Source: Bacteriovoracaceae bacterium | Lineage (GTDB): Bacteria > Bdellovibrionota > Bacteriovoracia > Bacteriovoracales > Bacteriovoracaceae | Assembly (NCBI GenBank): GCA_048270185.1 | Contig: JBLWTJ010000003.1 | Span: 64,001 to 128,000, forward strand | Length of the DNA stretch: 64,000 nt | Direction: 5' to 3' | Shown here: positions 1-64,000 of the stretch, piece by piece | Position numbering within the stretch: the first letter of the stretch is position 1 | How the letters are laid out: each line of letters opens with the position of its first letter | The notes under the pieces: model-generated | Databases searched by the model: none | Told to the model about the DNA's origin: nothing | Seen by the model: only the letters and a program-made list of their open reading frames with translations | Program-made: the position numbers and the translations under genes

Positions 1-290
1 GCCAAATTATTGAAGTCGATGATTTTCCAAAAGCACGTAATCCTAGCTATAGATTGAAGATTGATTTTGGCCCAGGTGTTGGTGTGAAGAAGTCTTGCGC
101 TCAACTCACTGGCCACTACACAAAAGATGGCCTTATTAATAAGAAGGTGCTTGCTGTTGTTAACTTCCCGCCCAGACAGATCGCTAATGCTATCTCTGAG
201 GTCTTAGTACTTGGTCTCTCTGATCAAAATAAAGATGTTGTCTTATTTGAGCTTGATCACAGTGTGGAAAATGGTGCACGCCTCCATTAA
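1..290 (+). CDS. csaA: CsaA / tRNA-binding OB-fold chaperone, 5' truncated by window edge
   Basis: Frame open from nt 3: QIIEVDDFPKARNPSYRLKIDFG...SCAQLT..Y...VVNFPPRQIA..SEVLVLG, typical CsaA motifs. Confidence 0.85.
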   Translation, partial: QIIEVDDFPKARNPSYRLKIDFGPGVGVKKSCAQLTGHYTKDGLINKKVLAVVNFPPRQIANAISEVLVLGLSDQNKDVVLFELDHSVENGARLH

Positions 291-382
291 ATAATGTGAT
301 TTTAGATGCTTACAGATGTTTTAATATCTGTAATTACTATTTTTTCAATACTTTCAATCAAATAAATGTTATCTATTAAGTA

Positions 383-2284
383 ATGGCTTTTACTCGTATC
401 TTCATATCTTTAATTTTTTCTCTACTGCTCCTATGTGGGAGTTCAGCTAGTGCCCACGCGTCTAAGAAGAGAGAGAGTCTTCTTATTCTTCATTCTTATT
501 CGAGGGATAGTGTTTGGACGGATATTCTCGATCGCTCAATTAAAAAAGAGTTTGATAAATTAGGTCATCATTTTTCATTCTATACTGAGTATATGGACTC
601 CAAAAGATTCTTCAATAAGGAATACCAGTTAAAATTTACAAATCTATTAAAGATGAAATATTCAGATAAAGAACTGAAGTTGATAATAACTACAGATGAT
701 AACGCTTTTAACTTTGTAATGGCCCATCGTCGTACTATCTTCAAAAATCCACCACTTATTTTTACAGGAGTAAATGGTTACGGCGAAGAAGAGAAGAGGA
801 AATATCAATCAGAAAAGAACTTCTCTGGATTAGTTGAAAAATTTAAAATTAAAGAAACTGTAGAGATGGGACTAAAGCTGCATCCAAAAGCAAAAAAAAT
901 TTATGTCATCAATACAAAGCATACAACCTCCGGCATTGCGTTAAGGAAATCGTTTGAAAAAGCATTTAATCAATTAAACCTTGAGCAAGAAGTAATTTAC
1001 CTCGAGGACTATAATATAAAAGATCTCTATCTTAAGGTTTCCCTACTTGAGAAAGATTCCTTTGCAATATTTGGTGCGTACTCAAGAGATAAGTCAGGCA
1101 CATTCTTAAATTTTGAAAAGAATTTAAAAGAGATCGCAAAACAATCTTCAATTCCTATATATGGTTTTCTTGAGTACTACCTACCTTATGGACTAACTGG
1201 TGGCTACTTTACTAGTGGCAAGGTCTATGGAAGAGAAGCTGCGAGACTCGCTGTTAAGTACTTAGATGGAACTGACTTTAAAGATATACCTATTGTTGAA
1301 GATGTCGAAAGCCCAATCCTATTTGAATACAATATGCTAAACCGTTTTGATATTGATATCAGTAAAATTCCGGCAGACGCTCGTATTATCAATCAAAACT
1401 CTCGGATTATTGATTTATACAATAAATTCACCTTCGAATTCTGGGTTGTACTCTTTTCATTCATCTGTTTAATCGTAAGTCTTATTGTTCTCTATTATCA
1501 TTTTGAACAACAAAAGATTCATAAAAAAGCAATTTTACGTATTAATGAAAAGCTTGAAGAAAGAGTTGAAAAAAGAACTCGTCAATTGATCGAACAACAA
1601 GCAAAACTTATAAACTCTGCAAAGCTTGCTTCAATAGGTGAGATGGCAAGTGGTATTGCACACGAAATTAATAACCCACTAACAGTCATTAAGCTAAGTG
1701 CATATCGAATGATTCAGATTGCTGATAATGAAATAGTAAAAAAATCTGCCGAAAAAATTAATGATACGGTTGAGAGAATTTCAAAGATTATTGTCGGCCT
1801 TAAGCAACTAGCTAAAGAGGATGGTATTTTAACTAAGGATCAAATAAATATTAGAGATTCAATCGATGATGTTATTTCGATCTGTCAGGCAAGATTTAGA
1901 GAAAATGAAATTGATTTTTTAATCGATGTAAATAATGACTTGAAGGTAAATGGTGCTTCAATTCAAATATCACAGGTTATTCTAAATCTTTTAAATAATA
2001 GTTTTGATGAGATAAGTGTTAAAGAAGGTCCTCGTTGGATCAAGCTTGAAGGAAAGAAATCTGATGATTTTATTGAAATATCTGTAACTGACTCAGGAAA
2101 GGGGATTAGTGAAGAGATTTACGATAAAATTATGGAGCCATTTTTTACCACTAAGATTGATCGACGTGGTACTGGTCTGGGTTTAAGTATTTGTAAAAAT
2201 ATAATTGAACATCATCGTGGCCGTTTATTTGTTGACCGTGAAAGTCCTAATACAAAGTTCGTTATCCAATTACCTGTTGGATAA
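383..2284 (+). CDS. Membrane sensor histidine kinase with periplasmic binding-protein-like sensor domain
   Basis: Signal/TM segments; LHSY and EYMDSKR sensor motifs; H-box GEMASGIAHEINNPL; NLLNN, DSGKG, PFFTTK, GTGLGL. Confidence 0.9.
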   Translation: MAFTRIFISLIFSLLLLCGSSASAHASKKRESLLILHSYSRDSVWTDILDRSIKKEFDKLGHHFSFYTEYMDSKRFFNKEYQLKFTNLLKMKYSDKELKLIITTDDNAFNFVMAHRRTIFKNPPLIFTGVNGYGEEEKRKYQSEKNFSGLVEKFKIKETVEMGLKLHPKAKKIYVINTKHTTSGIALRKSFEKAFNQLNLEQEVIYLEDYNIKDLYLKVSLLEKDSFAIFGAYSRDKSGTFLNFEKNLKEIAKQSSIPIYGFLEYYLPYGLTGGYFTSGKVYGREAARLAVKYLDGTDFKDIPIVEDVESPILFEYNMLNRFDIDISKIPADARIINQNSRIIDLYNKFTFEFWVVLFSFICLIVSLIVLYYHFEQQKIHKKAILRINEKLEERVEKRTRQLIEQQAKLINSAKLASIGEMASGIAHEINNPLTVIKLSAYRMIQIADNEIVKKSAEKINDTVERISKIIVGLKQLAKEDGILTKDQINIRDSIDDVISICQARFRENEIDFLIDVNNDLKVNGASIQISQVILNLLNNSFDEISVKEGPRWIKLEGKKSDDFIEISVTDSGKGISEEIYDKIMEPFFTTKIDRRGTGLGLSICKNIIEHHRGRLFVDRESPNTKFVIQLPVG

Positions 2285-2311
2285 CCAAATAGAGGAAAGT
2301 TGATTTAGTTT

Positions 2312-4231
2312 ATGAAAAGTTTTAGGGAACTACTTCATATATTAAAGATTATTTGTGTTTTCGTGGTAATCGCGCCTTGCCTTTATGCGTATGAAGACTT
2401 TGATATTGTCATTCTTCACTCATATGAAAAAGGGAATACTTGGACTGACAGAATTGACGAAACGTTTAAGAAATCCCTCGAGCCAGGACAGCATTCAACT
2501 GTATTTTATTCTGAGTATATGGATTCAAAGCGATTCTTTGGGCCAGACTATGATCAAAGTCTATTAGAGATTTATCATGAAAAATTTAAAGATAAAGTAA
2601 TTGATCTAGTTATTACTAGTGATGATTATGCTTTCGATTTTGCAATAAAGTATCGTCATGAAATCTTTAATAATGCACCAATCATTTTTAGTGGAGTCAA
2701 TGGCTATAATAAAGAGAAAGAAGAGCTCTTGAAGAAGGAAGGAAACTTTACAGGTGTTGTTGAAACTTTTGATATTGTTGAAACAATAAACTTGGCCCTT
2801 GATATTCACCCTAAAGCAAAAAAGCTTTATATTATCAACACAAAGTATACTCCCTCAGGTCGCTATCTTAAGAGACAATTTGAGGACGCCCTAAAGACAT
2901 TAAGATTAAATATCCCTGTCGAATTCATTGAGAGTTATGACATGGAGGAAGTCTATGATATATCGACGACATTTGAGAAAGATTCGATTGTCATTTTTGG
3001 AGCCTATGCACGAGATCGATCAGGGAACTACTATACTTTCGAAGAAAATATGAGAAAGTTAAGTGAACATTCTACTCGACCGATCTACGGTTTTCTTGGT
3101 TTCTACATGGGGAATGGATTGACTGGGGGATACCTGACAAATGGGTATATTCATGGCGGAGAGATTGCTCGTATGGCCAATGAGTATCTTCGAGGAAAAA
3201 AGATTTCAGAAATTCCTGTTGTTAAAAAATCGATTAATCAGTTAGTTTTCGATTATGATAAATTAAAGCGTTACGATATTGACCTATGGAAAGTTATTTT
3301 TAAATCTACAATTATTAGTAAGGATAATAAGTTCTTTTATATACTACAACATTATAAAGTTGAATTAATTATTCTCGTCTCTAGTTTCTTATGCCTTATT
3401 ATATGCTTTTTGGTTTTACTATACTTTTTTGAAGAGCAAAAAAGATATCGAGAAAATCTTGAAGAGGAGAACGAGCTCCTCGAAGATAGAGTTAACGAGA
3501 GAACTATTCAGCTTGTCCAACAACAGTCTAAGTTAATAAACACTGCTCGTTTGGCGTCTCTTGGGGAGATGGCAAGTGGTATTGCTCATGAAATCAACAA
3601 TCCTCTAGCTATTATTGAACTTAGTGCAACACGAATTATACAGCGCTCCTCTGATGCAAAAGTAAAGTCTTTTGCTGAACGTGCCTCCGCCACGACAACT
3701 CGTATTTCAAAAATAATTAGAGGATTAAAGAATTTATCAAAGAATGGTGACAAGGGAAGTTTTAAAAAATTCGCAGTTGTCGATATGATTGAAGATATAT
3801 CTTCAATCTGTTCTGAGAGGTTTCGTGATAATTATATAAAGCTGGAGATTAACCTTAATGACAACCTTGTCGCCTTTGGCTCAGTCATTCAAATTTCCCA
3901 AGTATTGTTAAATCTTTTAAATAATGCATTCGACGAGCTCAATACTCTTGAAGAAGGAAGAGAGAGAAAGGTTATTCTGGACTCAGGGGAGGTTGAAATC
4001 GATGGCCAACCTTATATTCAATTAAGTGTTACCGATACTGGAAATGGAATTAGTGAAGAGATTCGTCAGCAGATTATGGAACCATTCTTTACAACTAAGG
4101 TAAAACTAAGAGGAACTGGTTTAGGATTAAGTATTTGTCAAAATATTGTTGAACAGCATAAGGGGAATTTCTTCTTAGATGAAGATTATCCCCAAACACG
4201 CTTCGTTATTCAAATCCCAAAAATGTCTTAA
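2312..4231 (+). CDS. Sensor histidine kinase, tandem paralogue of 383..2284
   Basis: Same architecture and motifs (LHSY, EYMDSKRFF, GEMASGIAHEINNPL, PFFTTK, GTGLGL). Confidence 0.9.
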   Translation: MKSFRELLHILKIICVFVVIAPCLYAYEDFDIVILHSYEKGNTWTDRIDETFKKSLEPGQHSTVFYSEYMDSKRFFGPDYDQSLLEIYHEKFKDKVIDLVITSDDYAFDFAIKYRHEIFNNAPIIFSGVNGYNKEKEELLKKEGNFTGVVETFDIVETINLALDIHPKAKKLYIINTKYTPSGRYLKRQFEDALKTLRLNIPVEFIESYDMEEVYDISTTFEKDSIVIFGAYARDRSGNYYTFEENMRKLSEHSTRPIYGFLGFYMGNGLTGGYLTNGYIHGGEIARMANEYLRGKKISEIPVVKKSINQLVFDYDKLKRYDIDLWKVIFKSTIISKDNKFFYILQHYKVELIILVSSFLCLIICFLVLLYFFEEQKRYRENLEEENELLEDRVNERTIQLVQQQSKLINTARLASLGEMASGIAHEINNPLAIIELSATRIIQRSSDAKVKSFAERASATTTRISKIIRGLKNLSKNGDKGSFKKFAVVDMIEDISSICSERFRDNYIKLEINLNDNLVAFGSVIQISQVLLNLLNNAFDELNTLEEGRERKVILDSGEVEIDGQPYIQLSVTDTGNGISEEIRQQIMEPFFTTKVKLRGTGLGLSICQNIVEQHKGNFFLDEDYPQTRFVIQIPKMS

Positions 4232-4735
4232 TTAAGGTGCTCTTCTGTCAAAGACAGCTCTAACTTGAGGGCCTCTACATACTTCATTCTCTTCGTTTAT
4301 GACATCGATAGCGATGTAGCGAGTTCCTCTTTTTGAAGCATAGTATGGTGTTGATTTCAGTCTCTCTCTTAAGAATTGCTGATTGGCCAGACAACTTTCT
4401 CCAGTGCCTGAGCTTTTATCAAGTGTATAGTCTAGCTCAAGTGTACGAGTTTCTCTGGCTCGGTTAAAGAAAAGTCCATAAATACACTCTTCTCCAACTT
4501 CTGTTGTCCATGACGCTTCAACGCTAAAAGTATTTAAGTGCTTATCAGCTGTTAATATGTAGAAGTTGATTCCTCTTTCTTTATATTCTGATGGTGCTTG
4601 TGTATAGCCTTTAAAAAACTTCCCACAGTCATAACCGACACCCTTTACTCGGTAAGTTGTTCCCGCAGGAAGTTTCCACTCTTGAGAAAAGACAGAAGTA
4701 CCAAGCAGTACCATAAGTAAGATTAACTTTTTCAT
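4232..4735 (-). CDS. Secreted four-cysteine protein of unknown function, paralogue of 30434..30955
   Basis: Signal peptide; GYDC, YTQAP and GEECIY blocks align with the 30434 protein; start overlaps the stop of the upstream gene. Confidence 0.75.
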   Translation of the reverse strand: MKKLILLMVLLGTSVFSQEWKLPAGTTYRVKGVGYDCGKFFKGYTQAPSEYKERGINFYILTADKHLNTFSVEASWTTEVGEECIYGLFFNRARETRTLELDYTLDKSSGTGESCLANQQFLRERLKSTPYYASKRGTRYIAIDVINEENEVCRGPQVRAVFDRRAP

Positions 4736-6120
4736 TATAGACTCCTTAAAAAAGCAATTAAATCTTGTCGCTCTTTCTTTGTTAGTTTTAAAAAATTATC
4801 TTTTGATTTTTGCGCTTCTCCTCCATGCCAGAGAATGGCCTCTTGGATTCCATTTGCTCGTCCGTCATGAAGTAATCTTGTATGGCCATTAACTGTTTGA
4901 AGTAGTCCTAGCCCCCAGAGTGGAGGAGTTCTCCATTCTCTTGTATTGGCCTCTTCTTCATTTCGATAGGCCTTAACATCGTCAGCAAGCGCTTCTCCCA
5001 TATCGTGAAGGAGCATATCTGTATAAGGATATATTTTTTGATTGTTTAATACTTTGAATTGTGAATTACTACCTGTTGTATAACTTGGTGTGTGACAAGA
5101 CTGACAATTTATCTGATGAAAGACCTTCTTTCCATTTATTACTTGTGGTTTATCAAGGTCTCTTCTTTGTGGTACAGAAAGAAGTTGCGTGTACATTGTG
5201 ACTCGTTCAAGAAGATCTTTTGAAATATCCTCTCTTGTTTTATTTTCAATACAGTCTAGCTGGACGTAACTACACTCTTCATCTGGAAAAATATAACTAG
5301 TTATCCCTAGATCGCCATTGAAGGCCGCTGCATTTTGTTCGAGAAGGCTAGGACGTCCTGCCTTCCAACCAAAGCGCCCTAGAGTTTTCTTTTGCTTAAT
5401 AATTGAAAACACAAAATTTGGCCGACCAGAAATTCCATCTTGGTTCTTATCGTCTGGGTCTGCATTTGCAATGATTACTTCTGCTGGAATGTTTTCAAGT
5501 AGTCCAAGGCCTATCATTTGTGGGCCAACTCTTGGGGAGATAATTGTATTATCTCCAAAATTCCCGGCCGTAAGTTTTCTGAAGATATAATTAGGTTTCT
5601 TTAAAGTATATTCCTCTCCGTCAGAAAACTTACCATTGATATCTTCGAACTTAACAAAGGTTCGTCCTTCGCCCTGTACGCCTTCAATGCTATGAGGTTG
5701 AAATTGACCACCATATCTTTCATGATTAACAATTTCACCATTCTCTTTTACCTGTTTTAAGCGAAATAGAAGAGAGATATCAACTTCACCGTCACTGTCA
5801 GGCAAGCCTCGACCACGGCCATCACGTAGGTGACAAGCAGTACATGAAGTTGCGTTAAAGAGCGGGCCTAAACCATCTCTTAATGGAGTTGAGGATGGAG
5901 CAGTTACCCATGCGCCTTTAAAGAAGCTATTGCCAACTTGAAATTGACGGCGCCTAAGTCCTCGTGTTCCACTCATTGGGTGTGAGAAGGCGTTAACTGA
6001 AAAGTCCAGTGTAGTCCCGGCGCCGGCCGGGAACTGTTCACTGGAATATGTATTGATACTTAAAAAAATAAGGACCAATACATTTATGAGTTTGAATAGA
6101 TTACCATTGTACTGGCGCAT
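4735..6120 (-). CDS. Di-haem oxidoreductase (DHOR/DUF1111 family)
   Basis: Two CxxCH motifs (CTACH, CQSCH); DGLGPLFN, GLGLLE, GRFGWKA, LHDMG, WRTPPLWG, LLHDGRA. Confidence 0.92.
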   Translation of the reverse strand: MRQYNGNLFKLINVLVLIFLSINTYSSEQFPAGAGTTLDFSVNAFSHPMSGTRGLRRRQFQVGNSFFKGAWVTAPSSTPLRDGLGPLFNATSCTACHLRDGRGRGLPDSDGEVDISLLFRLKQVKENGEIVNHERYGGQFQPHSIEGVQGEGRTFVKFEDINGKFSDGEEYTLKKPNYIFRKLTAGNFGDNTIISPRVGPQMIGLGLLENIPAEVIIANADPDDKNQDGISGRPNFVFSIIKQKKTLGRFGWKAGRPSLLEQNAAAFNGDLGITSYIFPDEECSYVQLDCIENKTREDISKDLLERVTMYTQLLSVPQRRDLDKPQVINGKKVFHQINCQSCHTPSYTTGSNSQFKVLNNQKIYPYTDMLLHDMGEALADDVKAYRNEEEANTREWRTPPLWGLGLLQTVNGHTRLLHDGRANGIQEAILWHGGEAQKSKDNFLKLTKKERQDLIAFLRSL

Positions 6121-7189
6121 CTAGCTCCTTAGAAGCCTCGACTAGGTCTTCTGTTAGTGCTTCCATTTCTTCAATTGAAGAAAGGATGTCAGCTCTTGCT
6201 CCTTCGTTTAAGATCGCTTGGTCAAATGGCACAGGAAGTCCTGCAAGCATTGCATTGATCTTAGTAACTTTCGAAGTGATATTATTTGAAAGAATTGTGT
6301 TATCTAAAAGATTGAGGACACCTGTCGCATTTAAGATATTTGAAATCCCCCAGAAGTTCCACTGAATATCCATATGAGTCATGTCTGAAAAACACGAGTG
6401 CTCATCTTCTTGTCCCATTGTTTCATATGCAACGTACATTCTTTCTCCTGAAAGCTCATCGCCGGCCATGAAGATCATTCCTGATAGAATATTATGAAGT
6501 GCTTCTTTCTTATCTTTAGTTTCGAATGCTCTTCTATAGTTGTCTTGGCCAGGGGCCCATGCATCAACTAATTGGCCAAGGTGATCAATTAATAAATCTG
6601 TCACAACTGAAAGGTATTGCGCACGTCTTAGTGCATTCTTTCCTGTTCCTACAACATAGTCAGTGTATGGCCTCTCTCCTGGTCCAAGCTCTGAGAGGTC
6701 TTGCCCCCAAAGTAGGAACTCAATAGCATGGTAACCTGTTGAGATATTCTTCTCGCCATCTAACTCATTCAAAGACTCAAGAAGTTCTTTTGTGATGACT
6801 GGATAAGCTTGAGAATTATTTACGATACCTGCATCTTCGCTACCCACAACATAATCAATATATGCTTCATCAAGTGGCCATGCATTTAATAGGCCTTCTG
6901 GCCCTTCGTCATTATCAATTGGACCATTGTAGAATCTGAATACTTCAGACTGGCCGTAAGGAGCTCGCGCTTCTTTCCATGATTCTCTGGCCATCTCAAG
7001 TGACATAACTCCAGGGTTGGCGATAAAGAATTCGATATCACCTTGAAGAGTTTGAGCTTTCTCAAGAGATTCAGAGTAAGTTTTGTAAACTAGGTTAGTG
7101 TAGCCCTGAATACTCTGTTCTAGAGTAGTAGAGGCCGAAACACTCAGACCTAAAAGTAATGAAATCAGTAACATAGACTTTTTAATCAT
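6101..7189 (-). CDS. Imelysin family iron-regulated protein (IrpA/IcmP-like); probable start 7189 (MIKKSML)
   Basis: LNAWPLDE, GYHAIEFLLWGQD (GxHxxE), EDEHSCFSD; signal peptide; RBS AAAGGA upstream of ATG 7189. Confidence 0.9.
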   Translation of the reverse strand: MIKKSMLLISLLLGLSVSASTTLEQSIQGYTNLVYKTYSESLEKAQTLQGDIEFFIANPGVMSLEMARESWKEARAPYGQSEVFRFYNGPIDNDEGPEGLLNAWPLDEAYIDYVVGSEDAGIVNNSQAYPVITKELLESLNELDGEKNISTGYHAIEFLLWGQDLSELGPGERPYTDYVVGTGKNALRRAQYLSVVTDLLIDHLGQLVDAWAPGQDNYRRAFETKDKKEALHNILSGMIFMAGDELSGERMYVAYETMGQEDEHSCFSDMTHMDIQWNFWGISNILNATGVLNLLDNTILSNNITSKVTKINAMLAGLPVPFDQAILNEGARADILSSIEEMEALTEDLVEASKELDAPVQW

Positions 7190-7236
7190 ATCTTTCCTTT
7201 GGTTGGTTAAATTATTAATTGCATATGCAAACAAGG

Positions 7237-7252
7237 GTTTGATACCTCAAAC
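7237..7252. promoter_or_regulatory. Palindromic operator candidate GTTTGA-TACC-TCAAAC upstream of the imelysin operon
   Basis: Perfect 6-4-6 inverted repeat about 48 nt upstream of the start; 14/16 identical to the site at 30362-30377. Confidence 0.6.
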
Positions 7253-7338
7253 ATCGTGTGATTGCAATGATCAATTTCATTTTTTACTTTTGTTCACTCT
7301 AAATAGACTTCGCTTAGCTTGAATGCTTTAATTACTTA

Positions 7339-8481
7339 ATGAAATTATTAAAGTTACTTGTGTGTTTTCTTTCACTTAGCACATTTGCGATCCCAATTGG
7401 GCATGAATCAAGCCTGCTAGGAAATACCACTTCTCGTCCAGGTGATATTGGTGCGGCAATGGTTTTCCCATCGGCCACGGCCTATATTAAAAGGGATGAA
7501 ATAAAAATATACTTTGGTCTTATGTATACCAGACAAGATATTGAGCTTGATGGAATTGGAAGTAGTTTTGAGAACCAATTTATTCCATACTTTACAGGCT
7601 TTGCAGGTGACTTCTTTGGCCTAACATTTACAAACTACGTTACTTATACTGGTGCCAACCATGGAAAGTTAATTTTTAGTTCAGATGGAATCGATGGTCA
7701 GATTGATACCCAGTCCGAAGAGTCTATCATTGGTGGCTCTGTTGCTAAAATATATGGAAAATTTGCTCTAGGCATTTCTGCAAATTTAGCAATTCGCTCC
7801 GCAAGAGCCTATGCCAGTTTCTACGGTGATAGTGGTGGAACTCCCACTCTTACGACAATTAATTCATATACAAAAATGTTGATTATTAATTCGCTGGCAA
7901 GTGCTTCTTATAAGGAAGGCCCACACTTCTTTAATTTAGGGGTCACATTTCCTGGTATCAAGTACTCTGGAAGTAATGATCTTAAGAAGGTTGAACAAAA
8001 CGGCGCAAATCCTACTAGTGTGACAAATGAAAAGTCTCACCCTGACTTTGAAAGTACTTCAGGTATTAATTTCGGTTATAGCTACTTATCAGGAGGATGG
8101 ACTCCTTCAATTGATATTTTCTATAACACTGACAATGATATTATTAATTTAAACTTTAGTGACTCTGAAGAGAGATCCAATTACACAAGTGATATAAACT
8201 TGAAATTTGGCCTAAGTACTCCGGAGTATAGAATGGAGAGGTTCTATAAAGGAACAACTTATTCATTTCTGCTTGGTGCCCAATATCACGAGGTAGAGTC
8301 ACAGGTTGATGAAACAGAGCCAATTGAGAGAACTAAGACTTACCAATACTCAGTAGGAGTAAAGCTTACAAATCGAAAAACTAGTCCAATTTTTGGTGTT
8401 TATTACCAAAATGATCAAGGTCTTTCTCGCTCAACTGCTTGGGCCTTAATGTACTCTTCAAATTACAATATTTTTGACTAA
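7339..8481 (+). CDS. Probable outer-membrane beta-barrel protein (FadL/TodX-like N-terminus)
   Basis: Signal peptide; PIGHESSLLGNT N-terminal segment; alternating amphipathic strands; aromatic-rich C-terminus. Confidence 0.5.
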   Translation: MKLLKLLVCFLSLSTFAIPIGHESSLLGNTTSRPGDIGAAMVFPSATAYIKRDEIKIYFGLMYTRQDIELDGIGSSFENQFIPYFTGFAGDFFGLTFTNYVTYTGANHGKLIFSSDGIDGQIDTQSEESIIGGSVAKIYGKFALGISANLAIRSARAYASFYGDSGGTPTLTTINSYTKMLIINSLASASYKEGPHFFNLGVTFPGIKYSGSNDLKKVEQNGANPTSVTNEKSHPDFESTSGINFGYSYLSGGWTPSIDIFYNTDNDIINLNFSDSEERSNYTSDINLKFGLSTPEYRMERFYKGTTYSFLLGAQYHEVESQVDETEPIERTKTYQYSVGVKLTNRKTSPIFGVYYQNDQGLSRSTAWALMYSSNYNIFD

Positions 8482-8555
8482 TTTATGTAGACTTGAGTCT
8501 ATATTGTGGTGTAATAAATCTCGTTCTAATTTGGCTTTGCCAGGAGATATTTTTC

Positions 8556-9521
8556 ATGAAAACAATGGCCCAATTCTTTAGCCAAAACTACCGTCACTTT
8601 AATGCTGCTTCACTGGTTGATGCTTCTAAAGCTTATGTCGATCACATCAATAGTGGCAAGAAGATGATGATTACTCTTGCAGGTGCCATGAGTACGGCCG
8701 AACTTGGTGTAAGCCTTGCGGAAATGATTCGCCAAGATAAGGTGCAAATCATTTCTTGTACAGGAGCAAACCTTGAGGAAGATATCATGAATTTGATTGC
8801 TTATAATCACTATAAGCGTATTCCAAATTACCGTGATTTAAGTCCAGAGGAAGAAGAAGAGTTACTTGAGCAAGGCTTTAATCGTGTTACTGATACTTGT
8901 ATTCCAGAAGAGACGGCCTTTAGAAAACTTCAAAAATATCTCTTTGAAGAATGGTCAAAAGCGGCAGCTGCTGGTGAAAGATTATTTCCTCATGAATTCT
9001 TATACCGAATTTTAAGACGCAAAGACTTTGCCAGTGAGTTTGAAACAGATGCGGCCAATTCTTGGATGATGGCGGCTTGTGAGAAGAATTTACCAATCAT
9101 TGTTCCAGGTTGGGAAGACTCTACAACAGCAAATATTTTTGCTTCATACTGTTTAACTGGAGAGCTTGAACCTTCTCTTGTTAAAAATGGTATTGAGTAC
9201 ATGATGTTTCTTGCAAAGTGGTATCCAGATAATTGTGGTACAAGCGGTATTGGTTTCTTTCAAATTGGTGGTGGGATCGCTGGTGACTTTCCAATTTGTG
9301 TCGTTCCAATGCTTAATCAAGATATGGAAGATGATGTTCCTCTATGGTCATACTTTTGTCAGATTTCTGATTCGACGACAAGCTATGGGTCATATTCAGG
9401 AGCAGTTCCAAATGAGAAGATCACTTGGGGAAAACTTTCTTCAAAGACTCCACGATTTATCATCGAATCAGATGCAACGATTGTTGCCCCATTAATTTTT
9501 AGCTACGTTCTAGAAAATTAA
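8556..9521 (+). CDS. Deoxyhypusine synthase-like protein (probable homospermidine synthase); probable start 8556
   Basis: LAGAMSTAE, TGANLEED, RVTDT, GGGIAGDF, DSTTSYGSYSGAVPNEKITWGK, ESDATI; RBS AGGAG. Confidence 0.9.
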   Translation: MKTMAQFFSQNYRHFNAASLVDASKAYVDHINSGKKMMITLAGAMSTAELGVSLAEMIRQDKVQIISCTGANLEEDIMNLIAYNHYKRIPNYRDLSPEEEEELLEQGFNRVTDTCIPEETAFRKLQKYLFEEWSKAAAAGERLFPHEFLYRILRRKDFASEFETDAANSWMMAACEKNLPIIVPGWEDSTTANIFASYCLTGELEPSLVKNGIEYMMFLAKWYPDNCGTSGIGFFQIGGGIAGDFPICVVPMLNQDMEDDVPLWSYFCQISDSTTSYGSYSGAVPNEKITWGKLSSKTPRFIIESDATIVAPLIFSYVLEN

Positions 9522-9559
9522 TTGGAAAAGTATTGGCCTTCCTCTATGATGGGAAGGTC

Positions 9560-9940
9560 ATGATCTTATTATTTATCGTAAAATATATGGCATTCTTTTT
9601 AGGATGCTTTTTTTGTTTCTTACTTCATGCCAAACTTGATGTTCCAATTGTTATTGCTTCAAGTGTCGTTGGTCTTATTGGTAGTTTTATTCCATTACCA
9701 AGCTTTATTAAAGAACGTTATCACACTCATCCTCATGCTGCTATTTATGCCGGAAGTTTCGCCGGAATGTGTTCGGCAGAACTCATTACAAGCTATTGGG
9801 AGCTGGGAATCATCTCAATGATTGGGGCCTTAATATATATCCTAACGATGAATCTCTTTCATGGTTTTGGTGGCAAGCTTGGAAGTGTAGCCTTTGTTAG
9901 TGTAACTCTTTTTATTCTTGTTCGTGGAGTGTTTTGGTGA
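9560..9940 (+). CDS. Small multi-pass membrane protein (GSFAGM / GFGGKLG motifs)
   Basis: Hydrophobic, about 4-5 TM segments; AAIYAGSFAGM; RBS GGAAGG before ATG 9560. Confidence 0.7.
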   Translation: MILLFIVKYMAFFLGCFFCFLLHAKLDVPIVIASSVVGLIGSFIPLPSFIKERYHTHPHAAIYAGSFAGMCSAELITSYWELGIISMIGALIYILTMNLFHGFGGKLGSVAFVSVTLFILVRGVFW

Positions 9941-10314
9941 TTATCTTCGCACTACCTATTTCAATCATAGGTGCCATTTCAACATACGTGCTTTCCCAAA
10001 AAAGACCATTTGGGGCAATTAGAGCATCTACATTATTATCCATTCTATCCTATTTAATCTTCTGGGGGATAGGAGTGGAAGCTGAACTCTATAGTGTGGT
10101 TTTCTTTGGTGGAAGTTTTGTTGGAATGAGTGCATCTCATCGATTTGGTTACTTTAGTGTGACTCTTGGTTCAATTTTCTTCGCATTCTTTTACATATTT
10201 TTAATTCCTCTGCTAAAAGGTTACGGTGGGGCCCTTGGTTTGAGTGCTTTCTTATCAGTTGCTCTGACACATCTAATTCGTTTGATTCGTCATAAATTGT
10301 CTAGTACAGTTTAA
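9934..10314 (+). CDS. Small multi-pass membrane protein, paralogous to the preceding gene
   Basis: FFGGSFVGMS and GYGGALG motifs; overlaps upstream stop. Confidence 0.7.
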   Translation: MVIIFALPISIIGAISTYVLSQKRPFGAIRASTLLSILSYLIFWGIGVEAELYSVVFFGGSFVGMSASHRFGYFSVTLGSIFFAFFYIFLIPLLKGYGGALGLSAFLSVALTHLIRLIRHKLSSTV

Positions 10315-10316
10315 AG

Positions 10317-10829
10317 ATGAAAAAAATAATAACATTCTCGATACTCCTATTTCTAAATCTTAATCTCTTAGCTCAAGAGACAGTTCATGTTACAGGCTCA
10401 ATTGAAATCAAGGCTGATATTCAAAGGGTTTTTGAATTGGTATCTGATCCAATGAATGATCATCTTTGGAGAAGGGAAGTTAATGAGATGATGACGGATC
10501 GTCGTGAATTAGAAGTTGGAAGTATCTTTAGAGAGGATGCTTGGATTGGTATCAAGCGCCACTTTATAACAACGACAGAGTTAATCGAGCTAGAGCCTCC
10601 TTATCGTGCACTTTTTGAAACAGTTAAATCAAATCCATATTTTCTAAGAAGTGATCGAAGCTTTAAAGAGACAACAAATGGAACAGTTTTTACCTATAAT
10701 GTTGATTTTGATCAGGCCATGATAAAGCCGACGTTTGGCTTTAATGCAAAACCTGAAACTGTTGTTAAACTCTACGGAATTCTCATGAAAGGGTATCTAA
10801 AGAAGCTTAAACGAATTCTTGAAAAGTAG
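10317..10829 (+). CDS. SRPBCC/START-like (polyketide cyclase family) protein with signal peptide
   Basis: SIEIKADIQRVFELVSDPMNDHLW N-terminal pattern and amphipathic C-terminal helix. Confidence 0.7.
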   Translation: MKKIITFSILLFLNLNLLAQETVHVTGSIEIKADIQRVFELVSDPMNDHLWRREVNEMMTDRRELEVGSIFREDAWIGIKRHFITTTELIELEPPYRALFETVKSNPYFLRSDRSFKETTNGTVFTYNVDFDQAMIKPTFGFNAKPETVVKLYGILMKGYLKKLKRILEK

Positions 10830-10830
10830 T

Positions 10831-11889
10831 TTAGAGATGATCTCGTAACTTTACTTCAGCTAGGATTTCATCTTTTGCTAAACTTTGTAGATCTTCGACT
10901 TCATCAAACTCATCCATGATTTCAATTCCAAAGAATGTCTCGACGATATCTTCTAATGTTATAAGTCCTAGAATTGTTCCGTAATTGTCACAGACCATGG
11001 CGATGTGTTCCTTCTCTCTAATAAATTTTTTAAAAAGTTGCCTAAGAGGGGTACGCCTATTCTTAATGGATATTGGTCGCATAATATTTAGCTCAGAAAT
11101 AGTTTTATTATTCATTCCTTCGATCATGGCCTTTGTGATATCTTCTTTGTGAATATAGCCTTGAATATTGTTAACGTTCTCTTCAAAGCATGGAATTCGA
11201 GTAATGGGAAAGCGTTGGTCGTAGATATACTGAATGGAGGAGTTGATATCGGCCATAATGACTTTTCTTGCAGGAGTCATAACTTCTTCGATACTTTTTC
11301 GTGATGCTAGTAGAGATTCTTTAAGGAATTCACCTTCATCTTTTGCCAATGCCTTTGTGCGAACTCCTAGCTCAATCATCGATTCAACTTCTTCACGGCT
11401 CATTTGGTGAGTAGGGTCAGTCTTGAGCATTCTCATTAATCCCATCGAAATATAGAGAATTGGTTTTAGAATAAAGATAAGAGGAGGCAAGACCTTAAGC
11501 ATAAAGGGAGTTAAGGTTTTCCAATAATGATGCCCTAGGGACTTCGGGATAATCTCTGATAAGTAGAGTATCGCCAATGTTAAGACAATTGAAACGGCCG
11601 ATAAGTAGTATTCGAGATTTGCTCCTGAAACACCCATATCTTTAAAGAGTTGAATCGATTCTGAACCTACTCCGGCGGCACCTAGAGTGTGGGCAAATGT
11701 GTTAAGGGTTAGGATGGCCGAGATCGCTTCATCCTTATTGGAGGCATACTTCTTTAGCTGTGGGGCAAAGCTCTTTTCTTGTCGCTGTGAGGCTAGAATA
11801 AAATTTGGAGTAATAGAAAGTAAGACGGCCTCTAGGATTGAGCATAAGAAGGAGACACCTATTGAGATTAGGACGTAGATAATTAACAT
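10831..11889 (-). CDS. CNNM/CorB (DUF21 + CBS pair) Mg2+/Co2+ transport-family protein
   Basis: SFLCSILEAVLLS, AILTLNT, SEIIPKSLG, GLITLEDIVE, EIMDEFD; RBS AAGGAG before ATG 11889. Confidence 0.88.
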   Translation of the reverse strand: MLIIYVLISIGVSFLCSILEAVLLSITPNFILASQRQEKSFAPQLKKYASNKDEAISAILTLNTFAHTLGAAGVGSESIQLFKDMGVSGANLEYYLSAVSIVLTLAILYLSEIIPKSLGHHYWKTLTPFMLKVLPPLIFILKPILYISMGLMRMLKTDPTHQMSREEVESMIELGVRTKALAKDEGEFLKESLLASRKSIEEVMTPARKVIMADINSSIQYIYDQRFPITRIPCFEENVNNIQGYIHKEDITKAMIEGMNNKTISELNIMRPISIKNRRTPLRQLFKKFIREKEHIAMVCDNYGTILGLITLEDIVETFFGIEIMDEFDEVEDLQSLAKDEILAEVKLRDHL

Positions 11890-12098
11890 ATTAGCTTGGA
11901 CTCCTTTGTCCATGATTTAAATTGGGCATTGGTCTTAAAGTTTACCTAAAAGCCGACAATGGATTGTCAATTTAGTGTTAAAATAAGCTAATATTTGAGT
12001 TATTTGGTAGGTGATAATCAGGACTTAAGATAAAACGTGGCTTAAGCTCTGAGTTTGCAGTACAATATTAAGGATTTAAAAACTCAAATGAGGTATGT

Positions 12099-12551
12099 AT
12101 GAATGTTTCAGAATTTATGACTAAGAATGTAACAACTTGTAATCAGGATCAAACAGTAGGTGATGCTGCAAAGAAAATGCTTGAACTTGGTGTTAGTGTT
12201 ATGCCTGTTGTTGATGATTCAGGTAAGCTCGTTGGTATTGTGACTCAATCTGACTTTATTGGAAAGCAAGTTGATATACCACATGCTCTTGTATCGATTA
12301 AGAGATTATTTGGTCAAGACTTCAACGCTACAGATGTTGAAGATGTATATAAGAAAGCAAAAGTTAAGAAGCTTTCAGAAGTTATGTCATCAAACTTAGT
12401 AACTGTAACTCAAGACTATACTCTTGATGATGTTGTTACTCTTATGATGAAGAAGAATTTAAAGAGATTACCTGTTTTAGATGGTGAAAAGCTTGTAGGG
12501 CTTATAACTCGTAGGGATTTAATTAAAGCATTTGAACAAAGTTCAAAATAA
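12099..12551 (+). CDS. CBS-domain pair protein
   Basis: VSEFMT..., MPVVD..GKLVGIVTQSD, LPVLDGEKLVGLITRRD; RBS GAGG. Confidence 0.9.
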   Translation: MNVSEFMTKNVTTCNQDQTVGDAAKKMLELGVSVMPVVDDSGKLVGIVTQSDFIGKQVDIPHALVSIKRLFGQDFNATDVEDVYKKAKVKKLSEVMSSNLVTVTQDYTLDDVVTLMMKKNLKRLPVLDGEKLVGLITRRDLIKAFEQSSK

Positions 12552-12556
12552 ATATG

Positions 12557-12581
12557 AAGGCCTCTGAATGAGGCCTTTTTT
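12557..12581 (+). terminator. Intrinsic terminator, probably bidirectional
   Basis: AAGGCCTC-TGAAT-GAGGCCTT followed by a T-run, between convergent genes. Confidence 0.75.
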
Positions 12582-13506
12582 ATAGACAATCTTTTGGTGA
12601 GTTAAACTCATACCCTTTAAAAACTTCATTCTTTATAAAGTTATACTTTGCCATGGAAATTGACTTTAATTTCTTTGGATTTAAACGATAAGCAACAATA
12701 CTTTCTGCAGCGTCCTCTCCGGGATTAGTTGCTCCATAACCAGAGATCATTCTACTTCTGTCATAGCGCCATCCCATTGGATGATCAATCCAGTTTGATA
12801 GCTTCCACCATTCTTGGTTATATCCCATATTGATAGGATAGCCTAAGTTATGAGCAAACTCGTGTAGGAGAGTGTAGACCTTTCCCTTGTTATCTAATTC
12901 ACGCTCCCAAGGAGTGTAGAGTTCAATCGAAGCATTGGCAAAAATCATCCCATTAGCGCGATAGCCGATACCTTCTTTAATATGTTTTACAAGCCTCTTA
13001 TTATTCTTTAGGAGAAAGAAGCTCTTTGGAATTAGACTTACGGTTTCAAGAACAATGTCGAGTTCTTCTTTACTCATTATTCCTGCATCAATATTTGAAT
13101 AAGCAGATGTATTTAATTCATATTCATTGATGAGATAAATTGTCTTTGCAATGAGCTCATCCTCTTCAAATAAATGAGTGAGGGCACACTTTATTGAAAT
13201 ACACTGACGTGCTTTTGAAATTCGAGTTTTAAAGTCTTTGTGATTTATAATTTTCTTTAAAACGTGATCTTTAACAAGTCTTCTAAAGATAGAAATTGAA
13301 TCTTGTGATTCATTTTGAAATTTAAAATATGTTGATTGATATTTCTCATTACCATTGGCCAAGAGTTTTTCAACACTCTTCTCAATTTTATAATCAGAAG
13401 CAAGCTCTTCTTTACAATAGGCATTGTCGACAAGCTCGAATGGAGTAGCATATTCACTAAGAGCAAAACTACTAAGTGAAAAGAGTAATGGCATAAGAAA
13501 TTTCAT
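12580..13506 (-). CDS. Secreted putative zinc metallopeptidase (zincin-like)
   Basis: Signal peptide; TLLHEFAH (HExxH) and downstream YGATNPGEDAAES. Confidence 0.6.
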   Translation of the reverse strand: MKFLMPLLFSLSSFALSEYATPFELVDNAYCKEELASDYKIEKSVEKLLANGNEKYQSTYFKFQNESQDSISIFRRLVKDHVLKKIINHKDFKTRISKARQCISIKCALTHLFEEDELIAKTIYLINEYELNTSAYSNIDAGIMSKEELDIVLETVSLIPKSFFLLKNNKRLVKHIKEGIGYRANGMIFANASIELYTPWERELDNKGKVYTLLHEFAHNLGYPINMGYNQEWWKLSNWIDHPMGWRYDRSRMISGYGATNPGEDAAESIVAYRLNPKKLKSISMAKYNFIKNEVFKGYEFNSPKDCL

Positions 13507-13570
13507 AATTACTTATGCCTATATTTACTGTTTTTCTCAATACTTAAGGGCTTTCCTTGTAGTATTTATA

Positions 13571-14857
13571 CTACTTTTCACGCATAAACATAAAGACAAT
13601 GGCCACCACAGGTAAGAAGAAGCAGTAAAAAGAATTTGTGACAACATCCCAAGGAGAGATTCTAAATGTAACACCTAGAAGAAGGGCCTGTGCTCCGTAA
13701 GGTAGAATTCCTTGTACGGTACAACTAAAAATATCAATGAGGGATGCACTTCTCTTTGCTGTGATACCTCCACTTTGTGCAAGCTTTTTGGCAATCGGCC
13801 CAACGATAATAATTGAAACCGTGTTATTAGCAATACAAGTATTAGTGACTGCGGCCATAAGTCCAATTCCTAATTGATCTGCAATGGACTTATTTATTTT
13901 TCCTATTTTTGTGATAATGCCTTGAATTTTATTAGAGATAAAGTCTAGGCCTCCATCTGCTCTGATAAATTCACTTAGGCCTCCAATAAGCATTGAGAGG
14001 AGAAAGATGTCTTGCATGTTTGTGAAGCCTTGGTATGTATGGCCAATGAGATCACTCATTGTGTAGGTCTGCGTAAAGCCTACAGCGGCCGCTGAGAAGA
14101 TACCAAGTAATAGAACGACGAAAACATTCACACCTAAGAGTGCGAGTATGAGAATTAATAAATATGGTAGTGCTAGGAATAAGTTATAATCTTTAACGTA
14201 CTCAAGCTCTGGTGTTGGCAAAAGATAGAAGTAAATTACAAGAGTAATGATGGCCGCAATCGAAGCAATCTTAAAATTCTCGCGAAACTTATCGCGCATA
14301 TTACAACCTTGTGTACGAGTCGCTGCAATTGTCGTATCAGAAATTATTGATAAGTTATCACCAAACATTGCACCAGATAAAACGGCTCCGGCCACTATCG
14401 GAAGATTAATTTGAGCTTTTGTGGCAAGGCTTAGTGCAATTGGAGCGATGGCCCCGATTGTTCCCATCGATGTTCCCATCGCCGTTGCAACGACTGCTGA
14501 AATAATAAATAGTCCAGGAAGAAGTAAGTAAGATGGGATAACTGATAAGCCTAGGCTAACAATGGCATCAACTCCACCTGTTTCTCTGGCCACTGTTGAA
14601 AAGGCTCCAGCTAAAAGATAAATAAGACACATTGTAATAATATCGGGATGGCCAATACCACTAATAAATTTTGAAATATTTGTATTCAATTTATCTTTTG
14701 AAATAATGAATGCAAGTATGATTGCTGGAATAATCGCAATCGGGGCCGGTAATTGATAGAATGCGTGCTTAACACCATTTAATTGAAAGTAGATTCCTAC
14801 ACCTAAGAAAATTGCAACAAAGAGAGTGAGGGGTAATAGGGATAATTTCTGTCTCAT
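13571..14857 (-). CDS. NhaC-family transporter (MetT-like putative amino-acid/cation transporter)
   Basis: AMGTSMGT, GAMFGDNLSIISDTTIAATRTQG, QGILPYGAQ. Confidence 0.85.
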   Translation of the reverse strand: MRQKLSLLPLTLFVAIFLGVGIYFQLNGVKHAFYQLPAPIAIIPAIILAFIISKDKLNTNISKFISGIGHPDIITMCLIYLLAGAFSTVARETGGVDAIVSLGLSVIPSYLLLPGLFIISAVVATAMGTSMGTIGAIAPIALSLATKAQINLPIVAGAVLSGAMFGDNLSIISDTTIAATRTQGCNMRDKFRENFKIASIAAIITLVIYFYLLPTPELEYVKDYNLFLALPYLLILILALLGVNVFVVLLLGIFSAAAVGFTQTYTMSDLIGHTYQGFTNMQDIFLLSMLIGGLSEFIRADGGLDFISNKIQGIITKIGKINKSIADQLGIGLMAAVTNTCIANNTVSIIIVGPIAKKLAQSGGITAKRSASLIDIFSCTVQGILPYGAQALLLGVTFRISPWDVVTNSFYCFFLPVVAIVFMFMREK

Positions 14858-16422
14858 TATTTCCAGCCTTTAACTTCTAGATAAGATTGATTGAAGGGAT
14901 CAAATTTTAAATCGATCTTGTATAACTTATTATCCGGTCTGGCGTAAAGTGAATCCTGAGTGTCGAGTATAATTGCTACACTATGTCCTTTCTTAATATT
15001 ATAAGCACTCGCAACTAATTCTATTTGAATGTCTTCCCTTAGATTATGTCCAGTGTATGCTCCATGAGTAATGAGCTTTGCTATTCCTCGTGGAGATACA
15101 TCGTAGAGGTAAGCGATGATCTGATAAGGTGCAGATGACACTTCAACATTAAGCTTTAAGCGTGGAATTCCTCGAATCGTATACTCTTGAGTAAGAGGTG
15201 CAGATTTAAACTTTAAGCTATTTAAAATATTATTAAATTTCGGGTAGTTAATTGTAGGTATATTAAAATGTCCATCAAGAACAGCTGAAATAAATGGAAC
15301 ACCTGTTGATGCACCAGAATCAAGCCCTGCAAAGAATTGGTTTTCTTGCGTTTTCCCGAGGTAAGGCATAGGAGATAAGCTTCCTTTTAAAATACTTCTT
15401 GGGTGAAGAAAGAGTCTCTTTGGAAATTGAAAACTAGGTTGTACTTCACGTGGTTTGTAGACATCAGGTTGTACGACAATTCGATTTAGCTCAAAGTCCT
15501 TCTTTGTATGATCTTTTTTTAACCAGTAGTGAAACCAAGAACTCATACGATCAAAGAGATAGCTTTGCAGCCCTAGCAGTCCAGGAAGCTCTGCCGTTGC
15601 ATGTGAGCCTTGAGAGAGGTCTAAAACCTTTGGAGCTGATATCTTATGAAAAGCTTTTATTAGAGCGTTAGGTTGAAAGAGATTATCGCCGAAATTATTG
15701 GCCAGATAAATTGGTTTGTTGAAGCGATTAATTTTTGAAAGATTGTTGATGAGACTTCGCTCATACACCCATTCTTTAAATTCTTCATCATCACCTTGCA
15801 GGACATTATCAAGAATTCGTGGGATATTAGGGTCCATATTACCTAGGATATCTCCTGATTTAACGAGGAAGTTAGACCAGAAAAGTCTTGGAGTATTTTG
15901 TGCGTATAGCGCTTCTTTTAGATTTGTCCAAGTACTCATTGCAAAGACTGTCTTAATACGGTCTTCTTTTGCAAGCCCCATAAGAGAGAGGCCTCCTCCG
16001 TATGAGATTCCGGCCATTGCGAAATTTCCTTTTTGAGCAGGAGTATACTCCTCCAGCCAGTCGAGAATTTTTCTGAGATCCTGGAAGTCATTTTTTCCGG
16101 CAACATTGATAAGGCCTTCAGAACAGCCCCAACCTCGAGTACTATAACTAAAAACTTGAAAACCTTCTTTTGCAAGTCTAATGGCCTGGGCCATGTACTC
16201 ATGTTCTTCAACTGTCCAGCTATTAGGGAAAATGATTGTGGGGTAGGGCCCTTTAAACTTCTTTGGTGTTAAGAGGTTTCCATAAATTTTTGTCTTATCA
16301 AATGAAGTAATAACAACATCACGATCATAGTGATAATCATCTGAATCGGGGAGATCAAGATTGATACAAATATTGGCAAGCGTACTAAAATTGAGAAGTA
16401 GTAAAATAAGTAAAGTTTTCAT
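14857..16422 (-). CDS. Secreted CocE/NonD (peptidase S15) alpha/beta hydrolase
   Basis: Signal peptide; YSTRGWGCSEG; nucleophile GISYGG; DNLF and GSHA; C-terminal jelly-roll-like region. Confidence 0.85.
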   Translation of the reverse strand: MKTLLILLLLNFSTLANICINLDLPDSDDYHYDRDVVITSFDKTKIYGNLLTPKKFKGPYPTIIFPNSWTVEEHEYMAQAIRLAKEGFQVFSYSTRGWGCSEGLINVAGKNDFQDLRKILDWLEEYTPAQKGNFAMAGISYGGGLSLMGLAKEDRIKTVFAMSTWTNLKEALYAQNTPRLFWSNFLVKSGDILGNMDPNIPRILDNVLQGDDEEFKEWVYERSLINNLSKINRFNKPIYLANNFGDNLFQPNALIKAFHKISAPKVLDLSQGSHATAELPGLLGLQSYLFDRMSSWFHYWLKKDHTKKDFELNRIVVQPDVYKPREVQPSFQFPKRLFLHPRSILKGSLSPMPYLGKTQENQFFAGLDSGASTGVPFISAVLDGHFNIPTINYPKFNNILNSLKFKSAPLTQEYTIRGIPRLKLNVEVSSAPYQIIAYLYDVSPRGIAKLITHGAYTGHNLREDIQIELVASAYNIKKGHSVAIILDTQDSLYARPDNKLYKIDLKFDPFNQSYLEVKGWK

Positions 16423-16509
16423 AAGAAATATTATATAGTCTTCGGATTTACTTATTAAAGGCTCGCTTTAGCCTTTTTTCTTACTACTTCTATCAACGGT
16501 GACAGTTTC

Positions 16510-16950
16510 TTATAAAAATGACTTTATTAAGTCCTTTCTAGTTACAATTCCCACCAATTTATTATCTTTCAACACTGGAACACGTTTTAGATGATTATCA
16601 ATCATGAACTCAACGAAGTTTTCCATATTCGTATTGCTATTAACGGTTTTCACTTTCTTTGTCATGACTTCTCCAACTTTCTTTTCTTTCACCAGGGCAT
16701 AGAGTTTTTCGAGACTATTAAAACTTAAATTCTGTCCAAAAATCTGTTTCATCTTGGCCATGGCATGTGGAATTTCAACTTCTTTTCCAAGAAAATCAGA
16801 CTCCGTAAGAATACCGATAATCTCACTATTTTCATTAACGACAGGAAGCATACTAATGCGATTATCACACATAATCTTTGCCGCATCTTTGACTTGCATG
16901 TCTGGATTAATTGTAATTAGTTTACTTGTCATAACACTATCAATATTCAT
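16510..16950 (-). CDS. CBS-domain pair protein, paralogue of 12099..12551
   Basis: SDFLGKEVEIPHA vs SDFIGKQVDIPHA; LVGIVTRKDL. Confidence 0.9.
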   Translation of the reverse strand: MNIDSVMTSKLITINPDMQVKDAAKIMCDNRISMLPVVNENSEIIGILTESDFLGKEVEIPHAMAKMKQIFGQNLSFNSLEKLYALVKEKKVGEVMTKKVKTVNSNTNMENFVEFMIDNHLKRVPVLKDNKLVGIVTRKDLIKSFL

Positions 16951-17128
16951 TTTAACCTCGCTGTTGTTACGGCTCTAATAACGGGAGATGTGAATCGTTT
17001 AATGAGTTAATAAAAGTGAAAAAAAATTAACTTAAACAATCTCATTGTGGTTCCGATAAGATGTCATTGATTTTATGTAATAATTTTGTGTTAGTCCCGA
17101 GAAGGGTCTAATTAAAGGGGAGTTTGTT

Positions 17129-19087
17129 ATCAATAGTGAAGAATCTACTATCAATAAAAATGTCTTTTTCTCATCCGCATTTTTCATTCTCATAATCACT
17201 GCAGTTGGCTCGATATGGCCGGATCAGTTAAGTCATTTCTTCAAGGGTATTCAGTCTTGGTTAATTGCAAAAACAAGTTGGGTGTATATCCTATCGATGG
17301 GAATCGTTTTATTTACATCAATTTGGCTCATGGTTAGTCGCTTAGGAGATATTAAACTAGGTCCAGATCATTCAGAACCTAGTTATACAAATATTTCTTG
17401 GTTTGCGATGCTATTTTCTGCAGGCATGGGAATCGGCCTGCTTTTCTTTGGTGTTGCCGAACCTATTATGCACTTTGCTTCTCCGCCAACAGGTGACCCT
17501 CAGTCAATTGAAAGTGCCCGAGAGGCCATGAAGATCACCTTCTTCCATTGGGGGCTACATGCTTGGGCAGTCTATGCAATACTTGCAGTTTGCTTAGCCT
17601 ATTTTTGCTATCGAAAAGATTTACCTCTACTTCCTCGTTCTGCATTTTATCCTATCTTAGGTGATAAGATTTATGGCGTAGCCGGTGATATAATCGATAC
17701 ATTCTCTGTAGTTGGAACAATGTTTGGTGTTGCTACATCTCTTGGCTTTGGGGTTTCACAAGTCAATGCTGGTCTACACTACTTGATTGGTATTCCTCAG
17801 TCAGAATTAATCCAAGTTGGTCTTATTGCCATTATCACGACAATGGCAACTGTTTCAGTTGTGCTAGGTCTTGATGGTGGGATTAAAAAGTTATCAAATA
17901 TTAACCTTACTGTAGCAGTTCTACTTCTACTTGCCGTTTTATTATTAGGTAATACAGTCGATTTATTTCAGACCTATGTTCAAAACACGGGAGCCTATCT
18001 TTCAGATATAATTTATAAAACATTTAACCTCTATGCTTATGATAAGAAAGAGGAGTGGATTGGTGGCTGGACACTTCTTTACTGGGGGTGGTGGATATCA
18101 TGGTCACCATTTGTTGGAATGTTCATTGCCCGCATCTCCAGAGGACGATCGATTCGTGAATTTATGATCGGCGTTTTATTTGTTCCAACTGGTTTTACCT
18201 TCTTATGGATGACGGTCTTTGGTAATTCGGCAATTAGTATTGCACTAAAAGATAAGACGGGAGAGTTTGTTTCAACAGTGAGTGGAAATGTTCCAGTTGC
18301 TCTTTTTAAGTTCTTTGAATATTTTCCATTTTCAAGCTTTCTTTCAGTCTTAGGTGTTATTCTTGTTGTAACTTTCTTTGTTAGTTCATCAGACTCTGGC
18401 TCACTTGTTATTGATACCCTTGCCTCAGGAGGAAAACAAGAGCCTCCTGTATGGCAGAGAGTCTTTTGGGCCGTAACAGAAGGAGTTGTCGCTGCAATTC
18501 TATTACATGCAGGTGGGTTGGATGCACTTCAAACCATGACCATTGCTTCAGCCTTTCCAATGATGATCATGATTCTCGTGGCAATTTATTGTCTAATCAA
18601 GTCATTGCGGGCCGATCTCTTATTAATGAGATCAGTACAGAATTACACGACAACTGTTCAGTATGAGAAAGTCAATATGACTTGGAAAGATCGACTTCAG
18701 TCTTTACTTGCTCACCCTAAGCTTAAAGAAGCAGATAAATTCTTAAGTGATGTTGTAGCGCCTGGGCTTGAAGAGCTCAAGCAAGAAATGGAGAAGAATG
18801 GACTTAATGTTAAGCTTACAACGACAAGAAAGGATGCCATTTCACTTGTCATTCATAACGATGAAGTTGAAGACTTTAAGTATGAAGTCTATCTAAGATC
18901 ATTTGAAGTACCAGGCTATGCTCCGGAAGAACAGAAAGTCTATTATCGGGCCGAGGTCTTCCTATTAAATGGGGGGCAGGAGTATGATATCTTCGGCTAC
19001 ACTAAGGAACAAATTGTGGCAGATGCCGTGACTCAATACGAGAAACACTTCCACTTCCTCCACCTTGCAAATTCTGAATTAGTATAA
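17129..19087 (+). CDS. betT: BCCT-family choline/glycine betaine transporter with long C-terminal domain; probable non-canonical ATC start at 17129
   Basis: SWFAMLFSAGMGIGL, FFHWGLHAW, WWISWSPFVGMFIARISRGR; frame open upstream of 17282 and encodes TM1 (INKNVFFSSAFFILII). Confidence 0.88.
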   Translation: MNSEESTINKNVFFSSAFFILIITAVGSIWPDQLSHFFKGIQSWLIAKTSWVYILSMGIVLFTSIWLMVSRLGDIKLGPDHSEPSYTNISWFAMLFSAGMGIGLLFFGVAEPIMHFASPPTGDPQSIESAREAMKITFFHWGLHAWAVYAILAVCLAYFCYRKDLPLLPRSAFYPILGDKIYGVAGDIIDTFSVVGTMFGVATSLGFGVSQVNAGLHYLIGIPQSELIQVGLIAIITTMATVSVVLGLDGGIKKLSNINLTVAVLLLLAVLLLGNTVDLFQTYVQNTGAYLSDIIYKTFNLYAYDKKEEWIGGWTLLYWGWWISWSPFVGMFIARISRGRSIREFMIGVLFVPTGFTFLWMTVFGNSAISIALKDKTGEFVSTVSGNVPVALFKFFEYFPFSSFLSVLGVILVVTFFVSSSDSGSLVIDTLASGGKQEPPVWQRVFWAVTEGVVAAILLHAGGLDALQTMTIASAFPMMIMILVAIYCLIKSLRADLLLMRSVQNYTTTVQYEKVNMTWKDRLQSLLAHPKLKEADKFLSDVVAPGLEELKQEMEKNGLNVKLTTTRKDAISLVIHNDEVEDFKYEVYLRSFEVPGYAPEEQKVYYRAEVFLLNGGQEYDIFGYTKEQIVADAVTQYEKHFHFLHLANSELV

Positions 19088-19096
19088 TTTTTTGAG

Positions 19097-19132
19097 GGCC
19101 AAGTTTCGTTGAATTTCAATCGAAACTTGGTC
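19097..19132 (+). terminator. Stem-loop after betT
   Basis: GGCCAAGTTTCG...CGAAACTTGGTC inverted repeat followed by TATTCTT. Confidence 0.6.
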
Positions 19133-19280
19133 TATTCTTGCCCTAATATCTCGCCAATATTTATTGTTAATACGTTAATTAAGTGACGGTATTTCAGTTA
19201 GTTACATCTTTTAGAACAAAGATTTCAATAACTAGTAAACTAATACAAATGATCATATACGGTTGAACGTTGGAGGATAA

Positions 19281-19526
19281 ATGATCGCACTCAAAAACGC
19301 TTTGTTTTTATTTATTATTCTATACTCAGGATACCTTCAAGCTGAAAATACAGGAGAAAACTTAAATTGTTCAGAAATAGAGAAAGTAAGGTGTCTCGAA
19401 GTCCAGGAATACGGCCATGAATTTGTAGGCCCAAAATTTGATGAATATATTATTGAAGAATACAAAACATTCACACGGCCATCAACGCGCGAGTTAATTT
19501 GTTGTGGGATAGGCGAAAGTGAATAG
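19281..19526 (+). CDS. Small secreted Cys-containing hypothetical protein
   Basis: Strong RBS GGAGG; signal peptide; four Cys. Confidence 0.65.
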   Translation: MIALKNALFLFIILYSGYLQAENTGENLNCSEIEKVRCLEVQEYGHEFVGPKFDEYIIEEYKTFTRPSTRELICCGIGESE

Positions 19527-19647
19527 TATTCAAAAATATCTCTCTAAGTGTTTAATATTCTGTATTACCACCTGAGTGGCGCCTGAGTACCTAAATAGCC
19601 GCCACATTGCCCATTTGTCAGTTTATTGTAAATTTAGCTTTCTTCAT

Positions 19648-19677
19648 TTGACTCAGATTAATGACTCTTGTTATGAT
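19648..19677 (+). promoter_or_regulatory. Sigma70-type promoter of the copper operon
   Basis: TTGACT (19648-19653), 18-nt spacer, extended -10 TGnTATGAT (19669-19677). Confidence 0.6.
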
Positions 19678-19681
19678 ATAT

Positions 19682-19698
19682 ATACCCTATAGGGGTAT
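19682..19698 (+). promoter_or_regulatory. CsoR operator
   Basis: ATACCCTATAGGGGTAT matches the TACCC-N-GGGGTA G/C-tract CsoR operator pattern; lies between -10 and the copZ RBS; csoR is in the operon. Confidence 0.85.
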
Positions 19699-19708
19699 GG
19701 AGAATATT

Positions 19709-19936
19709 ATGAAAAGTGTACTATTTAATGTTAGCGGAATGAATTGTGGTGGTTGTGTAGCGAAAGTGGAAAGAGAGCTTGCTACATTTACAGATATTAA
19801 TAAAGTCGAAGTCGATTTAGAGAATCAAGAAATTAAGGTTTCTGGGGAAGATACATTCTCGAATATGAAGGTTAAGCAGACTCTTACTGAAATAGGATTT
19901 CCTGTTTCAGGGATGAAAAAGCTTAAACTACAATAG
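19709..19936 (+). CDS. copZ: Copper chaperone (HMA domain); start 19709
   Basis: GMNCGGC motif; RBS GGAG. Confidence 0.88.
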   Translation: MKSVLFNVSGMNCGGCVAKVERELATFTDINKVEVDLENQEIKVSGEDTFSNMKVKQTLTEIGFPVSGMKKLKLQ

Positions 19937-19947
19937 GAGAATTATTC

Positions 19948-22143
19948 ATGACAACTTCAAGTGTTACTCTAAAAATTTCAGGCATGAGTTGCGCCAGTTG
20001 TGCCGCAACGATTGAAAAAGAAGTAGCAAAGATTGAAGGCGTTTCTTCAAGTGCTGTTAATTATGCAGTGGAATCGGGGAAATTTGAAGTTAATGATAAG
20101 TCTTTAATTGATACAATTGAGAAGCGAATTGATGAGCTTGGTTATCACGCAAGTCATGGGGATGAAGTCGATCATGATGTACGAGATAAAGAAGATACAA
20201 AAAAAATAAAATCTAATTTTAATCTCTTCGTCATTGCTATTATCCTTGCGGTTATTATCTTTCTCTTAGAAATGGGACCACTTAAAGGTCTGCCAACTCC
20301 ACGTAGTAATTGGTATCTACAATTAATCTTGGCCTTGCCTATCTGGGGATGGATTGGTTTTAAATTCCAGAAATCTCTTTGGAGCTTTATTCGTACTGGT
20401 CGCTCTGATATGAATACCCTCATCGGACTTGGTACTACTGCGGCATTTCTATATAGTGTCTTTGTAACAATTTTCCCGACTGCAAGTACATCTCTGGGAT
20501 TGACTCAAAGAGTATACTTTGAAGCAGTTGGCTTTATTATTTCCTTTGTTTTTCTTGGACAATACTTTGAGGATAAGGCCAAGAGAAAGACAACACAGGC
20601 CTTGAATGCACTCTTTAAATTATCGGCCAAGAATGCACTTGTTTTAAGAGACGGTGAATTTCGAGAAATTTCACTCTCACAAGTTGTTCGTGGTGATATT
20701 ATCAGAGTAAAGGCCGGCGAGAAATTCCCGGTGGACGGAGATATCACAAAGGGCTCTAGCGCTATTGATGAAGCAATGATTTCAGGAGAGCCTCTGCCTG
20801 TCAAAAAATCAGTTTCAGACAAGGTCTTTGCTGGAACAATAAATGGTGATAGCGCAATTGAATATAAGGCCACAAAAGTTGGTGGCGATACATTCCTAGC
20901 TCAAATTATTCAATTTGTTGAAGATGCACAGGCCTCAAAGCCTGCGATTCAAAAATATGCTGATCGAATCAGCTCAATATTTACTCCTATCGTAATTGTC
21001 GTTGCAATTATTACTTTCACTGCATGGTTCTTTATTGGTCCTGAACCTATCTGGGGAAATTCTATCTCTAACTTTATTGCTGTCCTTGTTATTGCTTGCC
21101 CATGTGCTCTCGGCCTTGCAACACCTACTGCCGTTGTTGTGGCGACGGGAAGGGCATCTTTAAAAGGACTTCTTATTGGTGGTGGTGAAGTGATAGAGAA
21201 GGCCACTGATATCAATACGATCGTCTTTGACAAAACTGGAACGATTACAGTTGGAAAACCAACAATTATTGAAGCACTCTATGATGGAGACGAAAATGAT
21301 ATCTTAACTAAGCTTGCTTCAATCGAGAGTTTTTCAGAACACCCTCTTGCTAAAGCTGTTATTAAGCTAGCAAATGACAAAGGTTTAACTCTTCTCGAAC
21401 CGGATTCATTTGAAGTGGTGAAGGGAAAGGGGATCATTGCAGAAGTCGATGATGAAGAATTTCTAGTTGGAAATAAAAGATTGTTAGATGATCATCAGAT
21501 AGAATTGAGTACAAAATTAATTTCACATAAGGTTGGAAGTACAATATTTGTGAGCTCAAAACAAAAACATATTGCAACACTTGTCGTTGGAGATGAAATT
21601 AAAGCTTCTTCAAAAGACGCCATCGAGCACTTTCACAAGCTAGGTATTGAGACGTGGATGATCACTGGAGATAACCACGCTGTAGCTGAAGCTGTTGCAA
21701 AAGAGCTTGGAATTGATCATGTTCTTTCGGAAGCACTTCCTCTTGATAAGGCCGCTCAAGTAGAAAAACTTCAGGCCCAAGGAAAGAAAGTTGCCATGAT
21801 TGGTGATGGAGTTAACGATGCGCCTGCCCTTGCTAAAGCTAACCTTTCACTTGCTATGGGAACTGGTACAGATGTGGCCATGAACGCCTCAGATGTGACT
21901 ATTGTTAACGGTGACTTGGCCAAGGCTTGTGACTTTATTGAATTATCAATTGGAACGATGAAGATTATAAAACAGAATCTCTTTCTTTCAATGATCTATA
22001 ATACTATTTTAATTCCTGTTGCAGCAGGTGTACTTGTTGTCTTTGGGGGACCGATGATGCCTCCTGTTCTTGCTAGTGTGGCAATGGGGTTAAGTAGTAT
22101 TTCAGTTGTATCTAATAGTTTAAGAATAAGGAAATTAGTATGA
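19948..22143 (+). CDS. copA: Cu(I)-translocating P1B-type ATPase
   Basis: GMSCASC, CPCALGLATP, DKTGT, SEHP, GDGVNDAP, YN, MGLSS. Confidence 0.96.
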   Translation: MTTSSVTLKISGMSCASCAATIEKEVAKIEGVSSSAVNYAVESGKFEVNDKSLIDTIEKRIDELGYHASHGDEVDHDVRDKEDTKKIKSNFNLFVIAIILAVIIFLLEMGPLKGLPTPRSNWYLQLILALPIWGWIGFKFQKSLWSFIRTGRSDMNTLIGLGTTAAFLYSVFVTIFPTASTSLGLTQRVYFEAVGFIISFVFLGQYFEDKAKRKTTQALNALFKLSAKNALVLRDGEFREISLSQVVRGDIIRVKAGEKFPVDGDITKGSSAIDEAMISGEPLPVKKSVSDKVFAGTINGDSAIEYKATKVGGDTFLAQIIQFVEDAQASKPAIQKYADRISSIFTPIVIVVAIITFTAWFFIGPEPIWGNSISNFIAVLVIACPCALGLATPTAVVVATGRASLKGLLIGGGEVIEKATDINTIVFDKTGTITVGKPTIIEALYDGDENDILTKLASIESFSEHPLAKAVIKLANDKGLTLLEPDSFEVVKGKGIIAEVDDEEFLVGNKRLLDDHQIELSTKLISHKVGSTIFVSSKQKHIATLVVGDEIKASSKDAIEHFHKLGIETWMITGDNHAVAEAVAKELGIDHVLSEALPLDKAAQVEKLQAQGKKVAMIGDGVNDAPALAKANLSLAMGTGTDVAMNASDVTIVNGDLAKACDFIELSIGTMKIIKQNLFLSMIYNTILIPVAAGVLVVFGGPMMPPVLASVAMGLSSISVVSNSLRIRKLV

Positions 22144-22421
22144 GTAAACACCCAGACCACAAAGCAACCTTAACTAGAGTCAACCGAATTGAAGGACAAG
22201 TCGGTGGTATCAAGAGAATGATTGAAGATGGTAAATACTGTGTGGATATTCTCACGCAAATTAAATCAATTAGAAGTGCTTTAAAAGGGTTAGAGCTTGT
22301 CATTTTAGAATCACACTTAAATAGCTGTGTTATTAATGCAATTGATTCAGGTTCAAAAAAAGATAGCCAGAAGAAAATTGATGAGATCATGGAATTACTA
22401 AAGAAATCAGCAAAGTCATAG
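22140..22421 (+). CDS. csoR: CsoR-family copper-sensing repressor
   Basis: RIEGQVGGIKRM; YC...H...C ligand fingerprint. Confidence 0.92.
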   Translation: MSKHPDHKATLTRVNRIEGQVGGIKRMIEDGKYCVDILTQIKSIRSALKGLELVILESHLNSCVINAIDSGSKKDSQKKIDEIMELLKKSAKS

Positions 22422-22430
22422 GATGCGATT

Positions 22431-23633
22431 ATGAAAAGTTTACTACTATGCTTTATTACAGCGTCTGCCTTTGCTCTAAACTTTACTGAAGCCGTTGATA
22501 TCCTAAAAAAACACGATAGTGTCCAGGCCATCAAAGGAAGTGCAAAATCAGTTCTTGAATCTTCCAAGCAGAAAAGTTCTTGGGGGGATCCAATGTTTAA
22601 ACTTGCTGCTAAGAATTTTCCTGTTGATACCCTAAAATATGATCAAACTCCTATGACTGGAGTTGAAGTAGGAATCGCGCAAAAAATAGCTCTTTCAAAT
22701 CGATATGGAAAAATGGGGGAGAGCTTAAGTGCCGAAGCTAATTCCTTAAATTTTAGTGCTCTTGATTATGAACAAGCACTCGTTAAGCTTCTATGGTCCA
22801 ATATCATTGAGAATGAGAAAGTAAAAACAGAACTTGAAATCCTTGAAGAGAACTTAAAGTGGATCAATGGAATCCTAAGAGTGAGTAAAAAGCTGTACTC
22901 AAATGGGAAAATCACACAACAAGCACTTCTTGATATTCAAATTAGAAAATCAGAAATAGAAAGTGAATTAAGTAATAAGAAATATGAGCTTCGTCAGAAT
23001 AAATCACAATTAACTTACCTCATTGGTGAAGAAGCCAAGAATTTTAATTATAAGAGTGCTCCATGGAAGTTATTAGATCAGTCTTCTAAGGAAGAAACTA
23101 ATGATAATCGACTTAAAGCACTTGTAGCGGGAAAAAAGGCCAGTGATTTAAGTGTTGAGCAAGCGGATCTTGCTTATATCCCAGATATTACGATATCTCT
23201 AGGTTACACAATGCGCTCTGACGACGTTGATAAGAATGGTGACTTTGTCGGTGCTCAGATAACATTCCCAATTCCTGTCTCGGATAATACATCTGGAGCA
23301 AAGGGGGCGGCCATCGCTAAGAGTTATTCTGCCACTAGAAAATTGGAAGATTATAAGTTAAAGAAGAAGCGTGACCTCAGTATTATTAAAGATGATATTG
23401 AAAAACTAAAAGCTGAACTTTCAATCATAGCGACAAAGTCAGTTAGCTTTGCTCGCAACTCGCGTTCAATTACTTCAAAATCCTATGGACGCGGTAATAG
23501 CTCTTATATTGAATTATTACAAAGTGAACTTCGTCTACAAAATATCTTACTCAAGAAAATAATGCTAACAGCTCAACTTGCCATGAAGAAAGTTGATTAT
23601 AAATATACTCTTGGAGAGTCGTTATATGAATAA
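22431..23633 (+). CDS. TolC/CusC-like outer-membrane efflux protein
   Basis: Signal peptide; coiled-coil repeats; PDITISLGY...ITFPIP; precedes MFP and RND genes. Confidence 0.82.
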   Translation: MKSLLLCFITASAFALNFTEAVDILKKHDSVQAIKGSAKSVLESSKQKSSWGDPMFKLAAKNFPVDTLKYDQTPMTGVEVGIAQKIALSNRYGKMGESLSAEANSLNFSALDYEQALVKLLWSNIIENEKVKTELEILEENLKWINGILRVSKKLYSNGKITQQALLDIQIRKSEIESELSNKKYELRQNKSQLTYLIGEEAKNFNYKSAPWKLLDQSSKEETNDNRLKALVAGKKASDLSVEQADLAYIPDITISLGYTMRSDDVDKNGDFVGAQITFPIPVSDNTSGAKGAAIAKSYSATRKLEDYKLKKKRDLSIIKDDIEKLKAELSIIATKSVSFARNSRSITSKSYGRGNSSYIELLQSELRLQNILLKKIMLTAQLAMKKVDYKYTLGESLYE

Positions 23634-24978
23634 ACTTCTACCAATTTTCCTCTTATCTCTCTTTGTTTTGATCTCGTCTTGCCAATCGGCTAAAGAGGAA
23701 GTGACAACACAGACCAAAGCAGGAGTTAAGTCATACTATACATGTTCAATGCACCCACAAATCCGTGAAGATAAGCCAGGGAAATGTCCTATTTGCCATA
23801 TGAACCTAACGAAGGTTGAAGTGGAAGAAGGTGGTGATGAGGCAAAACATGATCATCAACAAGTAGTAAAGGATTTATGGCAATGTAAGGATTTCCCTGA
23901 TGTGACTAGTGAGAAGGATGATACATGCCCGATTGATGGGACACCAATGATTAAGGTCTCACATAGTAAGGTTGAAGCAAGTAAGGTTGTAGCAAAGGTA
24001 AAACTAAGAAAATCTCAAATGAGTCACTTTACTCCTTCGTATTTTCCTGTGACACCGATGAAGATGACAAAGAAGATTCGCTTACTTGGCCAAGTTTATC
24101 AATCTGAAGAGAAGGAGAGCAATATTCCTGCTCGTATTGATGGCCGAGTTGAAAAAGTTTACGTGAAATCAACTGGTAGCTTCGTTAGAGCAGGAGATCC
24201 TGTTGTCGATATCTATAGTCCAAAGTTAATTTCAGCAGGTGAAGAATATATTCTTGCTCGTAATACTTACCGTAAGAGTAAGAATCCTGAATTTAGAGAA
24301 CTCTATAAACAAAGTCAGGAAAGGCTTGAATTATGGGGCATAAAGAAATCTCAGTATGAGTCTTGGGTCAAAAATGGTCAGGTTCCAAATAAAATTACAA
24401 TCTTCTCACCTGCAACAGGAATTGTTAGAAAGAGAAACGCTACAGTCGGGACATACTTTAAAGAAGGTCAGAACTTCTTTGAGCTATCAAATCTAAGTGA
24501 TGTTTGGGTCGAATTAGACGTTTATGAACAAGATTCGGCCCTTGTTGAAATGGGGCAAAATGTAGAACTTGAATTTATTGCTCTGCCTGGAAAGAAAGTT
24601 CAAGGAGAAATTGATTTTGTAAGCCCTGTTCTTGATCAGCAATCAAGAACTCTTAAGGTTCGTGCAACGATAAAAAATGAGGAAGGTAAGCTTAAGCCTG
24701 GAATGGTTGCTAATGCGGAAATTACTTTTAACTTAGAAGGATTACCACTGGTTATTCCACGCTCGGCGGTTATTGATACAGGTAAGAGAAAAGTTGCGTG
24801 GGTAAAGATAAGCTCTAGTGAATTTAAATCAATTGTTATTCAAACTGGACATGAGTCGGAAGGCTACGTTGAAGTTTTAGCAGGTCTTAAGGAAGGGGAT
24901 GAAGTGGTAATTGAAGGAAATTTTCTTCTTGATGCTCAAGCGCAACTCTTTGGTGGCTACGAGGATATGAATGATTAA
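23626..24978 (+). CDS. cusB: CusB-type membrane fusion lipoprotein with heavy-metal-binding domains; start 23626
   Basis: Lipobox ISSC; YTCSMHP...CPICHM; SPATG, RTLKVR, LKPGM. Confidence 0.9.
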   Translation: MNKLLPIFLLSLFVLISSCQSAKEEVTTQTKAGVKSYYTCSMHPQIREDKPGKCPICHMNLTKVEVEEGGDEAKHDHQQVVKDLWQCKDFPDVTSEKDDTCPIDGTPMIKVSHSKVEASKVVAKVKLRKSQMSHFTPSYFPVTPMKMTKKIRLLGQVYQSEEKESNIPARIDGRVEKVYVKSTGSFVRAGDPVVDIYSPKLISAGEEYILARNTYRKSKNPEFRELYKQSQERLELWGIKKSQYESWVKNGQVPNKITIFSPATGIVRKRNATVGTYFKEGQNFFELSNLSDVWVELDVYEQDSALVEMGQNVELEFIALPGKKVQGEIDFVSPVLDQQSRTLKVRATIKNEEGKLKPGMVANAEITFNLEGLPLVIPRSAVIDTGKRKVAWVKISSSEFKSIVIQTGHESEGYVEVLAGLKEGDEVVIEGNFLLDAQAQLFGGYEDMND

Positions 24979-27900
24979 GAATCTTATTGAATTATCTATT
25001 CGCAATCGTGTTACTGTTGTTCTCTTATTCTTACTGATTGCACTCTTATCAGTTTTTAGTTTAAAAACTGCACGAATCGATGCAATTCCAGATATAGGTG
25101 AAAATCAGCAAATCGTCTTCACTGATTGGCCTGGCCGATCACCAAAGGATATCGAAGAGCAAATTACTTATCCTTTAAGTGTTATGCTACAGGGGATACC
25201 TGGCGTTAAGAATATTCGCGGGACATCTGCTTTTGGTTTTTCTACAATTTATGTCATCTTTAATGATGATATCGACTTTTATTGGTCTCGTTCACGAGTC
25301 CTAGAGAAGCTAACGAGTGCTCGAAATGAACTTCCAACAGGTGTTAATCCTTCGATGGGGCCAGATGCAACAGGGCTAGGTCAAGTGTATATGTATACGC
25401 TTGAGAATACAGCTAATAGTGCTAAGCCATTATCTCTTGAAGAATTAAGAACTCTGCAAGACTTCTATGTACGCTATCTTCTTCAGAGTGTTGAAGGGGT
25501 AAGTGAAGTTGCAAGCATTGGCGGCTTTGTTAAAGAATATCAAATTGATGTGGATCCAAATAAGCTCATCGCATACGACACTCATTTAACGGCCATTATT
25601 TCGGCCATTCAAAATAGCAATATCGATGTGGGTGCTGAAGTTATTGAAGACGGAGACCGTGAATTCGTTGTTCGTGGAAAGGGCTTCTTTAAGTCCATTG
25701 CAGATATTGAAAATGTTGTCGTCGCTGTTAAGAATAAGACTCCAATTCGCATTAAGGATATAGCCTCAGTTGGCATGGGGCCTGCCTTTAGGAGAGGGGC
25801 CCTCGATAAGAATGGTGAAGAAGCTGTCGGCGGAATCGTTACCATGCGTTTCGGAGAGAACCCGAAAGTTGTAATTGATAATGTTAAGGCTAAGTTAGAT
25901 AGTATAAGACAAGGTCTTCCAAAAGATGTCGAACTTGTCAGTTTCTATGATCGTACAGAGGTAATTGAAAGAACAATTGGAACAGTTTATTCTGCACTCT
26001 TTCAAGAGATCATTATTACAGTTGTCGTTATCCTCTTATTTTTACTACACTTTAAATCTTCAATTCTTGTCTCGCTAACTCTACCTTTTGGGGTTGGGAT
26101 TAGTTTTATCTTAATGAAGTTTCTAGGCATTGATTCAAATGTAATGAGCTTATCTGGACTTGTTATTGCCATTGGTTCAATGGTTGATATGGGTATTATC
26201 ATGACTGAGAATATCTATTCAAGTCTAGCCGAAGAAGGACGTGAATTATCAAAATCAGAAAGAATTCAAACAATTATTAAAGCTGCTAGAGAAGTAGGAC
26301 CTGCGATTCTTACGGCCGTTTCTACTACGATTGTTACTTTTCTACCTGTTTTTGGCCTAGAAGGGAGTGAGGGGAAATTATTTGGACCTCTTGCATGGGC
26401 AAAGACTCTTGCTATGTTTGGCTCAGTAGTTGTTGCTATTATTCTTGTTCCGGCCTTAAGTACTTTCTTTTTAAAAGGTGAACTTAAGCCAATTGAGAAG
26501 AATCCTGTCAGTCGTAAAATTGTTGGAACATACCAACCCGTGCTTTCTTGGTTATTAGAGCATCGAAAGTTCTTTGCTATTTTTCCTACAATAATTCTAC
26601 TTCTTGGTTTTATCTCTTATACTCAGCTAGGTAAAGAATTTATGCCTTCACTGAATGAAGGAGAAATTCTCTATATGCCAGTAACTACTGCAGATGTCGG
26701 TATGACGAAGGCCCGCGAGCTTCTTGCATACACAGATGAGATGTTAAAGGATCATCCTCTCGTTGCAAATGTCGTTGGTAAACTAGGTCGAGCAGAAACA
26801 GCTCTTGATCCAGCTCCTGTTGCGATGTTTGAAACAGTTGTAAAACTTGTACCTCAAGAGGAGTGGCCAAGTGGAATGTCGATTTACGATATTATGCAAG
26901 AGCTTGATGCTCACCTTCAGGTTCCTGGCTTGGTCAACGCTTGGTTGTTTCCTATCGAGAATCGAATTGCCATGATTTCAACTGGAATTAAAACTCAAGT
27001 AGGGGTTAAGGTTTTTGGAGATGATCTAAATAAGCTTGAAAAAATTAGTCAGGAAATAGGTAAGGTCTTAGAAGGTATTAAAGGTTCGAGTGGTGTTTAT
27101 GCTCAGCAAATAACAGGAAAGCCTTATATTGAGTTTGACATTGATCGCGTGGCCGCTAGTCGATATGGGATTAATACCGGAACAATTAATAAGATCCTTC
27201 AAACTGCAGTTGGCGGAATGACTATCGGCCAGTTCTATGATGGAAGGAAGCGTTTTCCTATTCGCGTTCGTTATAAGAAAGAATTGCGTGATCGAATTGA
27301 TGAGTTAAAGAAAGTTCTAGTTCCAAGTCCGCTTGGACAGCATATTCCACTAGAGCAATTAGCTAGAGTTGAAATTGTGACTGGCCCTGCAATGATTCAG
27401 TCTGAAGATGGCCTTCTAAGAAATCTCGTTCTCTTAAACGTTCAGGGACGTGATCTTATTGGATTTGTTGAAGAAGCAAAGAAGGCAGTTGAAGAAAAAG
27501 TTGAATTACCTAAGGGGTATTCACTCTCTTGGGCCGGTCAATATGAGAACCAAGTACGTTCTAATAAGAGACTGATGATTCTGGTACCTATTGCTCTAAT
27601 CATTAATTTAATCATCATATACTTTGGTATCAAGAATTTAAGAAATGCTGCAATTGTTTTTAGTGCAGTTCCTATTGCATTTGCAGGAGGTCTTATATTG
27701 CTATGGATTGGTGGCTTTAATACATCTGTTGCGGTTTGGGTTGGCTTTATTGCTCTCTTTGGAATTGCCGTTGATGATGGGGTCGTGATGATGACCTATC
27801 TTCAAGAAGAATTTAAAAAGCATGCACCCACTAATTGGAGCGAGCTTAAAGAAGTCATTATAAGCGCTGGAAGTCGTAGGATTAGACCACTTGTAATGAC

Positions 27901-28087
27901 AACGACAACAACTGTTGTGGCCCTCATTCCTATCATGTGGTCAACAAGTACTGGTAGTGAAGTAATGAAGCCAATGGCCATCCCAACTCTTGGCGGTATG
28001 CTTGTTGAACTAATTACATTATTTGTTGTACCTATTACATACTCATACTTTGAACAAAAGAGAATTGAAGGAGAATCTAATGAATAA
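24971..28087 (+). CDS. cusA: CusA/CzcA heavy-metal RND efflux transporter
   Basis: DAIPDIGENQQIV, GPDATGLG, GKEFMPSLNEGEILYMP, DPAP. Confidence 0.95.
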   Translation: MIKNLIELSIRNRVTVVLLFLLIALLSVFSLKTARIDAIPDIGENQQIVFTDWPGRSPKDIEEQITYPLSVMLQGIPGVKNIRGTSAFGFSTIYVIFNDDIDFYWSRSRVLEKLTSARNELPTGVNPSMGPDATGLGQVYMYTLENTANSAKPLSLEELRTLQDFYVRYLLQSVEGVSEVASIGGFVKEYQIDVDPNKLIAYDTHLTAIISAIQNSNIDVGAEVIEDGDREFVVRGKGFFKSIADIENVVVAVKNKTPIRIKDIASVGMGPAFRRGALDKNGEEAVGGIVTMRFGENPKVVIDNVKAKLDSIRQGLPKDVELVSFYDRTEVIERTIGTVYSALFQEIIITVVVILLFLLHFKSSILVSLTLPFGVGISFILMKFLGIDSNVMSLSGLVIAIGSMVDMGIIMTENIYSSLAEEGRELSKSERIQTIIKAAREVGPAILTAVSTTIVTFLPVFGLEGSEGKLFGPLAWAKTLAMFGSVVVAIILVPALSTFFLKGELKPIEKNPVSRKIVGTYQPVLSWLLEHRKFFAIFPTIILLLGFISYTQLGKEFMPSLNEGEILYMPVTTADVGMTKARELLAYTDEMLKDHPLVANVVGKLGRAETALDPAPVAMFETVVKLVPQEEWPSGMSIYDIMQELDAHLQVPGLVNAWLFPIENRIAMISTGIKTQVGVKVFGDDLNKLEKISQEIGKVLEGIKGSSGVYAQQITGKPYIEFDIDRVAASRYGINTGTINKILQTAVGGMTIGQFYDGRKRFPIRVRYKKELRDRIDELKKVLVPSPLGQHIPLEQLARVEIVTGPAMIQSEDGLLRNLVLLNVQGRDLIGFVEEAKKAVEEKVELPKGYSLSWAGQYENQVRSNKRLMILVPIALIINLIIIYFGIKNLRNAAIVFSAVPIAFAGGLILLWIGGFNTSVAVWVGFIALFGIAVDDGVVMMTYLQEEFKKHAPTNWSELKEVIISAGSRRIRPLVMTTTTTVVALIPIMWSTSTGSEVMKPMAIPTLGGMLVELITLFVVPITYSYFEQKRIEGESNE

Positions 28088-28553
28088 AATTATTTTAATT
28101 TCACTTTTTACACTTCTAACTTTTGCTAATGAAAGAATTAGCTTAGAAGCATCTAAGAAAACTGAAATTATTAAGATGTTGGAAGTGAATGAGCAACTTC
28201 ATAGTGCTTTCTTTGATTATGATGCTAAGAAAGTTGAAGAATCGGCAAAAGCTCTATCTGAATCCATTGGTACTATCTCAACACCTGAAGTTAAGAAACT
28301 TTTAAAATACTCACAAATGAAGCTTAAGGATATAAAAGCAAGCAATAGTGAAAGTGCTAATAAGCAAAAGTATCATATCGTTTCAATGGCGCTAATTCAT
28401 ATCGTAAATAAATATGAAGTTGGTAAGTATAACGCTTATTCTTGTCCGATGGTGAAGCAGAAGTGGGTTCAAAACTCAGCTAAGCAAGATAAGGTCCACA
28501 ATCCATATGCAGCAAATATGCCTCATTGTGGACAAAAAGATACGAACTTCTAA
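28080..28553 (+). CDS. DUF3347-like periplasmic metal-binding protein; start 28080
   Basis: Signal peptide; YSCPM...W...NPY..MPHCG motif typical of cus-associated proteins; RBS GGAG. Confidence 0.75.
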   Translation: MNKIILISLFTLLTFANERISLEASKKTEIIKMLEVNEQLHSAFFDYDAKKVEESAKALSESIGTISTPEVKKLLKYSQMKLKDIKASNSESANKQKYHIVSMALIHIVNKYEVGKYNAYSCPMVKQKWVQNSAKQDKVHNPYAANMPHCGQKDTNF

Positions 28554-29066
28554 TTACTTCAAATAATCTGTTACGGCCGCTCCAAATATGCTTGGGAAGG
28601 CGATGATCACAGTACGCTTAAAAGCAAGAGTTGGATCGGTCATGACAGGGAATTTATCAATAAGAAAGAGAATAAAGACAACACTTGAAGTTGTAATCAA
28701 ATAGATGGCAAAGATTCTCTTGATAAACTCAGCGACATTTCCCTTAAGCTTAAATCGGTAGAAGTTAAAGTAGACAAAACAAGTCACGATAACGATTGAA
28801 GATGCCAGTAGGTAATAAATATTATCAAATTTTAGTGAAACACTTAAATTCCAAACTTCTTCAGTAAAGCAAAGAGGTGAGGCAACGAGAAAGGCCCCAA
28901 CAAAGATCTGTGAAATATCACGTAAGCGAAGCTCAACCATAAGAGGGTTGATAACATGGCCCATAGGTTTTCCTGAATCATCGAGGAAGGTAACAACTTC
29001 TTTTAAGTAGCCATTGATACGCTTGATTTCTGTATGAGTGTTTTTTAAGCCTTTGAATACGTCCAT
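28554..29066 (-). CDS. DUF2391-like integral membrane protein
   Basis: RDISQIFVGA, TEEVWNL, FPSIFGAAVTD. Confidence 0.75.
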   Translation of the reverse strand: MDVFKGLKNTHTEIKRINGYLKEVVTFLDDSGKPMGHVINPLMVELRLRDISQIFVGAFLVASPLCFTEEVWNLSVSLKFDNIYYLLASSIVIVTCFVYFNFYRFKLKGNVAEFIKRIFAIYLITTSSVVFILFLIDKFPVMTDPTLAFKRTVIIAFPSIFGAAVTDYLK

Positions 29067-29099
29067 AGTAAAATTATAGAGTTGTTTTGGAATTTAGGC

Positions 29100-29125
29100 A
29101 AAAAAAAAGGCCCGATAAACGGGCC
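29100..29125 (-). terminator. Intrinsic terminator of the 29145..30041 gene
   Basis: GGCCCG/CGGGCC stem with an A9 run on + (U-tract on -). Confidence 0.8.
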
Positions 29126-29144
29126 CCTTATATCTTAACTTTTA

Positions 29145-30041
29145 TTAGAATAAGTTAATTGTTGCAGAGAATCCAATATTAGTTTTCTTAACATCTGCAT
29201 CATCAGCTAAGAATTGGATATTTGGGTAAAGGTAGATATCTCTTGATACAGAAATTCCGATACCGATAGATTGATACTCGTATCTTCTCTTAAGGTCTGA
29301 GTTACTTGCTCCTCTAACTCTTCTATAGTTAAAGTAACCAAATACAGTTCTGAAAGAGAAAGTATCATTGAAAGTATACTCAAGCATTGGATATAGTCCA
29401 AGAGAGAAACGTGTAAGGCCACTGGCCACTGGAGTTTCATCTTTGTACATATAGTAGCTATAATCTACAACACCACCAAGAGTAAGACCTGTCTTACCAA
29501 TATTGGCCATCATATATTGTTGAAGAGTTGCAACACCGCTAATTTCAGCATCTTTGTATGAGTCAGAAGTCCCAAAAGTATAAGTTGCAGATGAGATTGT
29601 TTGGAAAACACCAACTTTGTAAACTCTTGAGTAACTTAGGTATGGATCTGGAACATCAGAGTCTGGGTTACTGAATGGCTTTGTAGCACCCATTCCAGCT
29701 CCAAAAGAGATAGAGTCATTCTTAGTGAAGCGGTAGCGACCTGAAACATCAAGTCCTAGGTAAGTCGCAGTTTCAACTTCTGGGTCACCCGAGATATTTG
29801 GTCTTTCATCACCGAATGGGTCATCAAGAGCACCACCGTTGTAACCAAGTCCAATACTCATACTTAGTGGAGACTTTGAACCTGACTCAGCTCTCATTCT
29901 CGCGTTCGTAATTTCATTATCGATGTCATTTTTCTTTTCTGTTGAGCTCTTCTTTGTTTCTTGTGCATGAACACTTGTCATTGCAAGAGTGAGAAGTAGC
30001 ATCAACGTTTTTGCGCTTTTAAAATTCATTTTCATAATCAC
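29145..30041 (-). CDS. Outer-membrane beta-barrel protein of unknown function, paralogue of 38659..39600
   Basis: Signal peptide; amphipathic strands; C-terminal Phe; YNGGALD..ERPNI and RDI...PNI.F.A.D blocks shared with 38659. Confidence 0.7.
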   Translation of the reverse strand: MIMKMNFKSAKTLMLLLTLAMTSVHAQETKKSSTEKKNDIDNEITNARMRAESGSKSPLSMSIGLGYNGGALDDPFGDERPNISGDPEVETATYLGLDVSGRYRFTKNDSISFGAGMGATKPFSNPDSDVPDPYLSYSRVYKVGVFQTISSATYTFGTSDSYKDAEISGVATLQQYMMANIGKTGLTLGGVVDYSYYMYKDETPVASGLTRFSLGLYPMLEYTFNDTFSFRTVFGYFNYRRVRGASNSDLKRRYEYQSIGIGISVSRDIYLYPNIQFLADDADVKKTNIGFSATINLF

Positions 30042-30360
30042 TCCATGTGTAAATATTCTGAGCCAATATTGTCTTAACTATTAGATGAAAGAGCAAATTT
30101 TTTCTTAAGTTTTAAGTACTTTCAACAAAAGGTATTTTTGCTTTATGCGATATTGTTTACTCCTTAAATGATAGTGGGTGGATTATTAAATTTTTTTAAA
30201 ATTAAGAATGAACTTTTTGTAGCTGAAGTACGTGAAGTCATTTTGTGGGCAATAGTGTTTTATTCATTATATTTATATTCTAATTTTCATTGATGATTAT
30301 TAATAAGTAGATAGTTAGGTTGTTTAACGATGTTAATATAAGTTACAGGTGCAGTATTAA

Positions 30361-30378
30361 AGTTTGACTTATCAAACT
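30361..30378. promoter_or_regulatory. Palindromic operator candidate AGTTTGA-CTTA-TCAAACT overlapping a TTGACT -35 element
   Basis: Perfect 7-4-7 inverted repeat; TTGACT-17 nt-TATTTA promoter geometry; twin of 7237-7252. Confidence 0.6.
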
Positions 30379-30433
30379 CGTTCAGATATTTATTCCCTAC
30401 AAATTAAATACAACTCAATATTAGGAGAATAAA

Positions 30434-30955
30434 ATGTTTAAAAAATCACTCGTACTACTAGCTACATTACTAACTGCTTCAACTTTTGCTAACACTGACC
30501 TAGTTCTTGAAGGTGAGAGATGGCTAGCAAGTCACAAAGGTTATGTTTGTGCAGCATTTACTGATTACACAGCTGCTCCTGCATCACACGCAGATCTAAA
30601 TGTAAAATTCGAAAAACTATCAACTGACTACACTCTTGATAATATTCTTATCAAAGCAACTTTTGAAAATGTTGATGGTGTTGAGTGCTCATACTCTTCA
30701 ATCCTATTTGCAGACAATGCTGCTTCAACAATCGTACTTGTTGACTCAAGAGCCTTCTCTAAAGAAGTTGCTTCAGCTGATTGTTCAGAAGGAAAAACAA
30801 TTCTTGATGATCAACTAGCTGATAATGATTACCTATACTGGGGACACCCTCACCACGCAACAATAATGGTTCCTGCTGCAGGTGCTGCTGATATTTGTGG
30901 GGCAGGTGCAACTCATATCGGAATTGATTTTATGGTTTCAGGTAGAGTTAAATAA
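30434..30955 (+). CDS. Secreted four-cysteine protein with an HPHH cluster, paralogue of 4232..4735
   Basis: Signal peptide; RBS AGGAG; GYVC, YTAAP, GVECSY blocks. Confidence 0.8.
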   Translation: MFKKSLVLLATLLTASTFANTDLVLEGERWLASHKGYVCAAFTDYTAAPASHADLNVKFEKLSTDYTLDNILIKATFENVDGVECSYSSILFADNAASTIVLVDSRAFSKEVASADCSEGKTILDDQLADNDYLYWGHPHHATIMVPAAGAADICGAGATHIGIDFMVSGRVK

Positions 30956-30979
30956 TTTTACCAAATCCTTGATATAAAG

Positions 30980-31008
30980 GCAGGACCGTCAAACGTCCTG
31001 CTTTTTTT
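30980..31008 (+). terminator. Intrinsic terminator inside the siderophore locus
   Basis: GCAGGAC-loop-GTCCTGC followed by T7. Confidence 0.75.
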
Positions 31009-31025
31009 GTTTTAGGCACTTTGTA

Positions 31026-32291
31026 ATGATGAGAAAGATTCTAAAAATTCACCGTATACTTGGACTATTCTTGGCCTTGAATTTTCTATTATTAGGCCTT
31101 ACTGGTGTAGTTCTTATTTGGCGTCATGAGCTTTCGGATAGACCACTCTCTATACAACAAGGCCAATTCGTTTCTGAGAAATCATCTCTTGTGAAAATTG
31201 AAAACTATCTAGCTTCAGAGTTTTCAAATAAGAAAATTCTTTCAATTTTTAAAGGAGATGATGAAGATCTTCATGCCCGTGTTACAGATCTTGGTGTTGT
31301 GAAGTTTAAAGGTGCAACACGTCTACGCTTTGATCTCTCTGGTGAAGTCTTAGAGAAACAATTAATTAAGAAAGACTCACTACTTGATACAATCCTTAAA
31401 CTTCATAGAGAACTCCTATTTGGTGGTAAGGGAAAAATATTAGTTGGTATCCTTGGTGTCTTCTTTTTATTCGCGCTTATCACTGGTGCTGTTATTGCAG
31501 GAAAGTTCTATCGCAATGTTAAAAAGATGAATAATCGAATTCTTCAAGGAAGAATACATAAGATTATTGGAGTTAAAACGTTCACTTGGTTGTTCATTGT
31601 GACTTTCACGGGGGCCATGCTTGCCTTTAATAGCACATTAATTGGGTTGTTCTTAAGAGAGAATGTTCGTTCCCAAAATTCATTTGGTAATGTTGTCGAA
31701 AATGCTAAGTATATTAAAGCTTCTCAGGTCTTTGAAATTCTTCATGAGAAATTACCAGAGCTTGAGTATGACTTTATTTCATTTCCAGATAATGAATTTT
31801 CTGTGCCAAATCACTTTGTTGTTCTTATGGAGAGTGAGACAAGTCACAAGATTGCCTATATCAATGCCATTAGTGGTGAGTTTGTAAAACTTGTTTCTCT
31901 GCCTTGGTATTTAGAACTACTTATTCTTTCTGAGCCTCTTCATTTCGGTGATTATGGAGGAGTTATATTAAAAATTATCTGGTCGATCCTTGGCCTACTT
32001 GCATCCTTTATTCCACTAAGTGGATTAATTATTTTTGGATATCGTAAGAAATTTTTAAATACTAATGAAACAAAAGATAATGGGGAGAGTCTTAGAGATT
32101 TTAATATCGATCTTGTCGAGACTTTTATTCCAGCTATTTTTATCTTTGCCATTTTCCTTATAGAGGATGGATATAAAGCTATATTAAGTGGTTTATTCTT
32201 TATTTTCTTAGTATATTCGTGGCGTAATTTTCTCGGTTTCTTAGTTTCGCCTTTCAGAATTGGTACTAAGAAAGCGAGGATTCATGAATAA
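31026..32291 (+). CDS. PepSY-associated TM helix protein (FoxB-like ferrisiderophore utilisation)
   Basis: KIHRILGL...LTG, KLHRELL, RIHKIIG...FTG, PLHFGDYGG. Confidence 0.85.
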   Translation: MMRKILKIHRILGLFLALNFLLLGLTGVVLIWRHELSDRPLSIQQGQFVSEKSSLVKIENYLASEFSNKKILSIFKGDDEDLHARVTDLGVVKFKGATRLRFDLSGEVLEKQLIKKDSLLDTILKLHRELLFGGKGKILVGILGVFFLFALITGAVIAGKFYRNVKKMNNRILQGRIHKIIGVKTFTWLFIVTFTGAMLAFNSTLIGLFLRENVRSQNSFGNVVENAKYIKASQVFEILHEKLPELEYDFISFPDNEFSVPNHFVVLMESETSHKIAYINAISGEFVKLVSLPWYLELLILSEPLHFGDYGGVILKIIWSILGLLASFIPLSGLIIFGYRKKFLNTNETKDNGESLRDFNIDLVETFIPAIFIFAIFLIEDGYKAILSGLFFIFLVYSWRNFLGFLVSPFRIGTKKARIHE

Positions 32292-33438
32292 ATTCTCTAA
32301 AGCAATCTCGCTACTATGCTTGTTCTTTGGTGCTTCCCAAATGATATTACTAGGGCTCATTCCAAAAGTTGCGAGTGTCACTTTACTTCCTATTTCAACA
32401 GTTTTGATTATTTATGGTTTATCGATTTTTATCTTCCTCTTTATGACTAGATTTTGGAGTCACAGGTTTTCATGCATAAGACCATCTTGGATTTATCGAA
32501 TTGGGTTATGGGGAATCTTTAGCTCTTTTGTATTTCTTCTTGCTGCGTTTACTGTTCAAGATCCAAAAGCCGCCATTATTTTCTTTATCCTAGCTCGTCT
32601 TACTCATGCGTCAACTGCTAGTTCAATTATGCCATTTTCTCAGACGGTCAAAATTGAAACTCGCCATGGAGTGCATCAAGGAGTCTTAGATACGACGATT
32701 TTTCTCAATATTGGGCGACTTCTAGGTCTTGCTATTGGAGGCTTCTTTTCTTTTAATTCAATCACAAGCCTTCTTGTTTTAATGGGAATGATTATTTTGA
32801 GTGCTCTACTTAGGTATGAAAGTAGTGAGGTTAAAATGAATCTTAGTGCCAATGAAGATATGTTGCCACAGGGTATCGGTGCATATTTTCTAATACCACT
32901 TTGTTTCACAATTATTGTTTCGTTCTTTCATGCTTCAATTGTTGATATTATCTCAAACCTTGTTGATGGTGTTACGAAGCAATCGGCCCTAATTTATTCG
33001 AGTTTAGGTGCTGCCTCAGTTGCTATTGTACTTATTCAATTAGTTTTGAAGAAGCTAGACCTTATGAATTCACCAATAACAATCATGTTGGGTTCACTAA
33101 GTTATATTACAAGTTTTGTGGCATTTATCAATATATCTAATGTCGCAATGCTTGGGGTGTTCCTAATTCTATTTTCAATCGGTGTTGCGATTCTTCCTAT
33201 CTCATACATGGGCCATTTTTACTTTAGGTTCAATATGATCGCTAAACAAATTATTGCTGGGAAAATTAGTTTTTATCAAACACTTGGAAATGCTCTTGGT
33301 GCGCTAGTCGCAGGTCTTATTATTAAGGCACAAATTCAAAACTATATTCTTTTCATATTCATTATTCTTGTTTTGATAGGCACGACGGTTGTTGTTAATA
33401 ACATCAGTGAAAAAAATAATGAGGTTGTGCATGAATAA
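32284..33438 (+). CDS. MFS transporter (ShiF-like, siderophore associated); start 32284
   Basis: About 12 TM segments; ILARLTH; position directly before iucA. Confidence 0.7.
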   Translation: MNKFSKAISLLCLFFGASQMILLGLIPKVASVTLLPISTVLIIYGLSIFIFLFMTRFWSHRFSCIRPSWIYRIGLWGIFSSFVFLLAAFTVQDPKAAIIFFILARLTHASTASSIMPFSQTVKIETRHGVHQGVLDTTIFLNIGRLLGLAIGGFFSFNSITSLLVLMGMIILSALLRYESSEVKMNLSANEDMLPQGIGAYFLIPLCFTIIVSFFHASIVDIISNLVDGVTKQSALIYSSLGAASVAIVLIQLVLKKLDLMNSPITIMLGSLSYITSFVAFINISNVAMLGVFLILFSIGVAILPISYMGHFYFRFNMIAKQIIAGKISFYQTLGNALGALVAGLIIKAQIQNYILFIFIILVLIGTTVVVNNISEKNNEVVHE

Positions 33439-35641
33439 GGCAAATCGATATAGTTTAAAACCATTGCTAAATTCTTTTATTAGAGATTTTGGTAATGAAT
33501 TCGATCTTCAAATAACAAATAAAAGCTTAGTTATAAATATTGGTTCTTCTTTATTAAAATTTGGAATTGAAAAGTATTCTGCCCTAGGTTCACATTATTA
33601 TAATGGTGAAATTTCTTTTAATGGTGTAGATATTTCTTTTGAAGAATCACTTAAAAAACTAACTTCCTTGTTTAGTGAATGTGATGAAACATTTATTCCA
33701 AATATTATTAATTCCAGAGATAATATAGCGCTAATTTTAGCACAACATAATGAGCAGACTCTTAAAATAGATGACTATTTATCGAGCGAACAATTACTAC
33801 TTCTAGGACATCCATTTCATCCATACCCAAAGTGTAAGCTTGGAATGACTGTAGAAGATATGAGAAGCTATGCTCCAGAATTTCAAAACTCATTCAAATT
33901 GGTTTGGCTTAGTACAAATCTGAAAATGCTTTTTAGTGAATGCGATAAATCTGAACTTCAAGAGAAGCTTTTATCAGTCGCTGAATATGATTTGGCCGAG
34001 ATTAATGCGAATATGACTTATATTCCAATGCATCCATGGCAGTGGAATAATCTAAGAGAACGTGAAGATATTAAGCTCCTTCTTAGTCGTGAGACGATTC
34101 TAGAAATTGGAGAGGGAAGAAATGATTGGTACGCTCTTTCATCTCTTCGATCTATCTATAGTAAAGGAGCACCTTTTCAGCTTAAGTTCTCAATGGACGT
34201 GAAACTGACAAATTCTATTCGTCATCTAACTCCAATGGAAGCTATTCGCGGTAAACAAATGGAGACTGTCTTTACAAATGAAGGCGTGGCAAGCTTTAAT
34301 GATAAGTTTAAGATTTTAAATGAGGCATATTACGCTGCTCTTCTCGATAGCGAAGGTAATGAAATCATTGAATCGACTTTTCAACTAAGAGAGTCCTTTG
34401 ATAACAAAGACTGCTTACTACTTGCGAGTCTTGCTGAAATAAACCCATATACAGGTTCAACTCATCTAAGAGAAAGTATTGAAAATTCTGTCGAAATTAA
34501 TAAGCATCTAGCTCGTAAGAATTGGTTTGATGCCTTTTTAAAAAATGTTATTGGGCCTTTTCTTGACCTCGCAGACGAATACGGTGTTCTTCTTGGCGCC
34601 CACATGCAAAATATCATCCTAAAGATGGAAGATGGCCTGCCTATAGGAGTTATCTACCGCGATACACAAGGTACAGGCTTTACGTTAAAGGGCCTTGAGC
34701 AATACGGTGATAAGTATGATTTTATCAAAGATAGTAAGGGCAATATATTAGATCAAAATGATGTTAATAAAGTCTATACATACTATTTAATTATTAACTC
34801 CGTTTTCAATACGATCTGCGCTCTAGCAGATGGAAATTCGAAAGATGAAATTTATCATCTTTCACAATTTAGAAATTATATTTATTCAAGAAGAGATCAT
34901 TCAAGCTTCATTCATTACTTACTTGAAAGTGAAACATATTTTCAAAAAGGTAATTTCAGATGTTGTGTGACAAATATTAATGAAAATACAGTCGCTAATC
35001 CTTGGAATATCTATAACAAAATTGATAATCCAATTGTTAAGTACCTAAGAAGGCCACGTCAGTATGATGGTATTCTGTACGAAACAAGAACGGCCTCTGG
35101 TCATGATCTTCGTCTTCGTGCCCTTAATTTAGAAAGTGATATGGAAGTCTTTCACAAGTGGCACAATAAACCATTTGTTTATGAGTTCTGGGAAATGAAT
35201 AAACCTCTTAATGAGCTTCGTGGGTATGTTGAAGGCCTAAAGAAATCTCCTTACCAACTTCCAATAATTGTTGATATCGATGGAGAACAAGCGGGTTATT
35301 TTGAGGTTTACTGGGCCTATGATGATCGAATTGCTCCATATTGTAATGCTTCTTTATATGATCGTGGTATTCATATTCTTATTGGAGAAGAAAAGTATCT
35401 TAGAACGAAGGCCGTACTAGAATCAATCTATCATTTAACAAAATTCTTATTTGAAGATGAAAGTCGAACTCAAAAAGTTTGGGGTGAGCCTCGTGAAGAT
35501 AATAAGAAGGTTTTAAAGATCGCTGAGTATTTACCCGGTTGGAGTCATGTTGGTGTCTTTGACTTTCCTCATAAGAGATCAAATCTTTTAGAAGCGGAGC
35601 GCACGAGATTTTACGCAGAGGTAGGTGACAATGAATACTAG
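33431..35641 (+). CDS. iucA: IucA-type NIS synthetase fused to a C-terminal IucB/AlcB-type N-hydroxy-amine acyltransferase; start 33431
   Basis: SEQLLLLGHPFHPYPK, PMHPWQ, SSLRS, KLTNSIR, AHMQN, YRD; C-terminal GYFEVYWA.DD, DRGIH, GEP..DN, FDFPHKR. Confidence 0.88.
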   Translation: MNKANRYSLKPLLNSFIRDFGNEFDLQITNKSLVINIGSSLLKFGIEKYSALGSHYYNGEISFNGVDISFEESLKKLTSLFSECDETFIPNIINSRDNIALILAQHNEQTLKIDDYLSSEQLLLLGHPFHPYPKCKLGMTVEDMRSYAPEFQNSFKLVWLSTNLKMLFSECDKSELQEKLLSVAEYDLAEINANMTYIPMHPWQWNNLREREDIKLLLSRETILEIGEGRNDWYALSSLRSIYSKGAPFQLKFSMDVKLTNSIRHLTPMEAIRGKQMETVFTNEGVASFNDKFKILNEAYYAALLDSEGNEIIESTFQLRESFDNKDCLLLASLAEINPYTGSTHLRESIENSVEINKHLARKNWFDAFLKNVIGPFLDLADEYGVLLGAHMQNIILKMEDGLPIGVIYRDTQGTGFTLKGLEQYGDKYDFIKDSKGNILDQNDVNKVYTYYLIINSVFNTICALADGNSKDEIYHLSQFRNYIYSRRDHSSFIHYLLESETYFQKGNFRCCVTNINENTVANPWNIYNKIDNPIVKYLRRPRQYDGILYETRTASGHDLRLRALNLESDMEVFHKWHNKPFVYEFWEMNKPLNELRGYVEGLKKSPYQLPIIVDIDGEQAGYFEVYWAYDDRIAPYCNASLYDRGIHILIGEEKYLRTKAVLESIYHLTKFLFEDESRTQKVWGEPREDNKKVLKIAEYLPGWSHVGVFDFPHKRSNLLEAERTRFYAEVGDNEY

Positions 35642-37382
35642 GGCCATCTTCTTTAATAAACATAAAAGCTTAATTATTAAGGCCATTGAAGAACTTCAAT
35701 TTGAAGAGCTTTTTACTATTGAAGAGATTAATGGTTCCTATAAGCTTAGATGTAGTGATGAGATTTCATATATATTTGATGGACGAATTAGTGTTTGGGG
35801 AAACCTGCAAATCCAAGCTGTAAGCTTTAAGAAGATTGTTAGTGGGGAAGAAGTTTTCGAGTACACTTTGGCCGATTTCTTCTACGAGACGCAAGATTTG
35901 ACAAAAATGACAGATGAAACGCTTGCACAATTCATTGAAGAAGGTAATCAGACAATATGTGGTGATATGCTTCAACACCAATCTCTTCTAGATTTAAACC
36001 TTTCTGAGATTTCAGGGCTTAACTTTAAAAAAGTTGATCAAATTCTTACGGGACACCCTAAGATCATAATGAATAAGGGCCGTATTGGTTGGGGCAAGGA
36101 TGAGCTAGAGAAGTATGCTCCTGAGGCCAGACAAAGTTATAAGCTCCACTGGTGCGCTATTAAGAAAGACTGTCTTGATTTTGGCCTTGATCTAAGTAAG
36201 CTATCTTTTACTGATATTCTAAAGGACTCTTTAAGTGATAGTGAAATTGTCTACGCTAAGAATATTATTGCTAAGGCAGGTGAAAATTTTGAAGACTATC
36301 TAATCGTGCCAATTCATCCCTGGCAGTGGAGTAAGTACATAAGTATACAATTTGCTGCTTTAATATATCGTCGTTCAATAATTTCAATAGGACGAATCGG
36401 TAATGATTACACTCCACAGGTATCAATTCGTACACTGTCGTCATGTTGTAATAAGAGCAAATACGATGTGAAATTGGCCATTTCAATCCTTAATACCTCT
36501 AGTGTGAGAGGAATTCCTCAAAAGTATATTAAGAATGGGTATCTGCTAAGTGAGAAGATTGAGCAAGTTATTATACAAGATGATTTACTCTCACAAAAAG
36601 TTGGAGTCCTAAAAGAGGTTGCAGCTGTTAGTTGTCCGGCGCCAGAGTTTAATCGTATTACAGGTGGTTCATATCGCTATAAAGAATTACTTGGTTGTGT
36701 ATGGCGAGAGAATGTTGAAGCTAAAATAGATGAAGATGAAATTGCAGTTCCAACGGCGGCCCTCTTACTAACAAAAAATAACGAGTCGCTAATCGGAAAG
36801 TATATTGAACAATCAAAGCTTTCAATTGAGCAGTGGTTAAAAGAATATTTTAAAGCTGTAGTGATTCCACTTTATCACTTACAGGCCGAGCATGGGTTAG
36901 GACTTGTGGCCCATGGACAAAATACAATTTTAGTTCTGAGAGAGGGGATCCCTCAGAAATTAATTATAAAAGACTTTCATGGTGATTTTAGAATAACGAC
37001 AGATTCAAAACACCTTGATGTTGATTTTGGAGTCGAACTCGATCAGTTACCTCCAGAGTATTTAATCCATGATCTTATCACTGGTCATTTTATTACTCTC
37101 TTGCGCTACCTATCTCGAGTTGTTGAAGAAACTCTAAGCTTTAAAGAAGTCGACTTTTATCACTTGATGGGAGAAGTGGTAGAAGCCTACGAAGAAGAAC
37201 ATATTGTTAATCCAAAGATTAGCTTACTTCGAAAAGACTTTGAAAAGGTCTTGGTAAATTCTGTGCGTTTTCAAGCTGGTTACAGTGAAACAGGGCAAAG
37301 ACTTAAACCAATGCTTGGAAGAAATATTAAAAACCCATTACTGTCGAATCAAACTAGAGGAAAAAATGCAAAATACTTATGA
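35631..37382 (+). CDS. iucC: IucC-type NIS siderophore synthetase
   Basis: GHPKIIMNKGRIGW, YAPE, PIHPWQW, SIRT, LNTSSVRG, WRE, AHGQN, KDFHGD. Confidence 0.9.
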   Translation: MNTRAIFFNKHKSLIIKAIEELQFEELFTIEEINGSYKLRCSDEISYIFDGRISVWGNLQIQAVSFKKIVSGEEVFEYTLADFFYETQDLTKMTDETLAQFIEEGNQTICGDMLQHQSLLDLNLSEISGLNFKKVDQILTGHPKIIMNKGRIGWGKDELEKYAPEARQSYKLHWCAIKKDCLDFGLDLSKLSFTDILKDSLSDSEIVYAKNIIAKAGENFEDYLIVPIHPWQWSKYISIQFAALIYRRSIISIGRIGNDYTPQVSIRTLSSCCNKSKYDVKLAISILNTSSVRGIPQKYIKNGYLLSEKIEQVIIQDDLLSQKVGVLKEVAAVSCPAPEFNRITGGSYRYKELLGCVWRENVEAKIDEDEIAVPTAALLLTKNNESLIGKYIEQSKLSIEQWLKEYFKAVVIPLYHLQAEHGLGLVAHGQNTILVLREGIPQKLIIKDFHGDFRITTDSKHLDVDFGVELDQLPPEYLIHDLITGHFITLLRYLSRVVEETLSFKEVDFYHLMGEVVEAYEEEHIVNPKISLLRKDFEKVLVNSVRFQAGYSETGQRLKPMLGRNIKNPLLSNQTRGKNAKYL

Positions 37383-38637
37383 TATCGTTGGGATCGGATT
37401 GGGGCCTTTTAACCTAAGCTTAGCTGCTTTATTAAACCCTATAAGTTCTGTTAAAAAGAAATTCTTAGATAATAAACCTGAATTTAGTTGGCACCCTGAG
37501 CTTATGTTTGGTGATGCGATGATGCAAACTTCATTTCTAAAAGATCTAGTTACACCTGTGGACCCAAAGAGTTCTTTTAGTTTCTTAAATTACTTAGTTG
37601 AAAATGGACAATTCTATCACTTCTTAAATACTGACCGTAAGGCGATTAATCGCTATGAGTTTCAAGACTATTGTAAGTGGGTATCAAAACAACTCGGCAA
37701 GGATATCAACTTTAATTCAAGAGTAATTGATGTCAAACATGACGGTGAAAAATTTGAAGTTATAAAAGAAGATGGTAGCTACTTTACAAAGAATCTCTGT
37801 GTTGCTTCAGGGCCGACAAAGAATATCCCTGATTGTGCTGAAGATTATCTTTCAAATACATTATTTCATGCAAAATCTAAGTATATGAAGAATTTAGATC
37901 TTACTGGAAAACGCGTCGTTGTCATCGGTGGGGGACAAACTGGTGTTGAAACTTTTAGAAATGCGTTAAACGGTATGTGGGGAAGAGTTGAAAATGTAAA
38001 ACTTCTTTCTGGAAGACATAATCTTCAACCTCTTGATGAAGCTCCATTTACAAATGAAGTTTTCACTCCGGATTTCGTTCTAAACTTCCACTCACTTCCT
38101 CAAGAGCAGAAAGACTCTTATACACAAAGTCAACTTCTTGCAAGTGATGGGAACACTCCTCAGTACCTACAGGAGATGTATAACGAGTTATATCTCGATC
38201 GTTTCTATCTTAAGAAACTTCCTGAGTATACAATTGCTCCGATGCGTTGGTTACAAGCAGTTGAAAAACAAGATGAAGTTTACCAACTATCAATTGAAAA
38301 TCTTTTAAATAAAGATATTGAAAAGATCGAAGCAGACGTTGTTATTCTTGCTACTGGTTTTAAAAGTGTATTACCAAGCTTCCTCGATGGATTAAGTGAA
38401 AATATTGCTAAGGATGCACAAGGGCGAATCGTGGTTAACCAAGACTATAGCCTACAGACAAATATCACAAATGGAAAAATCTATACAATGAACTTTAGCC
38501 GTCATGGGCACGGGATTGCAGACCCTCAAACGAGTCTTATGTCTTGGCGTTCGGCCATGATTGCTAATGATCTCATTGGTACCACACAATATACAACAAT
38601 GAATTCTGGAGAAAGCTTTTTAAGCTTCTTTAACTAA
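37366..38637 (+). CDS. iucD: L-lysine N6-monooxygenase (IucD/SidA family); start 37366
   Basis: GIGLGPFNLSLAAL, FSWHP, MQTSFLKDLVT, GGGQTG, ILATG, HGIADP. Confidence 0.92.
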   Translation: MQNTYDIVGIGLGPFNLSLAALLNPISSVKKKFLDNKPEFSWHPELMFGDAMMQTSFLKDLVTPVDPKSSFSFLNYLVENGQFYHFLNTDRKAINRYEFQDYCKWVSKQLGKDINFNSRVIDVKHDGEKFEVIKEDGSYFTKNLCVASGPTKNIPDCAEDYLSNTLFHAKSKYMKNLDLTGKRVVVIGGGQTGVETFRNALNGMWGRVENVKLLSGRHNLQPLDEAPFTNEVFTPDFVLNFHSLPQEQKDSYTQSQLLASDGNTPQYLQEMYNELYLDRFYLKKLPEYTIAPMRWLQAVEKQDEVYQLSIENLLNKDIEKIEADVVILATGFKSVLPSFLDGLSENIAKDAQGRIVVNQDYSLQTNITNGKIYTMNFSRHGHGIADPQTSLMSWRSAMIANDLIGTTQYTTMNSGESFLSFFN

Positions 38638-38658
38638 AACAGAGTAAACGGAGAGAAA

Positions 38659-39600
38659 ATGAAACTAGTAATTTTGATGCTTATTTCTTCTCTGACATTT
38701 GCAGCGACAGATAAAGCAGCAAAGTCCCAAGGAGAAGTTAAAAACAAATCATTTAACACAAAAGAAGAAGTTCTTGATAACCCAACTTTAAAGACTCTAT
38801 CAGGCTCTTTAAAAAGATGGTCTTTCTATTCTTCATTTAAGTACAATGCTGGAGCACTTGATAATCTAAATGACGCTGAAAGACCGAATATCAGAAATGC
38901 AGGGAATACAACTTCACTTACAAATTTTACAGGAAACCTTGGGGTTAAGTATCGTCTGTCTAAGTCAGATAACTTATCTCTACAAGTTGGGCTCGAGAAG
39001 AAAGCACCTTTTCACGATAATGTTGATTCAGATAATACAACAGTTCAATATGAGCTTGATACTTATGGAGATAGTTTAAATATAGATAACCCGGTTCTAA
39101 GTTACTTTAAAACATACTATCTTGCAGGAATTCAAAACGTAACATTTCTTCAATATCAATATGCGACTTGGGACTATTACCAAGATTTAGGGATTAATTC
39201 AGTCTTTAATTTAAGTCATTCTCTTGCGTATAAAGTATGGAAAGCTGCTTATGTTGCTGTTTCTGCAAATGCGACACAGTACTTCTATGATAAGAATACC
39301 ATCTCATATAATGGGTTTGAGATTGCTGGACGTGATAGACAGGTTAATCGTTCTTTCTCATTTAGTTTAGCAGGGGAGCTATACTTCTCTCGCTCACTGT
39401 CTCTTAGGATGATCACTGACCTATACACGGCCGATCATTACAGAAGTGATCGAATTAAAGAAAAAGTATTACAACAAACAGTTGCTATGACTTACTTCTT
39501 TACACGTGATATTTCGATTGCACCAAATATTCGTTTTATTGCAGAAGATATCAGAGCTGAGCGTACAAATGTAGGTCTTACAATGAATGTAAACCTATAG
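38659..39600 (+). CDS. Outer-membrane beta-barrel protein of unknown function, last gene of the siderophore operon
   Basis: Signal peptide; amphipathic strands; 313 aa, too short for a TonB-dependent receptor; paralogue of 29145..30041. Confidence 0.7.
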   Translation: MKLVILMLISSLTFAATDKAAKSQGEVKNKSFNTKEEVLDNPTLKTLSGSLKRWSFYSSFKYNAGALDNLNDAERPNIRNAGNTTSLTNFTGNLGVKYRLSKSDNLSLQVGLEKKAPFHDNVDSDNTTVQYELDTYGDSLNIDNPVLSYFKTYYLAGIQNVTFLQYQYATWDYYQDLGINSVFNLSHSLAYKVWKAAYVAVSANATQYFYDKNTISYNGFEIAGRDRQVNRSFSFSLAGELYFSRSLSLRMITDLYTADHYRSDRIKEKVLQQTVAMTYFFTRDISIAPNIRFIAEDIRAERTNVGLTMNVNL

Positions 39601-39607
39601 AAAATAT

Positions 39608-39633
39608 AAAGGCCTCATTTAAGAGGCCTTTTT
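39608..39633. terminator. Bidirectional intrinsic terminator
   Basis: AAAGGCCTC-ATTTAA-GAGGCCTTT-TT between convergent genes. Confidence 0.8.
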
Positions 39634-39634
39634 A

Positions 39635-40654
39635 TTATGAAATTTCAAAATCATCGTGTCCTGGAATATCTTCTGGATGAGGTTCAACGATATCGACTCC
39701 TAGGTGGAGAATCCTTGTACCAGCATCACAATTAGGCCTAACATTCTTTCCAATGACAACACCTTCACGATTAGCACAGATTACTTCTTTAACTTGTCCA
39801 AAGACATCATAGACTTTAGCGATAACTTGTCCCTTTTCAACTTTATCCGCAAGTTTTGGTAGCACATCCACGATTCCACCTTTTGTCGAATAGATCCAAT
39901 ATGATTTATCACAGACGATCGTATCGGTAATGAGATCATGTACTTCACCTTCAATCATTTTAAAGTAGCGTAGGGTATTTAGAATTCCGTCAAGTGTCTC
40001 GTCAATGAGAGCGTGTTGAAATGCATTGGGATTTCCTATTTCAACTGTGATGGCATGAATGCCATTGTCATTGGCCCACGATCTTAATGTCCCTTCTTCA
40101 TCGTATTTTTGAACGATGATTTGTGGGTTCTGTAGGAAGGCAAGAGTTCTTGTTTCTTCTTTCTCTAGATCTGCTCGTAAGTAGAGACTGTTAACTCGGC
40201 CGTGGCTCGCTGTGTGTAGATCCAGTAGATAGTCGAATTTCGAGACAATTTTTTGAGTGAAGTAGTGAGCATAGATATTACTGGTATTGCCTTGAAGCTT
40301 TCCAGGCATAATTCTATTTAGATCCACGTTATCAGAGAAGTAGCGTTGGTTGGCAAGGTAGCCTGGAACGTTACTAATTGGAACCATAATTAGAGTACCA
40401 TTTAATTTTTTTGGATCAATCTCTTCAATTAGCTTGAAGATTGTTGATATTCCATTAAGCTCATTCCCGTGTATCGCTGCTGTGATACCAAAAACGGGAC
40501 CTTCACCTGAACCTTTAACAATTATTAAAGGTACTCGCCATGGAACTCCTAGAGAATTATCTGAGAGATGAATTTGCAGTCGGTGAACCTCTCCCTTTGC
40601 AAATGAGTTTAGGTCTATTTCTTCAGTTGTTTTTATTATTTGAATATCGCCCAT
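39635..40654 (-). CDS. Succinylglutamate desuccinylase/aspartoacylase family (M14) zinc deacylase
   Basis: HGNE, DLNR, DLH, VEIG; C-terminal barrel-sandwich region. Confidence 0.9.
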   Translation of the reverse strand: MGDIQIIKTTEEIDLNSFAKGEVHRLQIHLSDNSLGVPWRVPLIIVKGSGEGPVFGITAAIHGNELNGISTIFKLIEEIDPKKLNGTLIMVPISNVPGYLANQRYFSDNVDLNRIMPGKLQGNTSNIYAHYFTQKIVSKFDYLLDLHTASHGRVNSLYLRADLEKEETRTLAFLQNPQIIVQKYDEEGTLRSWANDNGIHAITVEIGNPNAFQHALIDETLDGILNTLRYFKMIEGEVHDLITDTIVCDKSYWIYSTKGGIVDVLPKLADKVEKGQVIAKVYDVFGQVKEVICANREGVVIGKNVRPNCDAGTRILHLGVDIVEPHPEDIPGHDDFEIS

Positions 40655-40667
40655 AATATTTACCTAA

Positions 40668-42101
40668 TTAAATCATAATCTCACTAAATAATGACTTATC
40701 ATTATCTAGGGATTGGAAGAGTTTACTTCTAAAAGTACCTTTCTTACTTGTTAGTTGTATTGCCATTTTATCAATTGCAACAATTGTTAAAATTGTTTGG
40801 ATATAGGCTTCAATAAGGTCATCTGTTCCAATACCAAGTGAATTAAAATCTTTTTGATCCATGAGCATAAGTCTTGACGTATCTGAGTCCCATTGGTTTT
40901 CACCTACTTTTACCGATAAGTTTGTCCCAAGAACATTCCAGCTATCTTCAGGGTACTTTGACTCAAGTGGTGTTCTTGCTCGTCTTGCATAAATTGCACA
41001 AGGCATGAAACCTTTCGGTGATGAATAAACCATCAGTCTTAGGTCGGCGATGTAAATATTTCCCTTCTTATTAGGAACAGTTCCGATATGAAAGAATTTA
41101 CCATGCTGACTAGTCGAACTCCATTCATAGTGACCAATTAAGCTTTGTACGATGAACTGATCGTATTGATAATCCATTTGCATGAAAGCATCGAGTTCTT
41201 CTTGATTCGTTATAGTAAAGACTCCTTGTCCTGCATTAGAATAAGGAATTTTAATAACGGCCTTGCCACCAAACTTTTGTACCCATAGTGGTATTTCTAG
41301 TTTTCCTACGTCTTTAATTGTTTCAGGAACTTGAATTTTTAAACCTGATTCAGCAATCTCTGAGTTGTAAAGTTCATAAGCTTTATTAGCGAGAAGTTTG
41401 TTACGTCCTCCAGAAAGACAAACAAGAGTTGAGTTATAGATAAAAGTTTTAGTTGTGGTAGGAATTCGATTCCACGGCTTTTGTGTAACATAACGAAATG
41501 CCGCACTAATAGGAACTTCTTTACCATTTTCTAATGTGATAATCATCACTCCATCTTCGAATCTTGTGTACTGCTCTTCTCCGTGAAAGTGGGGAACGAG
41601 ATAGACATCTTCACCTGTAAGATCTGCTAGTGTTGACGCATATCCAGAAGTTTCCATATAGTTCTTATCGTAGATTACTGCTAGTGCACCCTTAGGTAAT
41701 TTCTTTTTCTTCTTTTTTAAAGCGGGAAGGAATGAATTCTCAATAAGGAATTTATAACCACGATGTTCGTCTGAATCAGTTCTTGGTGGCATCGACTTTT
41801 GTCCTGATGGGCAAGAGTTTGTTTCGAGAACAACCATGCGACGATTACCTTGTTCAGTTGTAACATAGAATAGATCTGATCCCCCCCAGAAGAAGTGCTT
41901 ACATTCATAATTAAGAATTTCTCTCAGGGTATTTGTATCTATTTGTGGGTTTAGATGACTATATCTTTTAATAACTCTTTCGTGATCGAGATTTAGAAAG
42001 TGACTCACGAGAGGGTGTAGTTGAGAATTTAGTGCTTTTGGGTAGAAATGGTGCTCTTGTTCAAAATGATCAGGTTTAATGACCTCAATTCTTCTCTTCA
42101 A
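40668..42101 (-). CDS. Circularly permuted ATP-grasp ligase of unknown substrate
   Basis: GSD76...E93TN95SCP at the N-terminus; NKLLA, VIKIPYSNAGQGV, VQSLI, DLR, TNLS later; TTG start with GGAG RBS. Confidence 0.75.
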   Translation of the reverse strand: MKRRIEVIKPDHFEQEHHFYPKALNSQLHPLVSHFLNLDHERVIKRYSHLNPQIDTNTLREILNYECKHFFWGGSDLFYVTTEQGNRRMVVLETNSCPSGQKSMPPRTDSDEHRGYKFLIENSFLPALKKKKKKLPKGALAVIYDKNYMETSGYASTLADLTGEDVYLVPHFHGEEQYTRFEDGVMIITLENGKEVPISAAFRYVTQKPWNRIPTTTKTFIYNSTLVCLSGGRNKLLANKAYELYNSEIAESGLKIQVPETIKDVGKLEIPLWVQKFGGKAVIKIPYSNAGQGVFTITNQEELDAFMQMDYQYDQFIVQSLIGHYEWSSTSQHGKFFHIGTVPNKKGNIYIADLRLMVYSSPKGFMPCAIYARRARTPLESKYPEDSWNVLGTNLSVKVGENQWDSDTSRLMLMDQKDFNSLGIGTDDLIEAYIQTILTIVAIDKMAIQLTSKKGTFRSKLFQSLDNDKSLFSEIMI

Positions 42102-42214
42102 ATTAACTCCGAATAAATTGCAAATATTAATGGGTTAATTATAATCCTATAACTTAAATTCGTAGCTAATAATTTTTTTAAATTCTAATAAAAGATAAAT
42201 TATGTCGGCCAATG

Positions 42215-42490
42215 CTAACGTTTAACTGCTTCAGGCCTTAATTCCTCGACAAGATCAACCTTGCGTAAGTCCTTAACGATTTCTTGAGCAACATTAAATA
42301 GTTCAGGACTATCCATTCTTGCCGTATTTTGAATTTCCTTAACTAACTCTTGCACAGGAGTGGCCCCATTTAGCCCATTCCAAATAAAAGCGGCAATAAA
42401 GCTGACCTCAAAGCGCTTGCCCTGGGGGTTAACTAGGATTGGTGTTTGTGATGTAATCTTATTTTCAATATTTCCTTTTTTAATAAACAT
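42215..42490 (-). CDS. PqqD-family / RiPP recognition element-like protein
   Basis: 91 aa; F.VSFIAAFIWNGLNGATPVQELV...IVKDLRKVDLVE pattern; RBS GGAGG. Confidence 0.75.
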   Translation of the reverse strand: MFIKKGNIENKITSQTPILVNPQGKRFEVSFIAAFIWNGLNGATPVQELVKEIQNTARMDSPELFNVAQEIVKDLRKVDLVEELRPEAVKR

Positions 42491-42639
42491 AGCTACCTCC
42501 GTGTTAATTTAATCATACATTGCTAAGATTGATACACAATGCCAACTTGTTCGTATTTGGTATAACCTAATTAGCCAATCTCGCCCTTTCGGTATTTTGG
42601 AATTTGATTTATCTTAACTCCATGCCAAGACAAGGGGAT

Positions 42640-43791
42640 ATGATGAAACTTCGAAAGGAGATGCGTGGCGTAAAGCGCCTCGTTGTTAAAGTCGGAAGTA
42701 ATGTAATTACTAAAGAAAACGGTAGCTTAGATAGCCGAAAGATAAGAAAAATTGTTGAAGATATTTGTGACCTAATTGAGTCAGGTATTGAGGTCGTCCT
42801 GGTAAGTTCAGGGGCGGTTAGTGTCGGAAAGTCATTTCTTAAGGAACACCTACCTAGGCGTGGCCAAATCGATTTACAACATTCGGCCAGTGCCGTGGGA
42901 CAGCCAAAATTAATTAATACTTATTCAAGGCTATTTGAGGAGAATCAAATGATTTGCTCTCAAATTCTTCTAACACACGATGACTTTAGAAATCGTAAGA
43001 GGAATCTGCACGCTAAACAAAATATAAATGTTCTACTCAAAAATAATATAACACCAATTCTCAATGAGAATGATTCCATCTCTTTCACAGAAATTGCTCT
43101 GGGCGATAATGATCACCTCGCTGCTCAAACGGCTCAAATGATCAATGCTGATGCGCTTTTAATGATTACTTCAACTAACGGTCTATATGATCGTGATCCT
43201 GGTTTTAAAGATGCAAAACGAATCGCTGAGGTTCCATTTGGAAGTGACATCTTAGAGTCTGTAGATTTTCAAGGTAAGACGGCCGTTGGTAAAGGTGGCA
43301 TGGAATCTAAGGTGCACGCAATTACAAAAATCACACCACTTGGGATTAAGGCAATAATTAGTTCAATGGATACGGAGCGAATGATTATTGATCCATTAAC
43401 AAAAGATCTTGGAACTTATTTTGCACCAAAGAATGCTTATGACCCAGAAGAGAGAAAGGCATGGCTCCTATCAATGAAGAAGCCTAATTGCTATATCGAA
43501 GTTGATAAAGGTGCATTCCTGGCCTTAAACGAGAGTAAATCTCTTCTTCCAAAAGGAATCATAGATGTCTACGGACAATTCTATAAGGGAGACTGTGTCG
43601 ACATTATTTGTGATGGAGAAGTCTTTGCATCTGGTGTTTGCGAATACGGGCATTGTGAAGTTGAACAAATAAAAGGACGCCATAGTGATGAGATCGAAGA
43701 TGTCATTGGTTTTCGAACTTCATGTGAAGTCGTCCATACAATTAACTTAATTTTAGAAAAGGATATTATTGATGAAAAAATTAGCAACTAA
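42640..43791 (+). CDS. proB: Glutamate 5-kinase with PUA domain; start 42640
   Basis: VVKVGSN, VSSGAV, AVGQ, PILNEND, GDND, GKGGMESK. Confidence 0.95.
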   Translation: MMKLRKEMRGVKRLVVKVGSNVITKENGSLDSRKIRKIVEDICDLIESGIEVVLVSSGAVSVGKSFLKEHLPRRGQIDLQHSASAVGQPKLINTYSRLFEENQMICSQILLTHDDFRNRKRNLHAKQNINVLLKNNITPILNENDSISFTEIALGDNDHLAAQTAQMINADALLMITSTNGLYDRDPGFKDAKRIAEVPFGSDILESVDFQGKTAVGKGGMESKVHAITKITPLGIKAIISSMDTERMIIDPLTKDLGTYFAPKNAYDPEERKAWLLSMKKPNCYIEVDKGAFLALNESKSLLPKGIIDVYGQFYKGDCVDIICDGEVFASGVCEYGHCEVEQIKGRHSDEIEDVIGFRTSCEVVHTINLILEKDIIDEKISN

Positions 43792-45010
43792 AGTAAGAAA
43801 AGCTTCAAAGGACTTAATGAAACTTGATATCGAAACAAAGAATAAAATCTTTGACGAGTTAATTAAGAACCTCGATGAAAAGAGAAGCCTTATTATTGAA
43901 AAGAATCAACTTGATCTTGATGAAGCATTTAAAATGGACTTATCGAGTGCCATGGTCGATCGTCTAAAACTAACTAGTGAAAGAATTGATCAGATTATAG
44001 AAGGTGTCAGAACAATCAAGGAGCAACCTGAAATTGTTGGAAGCTTCTATGATGAATTCACTAACGACTTGGGCCTTAGAGTAAAAAAACAAAGAGTACC
44101 AATTGGTGTAATTCTTATGATCTTTGAAAGTCGCCCAAATGTTGTTGTGGACTGTGCTGCCCTTGCTCTTAAGTCTTCAAATGCCATTATCTTAAAAGGC
44201 GGTAAGGAAGCGAAGCACTCTAACGAAGTTTTAGGAAGTATTATCAAGGAAACCCTTGAGAAGTTTACTAATACCGATGTTGTTGAAGTTCTAGCTTCAG
44301 ATAATCGTAGTCACTTAAATGAATTATTAGAATTAAAAGATGAAATTGATGTTGTGATTCCTCGTGGAGGACACGGCTTAATTAATCACGTTTTCGAAAA
44401 TGCTAAAATGCCTGTGATTGCTCACTATCAAGGCCTTTGCCATATGTATATTGACTCTGAAGCTGATGTTGAAAAGGCCGTCTCTCTCGTTGAAAATGCA
44501 AAAACTCAACGCCCTGGTGTATGTAATGCTATTGAAACGCTTCTTATTCACAAGGATATCCTCCCTAAGGTGAATGATAAGCTTGCCAAGCGCTTACTTG
44601 CCAAGGGTTGTGAGTTGAGAGTTGACGAAAGATTTAATGACTTAACGAAAGGGACTTTTGTTAAGGCGTCAAAAGATGATTGGTCAACAGAGTATCTTGA
44701 TAATATTTTATCAATTAAGACTGTGGATAGTCTTGATGATGCAATTTCTCATATTGACCAATACGGAAGTAATCACTCTGAATGTATTATTTCTACAATA
44801 GAAGATAATTGTAACAAATTCCTAAGAAGTGTTGATGCAAGTTGTATTATGGTTAATGCATCAACTCGCTTTAATGATGGTGGACAGTTAGGTCTTGGTG
44901 CCGAACTTGGTATTTCAACAACAAAACTTCACGCTTATGGGCCAATGGGTGTTGAACAGATGACAACTTCTCGTTACGTTGTTGTTGGTGATGGACAGGT
45001 TAGGAGCTAG
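43772..45010 (+). CDS. proA: Gamma-glutamyl phosphate reductase
   Basis: PIGVI..IFESRPNV, LKGGKEA, IPRGG, VCNAIETLL, VNASTRFNDG, HAYGPMG. Confidence 0.96.
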   Translation: MKKLATKVRKASKDLMKLDIETKNKIFDELIKNLDEKRSLIIEKNQLDLDEAFKMDLSSAMVDRLKLTSERIDQIIEGVRTIKEQPEIVGSFYDEFTNDLGLRVKKQRVPIGVILMIFESRPNVVVDCAALALKSSNAIILKGGKEAKHSNEVLGSIIKETLEKFTNTDVVEVLASDNRSHLNELLELKDEIDVVIPRGGHGLINHVFENAKMPVIAHYQGLCHMYIDSEADVEKAVSLVENAKTQRPGVCNAIETLLIHKDILPKVNDKLAKRLLAKGCELRVDERFNDLTKGTFVKASKDDWSTEYLDNILSIKTVDSLDDAISHIDQYGSNHSECIISTIEDNCNKFLRSVDASCIMVNASTRFNDGGQLGLGAELGISTTKLHAYGPMGVEQMTTSRYVVVGDGQVRS

Positions 45011-45013
45011 TCT

Positions 45014-45841
45014 ATGACCGTTAAGAAAGTTGCCGTTATCGGCTGTGGAAATATGGCAAGTGCAGTTGTGCGCTCTTTAGATAAGAGTGACATAGCAGAT
45101 GAGCAATTTGAATTTTATACGTACACTCCTTCAAAGACTAAGGCCGTGAAACTAGCGCAAGAAGTGAATGGTTCTGTACTAGAGAGTCTTAAAGATATTG
45201 AAAAGTGTGATTATATAATGATTGCTTGTAAACCACAGCAGTTTAATGATCTGGCCAATAATTTAGAAGGTATAGATTTATCTTCTAAAGTAATCATTTC
45301 AATTATGGCCGGTATCTCTTTGGCCCAAATTAGTTCTACTTTAAGTACTTCTAAAATTATTAGACTTATGCCAAGTATTCCAATGGAGAGTGGAGAGGGG
45401 ATATGCTTATTAAAGTTCTCTTCAAAAGTTTCCCGTGAAGACAGTGAGTTTCTAAAGAATGCCCTTAAAGATTCTTCAAGTGTTTTTATTATTGAAGATG
45501 AGAAGCTCTTTGATAGGGTGACTGTTATCTCTGCTTCTGGGCCTGCTTATATTTACTACTTCATGTCGGCCATGGAAAAGAGTTTAGTTTCTTGGGGCAT
45601 GAAAGAAGAAGACTGCAGACCTCTTGTGGCCCAACTCTTTCGCGGGAGTGCAAAGAATGCTCTTGATAAATCATCATTTGACCTGGAACTTCTCATCGAT
45701 AAGGTAACTTCGAAGAAAGGCGTCACCATTGAGGCCATTGATAGTTTTCGCGAAGATGAAGTCGAAAAATCTATCCAGTTAGGTCTTTTCAAAGCTGTTC
45801 AGCGTTCAGAGCAGATTAGAGAGAGTATGGAGGGTAATTAA
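45014..45841 (+). CDS. proC: Pyrroline-5-carboxylate reductase
   Basis: IGCGNM, KPQ, SIMAG, RLMP, SGPAY, VTSKKGVT. Confidence 0.93.
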   Translation: MTVKKVAVIGCGNMASAVVRSLDKSDIADEQFEFYTYTPSKTKAVKLAQEVNGSVLESLKDIEKCDYIMIACKPQQFNDLANNLEGIDLSSKVIISIMAGISLAQISSTLSTSKIIRLMPSIPMESGEGICLLKFSSKVSREDSEFLKNALKDSSSVFIIEDEKLFDRVTVISASGPAYIYYFMSAMEKSLVSWGMKEEDCRPLVAQLFRGSAKNALDKSSFDLELLIDKVTSKKGVTIEAIDSFREDEVEKSIQLGLFKAVQRSEQIRESMEGN

Positions 45842-45844
45842 GGA

Positions 45845-45859
45845 TTAGGTAAACCCTAA
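45845..45859. promoter_or_regulatory. Palindrome TTAGG-TAAAC-CCTAA (LysR-type T-N11-A box candidate)
   Basis: Perfect 5-5-5 inverted repeat about 50 nt upstream of 45911; related sites at 11935, 42556 and 48578. Confidence 0.4.
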
Positions 45860-45910
45860 CTTGGGTCATTAGCAATTTAGTATGAATTTAGACAATGTTA
45901 AGGTGGATTT

Positions 45911-46096
45911 ATGAATAAGAAAAAATCAGAAAAATTAGTAAGTTGTCGTGTTCCTAAGAAGTCTTCGAATAATGCGAAGAAAGAGGACACTGTTGAAATC
46001 TCTAGGGCGAATCAGTTCAATATCGCCCAAAGACCCCTGGGCTTCCTTAGAAGAAGTCTAATCGAGGATGAGGATAACTGCCTCTCACGTCTCTAA
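45911..46096 (+). CDS. Small hypothetical protein with basic N-terminus
   Basis: RBS AAGGTGG; fills the gap ahead of the symporter gene. Confidence 0.55.
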   Translation: MNKKKSEKLVSCRVPKKSSNNAKKEDTVEISRANQFNIAQRPLGFLRRSLIEDEDNCLSRL

Positions 46097-46146
46097 TCAA
46101 GAAATAAATAATTAGATAATACCAATCACAAAAAAAGGATCGTTAA

Positions 46147-47628
46147 ATGATTGTTTACAGTTTCCTCTTTTTTTTACTCCTCTTTGTACTAATTGGAGTT
46201 TCTTCAAGTCTTAAAAGTAAGAAAAACAACTCAGATTATCTACTGGCCGGGCATAATACGCCTCCTTGGTTGGCCGCTTTATCCGCTGTTGCCACTAATA
46301 ATAGTGGGTACATGTTTATCGGACTCATTGGTTATACTTATACCAGTGGTATCCAAGCGTCATGGATTATGATCGGTTGGATCGTCGGTGATATTATGAT
46401 GAGCTTCTTTGTTCATAAGAAACTTCGTGAAATCACAGAAAAAGAAAATCTACTAAGTTTCGGTGGAGTTCTTTCTCGTTGGCAGCGCGGAACAAGTTTT
46501 AGAAAACTAAGATTCATTGTCGGTGTTATTACTATTCTTTTCTTAGGTGTTTATGCCGCTGCTCAGTTTAAGGCCGGATCAAAAGCACTACACGTACTCT
46601 TTGGTTGGGATTACAGTACTGGGGCCATTATCGGTGCCGTCATTGTTTTCGCTTACTGCCTTTCTGGTGGTATTAGAGCATCTATTTGGACGGATGCTGC
46701 ACAGTCGTTTGTTATGATCTTTGCCATGGCCATGCTCTTCTTTGTAGGAGTTAGCCAAGTTGGTGGATTCGATCAATATGTAACGAAACTAGATGCAGTC
46801 TCTCCAGGTTTCTTAAGCTTCATGCCAACAGGGCTTGATGTGGAAGGACCTACTGGGGTTTTCCTATTCATTCTTGGGTGGCTATTTGCTGGATTTGGTG
46901 TTGTTGGTCAGCCACATATTATGATTCGTTTTATGACGATTGATGATTCGAAGAATATGACTAAAACAAAAATCTATTATTATAGTTGGTATATTGCCTT
47001 TACGATCTTAACAATCGGAGTCGGGCTAACTGCAAGACTACTTCTAACAAACTCTGCTAATTTCGATGCAGAGCTTGCACTGCCACTAATGAGTCAGCAA
47101 TTACTACCTGAAGTATTAATTGGTGTTGTTCTTGCCGGTATTTTTGCTGCCACTATGTCGACTGCAGACTCGCAGGTACTGAGCTGTTCTGCCGCCTTTA
47201 CAAGGGATCTACTGCCTAAGAAATCAGATAATGTTTATCTAACAAAATTAGCAACGGCCGGGACGACAATTATTGCTCTTTGTGTTGCTCTATTTGGTAG
47301 TAAGAACGTCTTTGAACTAGTTCTCTTATCATGGTCGATTCTAGCCGCTTGCTTTGGTCCACTGCTTTTTATCTATGCTATCGGGAAGAAAGTATCAGAA
47401 ATTACGGCCATTACAATGGTTGTTGTTGGAGCCGTGGTGACAATCGTATGGATGAATTTAGGTTATGGATCAGTGATCTATGAAGTTGCACCAGGAATTA
47501 TGGCAGGGTTAATTGCTTACTTTATCCTTTCTCTTACTCCTCTAAATGAGATTGTTGATGACAATAAGGTTAAAGATAATCGTACTCAAAACTTAGGTAA
47601 CGATGGAAGCAGCGAACTCTCTAGTTAA
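46147..47628 (+). CDS. putP: Sodium/proline symporter (SSS family, PutP/OpuE-like)
   Basis: DYLLAG, ALSAVATNNSG, GGIRASIWTD, GQPHI..RFM, AATMSTADSQ. Confidence 0.85.
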   Translation: MIVYSFLFFLLLFVLIGVSSSLKSKKNNSDYLLAGHNTPPWLAALSAVATNNSGYMFIGLIGYTYTSGIQASWIMIGWIVGDIMMSFFVHKKLREITEKENLLSFGGVLSRWQRGTSFRKLRFIVGVITILFLGVYAAAQFKAGSKALHVLFGWDYSTGAIIGAVIVFAYCLSGGIRASIWTDAAQSFVMIFAMAMLFFVGVSQVGGFDQYVTKLDAVSPGFLSFMPTGLDVEGPTGVFLFILGWLFAGFGVVGQPHIMIRFMTIDDSKNMTKTKIYYYSWYIAFTILTIGVGLTARLLLTNSANFDAELALPLMSQQLLPEVLIGVVLAGIFAATMSTADSQVLSCSAAFTRDLLPKKSDNVYLTKLATAGTTIIALCVALFGSKNVFELVLLSWSILAACFGPLLFIYAIGKKVSEITAITMVVVGAVVTIVWMNLGYGSVIYEVAPGIMAGLIAYFILSLTPLNEIVDDNKVKDNRTQNLGNDGSSELSS

Positions 47629-48478
47629 ATATCTCTATCCAATTTCAATAACCCTCCTCTTTGTAGGAGGGTACTTTCTAACACTCTTCAATATAAGAAG
47701 GGTTGAAAAGAGAAAGCTTAAAAATATTCGTAAACGAGATATCAATGATGCAGTTGAAACGGAATCACCAGTTGATGATCAAGAAAAAGAATTAAAATCA
47801 CAAGGGGTCGAGGGAATCGAAGGACGATTTACTTTTATCTCTCGTGCTCTTCCAATTATCTTTTTTATTCTATGGTCATTACTTGTATCCATTCCATACC
47901 TTGGAAAAATTCCAACAGTCTATGTCTCAATTATTGCGGCCATTGTATCTGTAATTGCAGGTTTTTCGCTTAGACCTTTTTTAGAAAACCTCTTTGCTGG
48001 TGTGATCATTTCGTTTTTTAAGTCGATAAAAATTGGCGATACCGTAACGATTGACGGTCACTACGGCCTCATTGAAGAAATTGGACTGACTTACTCAGTC
48101 GTCAAGAAGTGGAATTGGGTTCGAATTGTCATACCTAACTCAAAGTTACTTGAAAAAGAAATTCAAAACTTCACGATGAATGATCATTATGTTTGGGCCC
48201 ATATCGAGTTCTTTGTTTCACCAAGTGCTGATTTGACAAAAGTTAAAGAGATCGCAATTGATATCGCAAAGAAGTCACCATACTTTGCAGATATTGAAGA
48301 CCCATCATTTTGGGTGATGAAATTAGACAAGGATGCAATTGAGTGTTGGCTTGCAGCTTGGGCCAATAGCCCAAGTGATGCGTGGGAGCTTCGAAATGAT
48401 ATGCGAACTCTCTTACATACCGAGCTACAAAAAGCCGGAATTGATTTTCATAAATTAAATATTAAAACACAGGAATAA
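47603..48478 (+). CDS. mscS: Small-conductance mechanosensitive channel family protein
   Basis: LENLFAG..I....IKIGDTVTID..G.IEEIGL, IVIPNS. Confidence 0.85.
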   Translation: MEAANSLVKYLYPISITLLFVGGYFLTLFNIRRVEKRKLKNIRKRDINDAVETESPVDDQEKELKSQGVEGIEGRFTFISRALPIIFFILWSLLVSIPYLGKIPTVYVSIIAAIVSVIAGFSLRPFLENLFAGVIISFFKSIKIGDTVTIDGHYGLIEEIGLTYSVVKKWNWVRIVIPNSKLLEKEIQNFTMNDHYVWAHIEFFVSPSADLTKVKEIAIDIAKKSPYFADIEDPSFWVMKLDKDAIECWLAAWANSPSDAWELRNDMRTLLHTELQKAGIDFHKLNIKTQE

Positions 48479-48480
48479 GT

Positions 48481-48570
48481 ATGAACTTTATAAAAAATAT
48501 TATTGAACGTATTCTAAGAATAATTCTTTTTGTCCTTAATCAGTTCTTCCCCCTTTCTTCAGATACTTAG
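48481..48570 (+). CDS. Candidate 29-aa small protein MNFIKNIIERILRIILFVLNQFFPLSSDT
   Basis: ATG 2 nt after the mscS stop with upstream AGGA; amphipathic/hydrophobic helix; not in the ORF track. Confidence 0.35.
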   Translation: MNFIKNIIERILRIILFVLNQFFPLSSDT

Positions 48571-48625
48571 AAGAGGCTTAGGTTTTTGCTAATTTGTGTT
48601 CAACTTGTTAAGCTAGGATGTATCA

Positions 48626-49603
48626 ATGATTAGGGGTTTGGCCTTGGAGAAACTTAAAGATATTAACTGGAATCACCTTTATTGCTTCTATGAAGTTGCC
48701 AAGGTGCAGTCTTTGAAAAAAGGCGCACAAATTATTGGAACTTCGTCTCCAACTCTGAGTGAACAATTAAAGAGACTTGAAAATAAATTCAATATGAAGC
48801 TTTTTCATCGTAGTTCTAAGGGATTAAGTCTTACACCTGAGGGAACACTTCTCTTTGAAAAAACCAAAGGTATATTTGAAGAGGGAAGTAAGCTCCTTGA
48901 GCACTTTTCTGAGGATGTTGTAGGAGGTTATCCTGTCTCTATTGGCATAGAGGAGACGATCTCTCACGACTTGGCCACAGAGTTTGCCTCTCAGTATTGG
49001 GACCTATACACAAAGTACGGAACAGTTAATACTATTCGCCAAAGTGATCACGATATTCTCATTGATAATCTCTTGCGTGGAAATATTGACTGGGGAATTT
49101 CACTAAGAAAACCTAAGAGGAAGTCTCTTGAAGTAGCAGAGATCGGTTCATTTGAAATTGTCTTTTGTTGCTCAGAAGAGTTATTTAATAAATTTAAAGA
49201 CGTAAAAGATCTACTTGTTAATATTCCATTTGCAGAAAGTAATTGGGATAAAACTCTCAACAAGGTTATCTTTCAACACTTAAGAAAGAATGGTGTTGTT
49301 CCAAAAGAGAAGATCTACAGCGACCATATCGATTTTGTTCATAAACTCTGTGCTCGTGGACGTTGTGTCATGTTTCTGCCACGAAATCCACTAGAGGGCT
49401 ATGAGGGTATTAAAACTTTTCAATTAGATGAGCCACTAAAAATGTCTCTCTATGCTATTTGGAAGAAGTCTGATGAAGGACTTATTTCAATTCGTAAGTT
49501 ACAAGAGCTGTTTCAGACAAAATTATCGAATGTTCCAAAGCGCTATGAAGATGTGGACCTTCAAATTGAAGTTTCAGATGTTTCTGAAGATCTACTGCGT
49601 TAG
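48626..49603 (+). CDS. LysR-family transcriptional regulator (NhaR-like N-terminus)
   Basis: INWNHLYCFYEVA...SPTLSEQLKRLE...LFHR...LTPEG. Confidence 0.9.
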   Translation: MIRGLALEKLKDINWNHLYCFYEVAKVQSLKKGAQIIGTSSPTLSEQLKRLENKFNMKLFHRSSKGLSLTPEGTLLFEKTKGIFEEGSKLLEHFSEDVVGGYPVSIGIEETISHDLATEFASQYWDLYTKYGTVNTIRQSDHDILIDNLLRGNIDWGISLRKPKRKSLEVAEIGSFEIVFCCSEELFNKFKDVKDLLVNIPFAESNWDKTLNKVIFQHLRKNGVVPKEKIYSDHIDFVHKLCARGRCVMFLPRNPLEGYEGIKTFQLDEPLKMSLYAIWKKSDEGLISIRKLQELFQTKLSNVPKRYEDVDLQIEVSDVSEDLLR

Positions 49604-49671
49604 GACTCATTAAATTCTATTGGTAAAAAAGTTCGAGACATTTAAAACATTATCTTGCTAGAATCTGCTCG

Positions 49672-49959
49672 ATGTTAAGATTATTTAAGTATCTATTCAT
49701 TGCAATTTTCTTTGTTGCCTTTCTGGGGATTACAACTCACTCCCATGACGATGTTCATGAAAATGAGCGTATCCACCAAGCATGTACACTGTGTCTTCAT
49801 GTTACTCACACAATTGCCCTCGATGGACTTGATTCTCAAGATAGTGAGCTAGCAGATATTGACCTGCTCTATAATCAATTACCGTCAATATTCGTTTCTC
49901 CAATAATTTCTTCTCAGATTAATTTTTCATGCCGTAGTCGCGCACCTCCTGTTGTTTAA
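49672..49959 (+). CDS. DUF2946/CruR-like leader protein with His cluster, CxxC and C-terminal RAPP motif
   Basis: TM/signal segment, HSHDDVH, CTLC, SRAPPVV-stop; directly upstream of a metal uptake operon. Confidence 0.75.
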   Translation: MLRLFKYLFIAIFFVAFLGITTHSHDDVHENERIHQACTLCLHVTHTIALDGLDSQDSELADIDLLYNQLPSIFVSPIISSQINFSCRSRAPPVV

Positions 49960-50013
49960 TTAATTATTTTATTTTCTATTTTTAAATTTTAATTAATTAA
50001 CAAAGAGGTTACT

Positions 50014-51090
50014 TTGAAAAACTTTTTATATATTTCTATTTTATTACTTAACGCGCAAGTTTTTGCACAATCACTATCAAAAAACTCAAGAGGAAGCAGC
50101 TTCAATCCGGCCATCGGTCTAAATGCTCTTACTCTTTATAAGAACTCTAGCCGTGACAATCACGAAGATGGATTTCAACTTCAAGAAGCTGAACTTCAAT
50201 TTAGTGCGGATGTCGATGCTTACTTTAGAGCTGAGGCAACAATTGGAATTCACAAAGAGCATCATGAGGACGATGCAGCTGAAGAAGAGCATGGGTATGT
50301 TGTTGAACCTGAAGAGATCTTTGTTGAGACAATTTCAATTCCAGCAGTAACGATTAAGGCCGGGAAATTCTATACACAATTTGGAAAGTACAATATGGTT
50401 CACACTCATGCTCAACCATTTATTTACCGTGGTGTTGTTCAAGAGTATATGTTTGGACACGAAGGTCTTTCTGAAGTAGGTGTAAGTTTATCTTACCTCG
50501 CACCACTTCCATGGTTTAGCGATATCACTGTTCAAGTCCTACAGCCTACAAACGAAGAGTTATTTGAAGAGTGTCATCACTGTATTGCAACTGTTGCTAA
50601 TGTGAAGAATCTTTGGGATCTGTCTGACTCACTGACGTTAGAGTGGGGACTTTCTGGATTATATGCAGATAATGAAAATCATGATTCAGGACTTGATGAA
50701 AAAGTAACTGTTCTTGGCTCAGACCTTACATTCAAATGGCGACCAGTTAAAAATGGTAAAGACGCTTCTTTTATTTGGTCAACAGAGTTCATCCATAGAA
50801 ATCTTGAAGGAACTAAGGATGAGAAAAATGGTGGTGTTTCATCATTTATTCGCTACCAGCTATCTCAACGTTGGTATGCATCGGCCCAGTATGAATTCCT
50901 AGGTCTTGGAAAGGATGAGAATTTAGCAGATCAAAATGTTTACACAGGAGCACTATCTTTTGTTCCAACTGAGTTTTCAGCAGTTAGACTCCAGTATGAC
51001 CAGATTCATGATGGTGAAGAAAGAGAAGAGAGAAGAGTTTCAATGCAATTAAGCTTTAGCATTGGTGCTCACCCTGCACACGTTTACTAG
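50014..51090 (+). CDS. Porin-like outer-membrane protein associated with Zn/Mn uptake
   Basis: FNPAIG, FQLQEAEL..SADVDAY, His/acidic loop HKEHHEDD, C-terminal FSIGAHPAHVY; TTG start with GAGG RBS. Confidence 0.75.
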   Translation: MKNFLYISILLLNAQVFAQSLSKNSRGSSFNPAIGLNALTLYKNSSRDNHEDGFQLQEAELQFSADVDAYFRAEATIGIHKEHHEDDAAEEEHGYVVEPEEIFVETISIPAVTIKAGKFYTQFGKYNMVHTHAQPFIYRGVVQEYMFGHEGLSEVGVSLSYLAPLPWFSDITVQVLQPTNEELFEECHHCIATVANVKNLWDLSDSLTLEWGLSGLYADNENHDSGLDEKVTVLGSDLTFKWRPVKNGKDASFIWSTEFIHRNLEGTKDEKNGGVSSFIRYQLSQRWYASAQYEFLGLGKDENLADQNVYTGALSFVPTEFSAVRLQYDQIHDGEEREERRVSMQLSFSIGAHPAHVY

Positions 51091-51099
51091 GAGTATTAT

Positions 51100-51975
51100 A
51101 TGAAGTTACTAATAAGCTTATTAGTAAGTTTTAATATTTTTGCTTCGTTAAATGTTGTGACAACGACTTCTAATTTGGCCGCTGTTGCCAAAGAAATTGG
51201 GGGAGATAAGATTGATATTATCTCCCTTGCTAAAGGAAGTCAGGACCCACATTTTCTTGAAGCAAAACCAAGTTATACTTTTAAAGTAGCTAGGGCTGAT
51301 TTACTTATTAGTGTTGGCGCTGAATTAGAGATTGGTTGGCTTCCTCTTATTGTGAGAGGAAGTCGTAATCCTAAGTTAAGAGAGGGGAATATTGGTCGCC
51401 TTGTTGTCGCTGATAATATCGAACTAATTAAAGAGCATTCTGGTCCAATTTCACGTGCTCAAGGTGATGTTCACCCCGAGGGAAATCCTCACTTAATGCT
51501 TGGGCCTTCAAATAGTATCAAGGTTGCAAAGTTGATCCTTGATCGCTTTAGTAAACTTGATGCAGAAAATACTAAGTTCTACCAAGATCGCTTTGAAAGT
51601 TTTTCTAAGCGAATGAATAATCTCATCCTTGAGCTGAGAAAGAGTATTGTGGAAGGTAAGAAAATAATTACTTATCATCGAACACTGACTTACTTTCTTG
51701 CTGAGTTTGGTGTGAATACCTTGGAAGTCCTTGAACCAAAGCCAGGTATACCTCCGACAGCATCACATATTATCAATGTTATTAATATTGTTAAAACAAA
51801 TAAGCTTGATCGTATCATTGTTGAGAATTACTTTGATACTAGTGTTGCTCATCGAGTAAAGAAATCTGTCCCATCGATTAAAATTTTCAGTGTTCCTGTT
51901 GCCGTTAATGGCGATAAGGAGTCTGGTGATATCTTTAAGCTTTATCGCCAGATTGCAAAGGCATTGGTGAAGTAG
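51100..51975 (+). CDS. ZnuA/TroA-family metal ABC substrate-binding protein
   Basis: QDPHFLEAKP, GDVHPEGNPH, YHRT, EPKPGIPPT. Confidence 0.9.
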   Translation: MKLLISLLVSFNIFASLNVVTTTSNLAAVAKEIGGDKIDIISLAKGSQDPHFLEAKPSYTFKVARADLLISVGAELEIGWLPLIVRGSRNPKLREGNIGRLVVADNIELIKEHSGPISRAQGDVHPEGNPHLMLGPSNSIKVAKLILDRFSKLDAENTKFYQDRFESFSKRMNNLILELRKSIVEGKKIITYHRTLTYFLAEFGVNTLEVLEPKPGIPPTASHIINVINIVKTNKLDRIIVENYFDTSVAHRVKKSVPSIKIFSVPVAVNGDKESGDIFKLYRQIAKALVK

Positions 51976-52781
51976 TGGAAGTTCTAAGTTTCTTGGCCGC
52001 ACCATTTGTTATGTGTCTGATACTGGTAGGGATTCACTGCTATCTAGGACTTCACGTACTTAAAAGGGGAGTGATCTTTGTTGATCTCTCCCTGGCCCAA
52101 GTGGCCAGTCTTGGTTCCACTGTTGCCTTACTCTTTCACTTAGATCATCACAGTCCTCTTAATTACTTTATCTCATTAGGATTTACTTTCTGTGCGGCCG
52201 CTTACTTTGCATGGTCAAAGAAGTATGAAAAGTATATTTCACAAGAAGTCTTAATTGCTCTTGTTTATGCTTTTGCTTCTTCTGCTGTTATTTTAGTTGT
52301 TAATATGATGGCCCACGGGGCAGAGCATATTAAAGAAATTCTTATTGGAAAAATTCTTTGGGTAAGTTGGTCAGATGTTTTTAAAACAGGGGCCATCTAT
52401 AGTATTGTGGCCTTACTCCACTATATTTTTCGCAAACAATTATTTGCCGCGACTCATGAAGAGAAAGGTCAATCGGCCTTTTGGGATTTTCTCTTCTTTG
52501 CACTTTTTGGAGTTGTTATCACTTCATCTGTAGGAATTGCAGGGATTCTTCTCGTTTTCTCTTTCTTAGTTGTGCCAGCATTACTGAGCACCTTGATGAT
52601 GAAGACAATCAAGTCTCAGCTTCTTCTTGGTTGGGCAATAGGAAGTATACTCTCGCTCTTTGGAATGGCCTTAAGTTACTTCTTAGACCTTCCAGCTGGA
52701 GCTATTATTGTGGTGGTCTTCACTTGTGTTCCACTTATCAGTGTTCCATTCTTAATTAAGTTTAAAATAAGCCGTACCTAA
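51975..52781 (+). CDS. ZnuB-like metal ABC permease (ABC-3)
   Basis: HCYLGLHVLKRGVIFVDLSLAQ, GILLVFSFLVVPA, DLPAGA. Confidence 0.88.
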   Translation: MEVLSFLAAPFVMCLILVGIHCYLGLHVLKRGVIFVDLSLAQVASLGSTVALLFHLDHHSPLNYFISLGFTFCAAAYFAWSKKYEKYISQEVLIALVYAFASSAVILVVNMMAHGAEHIKEILIGKILWVSWSDVFKTGAIYSIVALLHYIFRKQLFAATHEEKGQSAFWDFLFFALFGVVITSSVGIAGILLVFSFLVVPALLSTLMMKTIKSQLLLGWAIGSILSLFGMALSYFLDLPAGAIIVVVFTCVPLISVPFLIKFKISRT

Positions 52782-52799
52782 TGGGTGCGGTAATTTTTT
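52771..52799 (+). terminator. Probable intrinsic terminator after the permease
   Basis: CCGTACC-loop-GGTGCGG stem followed by TAATTTTTT. Confidence 0.5.
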
Positions 52800-52873
52800 A
52801 GCTTTTTCTTTAGTTTACTATTTCACTTATCTGTTCGATGCGCCTGTTAAATATTTTAACAATCGGAGGAAAG

Positions 52874-53293
52874 ATGAAATTTATTATCCTAATGGTTTTC
52901 TTTATCACAACGGCATTTGCTTCAAAGGATTTAGGTGTTGTAACTGGAATTAGTATTACAGGTGAGATGGTCAGTTGTAAGAGTGATTCGACACCACAGT
53001 TTTGTACCATGGAGATTCAAATTGGTGATCTCTACGCTTATGAATGTCGTCAAAGAGGCCTAAAGGCACATCAATGTGCATGTCACGAATTTATCTGTTT
53101 AGAGGATGTTCAAGAAGAACAGATCTTTATTGGTGTTGATATCAATGGTGATGTCAGAGGTTGTTACGCCATGGACAAGAGAGTCAAGTGTAGTGAGGTT
53201 TTCGATTCGAATGATTTCTTTGCAGCTAATTGTCGAGAAGAAGGAAATGTGGCCATTCAATGTGGATGTCACGACTATATTTGTGTCAAATAA
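52874..53293 (+). CDS. Secreted protein with two tandem six-Cys repeats; start 52874
   Basis: RBS GGAGG; signal peptide; repeats each ending QCxCHxxIC. Confidence 0.75.
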   Translation: MKFIILMVFFITTAFASKDLGVVTGISITGEMVSCKSDSTPQFCTMEIQIGDLYAYECRQRGLKAHQCACHEFICLEDVQEEQIFIGVDINGDVRGCYAMDKRVKCSEVFDSNDFFAANCREEGNVAIQCGCHDYICVK

Positions 53294-53410
53294 TTACATT
53301 TGAAATTTAACCAAACTTAAATTCTCATTTTTTATTTATCGGGCCATAACTTTTGTATGAATTATTTAATACACTTCGATGGTTGAAGTGGTTTTAGGAG
53401 CAAGGAAGTT

Positions 53411-53614
53411 ATGAATACGGAACAAACGGGAAAGGTTAAATTTTTTAATGAAGCAAAAGGATTTGGATTTATTAAGCCGGATAGTGGGGACGGCGATTTA
53501 TTTGTTCATATTTCTGCAATTGAAAGTGGCAAATTAAATAATAATGACAAAGTTGCTTACTTGATTACTGAGGGGAAGCGTGGCCTATGTGCGACGCAAG
53601 TAAAAAAGATTTAA
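53411..53614 (+). CDS. csp: Cold-shock protein
   Basis: [24 protein letters not shown]. Confidence 0.95.
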
Positions 53615-53628
53615 CATCAATCGAGGTG

Positions 53629-53648
53629 TGAGGGGTTACAACCCCTCA
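53629..53648. terminator. Stem-loop between convergent genes
   Basis: TGAGGGGTT-AC-AACCCCTCA. Confidence 0.5.
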
Positions 53649-54043
53649 ACATCTTTACAAGACCAATCAAATGAATGAACCCCGTATTCTGGAATTCTCG
53701 CAAAGGTCCAAATATTTCCATCAATACCTTTACTTATATGATCGAGTCTAATTCTGAAATTACCTGTTGTGAAAGCTTCAACTTTTGCATCATACTTTGG
53801 ACGATAATTTACTTTTGTAAAATATGAATACTCTTTTGCTTGATTGATATCTTCGACAAAGACTTCAACTTCGTGGAAGACTCTTGTTCCTAACTTTGAT
53901 TCATAAATTAGGGCATCTGTTACTTTCGATTTTGTGTCATAATTGACACAATGATAGAGTGCCTGTCTTTTTGGATTAAGTCCCGCATAAGTATCTGCCA
54001 TAAATGCAATTGCTACAGCTAAGAGTAGTAAATTCTTCTTCAT
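53636..54043 (-). CDS. Secreted hypothetical protein
   Basis: Signal peptide; Cys near each end (YHC...WSC); RBS GGGAG. Confidence 0.7.
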   Translation of the reverse strand: MKKNLLLLAVAIAFMADTYAGLNPKRQALYHCVNYDTKSKVTDALIYESKLGTRVFHEVEVFVEDINQAKEYSYFTKVNYRPKYDAKVEAFTTGNFRIRLDHISKGIDGNIWTFARIPEYGVHSFDWSCKDVEGL

Positions 54044-54149
54044 TATTTCTCCCTGATAATATTACATTTTATACGACATTAAACTTAAGCGAAATTAACT
54101 CCGTGCGTGAGCATTTTCTTCCGAATCAATTAGTTAATAGGAGGCCGTG

Positions 54150-54317
54150 ATGGAGTTTTTACAGATTCTACTTTTAATTACTAGTGCATATTTTATTTGG
54201 AGAAGACCAGAAAAGCAGGTTGCAGCTGAGAGATTACTCTATGGTGCCGCTTTTATCATGCTCTTTGTGTGGTTTGTAGCAACAAAACATATGATCTTAC
54301 CTCCTGGTAATTATTAG
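54150..54317 (+). CDS. dba: Dba-like DsbI accessory membrane protein, 55 aa (not in the ORF track)
   Basis: MEFLQILLLITSAYFIWRRPEKQVAAERLLYGAAFIMLFVWFVATKHMILPPGNY; RBS AGGAGG; MEFL..RRPEK pattern and position as in Campylobacter dba-dsbI. Confidence 0.8.
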   Translation: MEFLQILLLITSAYFIWRRPEKQVAAERLLYGAAFIMLFVWFVATKHMILPPGNY

Positions 54318-54329
54318 AGAGTCACTGAT

Positions 54330-55781
54330 ATGAAAAACCAAAGAATATACAGTGTAATAGCACTGGCAACAATCCTACTTCTCTTTATGCCAATTGGACT
54401 TTCTTCAGTAATGTTAGGAATTGGCCTTGGAGACAACCCCTGCATTCTATGCTGGCAAGAGAGAATGGCCATGATGCTAATTTCTGTTACCGGATTGTTT
54501 ATTATTCGATATGGACTTAGGCCTAAGTACCTGGCCCTAATGCTCTTCTTTTGTTGTTTTGGAATTTTTATGTCATTAAGACATGCTGGAGGACATTTCC
54601 TAAGAGATATCGGTCAAGGCTTTGCTTTGGAGGTATTTGGAATTCATACCTATACTTGGGGAGTGATCGTTTATTGGCTTACCCTTTTGGTGATCGCAAT
54701 TATTCTTGCTTTCTTTGGTAATGGCCTTGTCGATAATGAAGACGGTGAAATTCGTTATTTAACAAAATTTCAATCTTCTTCTTTTGTTGTTTTCTTCCTC
54801 GTTTTAAGTGTGAATGCTATACAGGCTTTTACTCAAGTTGGACCACCTCCTTTCTTGGGGCAAGGGGATCCAATTCGTTTTTCATGGGACCCAAAAGATT
54901 GGATATGGTCGACAAAGAAGTGGAATGGACTGATGGCCCCTTTAAGCTTTCGCGGTAATTATCATGTCGAATCACCACTTCGTGGCAATCGTATTTTTCG
55001 AGGTATTGCGATGTTTGAAAATGGTGATGATCTTCTCAAAGTAAAAGAAGTGGCACTGCCCGAAAGTATTGTAGGTGAAGTTAGGGATATGGACTATAAT
55101 CCGCAACAAAAGACGTTTGTCATAGTGACTGATAAATACTACGTCTATTTTCTTGATAGTAAACTAGAGAAGATAACGGCCTATGTTCACCTTGATCCTC
55201 TTTATTCCATTTCTATTAAAACTCTTGTTGGTGTTACTTTTATTTCACCAACGAGAGTCGTTGTCACTGGTTACAACAAATCATTTATTATTTTAAAACT
55301 TGATGAGAATGCAAAAATTAAAGATCAATATGCTAATTTCTTAGAAGGCAGTGATGGTATTCGTGAAATTCTTCGGGGCCGCTTTAGTACCGTAAGAGCA
55401 AAGTATTCTTATATACGATCTTTAACTTGGGATCGTCGTCGTAATGAACTAGTCTCTCTTACTGTTCCCAATAATAAGAATTCCAAAATTATCGCTTCAA
55501 ATTATTCAGATCAAGACTACGTATTAAATAGCGAAAAGGAAGTCTTTGTTAATGATGCAACTGCCGTTCCTATTATCACAAGTTTGAAAGTTCATAATTC
55601 AAGATTTTATGGACTAAATGCCGATGGCAAAGAGATTATTATTTCAGATAATGAGCTGGCAGGCTTTACGGGCTCCATTAAGTTACCACAGAAAGCAAAT
55701 TACAAGGCCATGGCCGTCTTTGATAGTGACCAATTTGTTATCATTGATGATAAGGTGGCCGGATTCTATATCAATAAGTAA
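54330..55781 (+). CDS. dsbI: DsbI-type DsbB-family disulfide bond formation protein with C-terminal beta-propeller
   Basis: GDNPCILCWQER, RDIGQGF, GIHTYTW, GPPPFLGQGDPIRFS. Confidence 0.88.
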   Translation: MKNQRIYSVIALATILLLFMPIGLSSVMLGIGLGDNPCILCWQERMAMMLISVTGLFIIRYGLRPKYLALMLFFCCFGIFMSLRHAGGHFLRDIGQGFALEVFGIHTYTWGVIVYWLTLLVIAIILAFFGNGLVDNEDGEIRYLTKFQSSSFVVFFLVLSVNAIQAFTQVGPPPFLGQGDPIRFSWDPKDWIWSTKKWNGLMAPLSFRGNYHVESPLRGNRIFRGIAMFENGDDLLKVKEVALPESIVGEVRDMDYNPQQKTFVIVTDKYYVYFLDSKLEKITAYVHLDPLYSISIKTLVGVTFISPTRVVVTGYNKSFIILKLDENAKIKDQYANFLEGSDGIREILRGRFSTVRAKYSYIRSLTWDRRRNELVSLTVPNNKNSKIIASNYSDQDYVLNSEKEVFVNDATAVPIITSLKVHNSRFYGLNADGKEIIISDNELAGFTGSIKLPQKANYKAMAVFDSDQFVIIDDKVAGFYINK

Positions 55782-55817
55782 CTAGACGTAGCGCACTATT
55801 TCTTATATGTTGAAGCC

Positions 55818-56852
55818 GTGAAGACTTCATTCTATCAATATACATTTCAACAACTTAGTGAGCTATTAAGTGAGAATCACTTTAATGTTTCGGCAGCTAA
55901 TATTCTTTATAATTGGTATTATAAAAAGAAGAATTCTCATGCTTTAAGTATTCAAGATATTGCTAAGAATACAATGAGCTTTATTAATGAATCTTTCGAA
56001 TTTTCTCTTCCTAAAATTATAACAGTTCTTGAGGCCAGTGATCGCACGGTGAAATTTCTCTTTGAACTTACCGATGGAAGTCGAGTTGAGAGTGTGCTTA
56101 TCCCATTTCATGGCAAGTATTCAATTTGTCTTTCATCACAAGTAGGCTGTGCAATGAAGTGTTCCTTTTGTTTCACTGGAACGCAGGGACTAAAACGCAA
56201 TCTTGAAACACATGAAATTGTAGGCCAGTTTTTGGCCGCTTGGCACTGGCTAAAAGAGCATCGCCCAAATGAAGTTCGCATTTTAAATATTGTCTTTATG
56301 GGGCAAGGAGAACCACTTCATAATTTTGATGAAGTGAAGAAGGCCTGTCAGATTTTCACATCTCAATATGGAACTTCTATCGGCTTTCAAAAGATCACAA
56401 TTTCGACAAGTGGTTACATTCCAGGGCTTAAGAGATGGAGGGATGAGATTCCAGGTGTTAATCTTGCTCTTTCACTGCATTCTCCTTTTGATCATATAAG
56501 AAATGAATTGATTCCAATAAATAAGCGTTATCCCTTAAATGAAGTTCTCGACTATATTGATGAGATACCTCTTCGAAATAAGCAATTTGTAACTTACGAA
56601 TATCTTGTTATTGATAATCTCAATGATGGCAGGGAAGATGCACTTGCTCTTGGTGAAATGTTAAAAGATCGACGTTCATTAATTAACTTAATTCCATTTA
56701 ATGAGTTTCCAGATTCAAGATATAAGAGGCCCTCAAATGAGAAAGTTGCAAATTTTAAGGCCATTCTTGATACCTTTAAAATCCCAACCCTAATTCGCGA
56801 TACTAAGGGTGATGATGTCCTTGCGGCCTGTGGGCAGCTCAATACTAAATAG
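55818..56852 (+). CDS. rlmN: RlmN-family radical SAM RNA methyltransferase
   Basis: ICLSSQVGCAMKCSFC, MGQGEP, LALSLH, NLIPFN, AACGQL. Confidence 0.9.
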   Translation: MKTSFYQYTFQQLSELLSENHFNVSAANILYNWYYKKKNSHALSIQDIAKNTMSFINESFEFSLPKIITVLEASDRTVKFLFELTDGSRVESVLIPFHGKYSICLSSQVGCAMKCSFCFTGTQGLKRNLETHEIVGQFLAAWHWLKEHRPNEVRILNIVFMGQGEPLHNFDEVKKACQIFTSQYGTSIGFQKITISTSGYIPGLKRWRDEIPGVNLALSLHSPFDHIRNELIPINKRYPLNEVLDYIDEIPLRNKQFVTYEYLVIDNLNDGREDALALGEMLKDRRSLINLIPFNEFPDSRYKRPSNEKVANFKAILDTFKIPTLIRDTKGDDVLAACGQLNTK

Positions 56853-56949
56853 TCTAAAATTAGATCAAGTTACCCGTAATCTTATTCTTTTATCTAGTCC
56901 GTTGCCGGAGTATGCTATTGGGGTAAGAAAATGAAAAAAGGAAAGAAAT

Positions 56950-57882
56950 ATGGGTAGATTAGTAGATGGTAAATGGCTTAAGACTTCAATTATCACTAGT
57001 GATAACGAAGGTGCTTATGACCGCATACCGCGTTCATTTAGAGAAACAATTTCTAAAGATCACGAAGTTTATCGGCCTGAATCTGGGCGCTATCACCTCT
57101 ATGTAAGTTACGCTTGTCCTTGGGCCCATCGTACATTGATTTTTAGGGCCTTAAAGGATCTTGAAGATCATATTGATGTTAGCGTTGTATGCCCAGATAT
57201 GCTTGATATGGGTTGGACTTTCAAAACGGACTTCCCTCAAAGTACTGGCGATAAGCTCTATGGCCATGAGTTCTTACAAGAACTTTATATCAAGGCCGAT
57301 CCACATGTTAGTACAAGTGTTACGGTACCTGTTCTATGGGATAAGAAAACCCAGACTATTGTTAATAATGAGTCTTCTGAAATCATTAGAATATTTAACT
57401 CGGCCTTTAATGAGCTAACAGGCAATCAAGATGACTATTATCCGGCCGAGCTAGCTAAAGAAGTTGATGAGTTAAATGACTTTATTTATCCAAATATTAA
57501 TAATGGTGTTTATCGTACCGGATTTGCTCGTACTCAAAAAGCCTATGATAAAGCTGTTGATTCATTATTTGATGCTCTTGATAAGATCGAAGATCGTCTC
57601 AAGGACAATAAATATTTAATTGGTCAGAGACTAACTGAAGCAGATTTTCGCTTAGTCACAACTCTTCTTCGTTTTGATGCAGTCTATGTGACTCACTTTA
57701 AATGCAATATTAGAAGAATTAAAGATTATAAAAATCTAAGTCGTTACATGAAAGACTTATATGAAATTGCTGCTGTTAAAGAGACAACAAATATCGAACA
57801 TATTAAAAGACATTACTATTATAGTCACGAAGACTTAAATCCTAATCGTATCGTGGCCAAGGGCCCGAGTGATATTTTTTAG
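56950..57882 (+). CDS. yqjG: Glutathionyl-hydroquinone reductase (YqjG/ECM4 GST)
   Basis: RYHLYVSYACPWAHRT, TVPVLWDKK, NNESSEI, NNGVYR, HIKRHYY. Confidence 0.93.
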   Translation: MGRLVDGKWLKTSIITSDNEGAYDRIPRSFRETISKDHEVYRPESGRYHLYVSYACPWAHRTLIFRALKDLEDHIDVSVVCPDMLDMGWTFKTDFPQSTGDKLYGHEFLQELYIKADPHVSTSVTVPVLWDKKTQTIVNNESSEIIRIFNSAFNELTGNQDDYYPAELAKEVDELNDFIYPNINNGVYRTGFARTQKAYDKAVDSLFDALDKIEDRLKDNKYLIGQRLTEADFRLVTTLLRFDAVYVTHFKCNIRRIKDYKNLSRYMKDLYEIAAVKETTNIEHIKRHYYYSHEDLNPNRIVAKGPSDIF

Positions 57883-57892
57883 GGAGAAAGAG

Positions 57893-58762
57893 ATGGAAGT
57901 ACAAAAGAAATTAAAATTTATAATGGACCCACCTGGTAAGCATTGGGTCGGGGATGGATTTCATGTTCATACGATGTTTCATCCGGGTCATGATATCTAT
58001 TACTATACAACACCATTTATCATGATGGATTTTGCTGCTCCAAAACACTTTGGGCCAAGTCCTAACCGAAGAGGGGTTGGAGAACATCCCCATCGTGGCT
58101 TTGAAACGGTAACCTTTGCATTTGCGGGCGAAATTGAACACCGTGATTCGGCCGGTGGTGGTGGAGTTATTGGTAAAGGTGATGTGCAGTGGATGACAGC
58201 AGCAAGTGGAGTCGTTCATGAAGAATTATTCTCTGAGAAGTTCTCACGTGAAGGTGGAGAGTTTGAGATGGTTCAACTTTGGGTAAACCTTCCAAAGAAA
58301 GATAAAATGACTTCGCCTCGTTATCAAGGAGTGAAGGGAGAAACATTTCCTGTGATCAAGCCTTCTGATGGTGTTGAGTTAAAACTAGTGGCCGGAGAGT
58401 TTCTTGGAGAGATAGGTCCTTGTAAAACTTTTTCGCCAATAAATTTAATTCAAGCAAGAATGGATAGTGACTCTAAGCTTATTTTAAATTTTAAAAATAA
58501 AACTAATTTAATTATTCTCGTAAGAAAGGGGAATGTTGAATTAAATGGTAATTCAGTTAACGAACATTCTCTTGCAATCTTTGAAAGAGATGGCCAAGAG
58601 GTCAGTCTTTCAAGTAGTGTAGGCTCAGAGTTATTAATATTAAATGCAGAGCCAATTGATGAAGAGATCTATTCTCATGGGCCTTTTGTGATGAGTTCAA
58701 AAGAAGAAATCATCCAAGCATTTGAAGATTACCAATCAGGTAAAATGGGACACCTTAGTTAG
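57893..58762 (+). CDS. Pirin family protein; start 57893
   Basis: GVGEHPHRGFETVT, HRDS, VQWMTAASGVVHEE, GPFVM. Confidence 0.93.
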   Translation: MEVQKKLKFIMDPPGKHWVGDGFHVHTMFHPGHDIYYYTTPFIMMDFAAPKHFGPSPNRRGVGEHPHRGFETVTFAFAGEIEHRDSAGGGGVIGKGDVQWMTAASGVVHEELFSEKFSREGGEFEMVQLWVNLPKKDKMTSPRYQGVKGETFPVIKPSDGVELKLVAGEFLGEIGPCKTFSPINLIQARMDSDSKLILNFKNKTNLIILVRKGNVELNGNSVNEHSLAIFERDGQEVSLSSSVGSELLILNAEPIDEEIYSHGPFVMSSKEEIIQAFEDYQSGKMGHLS

Positions 58763-59964
58763 TGGAAGCAGTCGTAAAAGAAATAAAAAAGAATATCGGA
58801 CAAAAAGAATTTATCGCTCTTATGGCAGCATTAATGTCTTTTGCAGCATTATCAATTGATTCAATGCTACCAGCATTAAATATCATTGGCTCAAGTCTTG
58901 GAGTGACAAACCCAAATGATAATCAGTTAATCATTGCCATTCTCTTTCTTGGGATGGGAGTTGGACAGCTTCTTTTTGGGCCGGTCTCTGATGCTTATGG
59001 AAGAAAGCTTGCCATGTACATTGGTATCATTACTTTCTTTATCGGTGGAGTTGCATCTTACTATGCACAGACTTTTGATATGATGCTATTTGGTCGCTTT
59101 ATTCAAGGTGTTGGTGCGGCCAGCGCAAAAATTATTTCAACGGCCATGGTACGTGATCGATTTAGTGGAAATCAAATGGCAAAGACAATGTCTTTAATTA
59201 TGATTATCTTTGTTTTAGTTCCAGCTTTTGCCCCAACTATTGGACAAGTTATTTTATCATTTGGAAATTGGCGTGATATTTTCTTGTCGATGCTTGCTCT
59301 GTCTGTAATTTGTCTTGCATGGTTTTATTTTAGACAAGAAGAGACTCTTGACTTAGATAATCGTCGTCCACTTTCATTTGAGAAAATTAAGGCCGCTTCA
59401 ATTGAAGCCTTAACTCACCCTAAAACTCTTGGTTATACAATTGCCTCAGGACTTGTTTTCGGTGCCTTTATTGGTTACTTAACTTCTTCGCAACAAATTA
59501 TTCAAATTAAATACGGGCTAGGAGATAAGTTTCCAATTGCTTTTGGTGTCTGTGCAATTGCTATTGGCTTTTCTTCATTCTTAAACTCAAGGCTGGTTGA
59601 ACAATTTGGTATGAGAAGACTTTGTCTTATTGCTCTTAGTGGAATAACTTTTATGGCCATTATTTTTAGTGTCATAACTTTCTATACGAATGGCCTACCA
59701 CCGTTCTACATATTCTACAGCTATCTCATTTTGACTCTCTTTAGCTTTGGCCTTCTCTTTGGTAATTTTGGAGCACTAGCACTCGAGCCGATGGGGCATA
59801 TTGCAGGAACTGCAAACTCTGTTTTTAGCTCTGTGCAGATTCTTATTTCTGCGGCCATAGGAGGAGCTATTGGACAGTCTTATAATGGAACTGTAACACC
59901 AATGGCCATAGGGTTTCTGACTTGCAGCGTTTTATCCCTTATCATTACTCTTAGGACGAAATAA
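58762..59964 (+). CDS. Bcr/CflA-family MFS efflux transporter
   Basis: SIDSMLPAL, GQLLFGPVSDAYGRK, GRFIQG, VRDRF, APTIG. Confidence 0.9.
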   Translation: MEAVVKEIKKNIGQKEFIALMAALMSFAALSIDSMLPALNIIGSSLGVTNPNDNQLIIAILFLGMGVGQLLFGPVSDAYGRKLAMYIGIITFFIGGVASYYAQTFDMMLFGRFIQGVGAASAKIISTAMVRDRFSGNQMAKTMSLIMIIFVLVPAFAPTIGQVILSFGNWRDIFLSMLALSVICLAWFYFRQEETLDLDNRRPLSFEKIKAASIEALTHPKTLGYTIASGLVFGAFIGYLTSSQQIIQIKYGLGDKFPIAFGVCAIAIGFSSFLNSRLVEQFGMRRLCLIALSGITFMAIIFSVITFYTNGLPPFYIFYSYLILTLFSFGLLFGNFGALALEPMGHIAGTANSVFSSVQILISAAIGGAIGQSYNGTVTPMAIGFLTCSVLSLIITLRTK

Positions 59965-60000
59965 ATAGACGAAATCATTTAATTTTGTTTTCATTAATAA

Positions 60001-60774
60001 ATGTTTAAGGCTTTATTTCTCGCGCTAATTCTAAGCTTTAGCACCCTTGCTAAGGTTGCACCCTCTAATCACATAAGAGAGGGGAAGTGGGATGTTTCTC
60101 CCATTCAAGTTCGCTATCTATCGACATTCTTTGCCATTGAGTTACTTACCTATGGCCTTTTTTCTCCAGATTTTGTGAAGCAAGATATTGAAGCTGGTGA
60201 TTACGATTTTAACAAAGATGATATCTCAATTCCCACTTGGCTTTATCAATTAGGAAATCATGGACCAGAGATCTTAACGATAGGAATGTATGGTTACTAT
60301 CTTTTCTCAGATGATGAGTATGCCTTCGAAAAATCCTTTGTTTTCACTGAATCCATGCTCATTTCTCAAGGTATAACTTTTGGGACTAAGTATGCTGCCA
60401 ATAAGCAGCGTCCTGATGAGACAAATTTTCAATCATTTCCAAGTGGCCATACGACTCATGCTTTTGCTGTTGGAGCTTGGATGGCCATGGATATCTTTCA
60501 TAGTGAAAAATATCATTCAAATTATTGGATGGCCTCACTTCCTCTAATTTATTCATCATTTATCGGCTGGAGCCGTATTGATGCAAAGAAACACACTTTT
60601 AAAGATGTTTCAGTGGGAGCGATAATTGGTGGAGTAACAAGTTACTTTATGTACAAGCTTCACTTTGATGATAATGGAAAGTATCGTTTTAACTCAAAGA
60701 ATACGATTTCAATAACTCCTTCTATTGATCTAATAAATGAAAATTACTCTTTTAGTCTAGGGGTAGCAATATGA
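60001..60774 (+). CDS. PAP2-family phosphatase
   Basis: KYAANKQRP, SFPSGH, SRIDAKKH..KDV. Confidence 0.85.
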   Translation: MFKALFLALILSFSTLAKVAPSNHIREGKWDVSPIQVRYLSTFFAIELLTYGLFSPDFVKQDIEAGDYDFNKDDISIPTWLYQLGNHGPEILTIGMYGYYLFSDDEYAFEKSFVFTESMLISQGITFGTKYAANKQRPDETNFQSFPSGHTTHAFAVGAWMAMDIFHSEKYHSNYWMASLPLIYSSFIGWSRIDAKKHTFKDVSVGAIIGGVTSYFMYKLHFDDNGKYRFNSKNTISITPSIDLINENYSFSLGVAI

Positions 60775-61712
60775 GATTATTTTCTATTCTTTTTTTCATT
60801 GTCATAACGATTAGTTCCTCGGCAAATCAAGTAACAAATCTCGATTACCTATATCGTTTCCCTAGCAAAGGGGAGAGTGTTTTAAATTTTTCAATTTTCT
60901 CTTCAATTGATGAAATGGAATTTGATGACCGAACGGCCGGAATCGAAGAAATATTTGAAGTCGATCGTAATATTTTAAGCCTAGGCCTTGGTTACCGTTA
61001 TGCAATAAGTGATAAGATTTCAATTGATGCAAGTGTTGAAGGAGAAATTGTCGACTTTGAAACTCACCTTGAAGACGAAAACGATACAGAGACACCTTCA
61101 AAGAGTCCTCGTAAGATCTACAATCCTTCACTTTCATTTCGTTATCGTTTTGTTGATAAGAGTGAAGTCTTCTTCGATGTTGAATTTGCAGCAATTTTCT
61201 CAAATTATAATCGCAAATCTTATCCTATCAACCAAACCGTAAGCCCTTTTGATGGTAAGGATCATTATCGCTTAAGTGGAATTATTGGAATTGATTTTTA
61301 TTATTTTACTCTGATGAATTCGATCGGAGCGATTTACTATGATGGAAGTCTAGAAAATTATAGCTTTGGTAACTCGCAGCTAAATTCAGAAGATAGTCAT
61401 CAAATTCTTTTGTCTTCCATTGTTCAATTTGATTTAAGTCGAAATTTTAAAGCTAATTTTGGTTTCCTCTTTCTTTCGGCCGATGCTTTTAATTTACGAG
61501 GAAGTAATGATAATGTTCGTGTCGATCGTTCGAGTCAAAAGAATATTATTTTAAAGTTTGACTATCTTGCTTTTGAAAAATCCGTAGGAATTTTAAGTAT
61601 AGGTGCCAATCAAAGAATAGATAACTATAATTTATTACCGAATAGTGGTGACCTCTATGTCGCCGACAATACTTATCTGGATATTATTTTTAAAATAGAG
61701 AAGTGGTTTTAG
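60771..61712 (+). CDS. Probable outer-membrane beta-barrel protein
   Basis: Signal peptide; amphipathic strands; C-terminal ...IEKWF. Confidence 0.6.
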   Translation: MRLFSILFFIVITISSSANQVTNLDYLYRFPSKGESVLNFSIFSSIDEMEFDDRTAGIEEIFEVDRNILSLGLGYRYAISDKISIDASVEGEIVDFETHLEDENDTETPSKSPRKIYNPSLSFRYRFVDKSEVFFDVEFAAIFSNYNRKSYPINQTVSPFDGKDHYRLSGIIGIDFYYFTLMNSIGAIYYDGSLENYSFGNSQLNSEDSHQILLSSIVQFDLSRNFKANFGFLFLSADAFNLRGSNDNVRVDRSSQKNIILKFDYLAFEKSVGILSIGANQRIDNYNLLPNSGDLYVADNTYLDIIFKIEKWF

Positions 61713-61713
61713 C

Positions 61714-61959
61714 ATGAAGAGATTAGCTTTACTATTACTTCTATGCTCGTGTGCCAATACTGAGTATGTTATTCAGAGAAAGGCCGGGACTTGTGTGACA
61801 AGTAAAGAATACCCCGAAGTTTATGAAGTTGTTTATCAATGGGGATGGAAAATGAAATTAAAAGAAGCCGGAGTCAAGAATTCTCCAGTTTATCAATATA
61901 CTAATGACAAGAAGTGGATACAGGTCGAATGTCCTGTGATAGGAGTTAAAATTGAATAG
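61714..61959 (+). CDS. Small lipoprotein
   Basis: MKRLALLLLLCSC lipobox. Confidence 0.65.
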   Translation: MKRLALLLLLCSCANTEYVIQRKAGTCVTSKEYPEVYEVVYQWGWKMKLKEAGVKNSPVYQYTNDKKWIQVECPVIGVKIE

Positions 61960-63010
61960 GAAATCAATCGGTATTATTGGGACATTACTTCTAATTGCAA
62001 TCGTCTGTGTTATTGGTTTAGGCAGTGCTTTTATACCTTTGGTTTTAGCATTCTTCTTGGCCTATCTATTCTTTCCTCTTATCCAGAAACTCGAAAAGAA
62101 AGGTCTAAGTCGTAACAAGGCCGTACTTGGTGTCTTCTCACTTCTTACAATTATTCTTACTTTAAGTTTAACTTTCTTAATTCCTGAGATAATCCGAGAT
62201 GCGAAGGGGCTTTTAAAGGAGCTTCCTCAGTTTTCGACAAAGGCCATTATAAAAGTGGAAGAGATATCAAAGAAAGCTGGATTAGAAATTAATATAAGTA
62301 AGTCTGATATAAAGGATTATATTGAGAGTCATATCGCTCAGCTCTCAAAGGCAATTACAAATAAAATTACCCTTGCTTTAAAATCAGCATTTTCAGGTTT
62401 GACTCAGTGGATAGTGGCAATCTTAAATCTTTTTTTAATTCCACTCTTCTTTTTTCATGTCATTAGTGACTATGAAATTATAACTGGCAATATTAAGTCA
62501 CTTATTCCACGTCCTTATCAATCAAAAATAGAGCACTATATGAGCTTAACAAATACTGCTCTTAGCGGATACATAAGGGGACAATTTATTGTGGCCCTCA
62601 TTCTTGCTCTATTATATGCAACAGGGTTATCTCTAATTGGTCTTCGTTTTGGCTTTTCAATTGGAATTTTGTCCGGGCTAATCAGTATTATTCCTTATGC
62701 GGGATTTGCAATAGGCTTTAGTGTTGCCATTGTTGTTGCCCTCGCAAATATGGCCGGGATGGATACGATCTACGGTGTTGTCGCTGTCTATGTCATCGTT
62801 CAGGCCATTGAGGGGACTATTGTGACGCCTAAGTTTGTCGGGGACAAAGTAGGTCTAAGTGCTCTTGCGACTATTTTGGCCCTTATTATAGGGGGGAATA
62901 TCTTTGGTATGTTTGGAATGTTAGTTGCAATTCCTGTCGCAGCTGTATTGAAGGCTATTTTAAGAGACTTAAAGACACAGTATCAACAATTAGACCTTTA
63001 TAAAAACTAG
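61952..63010 (+). CDS. AI-2E family transporter
   Basis: PLVLAFFLAYL..PL, YIRGQ, IPYAG, VQAIEG.IVTPK.VG, GMLVAIP. Confidence 0.9.
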   Translation: MNRKSIGIIGTLLLIAIVCVIGLGSAFIPLVLAFFLAYLFFPLIQKLEKKGLSRNKAVLGVFSLLTIILTLSLTFLIPEIIRDAKGLLKELPQFSTKAIIKVEEISKKAGLEINISKSDIKDYIESHIAQLSKAITNKITLALKSAFSGLTQWIVAILNLFLIPLFFFHVISDYEIITGNIKSLIPRPYQSKIEHYMSLTNTALSGYIRGQFIVALILALLYATGLSLIGLRFGFSIGILSGLISIIPYAGFAIGFSVAIVVALANMAGMDTIYGVVAVYVIVQAIEGTIVTPKFVGDKVGLSALATILALIIGGNIFGMFGMLVAIPVAAVLKAILRDLKTQYQQLDLYKN

Positions 63011-63015
63011 GTATA

Positions 63016-63798
63016 ATGATGCGTTGGAGCTTATTCTTTTTAATACTACTTTTTTTTCAAAGCTGTAGTTATCGTGAAATGATATTAAAGAAAGCGCCGG
63101 ACTTTCTAAGTGATCAAGTTAATGATCATCTAAAACTCAATGATGTCCAAGAAGCTAAGCTAAGACTTAAGGTGACAAATGCATTCTTCTCTCACCGGGA
63201 TGAAGTCGTTGTCATCCGTGATTTGTTAAAGAGTTATCGTATCAAAGAAGACTCACTTGCGGCCTATATCAAGAAGGGGTATACCTCTTACGCAACAATT
63301 CAAATAACTGTTAACAATATTTCAATTAGTGTTCTGTCTGAATTAGACTATTCTCAGAGGCAAGATATTCTTAAGCGCTACCGCGAAGAGACCCCTGTCT
63401 CTGGTGATAAGAAGATTTCATACGAAGAAAGGGGAGTTTCAAGACTAGAGAATTTCTTTGGTAAACTCTCTCTCAAGCAGATTGAATTAATTAAAGACTA
63501 TGCAAAGATCTATGCTAAAAGCGTTCAAGCGGATAATAGATGGTCTAAGAATTATGAAAGAACCTTGAGTTTAAAAGATCAAAAGAAATATAAAGCACAA
63601 CTGAAGAAATACTTTTCGGGTGTGATTTCTTTAAAGACGATACTTGAATCAAATAAAGAATTCTTTACATTCTTTGATCAGTTTAAAGCAACTCTTAACG
63701 CTGATCAGGTAAAGAGATTTGATGATAAAAGAAAAGAAATTCTTAATTGGATTGATCTCTATTTAAAGATCTATCAATTACCTATAATTGATACTTAA
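63016..63798 (+). CDS. Helical lipoprotein of unknown function (DUF6279-like)
   Basis: Lipobox FQSC; repeated L-x2-Q helical pattern. Confidence 0.6.
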   Translation: MMRWSLFFLILLFFQSCSYREMILKKAPDFLSDQVNDHLKLNDVQEAKLRLKVTNAFFSHRDEVVVIRDLLKSYRIKEDSLAAYIKKGYTSYATIQITVNNISISVLSELDYSQRQDILKRYREETPVSGDKKISYEERGVSRLENFFGKLSLKQIELIKDYAKIYAKSVQADNRWSKNYERTLSLKDQKKYKAQLKKYFSGVISLKTILESNKEFFTFFDQFKATLNADQVKRFDDKRKEILNWIDLYLKIYQLPIIDT

Positions 63799-64000
63799 GT
63801 CTTAGTAGAATTGATTGATTACTTAATTCTTTCATGAAGTAGTAGTCAACTATGATGGAAGTTCAAATGATTCCACCACTATAATCGCCAATTTTGATAT
63901 AAAAGAAATCAAGCTCTTGGCTCATTTATTTTACTAAGTCCTACTTTAATTGGCATAACAAAGAGTCCAGCGCCTGCTTGAGTACCGAGCTCAATAATAC

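What the first reader, a model, noticed from the sequence alone, without database searches (positions are those of the whole stretch)
7237..30378. Shared non-Fur operator GTTTGA-N4-TCAAAC upstream of both iron operons
Seen: read in the direction of transcription the sites are GTTTGAGGTATCAAAC (7252 to 7237, about 48 nt before imelysin) and GTTTGACTTATCAAAC (30362-30377, about 56 nt before the siderophore locus). They are 14/16 identical, both have perfect 6-bp palindromic arms, and each embeds a TTGA -35-like element, which is repressor geometry. Established: this does not resemble the Fur (GATAATGATAATCATTATC), DtxR/IdeR, RirA IRO or Irr ICE boxes, and its spacing is shorter than FNR TTGAT-N4-ATCAA. 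Inference: the operator of an uncharacterised iron-responsive regulator. No candidate regulator gene is adjacent.
Basis: partly seen in the sequence, partly recalled or inferred. Interest (0 to 1): 0.8.

Follow-up and report, generated by a model that had tools for sequence, protein, structure and literature searches.

The report
DtxR-type iron switch replaces Fur
A 16-base palindrome sits in front of the iron-uptake and iron-storage genes of this marine predatory bacterium and its relatives, and it is likely the binding site of an unstudied DtxR-family repressor that would run iron control in a Gram-negative cell where no Fur gene was found.

Summary
Both sites are real. The genome (a Halobacteriovorax) has 6 exact GTTTGA-N4-TCAAAC sites against 0.36 expected, all intergenic, 47-57 nt before a start. 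Near-matches precede feoAB and bfd-bfr. The box is conserved before orthologous iron genes and occurs in 150 of 186 family genomes (446 hits, control 104). Its left arm carries the predicted -35, so it would repress. The core equals the Treponema TroR operator. No Fur was found; there is one DtxR-family gene on another contig (180 of 186 family genomes), with an unusual His/His/Cys/Glu/His site. In other phyla, homologues head feoAB operons, and 51 of 80 carry GTTT-N8-AAAC on their own promoter (shuffles 0.63; other promoters 3 of 337). Binding and the metal are inferred, not shown. One genome keeps weak boxes without a detectable regulator. The scan earlier noted a related box (GTTAG-N6-CTAAC) on other DNA, but not this motif or regulator.

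The parts
7237..7252 (.). Operator 1, GTTTGA-N4-TCAAAC, between the imelysin operon (minus strand) and a divergent 380-aa gene
   Evidence: exact box before imelysin homologues in 7 relatives (G002, G004, G006, G008, G009, G010, G011)
7222..7250 (-). Predicted sigma-70 promoter for imelysin: -35 TTGAGG inside the box (7250-7245), weak -10 position 17 bp on (7227-7222)
   Evidence: inferred from the register seen over 59 oriented sites; the consensus scan did not call it
6101..7189 (-). Imelysin (PF09375), first gene under operator 1
   Evidence: ATG start chosen by comparison with the 362-aa orthologues
4735..6120 (-). Di-haem oxidoreductase DHOR (PF06537), second gene of the imelysin operon
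   Evidence: homologues also follow dtxR-like genes in 3 of 80 loci of other phyla
4232..4735 (-). 167-aa ORF with no Pfam family, likely third gene of the operon
7339..8481 (+). 380-aa protein with no Pfam or NCBIfam hit, divergent from operator 1 (86 nt); possibly co-regulated
   Evidence: same divergent layout in 5 relatives (G002, G004, G008, G009, G011)
30362..30377 (.). Operator 2, GTTTGA-N4-TCAAAC, before the siderophore operon
   Evidence: exact box before the orthologous first gene in 9 relatives (G002-G009 and G022)
30364..30392 (+). Predicted promoter: -35 TTGACT inside the box (30364-30369), 17 bp, -10 TATTTA (30387-30392)
   Evidence: inferred; the consensus scan did not call it
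30434..30955 (+). 173-aa protein with a signal-peptide-like N-terminus and no known family; first gene under operator 2
   Evidence: no family, no Atlas hit
31026..33438 (+). PepSY-associated TM protein and MFS-like exporter
   Evidence: MFS hit below its cut-off
33389..38637 (+). NRPS-independent hydroxamate siderophore genes: IucA/C fused to an acetyltransferase, a second IucA/C, Lys/Orn N-monooxygenase
38659..39600 (+). 313-aa ORF with no known family; possibly the last gene of the siderophore operon

Best explanation
The palindrome GTTTGA-N4-TCAAAC marks a conserved set of iron-uptake and iron-storage promoters in Bacteriovoracaceae, and it is likely the operator of the genome's single DtxR-family protein, which would act as the Fe(II)-activated master iron repressor in place of Fur. 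Shown: the sites, their place before iron genes, their conservation, the lack of a Fur hit in this genome, and the same box on the promoters of this protein's homologues in other phyla. Inferred: Fe(II) binds a primary site of His23, His27, Cys120, Glu123 and His124. The dimer then covers the box, whose left arm holds the -35 element, and blocks RNA polymerase. When iron falls the repressor lets go, and siderophore synthesis, imelysin/DHOR, FeoAB, Bfd and several envelope proteins are made. Also inferred: a repressor that is mostly local to feoAB in other phyla became global in this family.
For: (1) 6 exact sites against 0.36 expected, all intergenic, 47-57 nt before a start. Their genes: imelysin, siderophore operon, two di-haem CCP_MauG proteins, DUF6607 and one unknown 127-aa protein; 1-mismatch sites precede feoAB and bfd-bfr. 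(2) Orthologous promoters keep the box at 2 mismatches or fewer: bfd in 14 of 16 genomes with the gene, feoA in 9 of 11 loci. Of 77 exact sites fetched from 19 family genomes (77 of their 80), 70 were called intergenic. Further targets are a TonB receptor, siderophore-interacting protein, periplasmic binding proteins, FeoA, bacterioferritin, fumarase C, HiPIP, DUF4856 and a Suf-type Rrf2 gene. (3) 150 of 186 family genomes have an exact site: 446 hits against 104 for the reversed control, and 79 against 4 genomes with 3 or more. (4) In 59 oriented sites position 7 is C in 44, position 27 is A in 46 and position 31 is T in 31: TTGAC -35, 17 bp, -10. (5) No PF01475 hit in G000; 24 of 71 family genomes without a Fur-family hit have 3 or more exact sites. 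One PF02742 gene in G000; matches in 180 of 186 family genomes. (6) Same core as the TroR operators of Treponema (PMC2628430). (7) Homologues in Latescibacterota, Calditrichota, KSB1, Gemmatimonadota and others: 51 of 80 have GTTT-N8-AAAC within 160 nt upstream of their own gene, 2 of them exact. Shuffles average 0.63 (max 4); other promoter regions of the same loci score 3 of 337. The box occurs in 15 of 22 clusters at 70% identity. feoB follows in 51 of 80. A second site precedes a FecA-like TonB receptor in 2 of 5 such genomes. (8) Cys120 aligns with MntR Glu99, the position of DtxR Cys102, which reviews tie to iron selectivity. The model has a DtxR/MntR fold.
Against: No binding or expression data. 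In Bacteriovoracaceae the gene is mostly not autoregulated: 1 of 8 dtxR loci scanned had a 1-mismatch site upstream (G124), and none was seen by eye. So the link rests on homologues about 38% identical whose consensus is shifted (T for G at position 5 in 26 of 37 distinct sites). 29 of those 80 lack the core. G013 (95% complete) gives no DtxR hit in four searches and has dps, not dtxR, beside the usual neighbour gene. It still keeps a 1-mismatch site before HiPIP and a 2-mismatch site before feoA. G074 also lacks a hit and has an exact feoA box, though its contig starts inside the gene that often follows dtxR. Incompleteness alone predicts about 10 misses in 186 and 6 were seen. 36 of 186 family genomes have no exact site. 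The homologue in G028 ends an Fe(III)-type ABC operon with no close box upstream. Some sites precede genes with no obvious iron link (fusA in G125, a chemotaxis gene, PTS). The promoter scan called no promoter at either window box. Orientation was set by hand and kin are not independent. 115 of 186 family genomes do carry a Fur-family gene, which was not typed.
Confidence: 0.85

Rival explanations
1. The same DtxR-family protein binds the box, but the physiological co-repressor is Mn(II), or Mn(II) and Fe(II) alike, as for Treponema denticola TroR.
For: Databases label it an Mn-dependent DtxR/MntR. The best PDB hits are Bacillus MntR. T. denticola TroR uses the same core and responds to Mn and Fe (PMC2628430, Discussion part 1). 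It has His, not Met, at the DtxR Met10 position.
Against: The targets are iron genes (siderophore, bfd-bfr, FeoAB, FumC, TonB receptors) and no Mn transporter or SOD gene was seen among them. MntR ligands Asp8, Glu11, His77 and Glu99 are replaced. It scores 59-60 bits against MntR cut-offs of 138-153.
Confidence: 0.15
2. An Rrf2-family Fe-S sensor, such as the gene heading the suf operon, binds the box and acts like RirA.
For: G000 has 4 Rrf2 genes, one with three Cys ahead of the suf genes. G020 has an exact box 119 nt before the orthologue.
Against: The 88-hit matrix scan placed no site before any of the 4 Rrf2 genes of G000. In other phyla the box sits on the dtxR-like gene's own promoter. 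The core matches a proven DtxR-family operator. Rrf2 distribution across the family was not tested.
Confidence: 0.06
3. A Fur-family or FNR/CRP-family protein binds the box.
For: Fur-family genes occur in 115 of 186 family genomes. TTGA...TCAA recalls FNR, and a CRP/FNR gene lies near a 1-mismatch site.
Against: No Fur hit in G000 or in 6 more genus members that have 3-8 sites. The 6-nt spacer between TTGA and TCAA that FNR uses (recalled) is 2 longer than here, and the targets are iron-uptake genes.
Confidence: 0.03
4. The palindrome is only a strong -35 element or a chance or repeat feature with no repressor.
For: The left arm contains TTGAC. G040 has 6 exact matches that are mere coding repeats.
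Against: The right arm TCAAAC is as conserved as the left, only the 4-nt spacer is enriched, and the sites are confined to iron genes across genera.
Confidence: 0.02

Closest known systems
TroR and its operator, Treponema pallidum / T. denticola (PMC2628430; passages and Discussion part 1 read)
   Same: DtxR family; even-centred 18-bp dyad with the identical core TTTGA-N4-TCAAA; repression at a sigma-70 promoter; Gram-negative host; T. denticola TroR responds to Fe as well as Mn.
   Different: The outer pair is G...C here. TroR is described for the troABCDR transporter operon that contains it; this box covers ten or more unlinked promoters and the gene stands apart. TroR sequence was not compared here.
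DtxR / IdeR of Actinobacteria (PMC10317159, PMC11672702; passages)
   Same: Same two Pfam domains and fold; Cys-x-x-Glu-His primary site; global control of siderophore, uptake and storage genes by iron (inferred here).
   Different: Different box (19-bp TTAGGTTAGSCTAACCTAA); His in place of Met10; ancillary site residues not kept; no SH3/FeoA domain but a short Cys-bearing tail; 22-24% identity in structure matches; Gram-negative host.
MntR of Bacillus
   Same: Closest solved sequences and structures (about 33% identity); no SH3 domain.
   Different: The carboxylate-rich binuclear Mn site is replaced by His/Cys; targets are iron genes; below the family cut-off.
TroR of Haloferax volcanii (PMC10783522; passages)
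   Same: A DtxR-family master iron repressor controlling an iuc-type siderophore cluster and uptake genes.
   Different: Archaeal; motif TTTAGGC-NNN-CCTAAAA.
Fur regulon
   Same: Works like it: same gene classes (siderophore, feo, bfd, fumC, TonB receptors) and promoter overlap.
   Different: No Fur gene found in this genome; unrelated box.

Membership tests
DtxR family (regulator G000:C1:1536613-1537191) | N-terminal Fe_dep_repress wHTH plus Fe_dep_repr_C dimerisation domain | tested here: met
   PF01325 37.5 bits (cut-off 26) and PF02742 37.2 bits (cut-off 27); Foldseek top hits all MntR/DtxR/IdeR
DtxR family | Primary metal site [C/E]-x-x-E-H with an N-terminal ligand | tested here: met
   H23, H27, C120, E123, H124 invariant in 49 of 49 aligned sequences; motifs present in 80 of 80 homologues of other phyla, which were found by the C-terminal motif
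DtxR family | Homodimer through the C-terminal helices | tested here: inconclusive
   Model score 0.73, best control 0.00; the mark was reached by 20 of 30 solved homodimers and 1 of 23 single chains; runs agree in at least 94% of contacts, pLDDT at least 84. Like dimers are solved, so the pass may be from memory.
DtxR family | Metal-dependent binding to the operator | not testable with these tools
   needs EMSA or ChIP
TroR-type operator | 18-bp dyad with core TTTGA-N4-TCAAA at a promoter | tested here: met
IdeR/DtxR proper (Actinobacteria) | Met10 + Cys102 primary site, His79/Glu83/His98 ancillary site, SH3 domain | tested here: not met
   Cys kept; Met replaced by His; the residue aligned with MntR His77 (DtxR His79) is Thr; no FeoA/SH3 hit
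IdeR/DtxR proper (Actinobacteria) | 19-bp TTAGGTTAGSCTAACCTAA box | tested here: not met
   consensus here is GTTTGAC-N2-RTCAAAC, 16 bp
MntR proper | D8, E11, H77, E99, E102, H103 binuclear Mn site; NCBIfam cut-off | tested here: not met
   D8, E11, H77, E99 align with H, L, T, C; 59-60 bits against 138-153
Fur regulon | A Fur protein in the genome | tested here: not met
   0 PF01475 matches in G000, 95.9% complete; control positive in 13 of 14 genomes

The most novel reading that the evidence does not exclude
This is an undescribed DtxR subfamily spread over several Gram-negative phyla, with its own His/His/Cys/Glu/His iron site and its own box. In most phyla it carries a four-cysteine tail (C-x3-7-C-x2-C-x3-C in 50 of 80 homologues) that binds an Fe-S cluster or a second metal, so it senses iron together with oxygen or cluster status. 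In the aerobic predators of Bacteriovoracaceae it shed most of that tail, left the feoAB operon and took over the whole iron regulon from Fur.
Probability: 0.25. Interest if true: 0.78.

Novelty: new variant of a known kind. Interest (0 to 1): 0.58.

Why it matters
A 2023 review states that most Gram-negative bacteria use Fur for iron and limit DtxR proteins to manganese (PMC10317159, passage). Here a whole family of Gram-negative predators appears to run iron homeostasis through a DtxR protein now annotated as an Mn regulator. The work pairs a box with a candidate protein, so the claim is testable by one EMSA. The box also flags unknown genes as iron-starvation genes: a 173-aa protein, two MauG/MbnH-like di-haem proteins, a porin-like protein and a 49-aa protein. 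It gives a handle on how predators living on iron-rich prey manage iron, and a first regulon lead for uncultured phyla such as Latescibacterota and KSB1. Exceptions to the Fur rule already exist (Treponema TroR; Chlamydia YtgR and Geobacter IdeR, both recalled), which tempers the surprise.

Tried and rejected
Other spacers (0-10 nt): no enrichment. One-mismatch counts across the genus are no higher than control, so 1-mismatch sites were accepted only with conserved position. G040 (another family, 6 exact hits): all inside large coding repeats, rejected. G028's 16 one-mismatch hits against 8 control: 14 of the 16 were fetched, 12 of them called coding, rejected as chance. Fur as binder: rejected. 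The idea that genomes without exact sites have a changed box matching changed recognition helices: their feoA promoters carry degenerate copies of the same box (2-3 mismatches), so not supported. A RyhB-like small RNA behind 'orphan' sites: no Rfam hit in 5 loci, and most such sites precede 44-61 aa ORFs. RNA runs: no RNA holder listed. ESM Atlas gave no usable hit for the 173-aa protein. Print searches for this motif, regulon or regulator in Bacteriovoracaceae (listings only) showed no paper on it; one search returned the TroR paper and one unrelated paper. Leyn and Rodionov 2015 on archaeal DtxR regulons is not held, and regulon databases such as RegPrecise could not be searched, so a prior computational description cannot be excluded. 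No supplements were read.
Full report
OBSERVATION. They are the only exact matches in the window. Pfam confirms imelysin and DHOR under the first and a hydroxamate siderophore locus under the second. The window is G000:C3:64001-128000 of a 3.35-Mb, 36.6% GC genome. Names on close protein homologues place it in Halobacteriovorax.

MORE THAN CHANCE. The genome has 6 exact GTTTGA-N4-TCAAAC sites, against 0-2 for each of 10 other spacers and 0.36 expected. All 6 are intergenic and 47-57 nt before a start. The four outside the window precede two di-haem CCP_MauG proteins, a DUF6607 protein and an unknown 127-aa protein. Of 12 one-mismatch sites, 8 are intergenic, including those before feoAB, bfd-bfr and a porin-like operon. 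One-mismatch matches are not enriched in bulk, so they count only where conserved.

CONSERVATION. All 12 other genomes of the genus have 3-8 exact sites; the reversed control gives 0-2. In the family, 150 of 186 genomes have at least one, 446 hits against 104. I fetched 77 of the 80 exact sites of 19 family genomes; 70 were called intergenic. The box precedes imelysin homologues in 7 relatives and the first gene of the siderophore operon in 9. It is kept at 2 mismatches or fewer before bfd in 14 of 16 genomes and before feoA in 9 of 11 loci. Other targets: TonB receptor, siderophore-interacting protein, periplasmic binding proteins, fumarase C, HiPIP, DUF4856, Kelch proteins and a Suf-type Rrf2 gene. 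Some sites precede genes with no clear iron link. The 6 hits of G040, another family, are coding repeats and were set aside.

GEOMETRY. I oriented 59 sites by hand towards the likely target (50 from relatives, 9 from G000). Position 7 is C in 44, position 27 is A in 46 and position 31 is T in 31. That is TTGAC(A) inside the left arm, 17 bp, then a TAnAAT-like hexamer, so a bound protein would cover the -35 and spacer. The two window promoters are weak by consensus and the scan did not call them.

THE REGULATOR. G000 gives no Fur hit, four Rrf2 genes and one DtxR-family gene, C1:1536613-1537191. That gene has matches in 180 of 186 family genomes, Fur-family genes in 115; 24 of the 71 genomes without a Fur hit have 3 or more exact sites. 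The Treponema TroR operators share the core TTTGA-N4-TCAAA (PMC2628430, passages). The strongest link comes from outside the family. A profile search found distant homologues; an alignment of 33 of them fetched the best 80 of 581 loci from a capped scan, rich in Latescibacterota, Calditrichota, KSB1 and Gemmatimonadota. In 51 of 80 the 160 nt before the regulator gene hold GTTT-N8-AAAC; it was the top dyad of an unbiased count. Shuffles average 0.63 (max 4) and other promoter regions give 3 of 337; 38 of 80 lie within 2 mismatches of the exact box and 2 are exact. The box is in 15 of 22 clusters at 70% identity. feoB follows in 51 of 80, and homologues of G000's boxed porin-like gene and DHOR in 9 and 3. 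In 5 such genomes a scan found only 1-3 sites each; in 2 the extra site precedes a FecA-like receptor, and one further site was not examined. There the regulon looks small; in Bacteriovoracaceae it is global.

THE PROTEIN. The model (pLDDT 85) matches MntR, DtxR and IdeR. His23, His27, Cys120, Glu123 and His124 are invariant in 49 of 49 sequences. Against Bacillus MntR, Asp8, Glu11, His77 and Glu99 align with His, Leu, Thr and Cys. Reviews tie Cys at this position to iron selectivity (PMC11672702 and PMC10317159, passages). There is no SH3 domain. A homodimer model scored 0.73 against a best control of 0.00 (mark reached by 20 of 30 solved homodimers and 1 of 23 single chains; runs agree in at least 94% of contacts; pLDDT at least 84), but like dimers are solved, so this shows likeness only. 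Fifty of the 80 distant homologues end in a four-Cys motif; family members keep zero to three tail Cys.

AGAINST. Nothing here shows binding or iron response. The family's own gene rarely has a box (1 of 8 loci scanned). The distant homologues are about 38% identical, their consensus is shifted to TGTTTTA-N4-TAAAACA, and 29 of 80 lack the core. Six family genomes lack the gene by search; they hold 0-1 exact sites, and two of them have other DtxR genes in feo clusters. G074 has an exact feoA box but its contig breaks where the gene may lie. G013 has no hit and altered synteny yet keeps weak boxes before HiPIP and feoA; this is unexplained unless the gene is in its missing 5%. About 10 misses are expected from incompleteness. 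G028's homologue ends an Fe(III)-type ABC operon with no close box.

COMPARISON AND NOVELTY. It works like Fur or IdeR. The protein is a member of the DtxR family but fails the tests for IdeR proper and MntR proper. The box is a TroR-type operator. Nine paper searches (listings) showed no description of this regulon or subfamily; one relevant comparative paper and the regulon databases were out of reach. PMC10783522 and bioRxiv 10.1101/2024.02.12.579695 were read as passages. An earlier scan note, e1-5850731, reads GTTAG-N6-CTAAC on feoAB promoters of other bacteria as a DtxR-family box with the same geometry; I did not test it. Verdict: a real iron regulon, most likely run by an uncharacterised His/Cys-type DtxR protein; new variant of a known kind; interest 0.58.

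Noticed in passing
L042:1474-1620 (-) = G000:C3 near 373653; also L085, L157, L164, L148, L049, L163: A 44-61 aa ORF family starting M-[IV]-x-x-N-C follows the box in G000 and 5 relatives (7 copies), with no Pfam hit over cut-off. Candidate small iron-starvation protein.
   Followed up: partly
window 30434-30955: The 173-aa first gene of the siderophore operon has no Pfam, NCBIfam or Atlas match but keeps the box in 9 relatives.
   Followed up: partly
window 28554-39600: No TonB-dependent receptor domain was found in or beside the siderophore locus; the receptor may be elsewhere or of another kind. The 298-aa and 313-aa flanking ORFs are of no known family.
   Followed up: no
L035:3626-4939 (-) and L036:1756-3069 (+): Two paralogous MauG/MbnH-like di-haem proteins carry the box in many family genomes; their role in iron starvation is unknown.
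   Followed up: partly
L067, L075, L088, L092, L096, L048, L108, L196: The box lies about 80-150 nt before HiPIP genes, often nearer a divergent Arg-tRNA-protein transferase gene; it may activate rather than repress HiPIP.
   Followed up: no
L061:2501-2720 (G006): A boxed promoter is followed by about 190 nt without a called ORF that ends in a terminator-like hairpin; no Rfam hit. Possible small RNA.
   Followed up: partly
L031, L032, L033: Three family genomes carry a second copy of the subfamily with a four-Cys tail, upstream of a gene that may encode an iron permease; likely acquired with a metal island.
   Followed up: no
window 19661-28553: Copper island: HMA chaperone, P1B ATPase, CsoR-type repressor and CusCBA-like efflux; it has no box.
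   Followed up: no
window 50014-53293: ZnuA/ABC-3 uptake genes in a genome with no Fur-family (Zur) hit; their regulator is unknown.
   Followed up: no
L002 (G000:C1:146716-147273): The Rrf2 gene ahead of a cysteine desulfurase-like gene has only one Cys, unlike cluster-binding IscR (recalled).
   Followed up: no

What the first reader, a model, noticed from the sequence alone, without database searches (positions are those of the whole stretch)
29145..39600. Aerobactin-type siderophore cluster with a small porin-like barrel in place of the TonB-dependent receptor
Established: aerobactin loci run shiF-iucABCD-iutA, where IutA is a TonB-dependent receptor of about 730 aa. Seen: MFS-iucA/B-iucC-iucD is followed 21 nt later, before the terminator, by a 313-aa barrel with no room for a plug plus 22 strands. 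No TBDR, TonB or FhuBCD gene is in the window. A PepSY-TM protein and a His-bearing secreted protein are included instead. Inference: possible TonB-independent ferrisiderophore uptake through a dedicated small channel, with periplasmic reduction by the PepSY protein and hand-off to the four-Cys protein. The barrel could instead export siderophore.
Basis: partly seen in the sequence, partly recalled or inferred. Interest (0 to 1): 0.82.

Follow-up and report, generated by a model that had tools for sequence, protein, structure and literature searches.

The report
Small barrel replaces siderophore receptor
In a marine predatory bacterium, a siderophore gene cluster ends in a small 12-stranded outer-membrane barrel at the spot where sister genera carry a large TonB-dependent receptor, so the barrel may be a new kind of entry channel for iron-loaded siderophore.

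Summary
Window 30434-39600 encodes a secreted four-Cys protein, a PepSY_TM protein, an MFS-like protein, fused IucA/IucB, IucC and IucD. A 313-aa ORF follows 21 nt later and ends at a terminator. AlphaFold2 models that ORF as a 12-stranded barrel (pLDDT 83.9); its best structural matches are 12-stranded channels. It hits no Pfam or NCBIfam family and is not LbtU-like.

Among 201 genomes of the same family, 50 carry IucA/IucC genes. Of these, 21 have this barrel and 28 have one of two TonB-dependent receptor (TBDR) types near the cluster, often in the same slot after iucD. No genome has both.

The window's genome has three TBDRs elsewhere. One sits behind a cobalamin riboswitch, one behind a TPP riboswitch, and one is heme-like. 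One 97%-complete barrel genome has only the cobalamin-riboswitch TBDR.

Best reading (about 0.5): the barrel is the outer-membrane entry route for the ferrisiderophore, followed by periplasmic reduction by the PepSY_TM protein. This parallels Legionella LbtU and Francisella FslE, but in an unrelated, Bdellovibrionota-specific family. Export, another substrate, or uptake through the heme-like TBDR are not excluded. Nothing here shows transport.

The parts
29145..30041 (-). Barrel A (298 aa, P0002). A paralogue of the cluster barrel and a member of the general Bdellovibrionota family. Probably not a conserved part of the siderophore cluster.
   Evidence: 26% identity to barrel B, E 6e-26. Weak OMP_b-brl hit, E 0.004. 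It groups with relatives that are not linked to iuc genes (L039, L037) in the tree. It flanks the cluster only in close relatives (L094, L100, L101). Terminator at 29129-29105.
30362..30377 (.). Palindromic operator GTTTGACTTATCAAAC, 57 nt upstream of the four-Cys protein gene. Candidate binding site of an iron-responsive regulator.
   Evidence: The genome holds 7 strict sites against 1.2 expected from base composition, and 6 of them are intergenic. The other sites precede an imelysin, two di-haem peroxidases and IDH/DUF6607. A site with at most 1 mismatch is present in 18 of 20 iuc loci, at the cluster head where I checked its position.
30434..30955 (+). Secreted 173-aa protein (P0003) with four invariant Cys and a WGHPHH motif. 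Modelled as a soluble 8-stranded, lipocalin-like barrel; a candidate siderophore- or metal-binding protein.
   Evidence: No Pfam or NCBIfam family. 54 homologues found; invariant C39, C85, C117, C155 in the 31 aligned. AF2 pLDDT 93.3. Only weak fold matches to lipocalins, BcnB and ToxS: Foldseek E 7e-3 at best, VIA Z 7.4. Present in both barrel-type and TBDR-type clusters. Terminator at 30976-31005.
31026..32291 (+). PepSY_TM inner-membrane protein (421 aa). Candidate FoxB/HiuB-like periplasmic ferrisiderophore reductase.
   Evidence: PF03929, E 6.1e-35, 121.9 bits. A PepSY_TM gene is present in most clusters of both types. The FoxB and HiuB functions are taken from abstracts. No PDB sequence match at E<=0.01.
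32260..33438 (+). MFS-like transporter (392 aa). Candidate siderophore exporter, or importer or recycler.
   Evidence: MFS_1, E 3.5e-5, 23.3 bits, below the cut-off of 33.4. Homologues in related clusters reach 54-90 bits.
33389..35641 (+). Fused IucA-type NIS synthetase plus IucB-type N-acyltransferase (750 aa).
   Evidence: IucA_IucC 1.8e-45, FhuF 1.6e-16, Acetyltransf_8 4.2e-38.
35625..37382 (+). IucC-type NIS synthetase (585 aa).
   Evidence: IucA_IucC 6.6e-64, FhuF 1.3e-24.
37285..38637 (+). IucD-type amine N-monooxygenase (listed as 450 aa). The true start is probably later, because orthologues are 421-430 aa and this ORF overlaps iucC by 98 nt.
   Evidence: Lys_Orn_oxgnase 1.1e-100. Orthologue lengths.
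38659..39600 (+). Barrel B (313 aa, P0001). A 12-stranded outer-membrane barrel, last gene of the operon, in the slot where sister genera carry a TBDR. Candidate ferrisiderophore channel.
   Evidence: AF2 pLDDT 83.9. VIA Z 16.7 to COG4313 channel 4rl8, 16.5 to FapF, 15.8 to KdgM, 14.4 to NanC. No Pfam, NCBIfam or PDB sequence family. Orthologues (44-89% identity) in 22 of 201 genomes; 21 of the 22 lie next to iuc genes. Monophyletic clade, support 100.
39608..39631 (.). Bidirectional intrinsic terminator closing the operon.
   Evidence: 9-bp stem with 5 GC pairs, then a T-run.

Best explanation
The cluster makes and re-uses a citrate-hydroxamate (aerobactin-type) siderophore. Its last gene encodes a 12-stranded, plug-less outer-membrane barrel that has taken over the receptor's job: it lets the iron-loaded siderophore into the periplasm. 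There the PepSY_TM protein (FoxB/HiuB-like) reduces Fe(III). The released Fe(II) crosses the inner membrane, for example through the FeoB-like protein encoded elsewhere. The MFS protein exports or recycles the ligand. Reduction, and possibly binding by the lipocalin-like four-Cys protein, would act as a sink that keeps diffusion inward without TonB energy.

Shown: the gene order; the barrel fold class; the positional swap with TBDRs; the mutual exclusivity; and the absence of either iuc-linked TBDR type from barrel genomes.

Inferred: the substrate, the direction of transport, independence from TonB, the reductive sink, and the Feo step.
For: 1. Position. iucD is followed after 21 nt by the barrel and then a terminator. 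In 9 of the 12 related iuc loci without the barrel that I mapped, the same slot holds a 689-732-aa ORF. Three of these, representing both types, were confirmed as Plug+TonB_dep_Rec. Of the other three loci, two (genus g61) carry a type-2 TBDR about 10 kb away. The third (G076) has a different gene order with a type-2 TBDR 4.4 kb away.

2. Complementary distribution. Among 201 family genomes, 50 have IucA_IucC. Of these, 21 have the barrel orthologue, 15 have TBDR type 1 and 13 have TBDR type 2, with no overlap. The 50th genome (G178) is 73% complete. The TBDR lies on the same contig as IucC, within about 10 kb, in 27 of the 28 TBDR genomes.

3. More than one switch. In an IucC tree, the barrel clusters and the barrel-less g61 clusters form one supported clade (96). 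g61 is nested inside it (support 94, below the starring threshold), and g61 carries a type-2 TBDR.

4. The window's genome and its five closest relatives each have exactly 3 Plug matches. In G000 these are a TBDR behind an AdoCbl-II riboswitch, one behind a TPP riboswitch, and a heme-like one beside TonB.

5. G051 (97% complete) has the iuc genes and the barrel but only one TBDR by both PF07715 and PF00593. An AdoCbl-II riboswitch sits directly upstream of it (36.3 bits against a gathering score of 36.5, E 2e-5).

6. Fold. The best matches are 12-stranded substrate channels (COG4313, KdgM, NanC, Tsx) and translocators (FapF, autotransporters).

7. The iuc-linked barrels are a distinct clade of a wider family (support 100), with 24 clade-specific conserved positions, among them F150, F163, Y198, Y242, Y279 and F280.

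8. Precedent. LbtU and FslE are non-TBDR outer-membrane receptors for siderophores made by IucA/IucC-type (NIS) synthetases (passages read).
Against: No experiment or expression data exist; no RNA run was listed.

The wider barrel family is not tied to iron. None of 80 loci across Bdellovibrionota has an iuc, PepSY_TM, MFS or P0003 homologue detectable with the window's proteins within 10 kb. Their neighbours are heterogeneous, though a Pfam scan found a PepSY_TM fragment near the barrel in 5 of the 80.

The heme-like TBDR is enriched in barrel genomes: 15 of 22, against 9 of the other 179. Its heme assignment rests on an HMM score below the curated cut-off (297.8 against 316.85). The recalled FRAP/NPNL motif was absent from it. 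It could therefore be the real receptor.

Some barrel genomes hold TBDRs I could not classify: two in G077 and one each in G093 and G095. G125 has two, one weakly scored and one (L116) that matched none of the references.

Genomes are related, so the exclusivity reflects few evolutionary events.

A 12-stranded pore is narrow for a roughly 600-Da metal complex (size recalled, not computed). A conserved N-terminal helix (residues 42-48) may sit in the lumen, but I could not inspect coordinates.

The barrel-B clade ends in ...NL rather than the family's usual terminal F.
Confidence: 0.5

Rival explanations
1. The barrel is the outer-membrane exit duct for the newly made siderophore, working with the MFS exporter. 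The ferrisiderophore comes back through an unlinked TBDR such as the heme-like one beside TonB.
For: It is co-transcribed with the biosynthesis genes and an MFS. The top fold matches include the secretion barrel FapF and autotransporter domains. The heme-like TBDR is present in 15 of 22 barrel genomes. A 1-mismatch copy of the cluster's operator lies at its start in 3 of 7 other barrel genomes.
Against: This does not explain why the barrel and the iuc-linked TBDRs never co-occur in 49 genomes. TBDR-type clusters would then lack an exporter, and barrel-type clusters would lack a linked importer. G051 (97% complete) has no TBDR except a riboswitch-controlled BtuB-like one. The heme-like TBDR also occurs in 7 genomes with no IucA_IucC match.
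Confidence: 0.15
2. The barrel imports something other than the intact ferrisiderophore. Candidates are ferrous or ferric iron released at the cell surface, as with Francisella FupA; ferric citrate; or a precursor such as citrate or lysine.
For: The pore class is small (12 strands). FupA, the paralogue of FslE, takes up ferrous iron (passages). Citrate would be the scaffold of this siderophore type, which is inferred from the enzyme set.
Against: The one-for-one positional swap with siderophore-cluster TBDRs points to the same cargo. The inner-membrane PepSY_TM protein would have no periplasmic substrate if the complex stayed outside.
Confidence: 0.15
3. The barrel is a general porin of a Bdellovibrionota housekeeping family that happens to sit at the operon end. 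It has no specific role in iron.
For: The family has 227 representatives at 50% clustering and 156 confirmed stretches in Bdellovibrionota genomes. None of the 80 loci kept has an iuc homologue nearby. The paralogue, barrel A, looks like such a general member.
Against: 21 of 22 orthologues of barrel B lie directly after iucD, across five genera. They form a separate clade with its own conserved residues. The tight 21-nt spacing before a shared terminator indicates co-transcription.
Confidence: 0.1

Closest known systems
Legionella pneumophila LbtU (NCBIfam NF033652, 'LbtU family siderophore porin')
   Same: A plug-less outer-membrane protein encoded beside an IucA/IucC-type siderophore operon. 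It serves as a TonB-independent receptor for that siderophore (passages in PMC5378763 and PMC8891985). The size is similar: the model has 327 positions against 313 aa here.
   Different: No detectable sequence relationship. P0001 gave no NF033652 hit even at E<=10, and the best match in the whole genome is 11.6 bits, elsewhere. Legionella is described as TonB-less, whereas this genome has TonB and ExbD. The cargo there is the polycarboxylate rhizoferrin; here it is probably a hydroxamate-citrate. I could not run a profile-profile comparison with LbtU sequences.
Francisella FslE/FupA
   Same: Non-TBDR outer-membrane proteins needed for uptake of a siderophore made by the IucA/IucC-type synthetase FslA. 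FslE is encoded in the fsl operon (passages).
   Different: FslE is 509 aa, with a predicted 14-stranded barrel plus a 152-residue periplasmic domain. The family is reported to be unique to Francisella. PF12097 (DUF3573), which I recall as its Pfam family, has no match over cut-off in this genome.
Aerobactin locus iucABCD-iutA of enterobacteria
   Same: The same enzyme set: two IucA/IucC synthetases, an IucB-type acyltransferase and an IucD-type monooxygenase. A receptor gene sits directly after iucD.
   Different: iucA and iucB are fused. The gene after iucD is a 12-stranded barrel, not a TBDR. The cluster also holds a PepSY_TM protein and a lipocalin-like secreted protein. The chemical product is unknown.
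12-stranded outer-membrane channels (COG4313 Pput2725, KdgM/NanC, Tsx) and FapF
   Same: Fold class. VIA Z 16.7 (227 residues aligned, rmsd 3.2) to 4rl8; 16.5 to 5o65; 15.8 to 4pr7; 14.4 to 2wjr; 12.0 to 1tlw.
   Different: Sequence identity is 5-12%. No Pfam model of these families matches. None of them is known to me as a siderophore channel.
FoxA-FoxB (Pseudomonas) and HiuABC (Caulobacter) hydroxamate uptake modules
   Same: An outer-membrane entry protein plus a PepSY_TM inner-membrane reductase, with no need for a siderophore ABC importer (abstracts). The type-1 clusters of sister genera have exactly TBDR followed by PepSY_TM.
   Different: Here the outer-membrane partner is not a TBDR.

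Membership tests
TonB-dependent receptor (IutA-like) | N-terminal Plug domain (PF07715) and 22-stranded barrel (PF00593), about 650-750 aa | tested here: not met
   P0001 is 313 aa, with no Pfam hit at E<=1. AF2 gives 12 strands.
LbtU family siderophore porin (NF033652) | Match to the NCBIfam HMM at or above 90 bits | tested here: not met
   No hit for P0001, P0002 or two relatives at E<=10. The best match in the genome is 11.6 bits, at another place.
LbtU family siderophore porin (NF033652) | Remote homology by profile-profile or structure comparison | not tested
FslE/FupA (DUF3573, PF12097; the link between family and proteins is recalled) | Match to the Pfam HMM; about 500 aa with a periplasmic domain | tested here: not met
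   No Pfam hit for P0001. The genome's best match is 9.4 bits, elsewhere. P0001 has no large periplasmic domain.
12-stranded outer-membrane barrel fold class | Twelve antiparallel transmembrane strands closing a barrel | tested here: met
   DSSP of the AF2 model shows 12 long strands. The top VIA matches are all 12-stranded barrels, Z 14-17. This is a fold class, not a homologous family.
Aerobactin-type NIS siderophore cluster | Two IucA/IucC synthetases, an IucB-type N-acyltransferase and an IucD-type N-monooxygenase in one operon | tested here: met
   PF04183 twice, PF13523 and PF13434.
Aerobactin-type NIS siderophore cluster | The product is aerobactin (citrate plus two N6-acetyl-N6-hydroxylysines) | not testable with these tools
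   The substrate of the monooxygenase is unknown. Its best NCBIfam hit is far below cut-off (214.7 against 700 bits).
PepSY_TM / FoxB-type siderophore reductase | PF03929 match | tested here: met
   E 6.1e-35, 121.9 bits, cut-off 28.8.
PepSY_TM / FoxB-type siderophore reductase | Haem-ligating histidines and reductase activity | not tested
   phmmer against PDB sequences gave no match at E<=0.01. No alignment to FoxB was made.
Lipocalin/calycin-like ligand binders (for P0003) | Soluble 8-stranded up-and-down barrel with a ligand pocket | tested here: inconclusive
   AF2 pLDDT 93.3 with 8 strands. Foldseek's best E is 7e-3 (DUF4847, beta-lactoglobulin). VIA Z 7.4 to BcnB lies within the range the tool calls common.

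The most novel reading that the evidence does not exclude
In a TonB-proficient lineage, a family of plug-less 12-stranded barrels found only in Bdellovibrionota has functionally displaced TonB-dependent receptors for the uptake of the cell's own hydroxamate-citrate siderophore. Import is driven by periplasmic reductive trapping (PepSY_TM) rather than by TonB. The sister genera that keep a TBDR in the same operon slot provide a natural swap experiment.
Probability: 0.4. Interest if true: 0.85.

Novelty: new variant of a known kind. Interest (0 to 1): 0.7.

Why it matters
Textbook siderophore uptake in diderm bacteria needs a TonB-dependent receptor. The only characterised exceptions (LbtU, FslE/FupA) come from two pathogens described as TonB-less, and their mechanism is still unclear.

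Here an unrelated small barrel occupies the receptor slot of otherwise orthologous operons, while close relatives keep a TBDR in that slot. That gives a clean comparative system. One can ask whether a passive or otherwise-energised channel plus a periplasmic reductase is enough for high-affinity iron acquisition, and what a 12-stranded pore must look like to pass a metal chelate.

It also assigns a first candidate function to one clade of a sizeable unnamed outer-membrane protein family of predatory bacteria.

Tried and rejected
1. The unlinked TBDR at G000:C1:499677-501704 as the cognate receptor. It looked promising because its 37%-identical homologue sits beside the iuc cluster in G061 and G142. 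Both copies examined (G000 and G061) are preceded by a TPP riboswitch, so I read them as thiamin-related and dropped the idea.

2. A canonical Fur box, using the E. coli 19-mer recalled from memory. The best match in the 30042-30433 intergenic region is 12-13 of 19. Upstream regions of ten P0003 orthologues score no better than shuffles.

3. The FRAP/NPNL heme-receptor motif (recalled). It was found in only 1 of 8 heme-like TBDRs, and not in G000's, so the heme assignment stays HMM-based.

4. Homology between P0003 and the 160-aa four-Cys protein that follows the heme-like TBDR. hhalign probability 1.4%.

5. PDB sequence searches. The barrel profile gave nothing meaningful. The PepSY_TM protein gave nothing at E<=0.01.

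6. ESM Atlas. For P0001 it returned only unnamed Bdellovibrionota clusters, with OmpG-like clusters further down. For the 160-aa protein it gave no usable lead.

7. RNA evidence. No RNA holder was listed.

8. Earlier findings of this scan: nothing to show.

9. Papers. The Chatfield 2011 LbtU paper (PMC3067665) is not held, so LbtU facts come from two reviews. A full-text search for 'Bacteriovorax marinus' with 'aerobactin' found 0 papers. 'Halobacteriovorax' with 'siderophore' found 17; none of the 12 listed is about this cluster, judging by title or abstract start.

11. Two of my scripts had errors, a wrong index and a wrong spacer length. They were corrected.


Full report
WHAT IS THERE

On the + strand the genes are:
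- a 173-aa secreted protein (30434-30955, P0003);
- a PepSY_TM protein (31026-32291, E 6e-35);
- an MFS-like protein (32260-33438, weak at 23 bits);
- a 750-aa fusion of an IucA/IucC synthetase with a GNAT of the Acetyltransf_8 type (33389-35641);
- a second IucA/IucC synthetase (35625-37382);
- a Lys/Orn N-monooxygenase (37285-38637);
- 21 nt later, a 313-aa ORF (38659-39600, P0001) that hits no family.

A hairpin with a T-run closes the operon at 39608-39631. A second terminator-like hairpin lies between P0003 and the PepSY_TM gene (30976-31005).

The ORF at the start of the finding (29145-30041, minus strand, P0002) is a paralogue of P0001 (26% identity, E 6e-26). These two are the only copies in the genome (tblastn).

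The best database relative of P0001 is 88% identical and comes from a Halobacteriovorax sp..

THE BARREL

With a 27-sequence alignment, AlphaFold2 gives pLDDT 83.9 and pTM 0.76. The model has a signal peptide, a poorly predicted linker, a short helix (residues 42-48) and twelve long strands.

Foldseek finds only generic barrel similarity; FapF is top at E 1e-8 and TM 0.5. The search that does not depend on Foldseek ranks 12-stranded barrels first:
- COG4313 channel 4rl8: Z 16.7, 227 residues aligned, rmsd 3.2;
- FapF: Z 16.5;
- KdgM: Z 15.8;
- autotransporter beta-domains: Z 14-15;
- NanC: Z 14.4;
- Tsx: Z 12.0.

The sequence searches agree that this is an unnamed family:
- A profile search of PDB sequences finds nothing meaningful.
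- Pfam gives nothing above cut-off for 28 family members.
- NCBIfam gives nothing at E<=10, including the LbtU model.
- The ESM Atlas shows only unnamed Bdellovibrionota clusters.

The family is sizeable. It has 227 representatives at 50% clustering with E<=1e-3, and 156 tblastn-confirmed stretches in species-representative genomes. Almost all of the 80 loci kept carry Bdellovibrionota labels.

THE WIDER FAMILY IS NOT AN IRON FAMILY

In the 80 loci fetched for the wide family, none has a homologue of the window's Iuc, PepSY_TM, MFS or P0003 proteins within 10 kb (phmmer). The recurrent neighbours are heterogeneous: M23 peptidase, SHMT, ABC exporter, histidine kinase, penicillin amidase and others. 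One recurrent neighbour, in 5 of the 80 loci, is a PepSY_TM fragment by Pfam.

These loci resemble P0002 more than P0001. In a FastTree of 115 family members, P0002 groups with relatives that are not linked to iuc genes. The iuc-linked barrels form one clade with support 100: 32 rows, of which 30 are the labelled barrel-B rows and two are database representatives of unknown context.

That clade has 24 positions conserved in at least 90% of its members but rare in the rest of the family. They include the helix motif P42/T43/K45/L47 and six aromatic residues (F150, F163, Y198, Y242, Y279, F280).

THE KEY COMPARISON

I searched 201 genomes of the same taxonomic family.

Barrel orthologues. Orthologues of P0001 (44-89% identity to P0001, at least 248 bits) occur in 22 genomes from five genera. 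The next-best hits score 130 bits or less.

Linkage to iuc genes. IucA_IucC genes occur in 50 genomes. In 20 of the 22 barrel genomes the barrel lies about 2.6 kb from IucC on the same contig. In G141 the contig ends inside iucD, directly upstream of the barrel. In G164 (550 contigs) the two genes are on different contigs.

The same slot in barrel-less clusters. Gene maps of 20 loci cover 12 iuc clusters without the barrel. In 9 of these, the slot just after iucD holds a 689-732-aa ORF. Three of them, covering both types, were confirmed as Plug+TonB_dep_Rec. These TBDRs fall into two types that are only distantly related to each other.

Distribution of the two TBDR types. Type 1 occurs in 15 of the 201 genomes, all IucA/C-positive. 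Type 2 occurs in 15, of which 13 are IucA/C-positive.

Cross-tabulating the 50 IucA/C-positive genomes gives 21 with the barrel, 15 with type 1 and 13 with type 2, with no overlap. The one left over (G178) is 73% complete.

In 27 of the 28 TBDR genomes, the TBDR is on the same contig as IucC and within about 10 kb.

Some type-1 matches carry in-frame stops near their start. I attribute this to an over-long start in my query ORF and did not check it further.

HOW MANY EVENTS

Related genomes are not independent. An IucC tree of 20 clusters (IQ-TREE quick search) puts the eight barrel clusters and the two clusters of genus g61 in one supported clade (96).

The g61 clusters appear nested among the barrel clusters with support 94, below the starring threshold. 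They lack the barrel and have a type-2 TBDR about 10 kb away.

The tree therefore needs at least two changes of state, and exclusivity was kept at each. That is suggestive, but it is not statistics.

IS THERE ANOTHER RECEPTOR?

G000 has three Plug-domain proteins, four TonB_C matches and four ExbD matches. None lies in the window.

The three TBDRs of G000:
- The one at C1:1258k follows an AdoCbl-II riboswitch.
- The one at C1:499k follows a TPP riboswitch. Its homologue next to the iuc cluster in G061 has one too, so that adjacency is not evidence for a siderophore role.
- The third, at C2:218k, scores best with the TonB-hemin model (297.8 bits, just under the cut-off of 316.85). It scores 84.5 bits with the siderophore-receptor model. 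It belongs to a conserved TonB-TBDR-160-aa module.

Neither iuc-linked TBDR type was found in G000 or in any other barrel genome. The best phmmer score of any TBDR from eight further barrel genomes to the nine iuc-adjacent references is 39 bits, against at least 528 bits within a type.

The five closest relatives of G000 also have exactly three Plug matches each. The positions of two coincide with the thiamin-type and heme-like orthologues. The third scores like the BtuB-type group.

G051 is the most telling genome. It is 97% complete in 30 contigs and has the iuc genes and the barrel. It has a single TBDR by both PF07715 and PF00593. That TBDR has an AdoCbl-II riboswitch immediately upstream, 36.3 bits against a gathering score of 36.5, E 2e-5. 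TonB is present.

WHAT SPEAKS AGAINST THE UPTAKE READING

- The heme-like TBDR is found in 24 of 201 genomes: 15 of the 22 barrel genomes and 9 others. Seven of those nine have no IucA_IucC match. It is therefore enriched with the barrel, though partly through shared ancestry. Its heme label is soft, and the recalled FRAP/NPNL motif is absent from it.
- In three of seven other barrel genomes, a one-mismatch copy of the cluster's operator lies at the start of that TBDR. This fits iron regulation but does not separate heme from siderophore.
- G077, G093, G095 and G125 carry further TBDRs that I could not classify.
- I could not inspect model coordinates, so pore size and the position of helix 42-48 are unknown.
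- The barrel-B clade ends in ...NL rather than the family's usual terminal F.

THE REST OF THE CLUSTER

P0003. It has 54 homologues. In the 31 aligned, four Cys are invariant and a WGHPHH motif is largely conserved. It is modelled with pLDDT 93.3 as a soluble eight-stranded barrel. Its fold matches are weak and lipocalin-like. It occurs in both barrel-type and TBDR-type clusters, so it is not a specific partner of the barrel.

PepSY_TM. FoxB and HiuB are reported as periplasm-facing ferrisiderophore reductases (abstracts only). In type-1 clusters the PepSY_TM gene directly follows the TBDR.

Inner-membrane route. The genome has one FecCD permease with one Peripla_BP_2 protein, and a FeoB-like gene, all unlinked to the cluster.

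Regulation. No canonical Fur box was found. A 16-bp palindrome, GTTTGA-N4-TCAAAC, lies 57 nt upstream of P0003 (window 30362). A copy with at most one mismatch is present in 18 of 20 iuc loci of both types, at the cluster head where I checked its position. The genome has seven strict copies against 1.2 expected from base composition, and six are intergenic. The others precede an imelysin (window 6101-7234), two di-haem cytochrome c peroxidases, and a monomeric IDH with DUF6607. I read it as the operator of an iron-responsive regulator; that is an inference.

COMPARISON WITH WHAT IS KNOWN

Non-TBDR siderophore receptors are known: LbtU in Legionella and FslE (with FupA/B) in Francisella. Both are encoded with IucA/IucC-type synthetases, and both belong to bacteria described as lacking TonB (passages read in PMC5378763 and PMC8891985). 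The original LbtU paper is not held.

The present barrel works like these by position and logic, but it is not a member of either family. It belongs to a 12-stranded fold class. It occurs in genomes that keep TonB for other receptors. Close relatives with a TBDR in the same slot provide a built-in control.

Two full-text searches found no paper describing this cluster. 'Halobacteriovorax' with 'siderophore' returned 17 papers; none of the 12 listed is relevant by title or abstract start. 'Bacteriovorax marinus' with 'aerobactin' returned 0. Subscription journals are not covered by these searches.

VERDICT

I put the uptake-channel reading at about 0.5, export at 0.15, a different cargo at 0.15 and a bystander porin at 0.1. 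I classify it as a new variant of a known kind, the plug-less siderophore receptor. Interest: 0.7.

Noticed in passing
window 30362-30377 and 7237-7252; G000:C1:345775, C1:768985, C2:365191, C3:177634: A 16-bp palindrome, GTTTGA-N4-TCAAAC, occurs 7 times in the genome against 1.2 expected; 6 copies are intergenic. It precedes the siderophore cluster, an imelysin, two di-haem cytochrome c peroxidases and IDH/DUF6607. A copy with at most 1 mismatch is present in 18 of 20 related iuc loci. It is a candidate non-canonical iron-regulator operator of this lineage.
   Followed up: partly
L003:5574-5686 (G000:C1, about 499.6 kb); L103:2182-2296: A TPP riboswitch (56 and 58.7 bits) lies directly upstream of a 676-693-aa TonB-dependent receptor, in G000 and in G061. 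This points to a thiamin-related TBDR. In G061 it happens to lie next to the iuc cluster.
   Followed up: partly
L001:5433-8646 (G000:C2, about 217.4-220.6 kb) and L106, L108, L110, L113, L117, L120, L123: A three-gene module is conserved: TonB (about 190 aa), a heme-like TBDR (650-680 aa), and a 160-aa secreted protein with four Cys (P0241) that has no family. The small protein recalls P0003 in size and Cys count but shows no detectable homology to it (hhalign probability 1.4%).
   Followed up: partly
window 30434-30955: P0003 is a confidently modelled (pLDDT 93.3) soluble eight-stranded barrel with four invariant Cys and a WGHPHH motif. It is found in siderophore clusters of both receptor types and has no Pfam or NCBIfam family. 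It may be a bacterial siderophore-binding, lipocalin-like protein.
   Followed up: partly
window 39635-42490 (- strand): An AstE/AspA-family deacylase, a 477-aa ORF with no family and a 91-aa PqqD-like protein lie together downstream of the cluster. They are conserved next to it within the genus (L094, L100, L101) but not in other genera. The group may be a small peptide-modification or amino-acid pathway.
   Followed up: no
window 24971-29066: Just upstream of barrel A lie a CusA/CzcA-type RND pump (1038 aa), a LIC13259/LIC11441-family protein (a family named after Leptospira proteins) and a DUF2391 membrane protein. The last two are conserved beside barrel A in close relatives.
   Followed up: no
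L001:8705-9495: Two adjacent ORFs (122 and 117 aa) match the N- and C-terminal halves of methanethiol S-methyltransferase MddA. This may be a split or frameshifted gene.
   Followed up: no
genomes G000, G015, G106, G138, G146, G158, G051, G010, G074, G059: These predatory bacteria carry very few TonB-dependent receptors, 1 to 3 Plug domains per genome. The few I examined mostly sit behind vitamin riboswitches.
   Followed up: partly
L047:5665-6129 and four other wide-family loci: In 5 of 80 loci of the wider barrel family, a PepSY_TM fragment and a GCS2-like gene lie about 2-2.6 kb from the barrel.
   Followed up: no

Follow-up and report, generated by a model that had tools for sequence, protein, structure and literature searches.

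The window, a 64,000-nucleotide stretch of DNA from a predatory marine bacterium, carries a leader open reading frame at 49672..49959 on the forward strand (95 amino acids plus stop) that is likely to switch metal uptake while it is being translated. The leader combines the hallmarks of the metal-sensing arrest peptides CruR and CutF with a predicted pairing of its last codons with the ribosome-binding site of the following porin gene, and on these grounds such a switch is probable. We favour, as the likelier case, a leader of CruR/CutF (DUF2946-like) type that regulates in cis and would work by the mechanism set out below. The gene order is leader, porin, ZnuA-family binding protein and ABC-3 permease, and the features on which the argument draws are the following:

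49635..49664, forward strand: promoter-like site (tool match, 9/12) with GAGACA, an 18-nt spacer and TAGAAT, and a TG at 49656-49657 (extended -10)
49672..49959, forward strand: leader ORF, candidate metal-sensing arrest peptide of CruR/CutF-like kind (from the ORF list, Pfam, orthologues and hhalign)
49684..49734, forward strand: hydrophobic export signal or N-in membrane anchor, residues 5-21, after R3/K6 (read from the sequence)
49738..49746, forward strand: H23-S-H25, invariant HxH, followed by acidic residues and H29 (12/12 sequences)
49783..49794, forward strand: C38-T-L-C41, invariant CxxC (12/12 sequences)
49795..49938, forward strand: 48-residue spacer between C41 and R90, kept in length and not in sequence (12 sequences, at least 3 genera)
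49939..49950, forward strand: R90-A-P-P93 (CGC GCA CCT CCT), where arrest is predicted, Pro92 occupying the P-site and Pro93 the A-site (R, P and P invariant)
49948..49966, forward strand: 5' arm of a hairpin, comprising the Pro93 codon, VV, the stop codon and the start of the intergenic spacer; predicted anti-SD
49990..50008, forward strand: 3' arm of the hairpin, with the porin SD (GAGG, 50005-50008) at its end
50014..51090, forward strand: outer-membrane porin with a TTG start, 16 predicted strands and a His/Glu-rich loop at residues 80-95
51100..51975, forward strand: cluster A-I (ZnuA-family) periplasmic binding protein with ligand positions H51, H131, H193 and D246 (PF01297, E 2.1e-43)
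51975..52781, forward strand: ABC-3 (ZnuB-type) permease (PF00950, E 1.1e-23)
52771..52801, forward strand: terminator-like hairpin with T-run at the 3' end of the permease gene, where the operon probably ends (tool prediction)

The first-pass annotation had assigned the range 49672..50013 to a 95-residue frame with an export or transmembrane segment, a His cluster, CTLC and a terminal RAPPVV. All of these elements are present, on a frame that is real and that stops at 49959; the remainder of that range is the 54-nt region between the leader and the porin gene. The N-terminal hydrophobic segment comprises 17 residues (5-21) behind R3 and K6, as read from the sequence alone, and a comparable segment is visible in 37 related leaders. 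Residues 23-35 read HSHDDVHENERIH, and the chain ends in RAPP (90-93), two valines and the stop. In the 3.35-Mb genome, an R[AG]PP ending followed by at most eight residues is found in one of 11,889 ORFs of 40-200 amino acids, namely this leader, so the motif stands in its last 12 residues beyond what chance would give.

Sequence comparison indicates that the leader is a divergent, sub-threshold relative of DUF2946 (PF11162), of which CruR is the prototype and to which CutF is related. Its match to the Pfam profile reaches 16.3 bits (E 0.018), below the gathering score of 23.7, and spans profile positions 48-117 of 117. Fifteen of the 38 related leaders match the profile at E <= 0.1, always reaching its end, and one of the 38 (L065, 24.5 bits) lies above the cut-off and heads the same type of operon; L075 scores 23.6. 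Aligned by hhalign, the group with the 48-residue spacer and the 44/45 group that contains L065 and L075 are linked with 84.3% probability (E 7.2e-6). The likeness to CruR and DUF2946 proposed in the first-pass annotation is thus borne out by the sub-threshold match, by L065 and by the profile-profile link between the groups. The nearest named cluster in the Protein Atlas was also DUF2946, with a score of 0.92 that we take as a lead only. Four traits of the family are present, namely CXXC, RAPP near the C-terminus, an N-terminal hydrophobic segment and the position as first gene of a metal operon, and the leader departs from it in the gathering score and in the spacer, for which 45 +/- 2 residues are reported in DUF2946 proteins (PMC9426467). 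Here the count from C41 to R90 is 48 residues, which corrects the earlier estimate of about 45. Word-indexed protein searches with the window leader and with L065 returned the query itself only; the relatives were gathered from genome searches.

Downstream, a TTG-started porin without TonB dependence and ABC components had been expected, and these are found at 50014..52781, where the porin-like protein is not a TonB-dependent receptor. Homologous porins were located at 51 loci, nearly all labelled Bdellovibrionota; a ZnuA-type binding protein follows at 50 and an ABC-3 permease at 47. A leader with R[AG]PP accompanies the porin at 35 of these loci and one with RxPP at 3 more, while such a leader is missing at 11. 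No ABC ATPase is encoded within the window operon, and 2 of the 51 related loci have one at a distance of up to 3 kb. The genome also contains no ZnuC equivalog (best match 91 bits against a cut-off of 306, generic ABC ATPases only). Given that the ATPase gene is missing from the operon and the ZnuC equivalog from the genome, the composition of the transporter is incomplete. As partners we rejected the best match to the ZnuC model, which belongs to an ABC-2 system, and the genome's second ABC-3-like match, which belongs to a FecCD-type system.

Considering the binding protein, H51, H131 and H193 are invariant in 49/49 homologues, and position 246 is Asp in 41 and Glu in 6 of them. Zinc-binding proteins of cluster A-I typically have a His-His-His-Asp ligand set, and the third ligand of the window protein aligns to Glu205 of the Mn-specific PsaA. 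The His3-Asp site therefore suggests zinc as the transported metal. A leader acting as proposed and sensing copper, or nickel or cobalt, as the imported metal is an unlikely variant, which draws on the copper sensing of CruR and CutF via Cys motifs (PMC9426467, PMC9973294) and on His-only CutF-like clusters that adjoin Ni/Co genes; in addition, cleavage just before HxH, if this is assumed to be the site, could give an X-X-His-like Cu/Ni N-terminus. Against it stand the three invariant histidines of the binding protein, the combination of HxH and CxxC, a Cys2His2 set typical of Zn(II), and the operon, which lacks all the genes for copper chaperone, oxidase and PCuAC that usually accompany DUF2946.

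As to the regulator, a search of the genome (95.9% complete) for the Fur/Zur family (PF01475) found nothing at E <= 0.001, in agreement with the earlier remark that no Zur box is seen here; because no Fur-family gene was found, no Zur box can be derived. Within the genus, 6 of 12 genomes have a PF01475 gene. About 75 nt ahead of the orthologue G066 there is a TGTTA-N7-TAACA repeat, which was considered as a Zur box and is too isolated to count.

The -10 element of the promoter-like site ends 7 nt before the ATG of the leader, with no SD between them, an arrangement that predicts a leaderless transcript; the leader mRNA is thus probably leaderless, judging from these signals. The same arrangement (TGnTAnnnT, 7 nt, ATG) is found in 8/8 loci of the bacterial family, over a background of 0.15% of all ATGs in the genome.

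The intergenic region between leader and porin (11% G+C) contains most of an inverted repeat whose arms, 49948-49966 and 49990-50008, are 19 nt each and 84% complementary. The first-pass annotation had described an AT-rich inverted repeat at about 49953-50002 that abuts the SD; the repeat exists, and its arms are larger, include the SD itself and reach back to the Pro93 codon. The minimum free energy fold has -13.7 kcal/mol (z -2.33, with 1/200 shuffles as good), and its pairs extend from 49944. The predicted unpaired probability of the porin SD is 0.0055, within the lowest 4% among 500 genes of the genome, and it rises to 0.66-0.69 when the mRNA is masked up to positions +11 to +15 from the P-site. 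The predicted probability that the SD pairs inside the ribosome footprint is 0.965 at the window locus. In prediction, then, the locus shows the CutF-type trait of an SD-shielding stem-loop that a stalled ribosome opens.

Among related loci the picture is more varied. The probability of an SD partner in the footprint exceeds 0.5 in 16/36 loci, and in 16/36 the arrest window outranks, as SD partner, every one of about 150-230 alternative windows per locus. When 150 nt of upstream sequence is included, 9/36 loci have the predicted partner on the 5' side of the footprint and 5/36 on its 3' side (P > 0.5 each). Since the partner falls outside the footprint at 14/36 loci, unmasking of the SD by a stalled ribosome is not predicted family-wide, and the model calculations predict pairing of the SD with the Pro-Pro codons for about half of the leader family. 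An apparent pairing in 11/11 loci was discarded, as it came from too little upstream context and dropped to roughly half of the loci once 90-150 nt were included. Some pairing is to be expected without selection, because Pro-Pro codons (CCN CCN) are inherently anti-SD-like. RNAalifold gave a consensus hairpin for six genus-level sequences of only three lineages, with compensatory change in 2/20 pairs and a covariation term of +1.42, so that covariation support for the hairpin is weak. No Rfam family matches 49300-50400 at E <= 1, and the region is accordingly not a known riboswitch or leader RNA.

These RNA predictions bear on how an arrest would be read out. The same metal-sensing arrest leader could act on transcription as CruR does, the stall blocking Rho and its release leading to Rho termination before or within the porin gene, with the hairpin incidental. 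CruR, the closest characterised RAPP/CXXC relative, works in this way (PMC9426467), porin mRNA left untranslated would be exposed to Rho polarity anyway, and the SD partner predicted outside the footprint in 14 of the related loci would fit. We nevertheless regard it as quite improbable here: the intergenic region, with its 54 nt and 11% G+C, is poor rut material compared with 162 nt in Bordetella pertussis, and the SD of the window is almost wholly paired to the arrest codons. A search for an intrinsic terminator between leader and porin found none, which also speaks against a transcriptional read-out. The RNA arrangement more closely resembles SD unmasking of the CutF/SecM type than the Rho-dependent attenuation of CruR.

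Conservation of the leader bears on whether the peptide has a regulatory role at all. Orthologues were found in 5 more genomes of the genus, in 2 other genera of the family and among 4 database proteins, and in an alignment of 12 leaders only H23, H25, C38, C41, R90, P92 and P93 are invariant, the residue between R90 and P92 being Ala or Gly. The spacer is exactly 48 residues in 12 leaders (that of the window and 11 others, from at least 3 genera) although its sequence is unalignable. Other leader clades have spacers of 47, 45 or 44 residues, and given that the length is fixed within each clade, the principle of a ruler holds though the number differs. CxxC is found in 27 of the 38 RxPP leaders at related loci, and same-genus genomes with leaders devoid of CxxC keep RGPP. 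The Arg and Pro codons of the motif vary synonymously across loci and RAPP and RGPP replace one another, which indicates that selection acts on the peptide. It is very unlikely, in the light of this pattern, that the small protein serves as a stable subunit, for instance a periplasmic metallochaperone anchored in the membrane or an accessory of the porin or transporter, whose RAPP ending plays no regulatory part. Its export signal, its metal-binding motif and its constant co-encoding with the transporter would agree with such a function, but seven kept residues and an unalignable stretch of fixed length form the pattern of a ruler and not of a folded domain, the R[AG]PP ending has no second instance among the small ORFs of the genome, and neither CutF nor CruR can be detected as a protein in cells (PMC9973294, PMC9426467). 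Still less credible is an arrest peptide of the ApdA/ApdP/SecM kind that monitors Sec/YidC and reports export capacity in place of metal, since the C-terminal R[AG]PP and N-terminal export signal that it shares with ApdA/ApdP are accompanied here by invariant HxH and CxxC and by a downstream porin and metal importer, not by sec or yidC genes.

The mechanism that we propose for a leader of the CruR/CutF kind is one in which stalling, the metal, the sign of regulation, the sensing compartment and the leaderless start are each predictions. The promoter whose -10 element lies 7 nt ahead of the ATG would drive the leader, on an mRNA that is probably leaderless, and the hydrophobic segment would bring the nascent chain to the membrane. 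Translation would pause at R90-A-P-P93 while Pro92 occupies the P-site and Pro93 the A-site, an assignment made by analogy with the CruR toeprint (PMC12992588). In the free mRNA, the Pro-Pro, Val-Val and stop codons and the first intergenic bases would pair with the porin SD and hide it, while a ribosome parked at RAPP would cover the 5' arm, leave the SD free and allow translation of the porin, ZnuA-type and ABC-3 operon. As HxH and CxxC sit at a fixed 48 residues before the arrest motif, both would at arrest have just emerged from the ribosomal tunnel, or from the SecYEG channel if the chain is exported. There they would form a Cys2His2 site for the metal that the operon transports, most probably Zn(II); compaction induced by the metal would pull on the chain and release the arrest, and after termination the hairpin would re-form and uptake would be turned off.

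A more far-reaching version is tentative, and we hold it possible without expecting it to be right as a whole: that zinc import in Halobacteriovorax and many more Bdellovibrionota is controlled not by a zinc sensor that binds DNA but through a leaderless mRNA and a nascent Cys2His2 site placed 48 residues from R[AG]PP, so that the ribosome, while translating, would sense periplasmic zinc from across the membrane, zinc folding would release the arrest and the SD-masking hairpin would close again. In this zinc-sensing version, 48 residues would roughly equal the summed lengths of the ribosomal tunnel and the SecYEG channel. Engineered zinc-finger/SecM force-sensor experiments have reportedly been performed, and a leader with a nascent zinc site would be their natural counterpart.

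If the proposal is true, nascent arrest-peptide sensing would be a general strategy of metal sensing, zinc uptake would be controllable at the level of translation, and a fixed peptide ruler would link a metal site to the peptidyl-transferase centre. The leaders are mostly unannotated or labelled hypothetical, and the regulation of these operons is consequently missed by genome annotation and by regulon prediction from Zur boxes.

Among known systems, the nearest is CruR (Bp2923) of Bordetella pertussis, the PF11162 prototype, which like the window leader is a small first gene of a metal-uptake operon (PMC9426467). Both have an export signal, CXXC, a fixed long spacer and RAPP 2-3 residues before the stop; in both operons an outer-membrane uptake protein comes next, and the expected logic is the same, the stall meaning on and the metal releasing the stall. 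CruR is described as requiring CXXC and RAPP and as sensitive to the spacing between them (PMC9426467), and it arrests in vitro with codons 3/4 of the motif in the P/A sites, RAPP and RGPP being the strongest arrest cores (PMC12992588). The window leader differs in an additional invariant HxH, a spacer of 48 and not 45 residues and a Pfam score below the cut-off, and most of its close relatives have RGPP in place of RAPP. The cargo is also different, with a 16-strand porin, a ZnuA-type binding protein and an ABC-3 permease instead of a TonB-dependent transporter and a PepSY protein, and the intergenic region is a short AU-rich one, predicted to sequester the SD, instead of a Rho-dependent one. 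The likely metal is Zn, not Cu, and the phylum is Bdellovibrionota.

CutF of Rhodobacter capsulatus is a Sec-targeted nascent metal sensor of the DUF2946-like superfamily (PMC9973294; bioRxiv 10.1101/2025.02.05.636593). A stem-loop shields the SD of the next gene (PMC9973294) and is melted when stalling occurs near the C-terminus of CutF, and the hairpin of the window is alike in prediction. In place of the CxxC and RAPP of the window leader, CutF shows CxxxC and a Pro-rich end of the PPP type in which EF-P is involved, and it controls a detoxifying oxidase, with copper prolonging the stall (metal meaning on). Since the window operon encodes an importer, the opposite sign of regulation is expected here. 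The characterised DUF2946-like members, CruR and CutF, sense copper and not zinc, and it is for copper only, in these two, that nascent ribosome-arresting metal sensing is shown so far. ApdA, ApdP and the products of related uORFs are small exported or membrane proteins that share this arrest core, close to their C-terminus (PMC12992588); the characterised RAPP/RGPP arrest peptides ApdA/ApdP monitor Sec/YidC, whereas the window leader is not upstream of sec/yidC. Porin-linked RAPP/RGPP entries are catalogued in the supplement of PMC12992588 only, its main text containing none of the terms porin, zinc and ABC transporter. Bdellovibrionota are not mentioned in the main texts on CruR, CutF and RAPP/RGPP or in the examined parts of their supplements, nor are ZnuA, PF01297 and Bdellovibrio in the examined parts of the supplements of PMC9973294 and PMC9426467.

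With ZnuABC/Zur systems the window shares a ZnuA-family protein with three His ligands and an ABC-3 permease. Unlike them, its operon has no ATPase gene and its genome neither a ZnuC equivalog nor a Fur/Zur-family match, and a dedicated porin and a leader peptide belong to the operon. At this locus and many related ones, a CruR/CutF-like leader is coupled with a dedicated porin and an ABC importer of zinc type.

The 95-aa leader is a real, conserved gene. Its sequence and gene context make it very probable that it is a CruR/CutF-type arrest leader with a regulatory role, heading a zinc-type uptake operon. Gene order together with a terminator-like hairpin defines the unit as leader, porin, binding protein and permease, and these features and their neighbours are as follows.

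48626-49603, forward strand: LysR-family regulator gene, ending 68 nt upstream of the leader
49635-49664: promoter-like site from the promoter scan (GAGACA, 18-nt spacer, TAGAAT, upstream TG)
49672..49959, forward strand: leader ORF, 95 aa, from the ORF list
49948-49966 and 49990-50008: inverted repeat arms, 19 nt each, 84% complementary
50014..51090, forward strand: porin-like gene, TTG start (Porin_O_P, E 3.6e-4, just under the cut-off)
51100..51975, forward strand: ZnuA-family binding protein (PF01297, E 2e-43)
51975..52781, forward strand: ABC-3 permease (E 1e-23)
52771-52801: terminator-like hairpin with T-run
52838-53293, forward strand: 151-aa secreted Cys-rich protein with two similar halves and no family match
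53636-54043, reverse strand: 135-aa secreted protein with no assigned family
54330-55781, forward strand: 483-aa protein whose N-terminal DsbB domain is joined to a long C-terminal portion

As read from the sequence, the leader carries R3 and K6 and then a 17-residue hydrophobic stretch (residues 5-21), followed by a His cluster (H23-S-H25-D-D-V-H29, with more His after it), a CxxC motif (C38-T-L-C41), 48 residues without obvious features up to R90, and the terminal R90-A-P-P93-V-V before the stop codon. The hydrophobic segment, His cluster, CxxC and terminal RAPP that the first-pass annotation had ascribed to this ORF are all present at 49672..49959; the spacer, put there at about 45 aa, counts 48. 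The 3.35-Mb genome has 11,889 ORFs with a length of 40-200 aa; the leader is the only one that ends in RAPP or RGPP (R[AG]PP) followed by no more than 8 residues, and this C-terminal motif is not due to chance.

A word-indexed protein search with the leader returned the query alone. Six-frame searching of 41 genomes added five further members of the genus with an orthologue of 95-97 aa (E 2.5e-10 to 1.2e-7), a profile search of 301 genomes of the phylum found members in two other genera of the bacterial family, and a profile search of 1.84 billion representatives gave six proteins with E <= 0.001, of which four were new. Only H23, H25, C38, C41, R90, P92 and P93 are invariant in the 12-sequence alignment, where position 91 is A or G; RAPP and RGPP are the strongest two arrest cores reported in PMC12992588. 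The Arg and Pro codons vary synonymously among loci, which therefore points to selection on the peptide. The spacer is unalignable, yet exactly 48 residues long in these 12 sequences from at least three genera.

Searching one genome per species with the porin alignment gave 51 loci, nearly all labelled Bdellovibrionota (Halobacteriovorax, Bacteriovorax, Bdellovibrio, Pseudobdellovibrio and many MAGs), from which the window's organism is placed in Halobacteriovorax. Upstream of the porin, 35 of the 51 loci carry a small ORF with R[AG]PP and 1-8 further residues as its end, among them one doubtful case 400 nt from the porin (L079); three loci have an RRPP, RKPP or RDPP leader, 11 have no RxPP leader ORF, and in two the flank is too short for judgement. 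Downstream, a ZnuA-type gene is found at 50/51 loci and an ABC-3 permease at 47/51, the remaining loci ending at contig ends. CxxC is present in 27 of the 38 RxPP leaders, with a spacing to the Arg of 48 (six leaders), 47 (six), 45 (four) or 44 (11), and the other 11 leaders have different His/Cys arrangements. Two loci of the window organism's genus, L117 (genome G006) and L119 (G005), have a 48%-identical porin and an RGPP leader with His and a single Cys, without CxxC; 5' of both leaders lies a gene for the C-terminal end of an RND-type efflux pump.

The inverted repeat previously described as abutting the next gene's Shine-Dalgarno (SD) sequence is real but larger than that, since it takes in both the porin SD and the Pro93 codon: its 5' arm begins in this codon and its 3' arm ends in the SD (GAGG, 50005-50008). 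For 49936-50030 the minimum free energy structure has -13.7 kcal/mol (z -2.33), a stability that 1 of 200 shuffles reaches. For free mRNA, the SD has a predicted unpaired probability of 0.0055, which ranks in the bottom 4% of 500 SD-bearing genes from the genome (median 0.43). A ribosome footprint spans P-12 to P+15. We assumed a stalled ribosome with Pro92 in the P-site, as in CruR, following the P-site assignment in the toeprint data of PMC12992588. When the mRNA as far as +11 to +15 from the Pro92 codon was taken away, the unpaired probability of the SD rose to 0.66-0.69; once 150 nt of leader were included, pairing of the SD within the footprint had a probability of 0.965. Unmasking of the SD at this locus is thus predicted, and well supported on thermodynamic grounds. 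No terminator lies between leader and porin, and no Rfam family matches this region.

Across the leader family the picture of SD pairing with the arrest window is mixed. As partner of the SD the arrest window ranks first in 16/36 loci, against approximately 150-230 alternative windows each; the probability of a partner in the footprint exceeds 0.5 in 16/36 and 0.25 in 22/36, and the predicted partner lies farther 5' in nine loci and 3' of the footprint in five. With less context the pairing test gave 11/11 loci, an overstatement relative to the longer-context results. RNAalifold on six genus-level sequences returned a consensus helix with little covariation (2/20 pairs, covariation term +1.42). 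As CCN CCN codons are anti-SD-like by nature, part of the SD-pairing signal comes with the motif.

The leader has no SD, and its -10 element ends 7 nt 5' of the ATG. This layout, TGnTAnnnT plus 7 nt plus ATG, is found at 8/8 loci of the bacterial family examined, against a background of 0.15% of all ATGs in the genome. Because an SD is lacking and the -10 layout close to the start recurs, the leader mRNA is likely leaderless. In the wider set, an SD is missing from 36 of the 38 leaders, and in 20 a TAnnnT hexamer ends 5-9 nt 5' of the start codon, which points to leaderless mRNAs as a trait of the family.

The structural model of the porin (mean pLDDT 76, 16 strands) resembles the 16-strand porins chitoporin, OmpT/OmpU and OprP with TM-scores of 0.5-0.6, and since these are classical porins its earlier designation as a non-TonB porin was right. 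A His/Glu-rich stretch, HKEHHEDDAAEEEHG (50251-50298, residues 80-95), lies between strands 3 and 4 at low model confidence. A similar acidic/His-rich stretch is present in the porin family consensus, and the loop may serve in metal gathering. The operon contains no ABC ATPase gene; an ORF with Walker-A and signature motifs occurs within 3 kb at only 2/51 related porin loci, and the ZnuC equivalog is absent from the genome (top match 91 bits, cut-off 306).

In cluster A-I binding proteins, three His and a carboxylate make up the zinc-type site (ZnuA, AztC, TroA) and His2-Glu-Asp the manganese-type site. When aligned with PsaA (PDB 1psz), the binding protein shares the two His ligands and the Asp, with His in place of the PsaA Glu. 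Its H51, H131 and H193 are invariant in 49/49 homologues; at position 246, 41 have Asp and six have Glu. HxH and CxxC of the leader form a possible Cys2His2 set. By analogy, the leader may instead sense copper, which we keep as a candidate because both characterised relatives are copper sensors.

No Fur/Zur-family gene was found in the window genome (95.9% complete) or in three genomes of the genus that carry the leader and are 99% complete; a Fur-family gene is present in 6/12 genomes of the genus. In five examined genomes (G001, G004, G008, G010, G021) it lies no more than about 3 kb from a distant porin paralogue (27-29% identity). At the two such loci inspected, in G001 and G008, no R[AG]PP leader lies upstream of the paralogue, and the Fur-family gene and the arrest leader look like two alternative controls of related porins.

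The LysR gene keeps its neighbourhood in five other genomes of the genus, where a 474-aa lipoprotein gene, absent from the window genome, sits between it and the leader. Among five related genomes examined, the 135-aa and DsbB-domain genes keep their position in all, and the 151-aa Cys-rich protein recurs in G002 only.

In the proposed mechanism, a ribosome stalled at RAPP would leave the SD open and the operon on. Metal bound by HxH/CxxC, which the 48-residue ruler would place just beyond the tunnel exit or where SecYEG opens into the periplasm, would compact the nascent chain and release the stall, whereupon the hairpin would re-form and the operon be turned off. We infer the sign of regulation solely from the identity of the cargo as an importer.

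Zinc, porin, ABC and Bdellovibrio are absent from the main texts of PMC9973294, which also lacks ZnuA, and PMC9426467, as are zinc, porin, ABC transporter and Bdellovibrionota from that of PMC12992588; the latter catalogues the pairing of RAPP/RGPP leaders with porins, without interpretation in its main text. A full-text literature search, beyond whose reach lay the neighbour table of the CutF paper, returned no paper on a zinc-linked arrest leader.

CruR and CutF belong to Pfam DUF2946, which the leader matches below the cut-off (E 0.018, 16.3 bits against 23.7) over the C-terminal 70 profile positions. Fifteen of the 38 leaders match at E <= 0.1, all reaching the profile end; one, L065, passes the cut-off (24.5 bits), another falls 0.1 bit short, and no other family recurs among the 38 scanned. 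Profile-profile comparison links the 48-spacer group to the 44/45-spacer group, which holds these two leaders, with 84% probability (E 7e-6). Given the sub-threshold matches and this link, we treat the leader as a divergent branch of the CruR/CutF-like superfamily, not a member by the Pfam criterion. With 48 residues, its spacer falls outside the 45 +/- 2 given for DUF2946 in PMC9426467. The proposed mechanism would share its sign with CruR, where metal releases the stall according to that same paper, and its RNA read-out with the CutF/SecM type, as described in PMC9973294.
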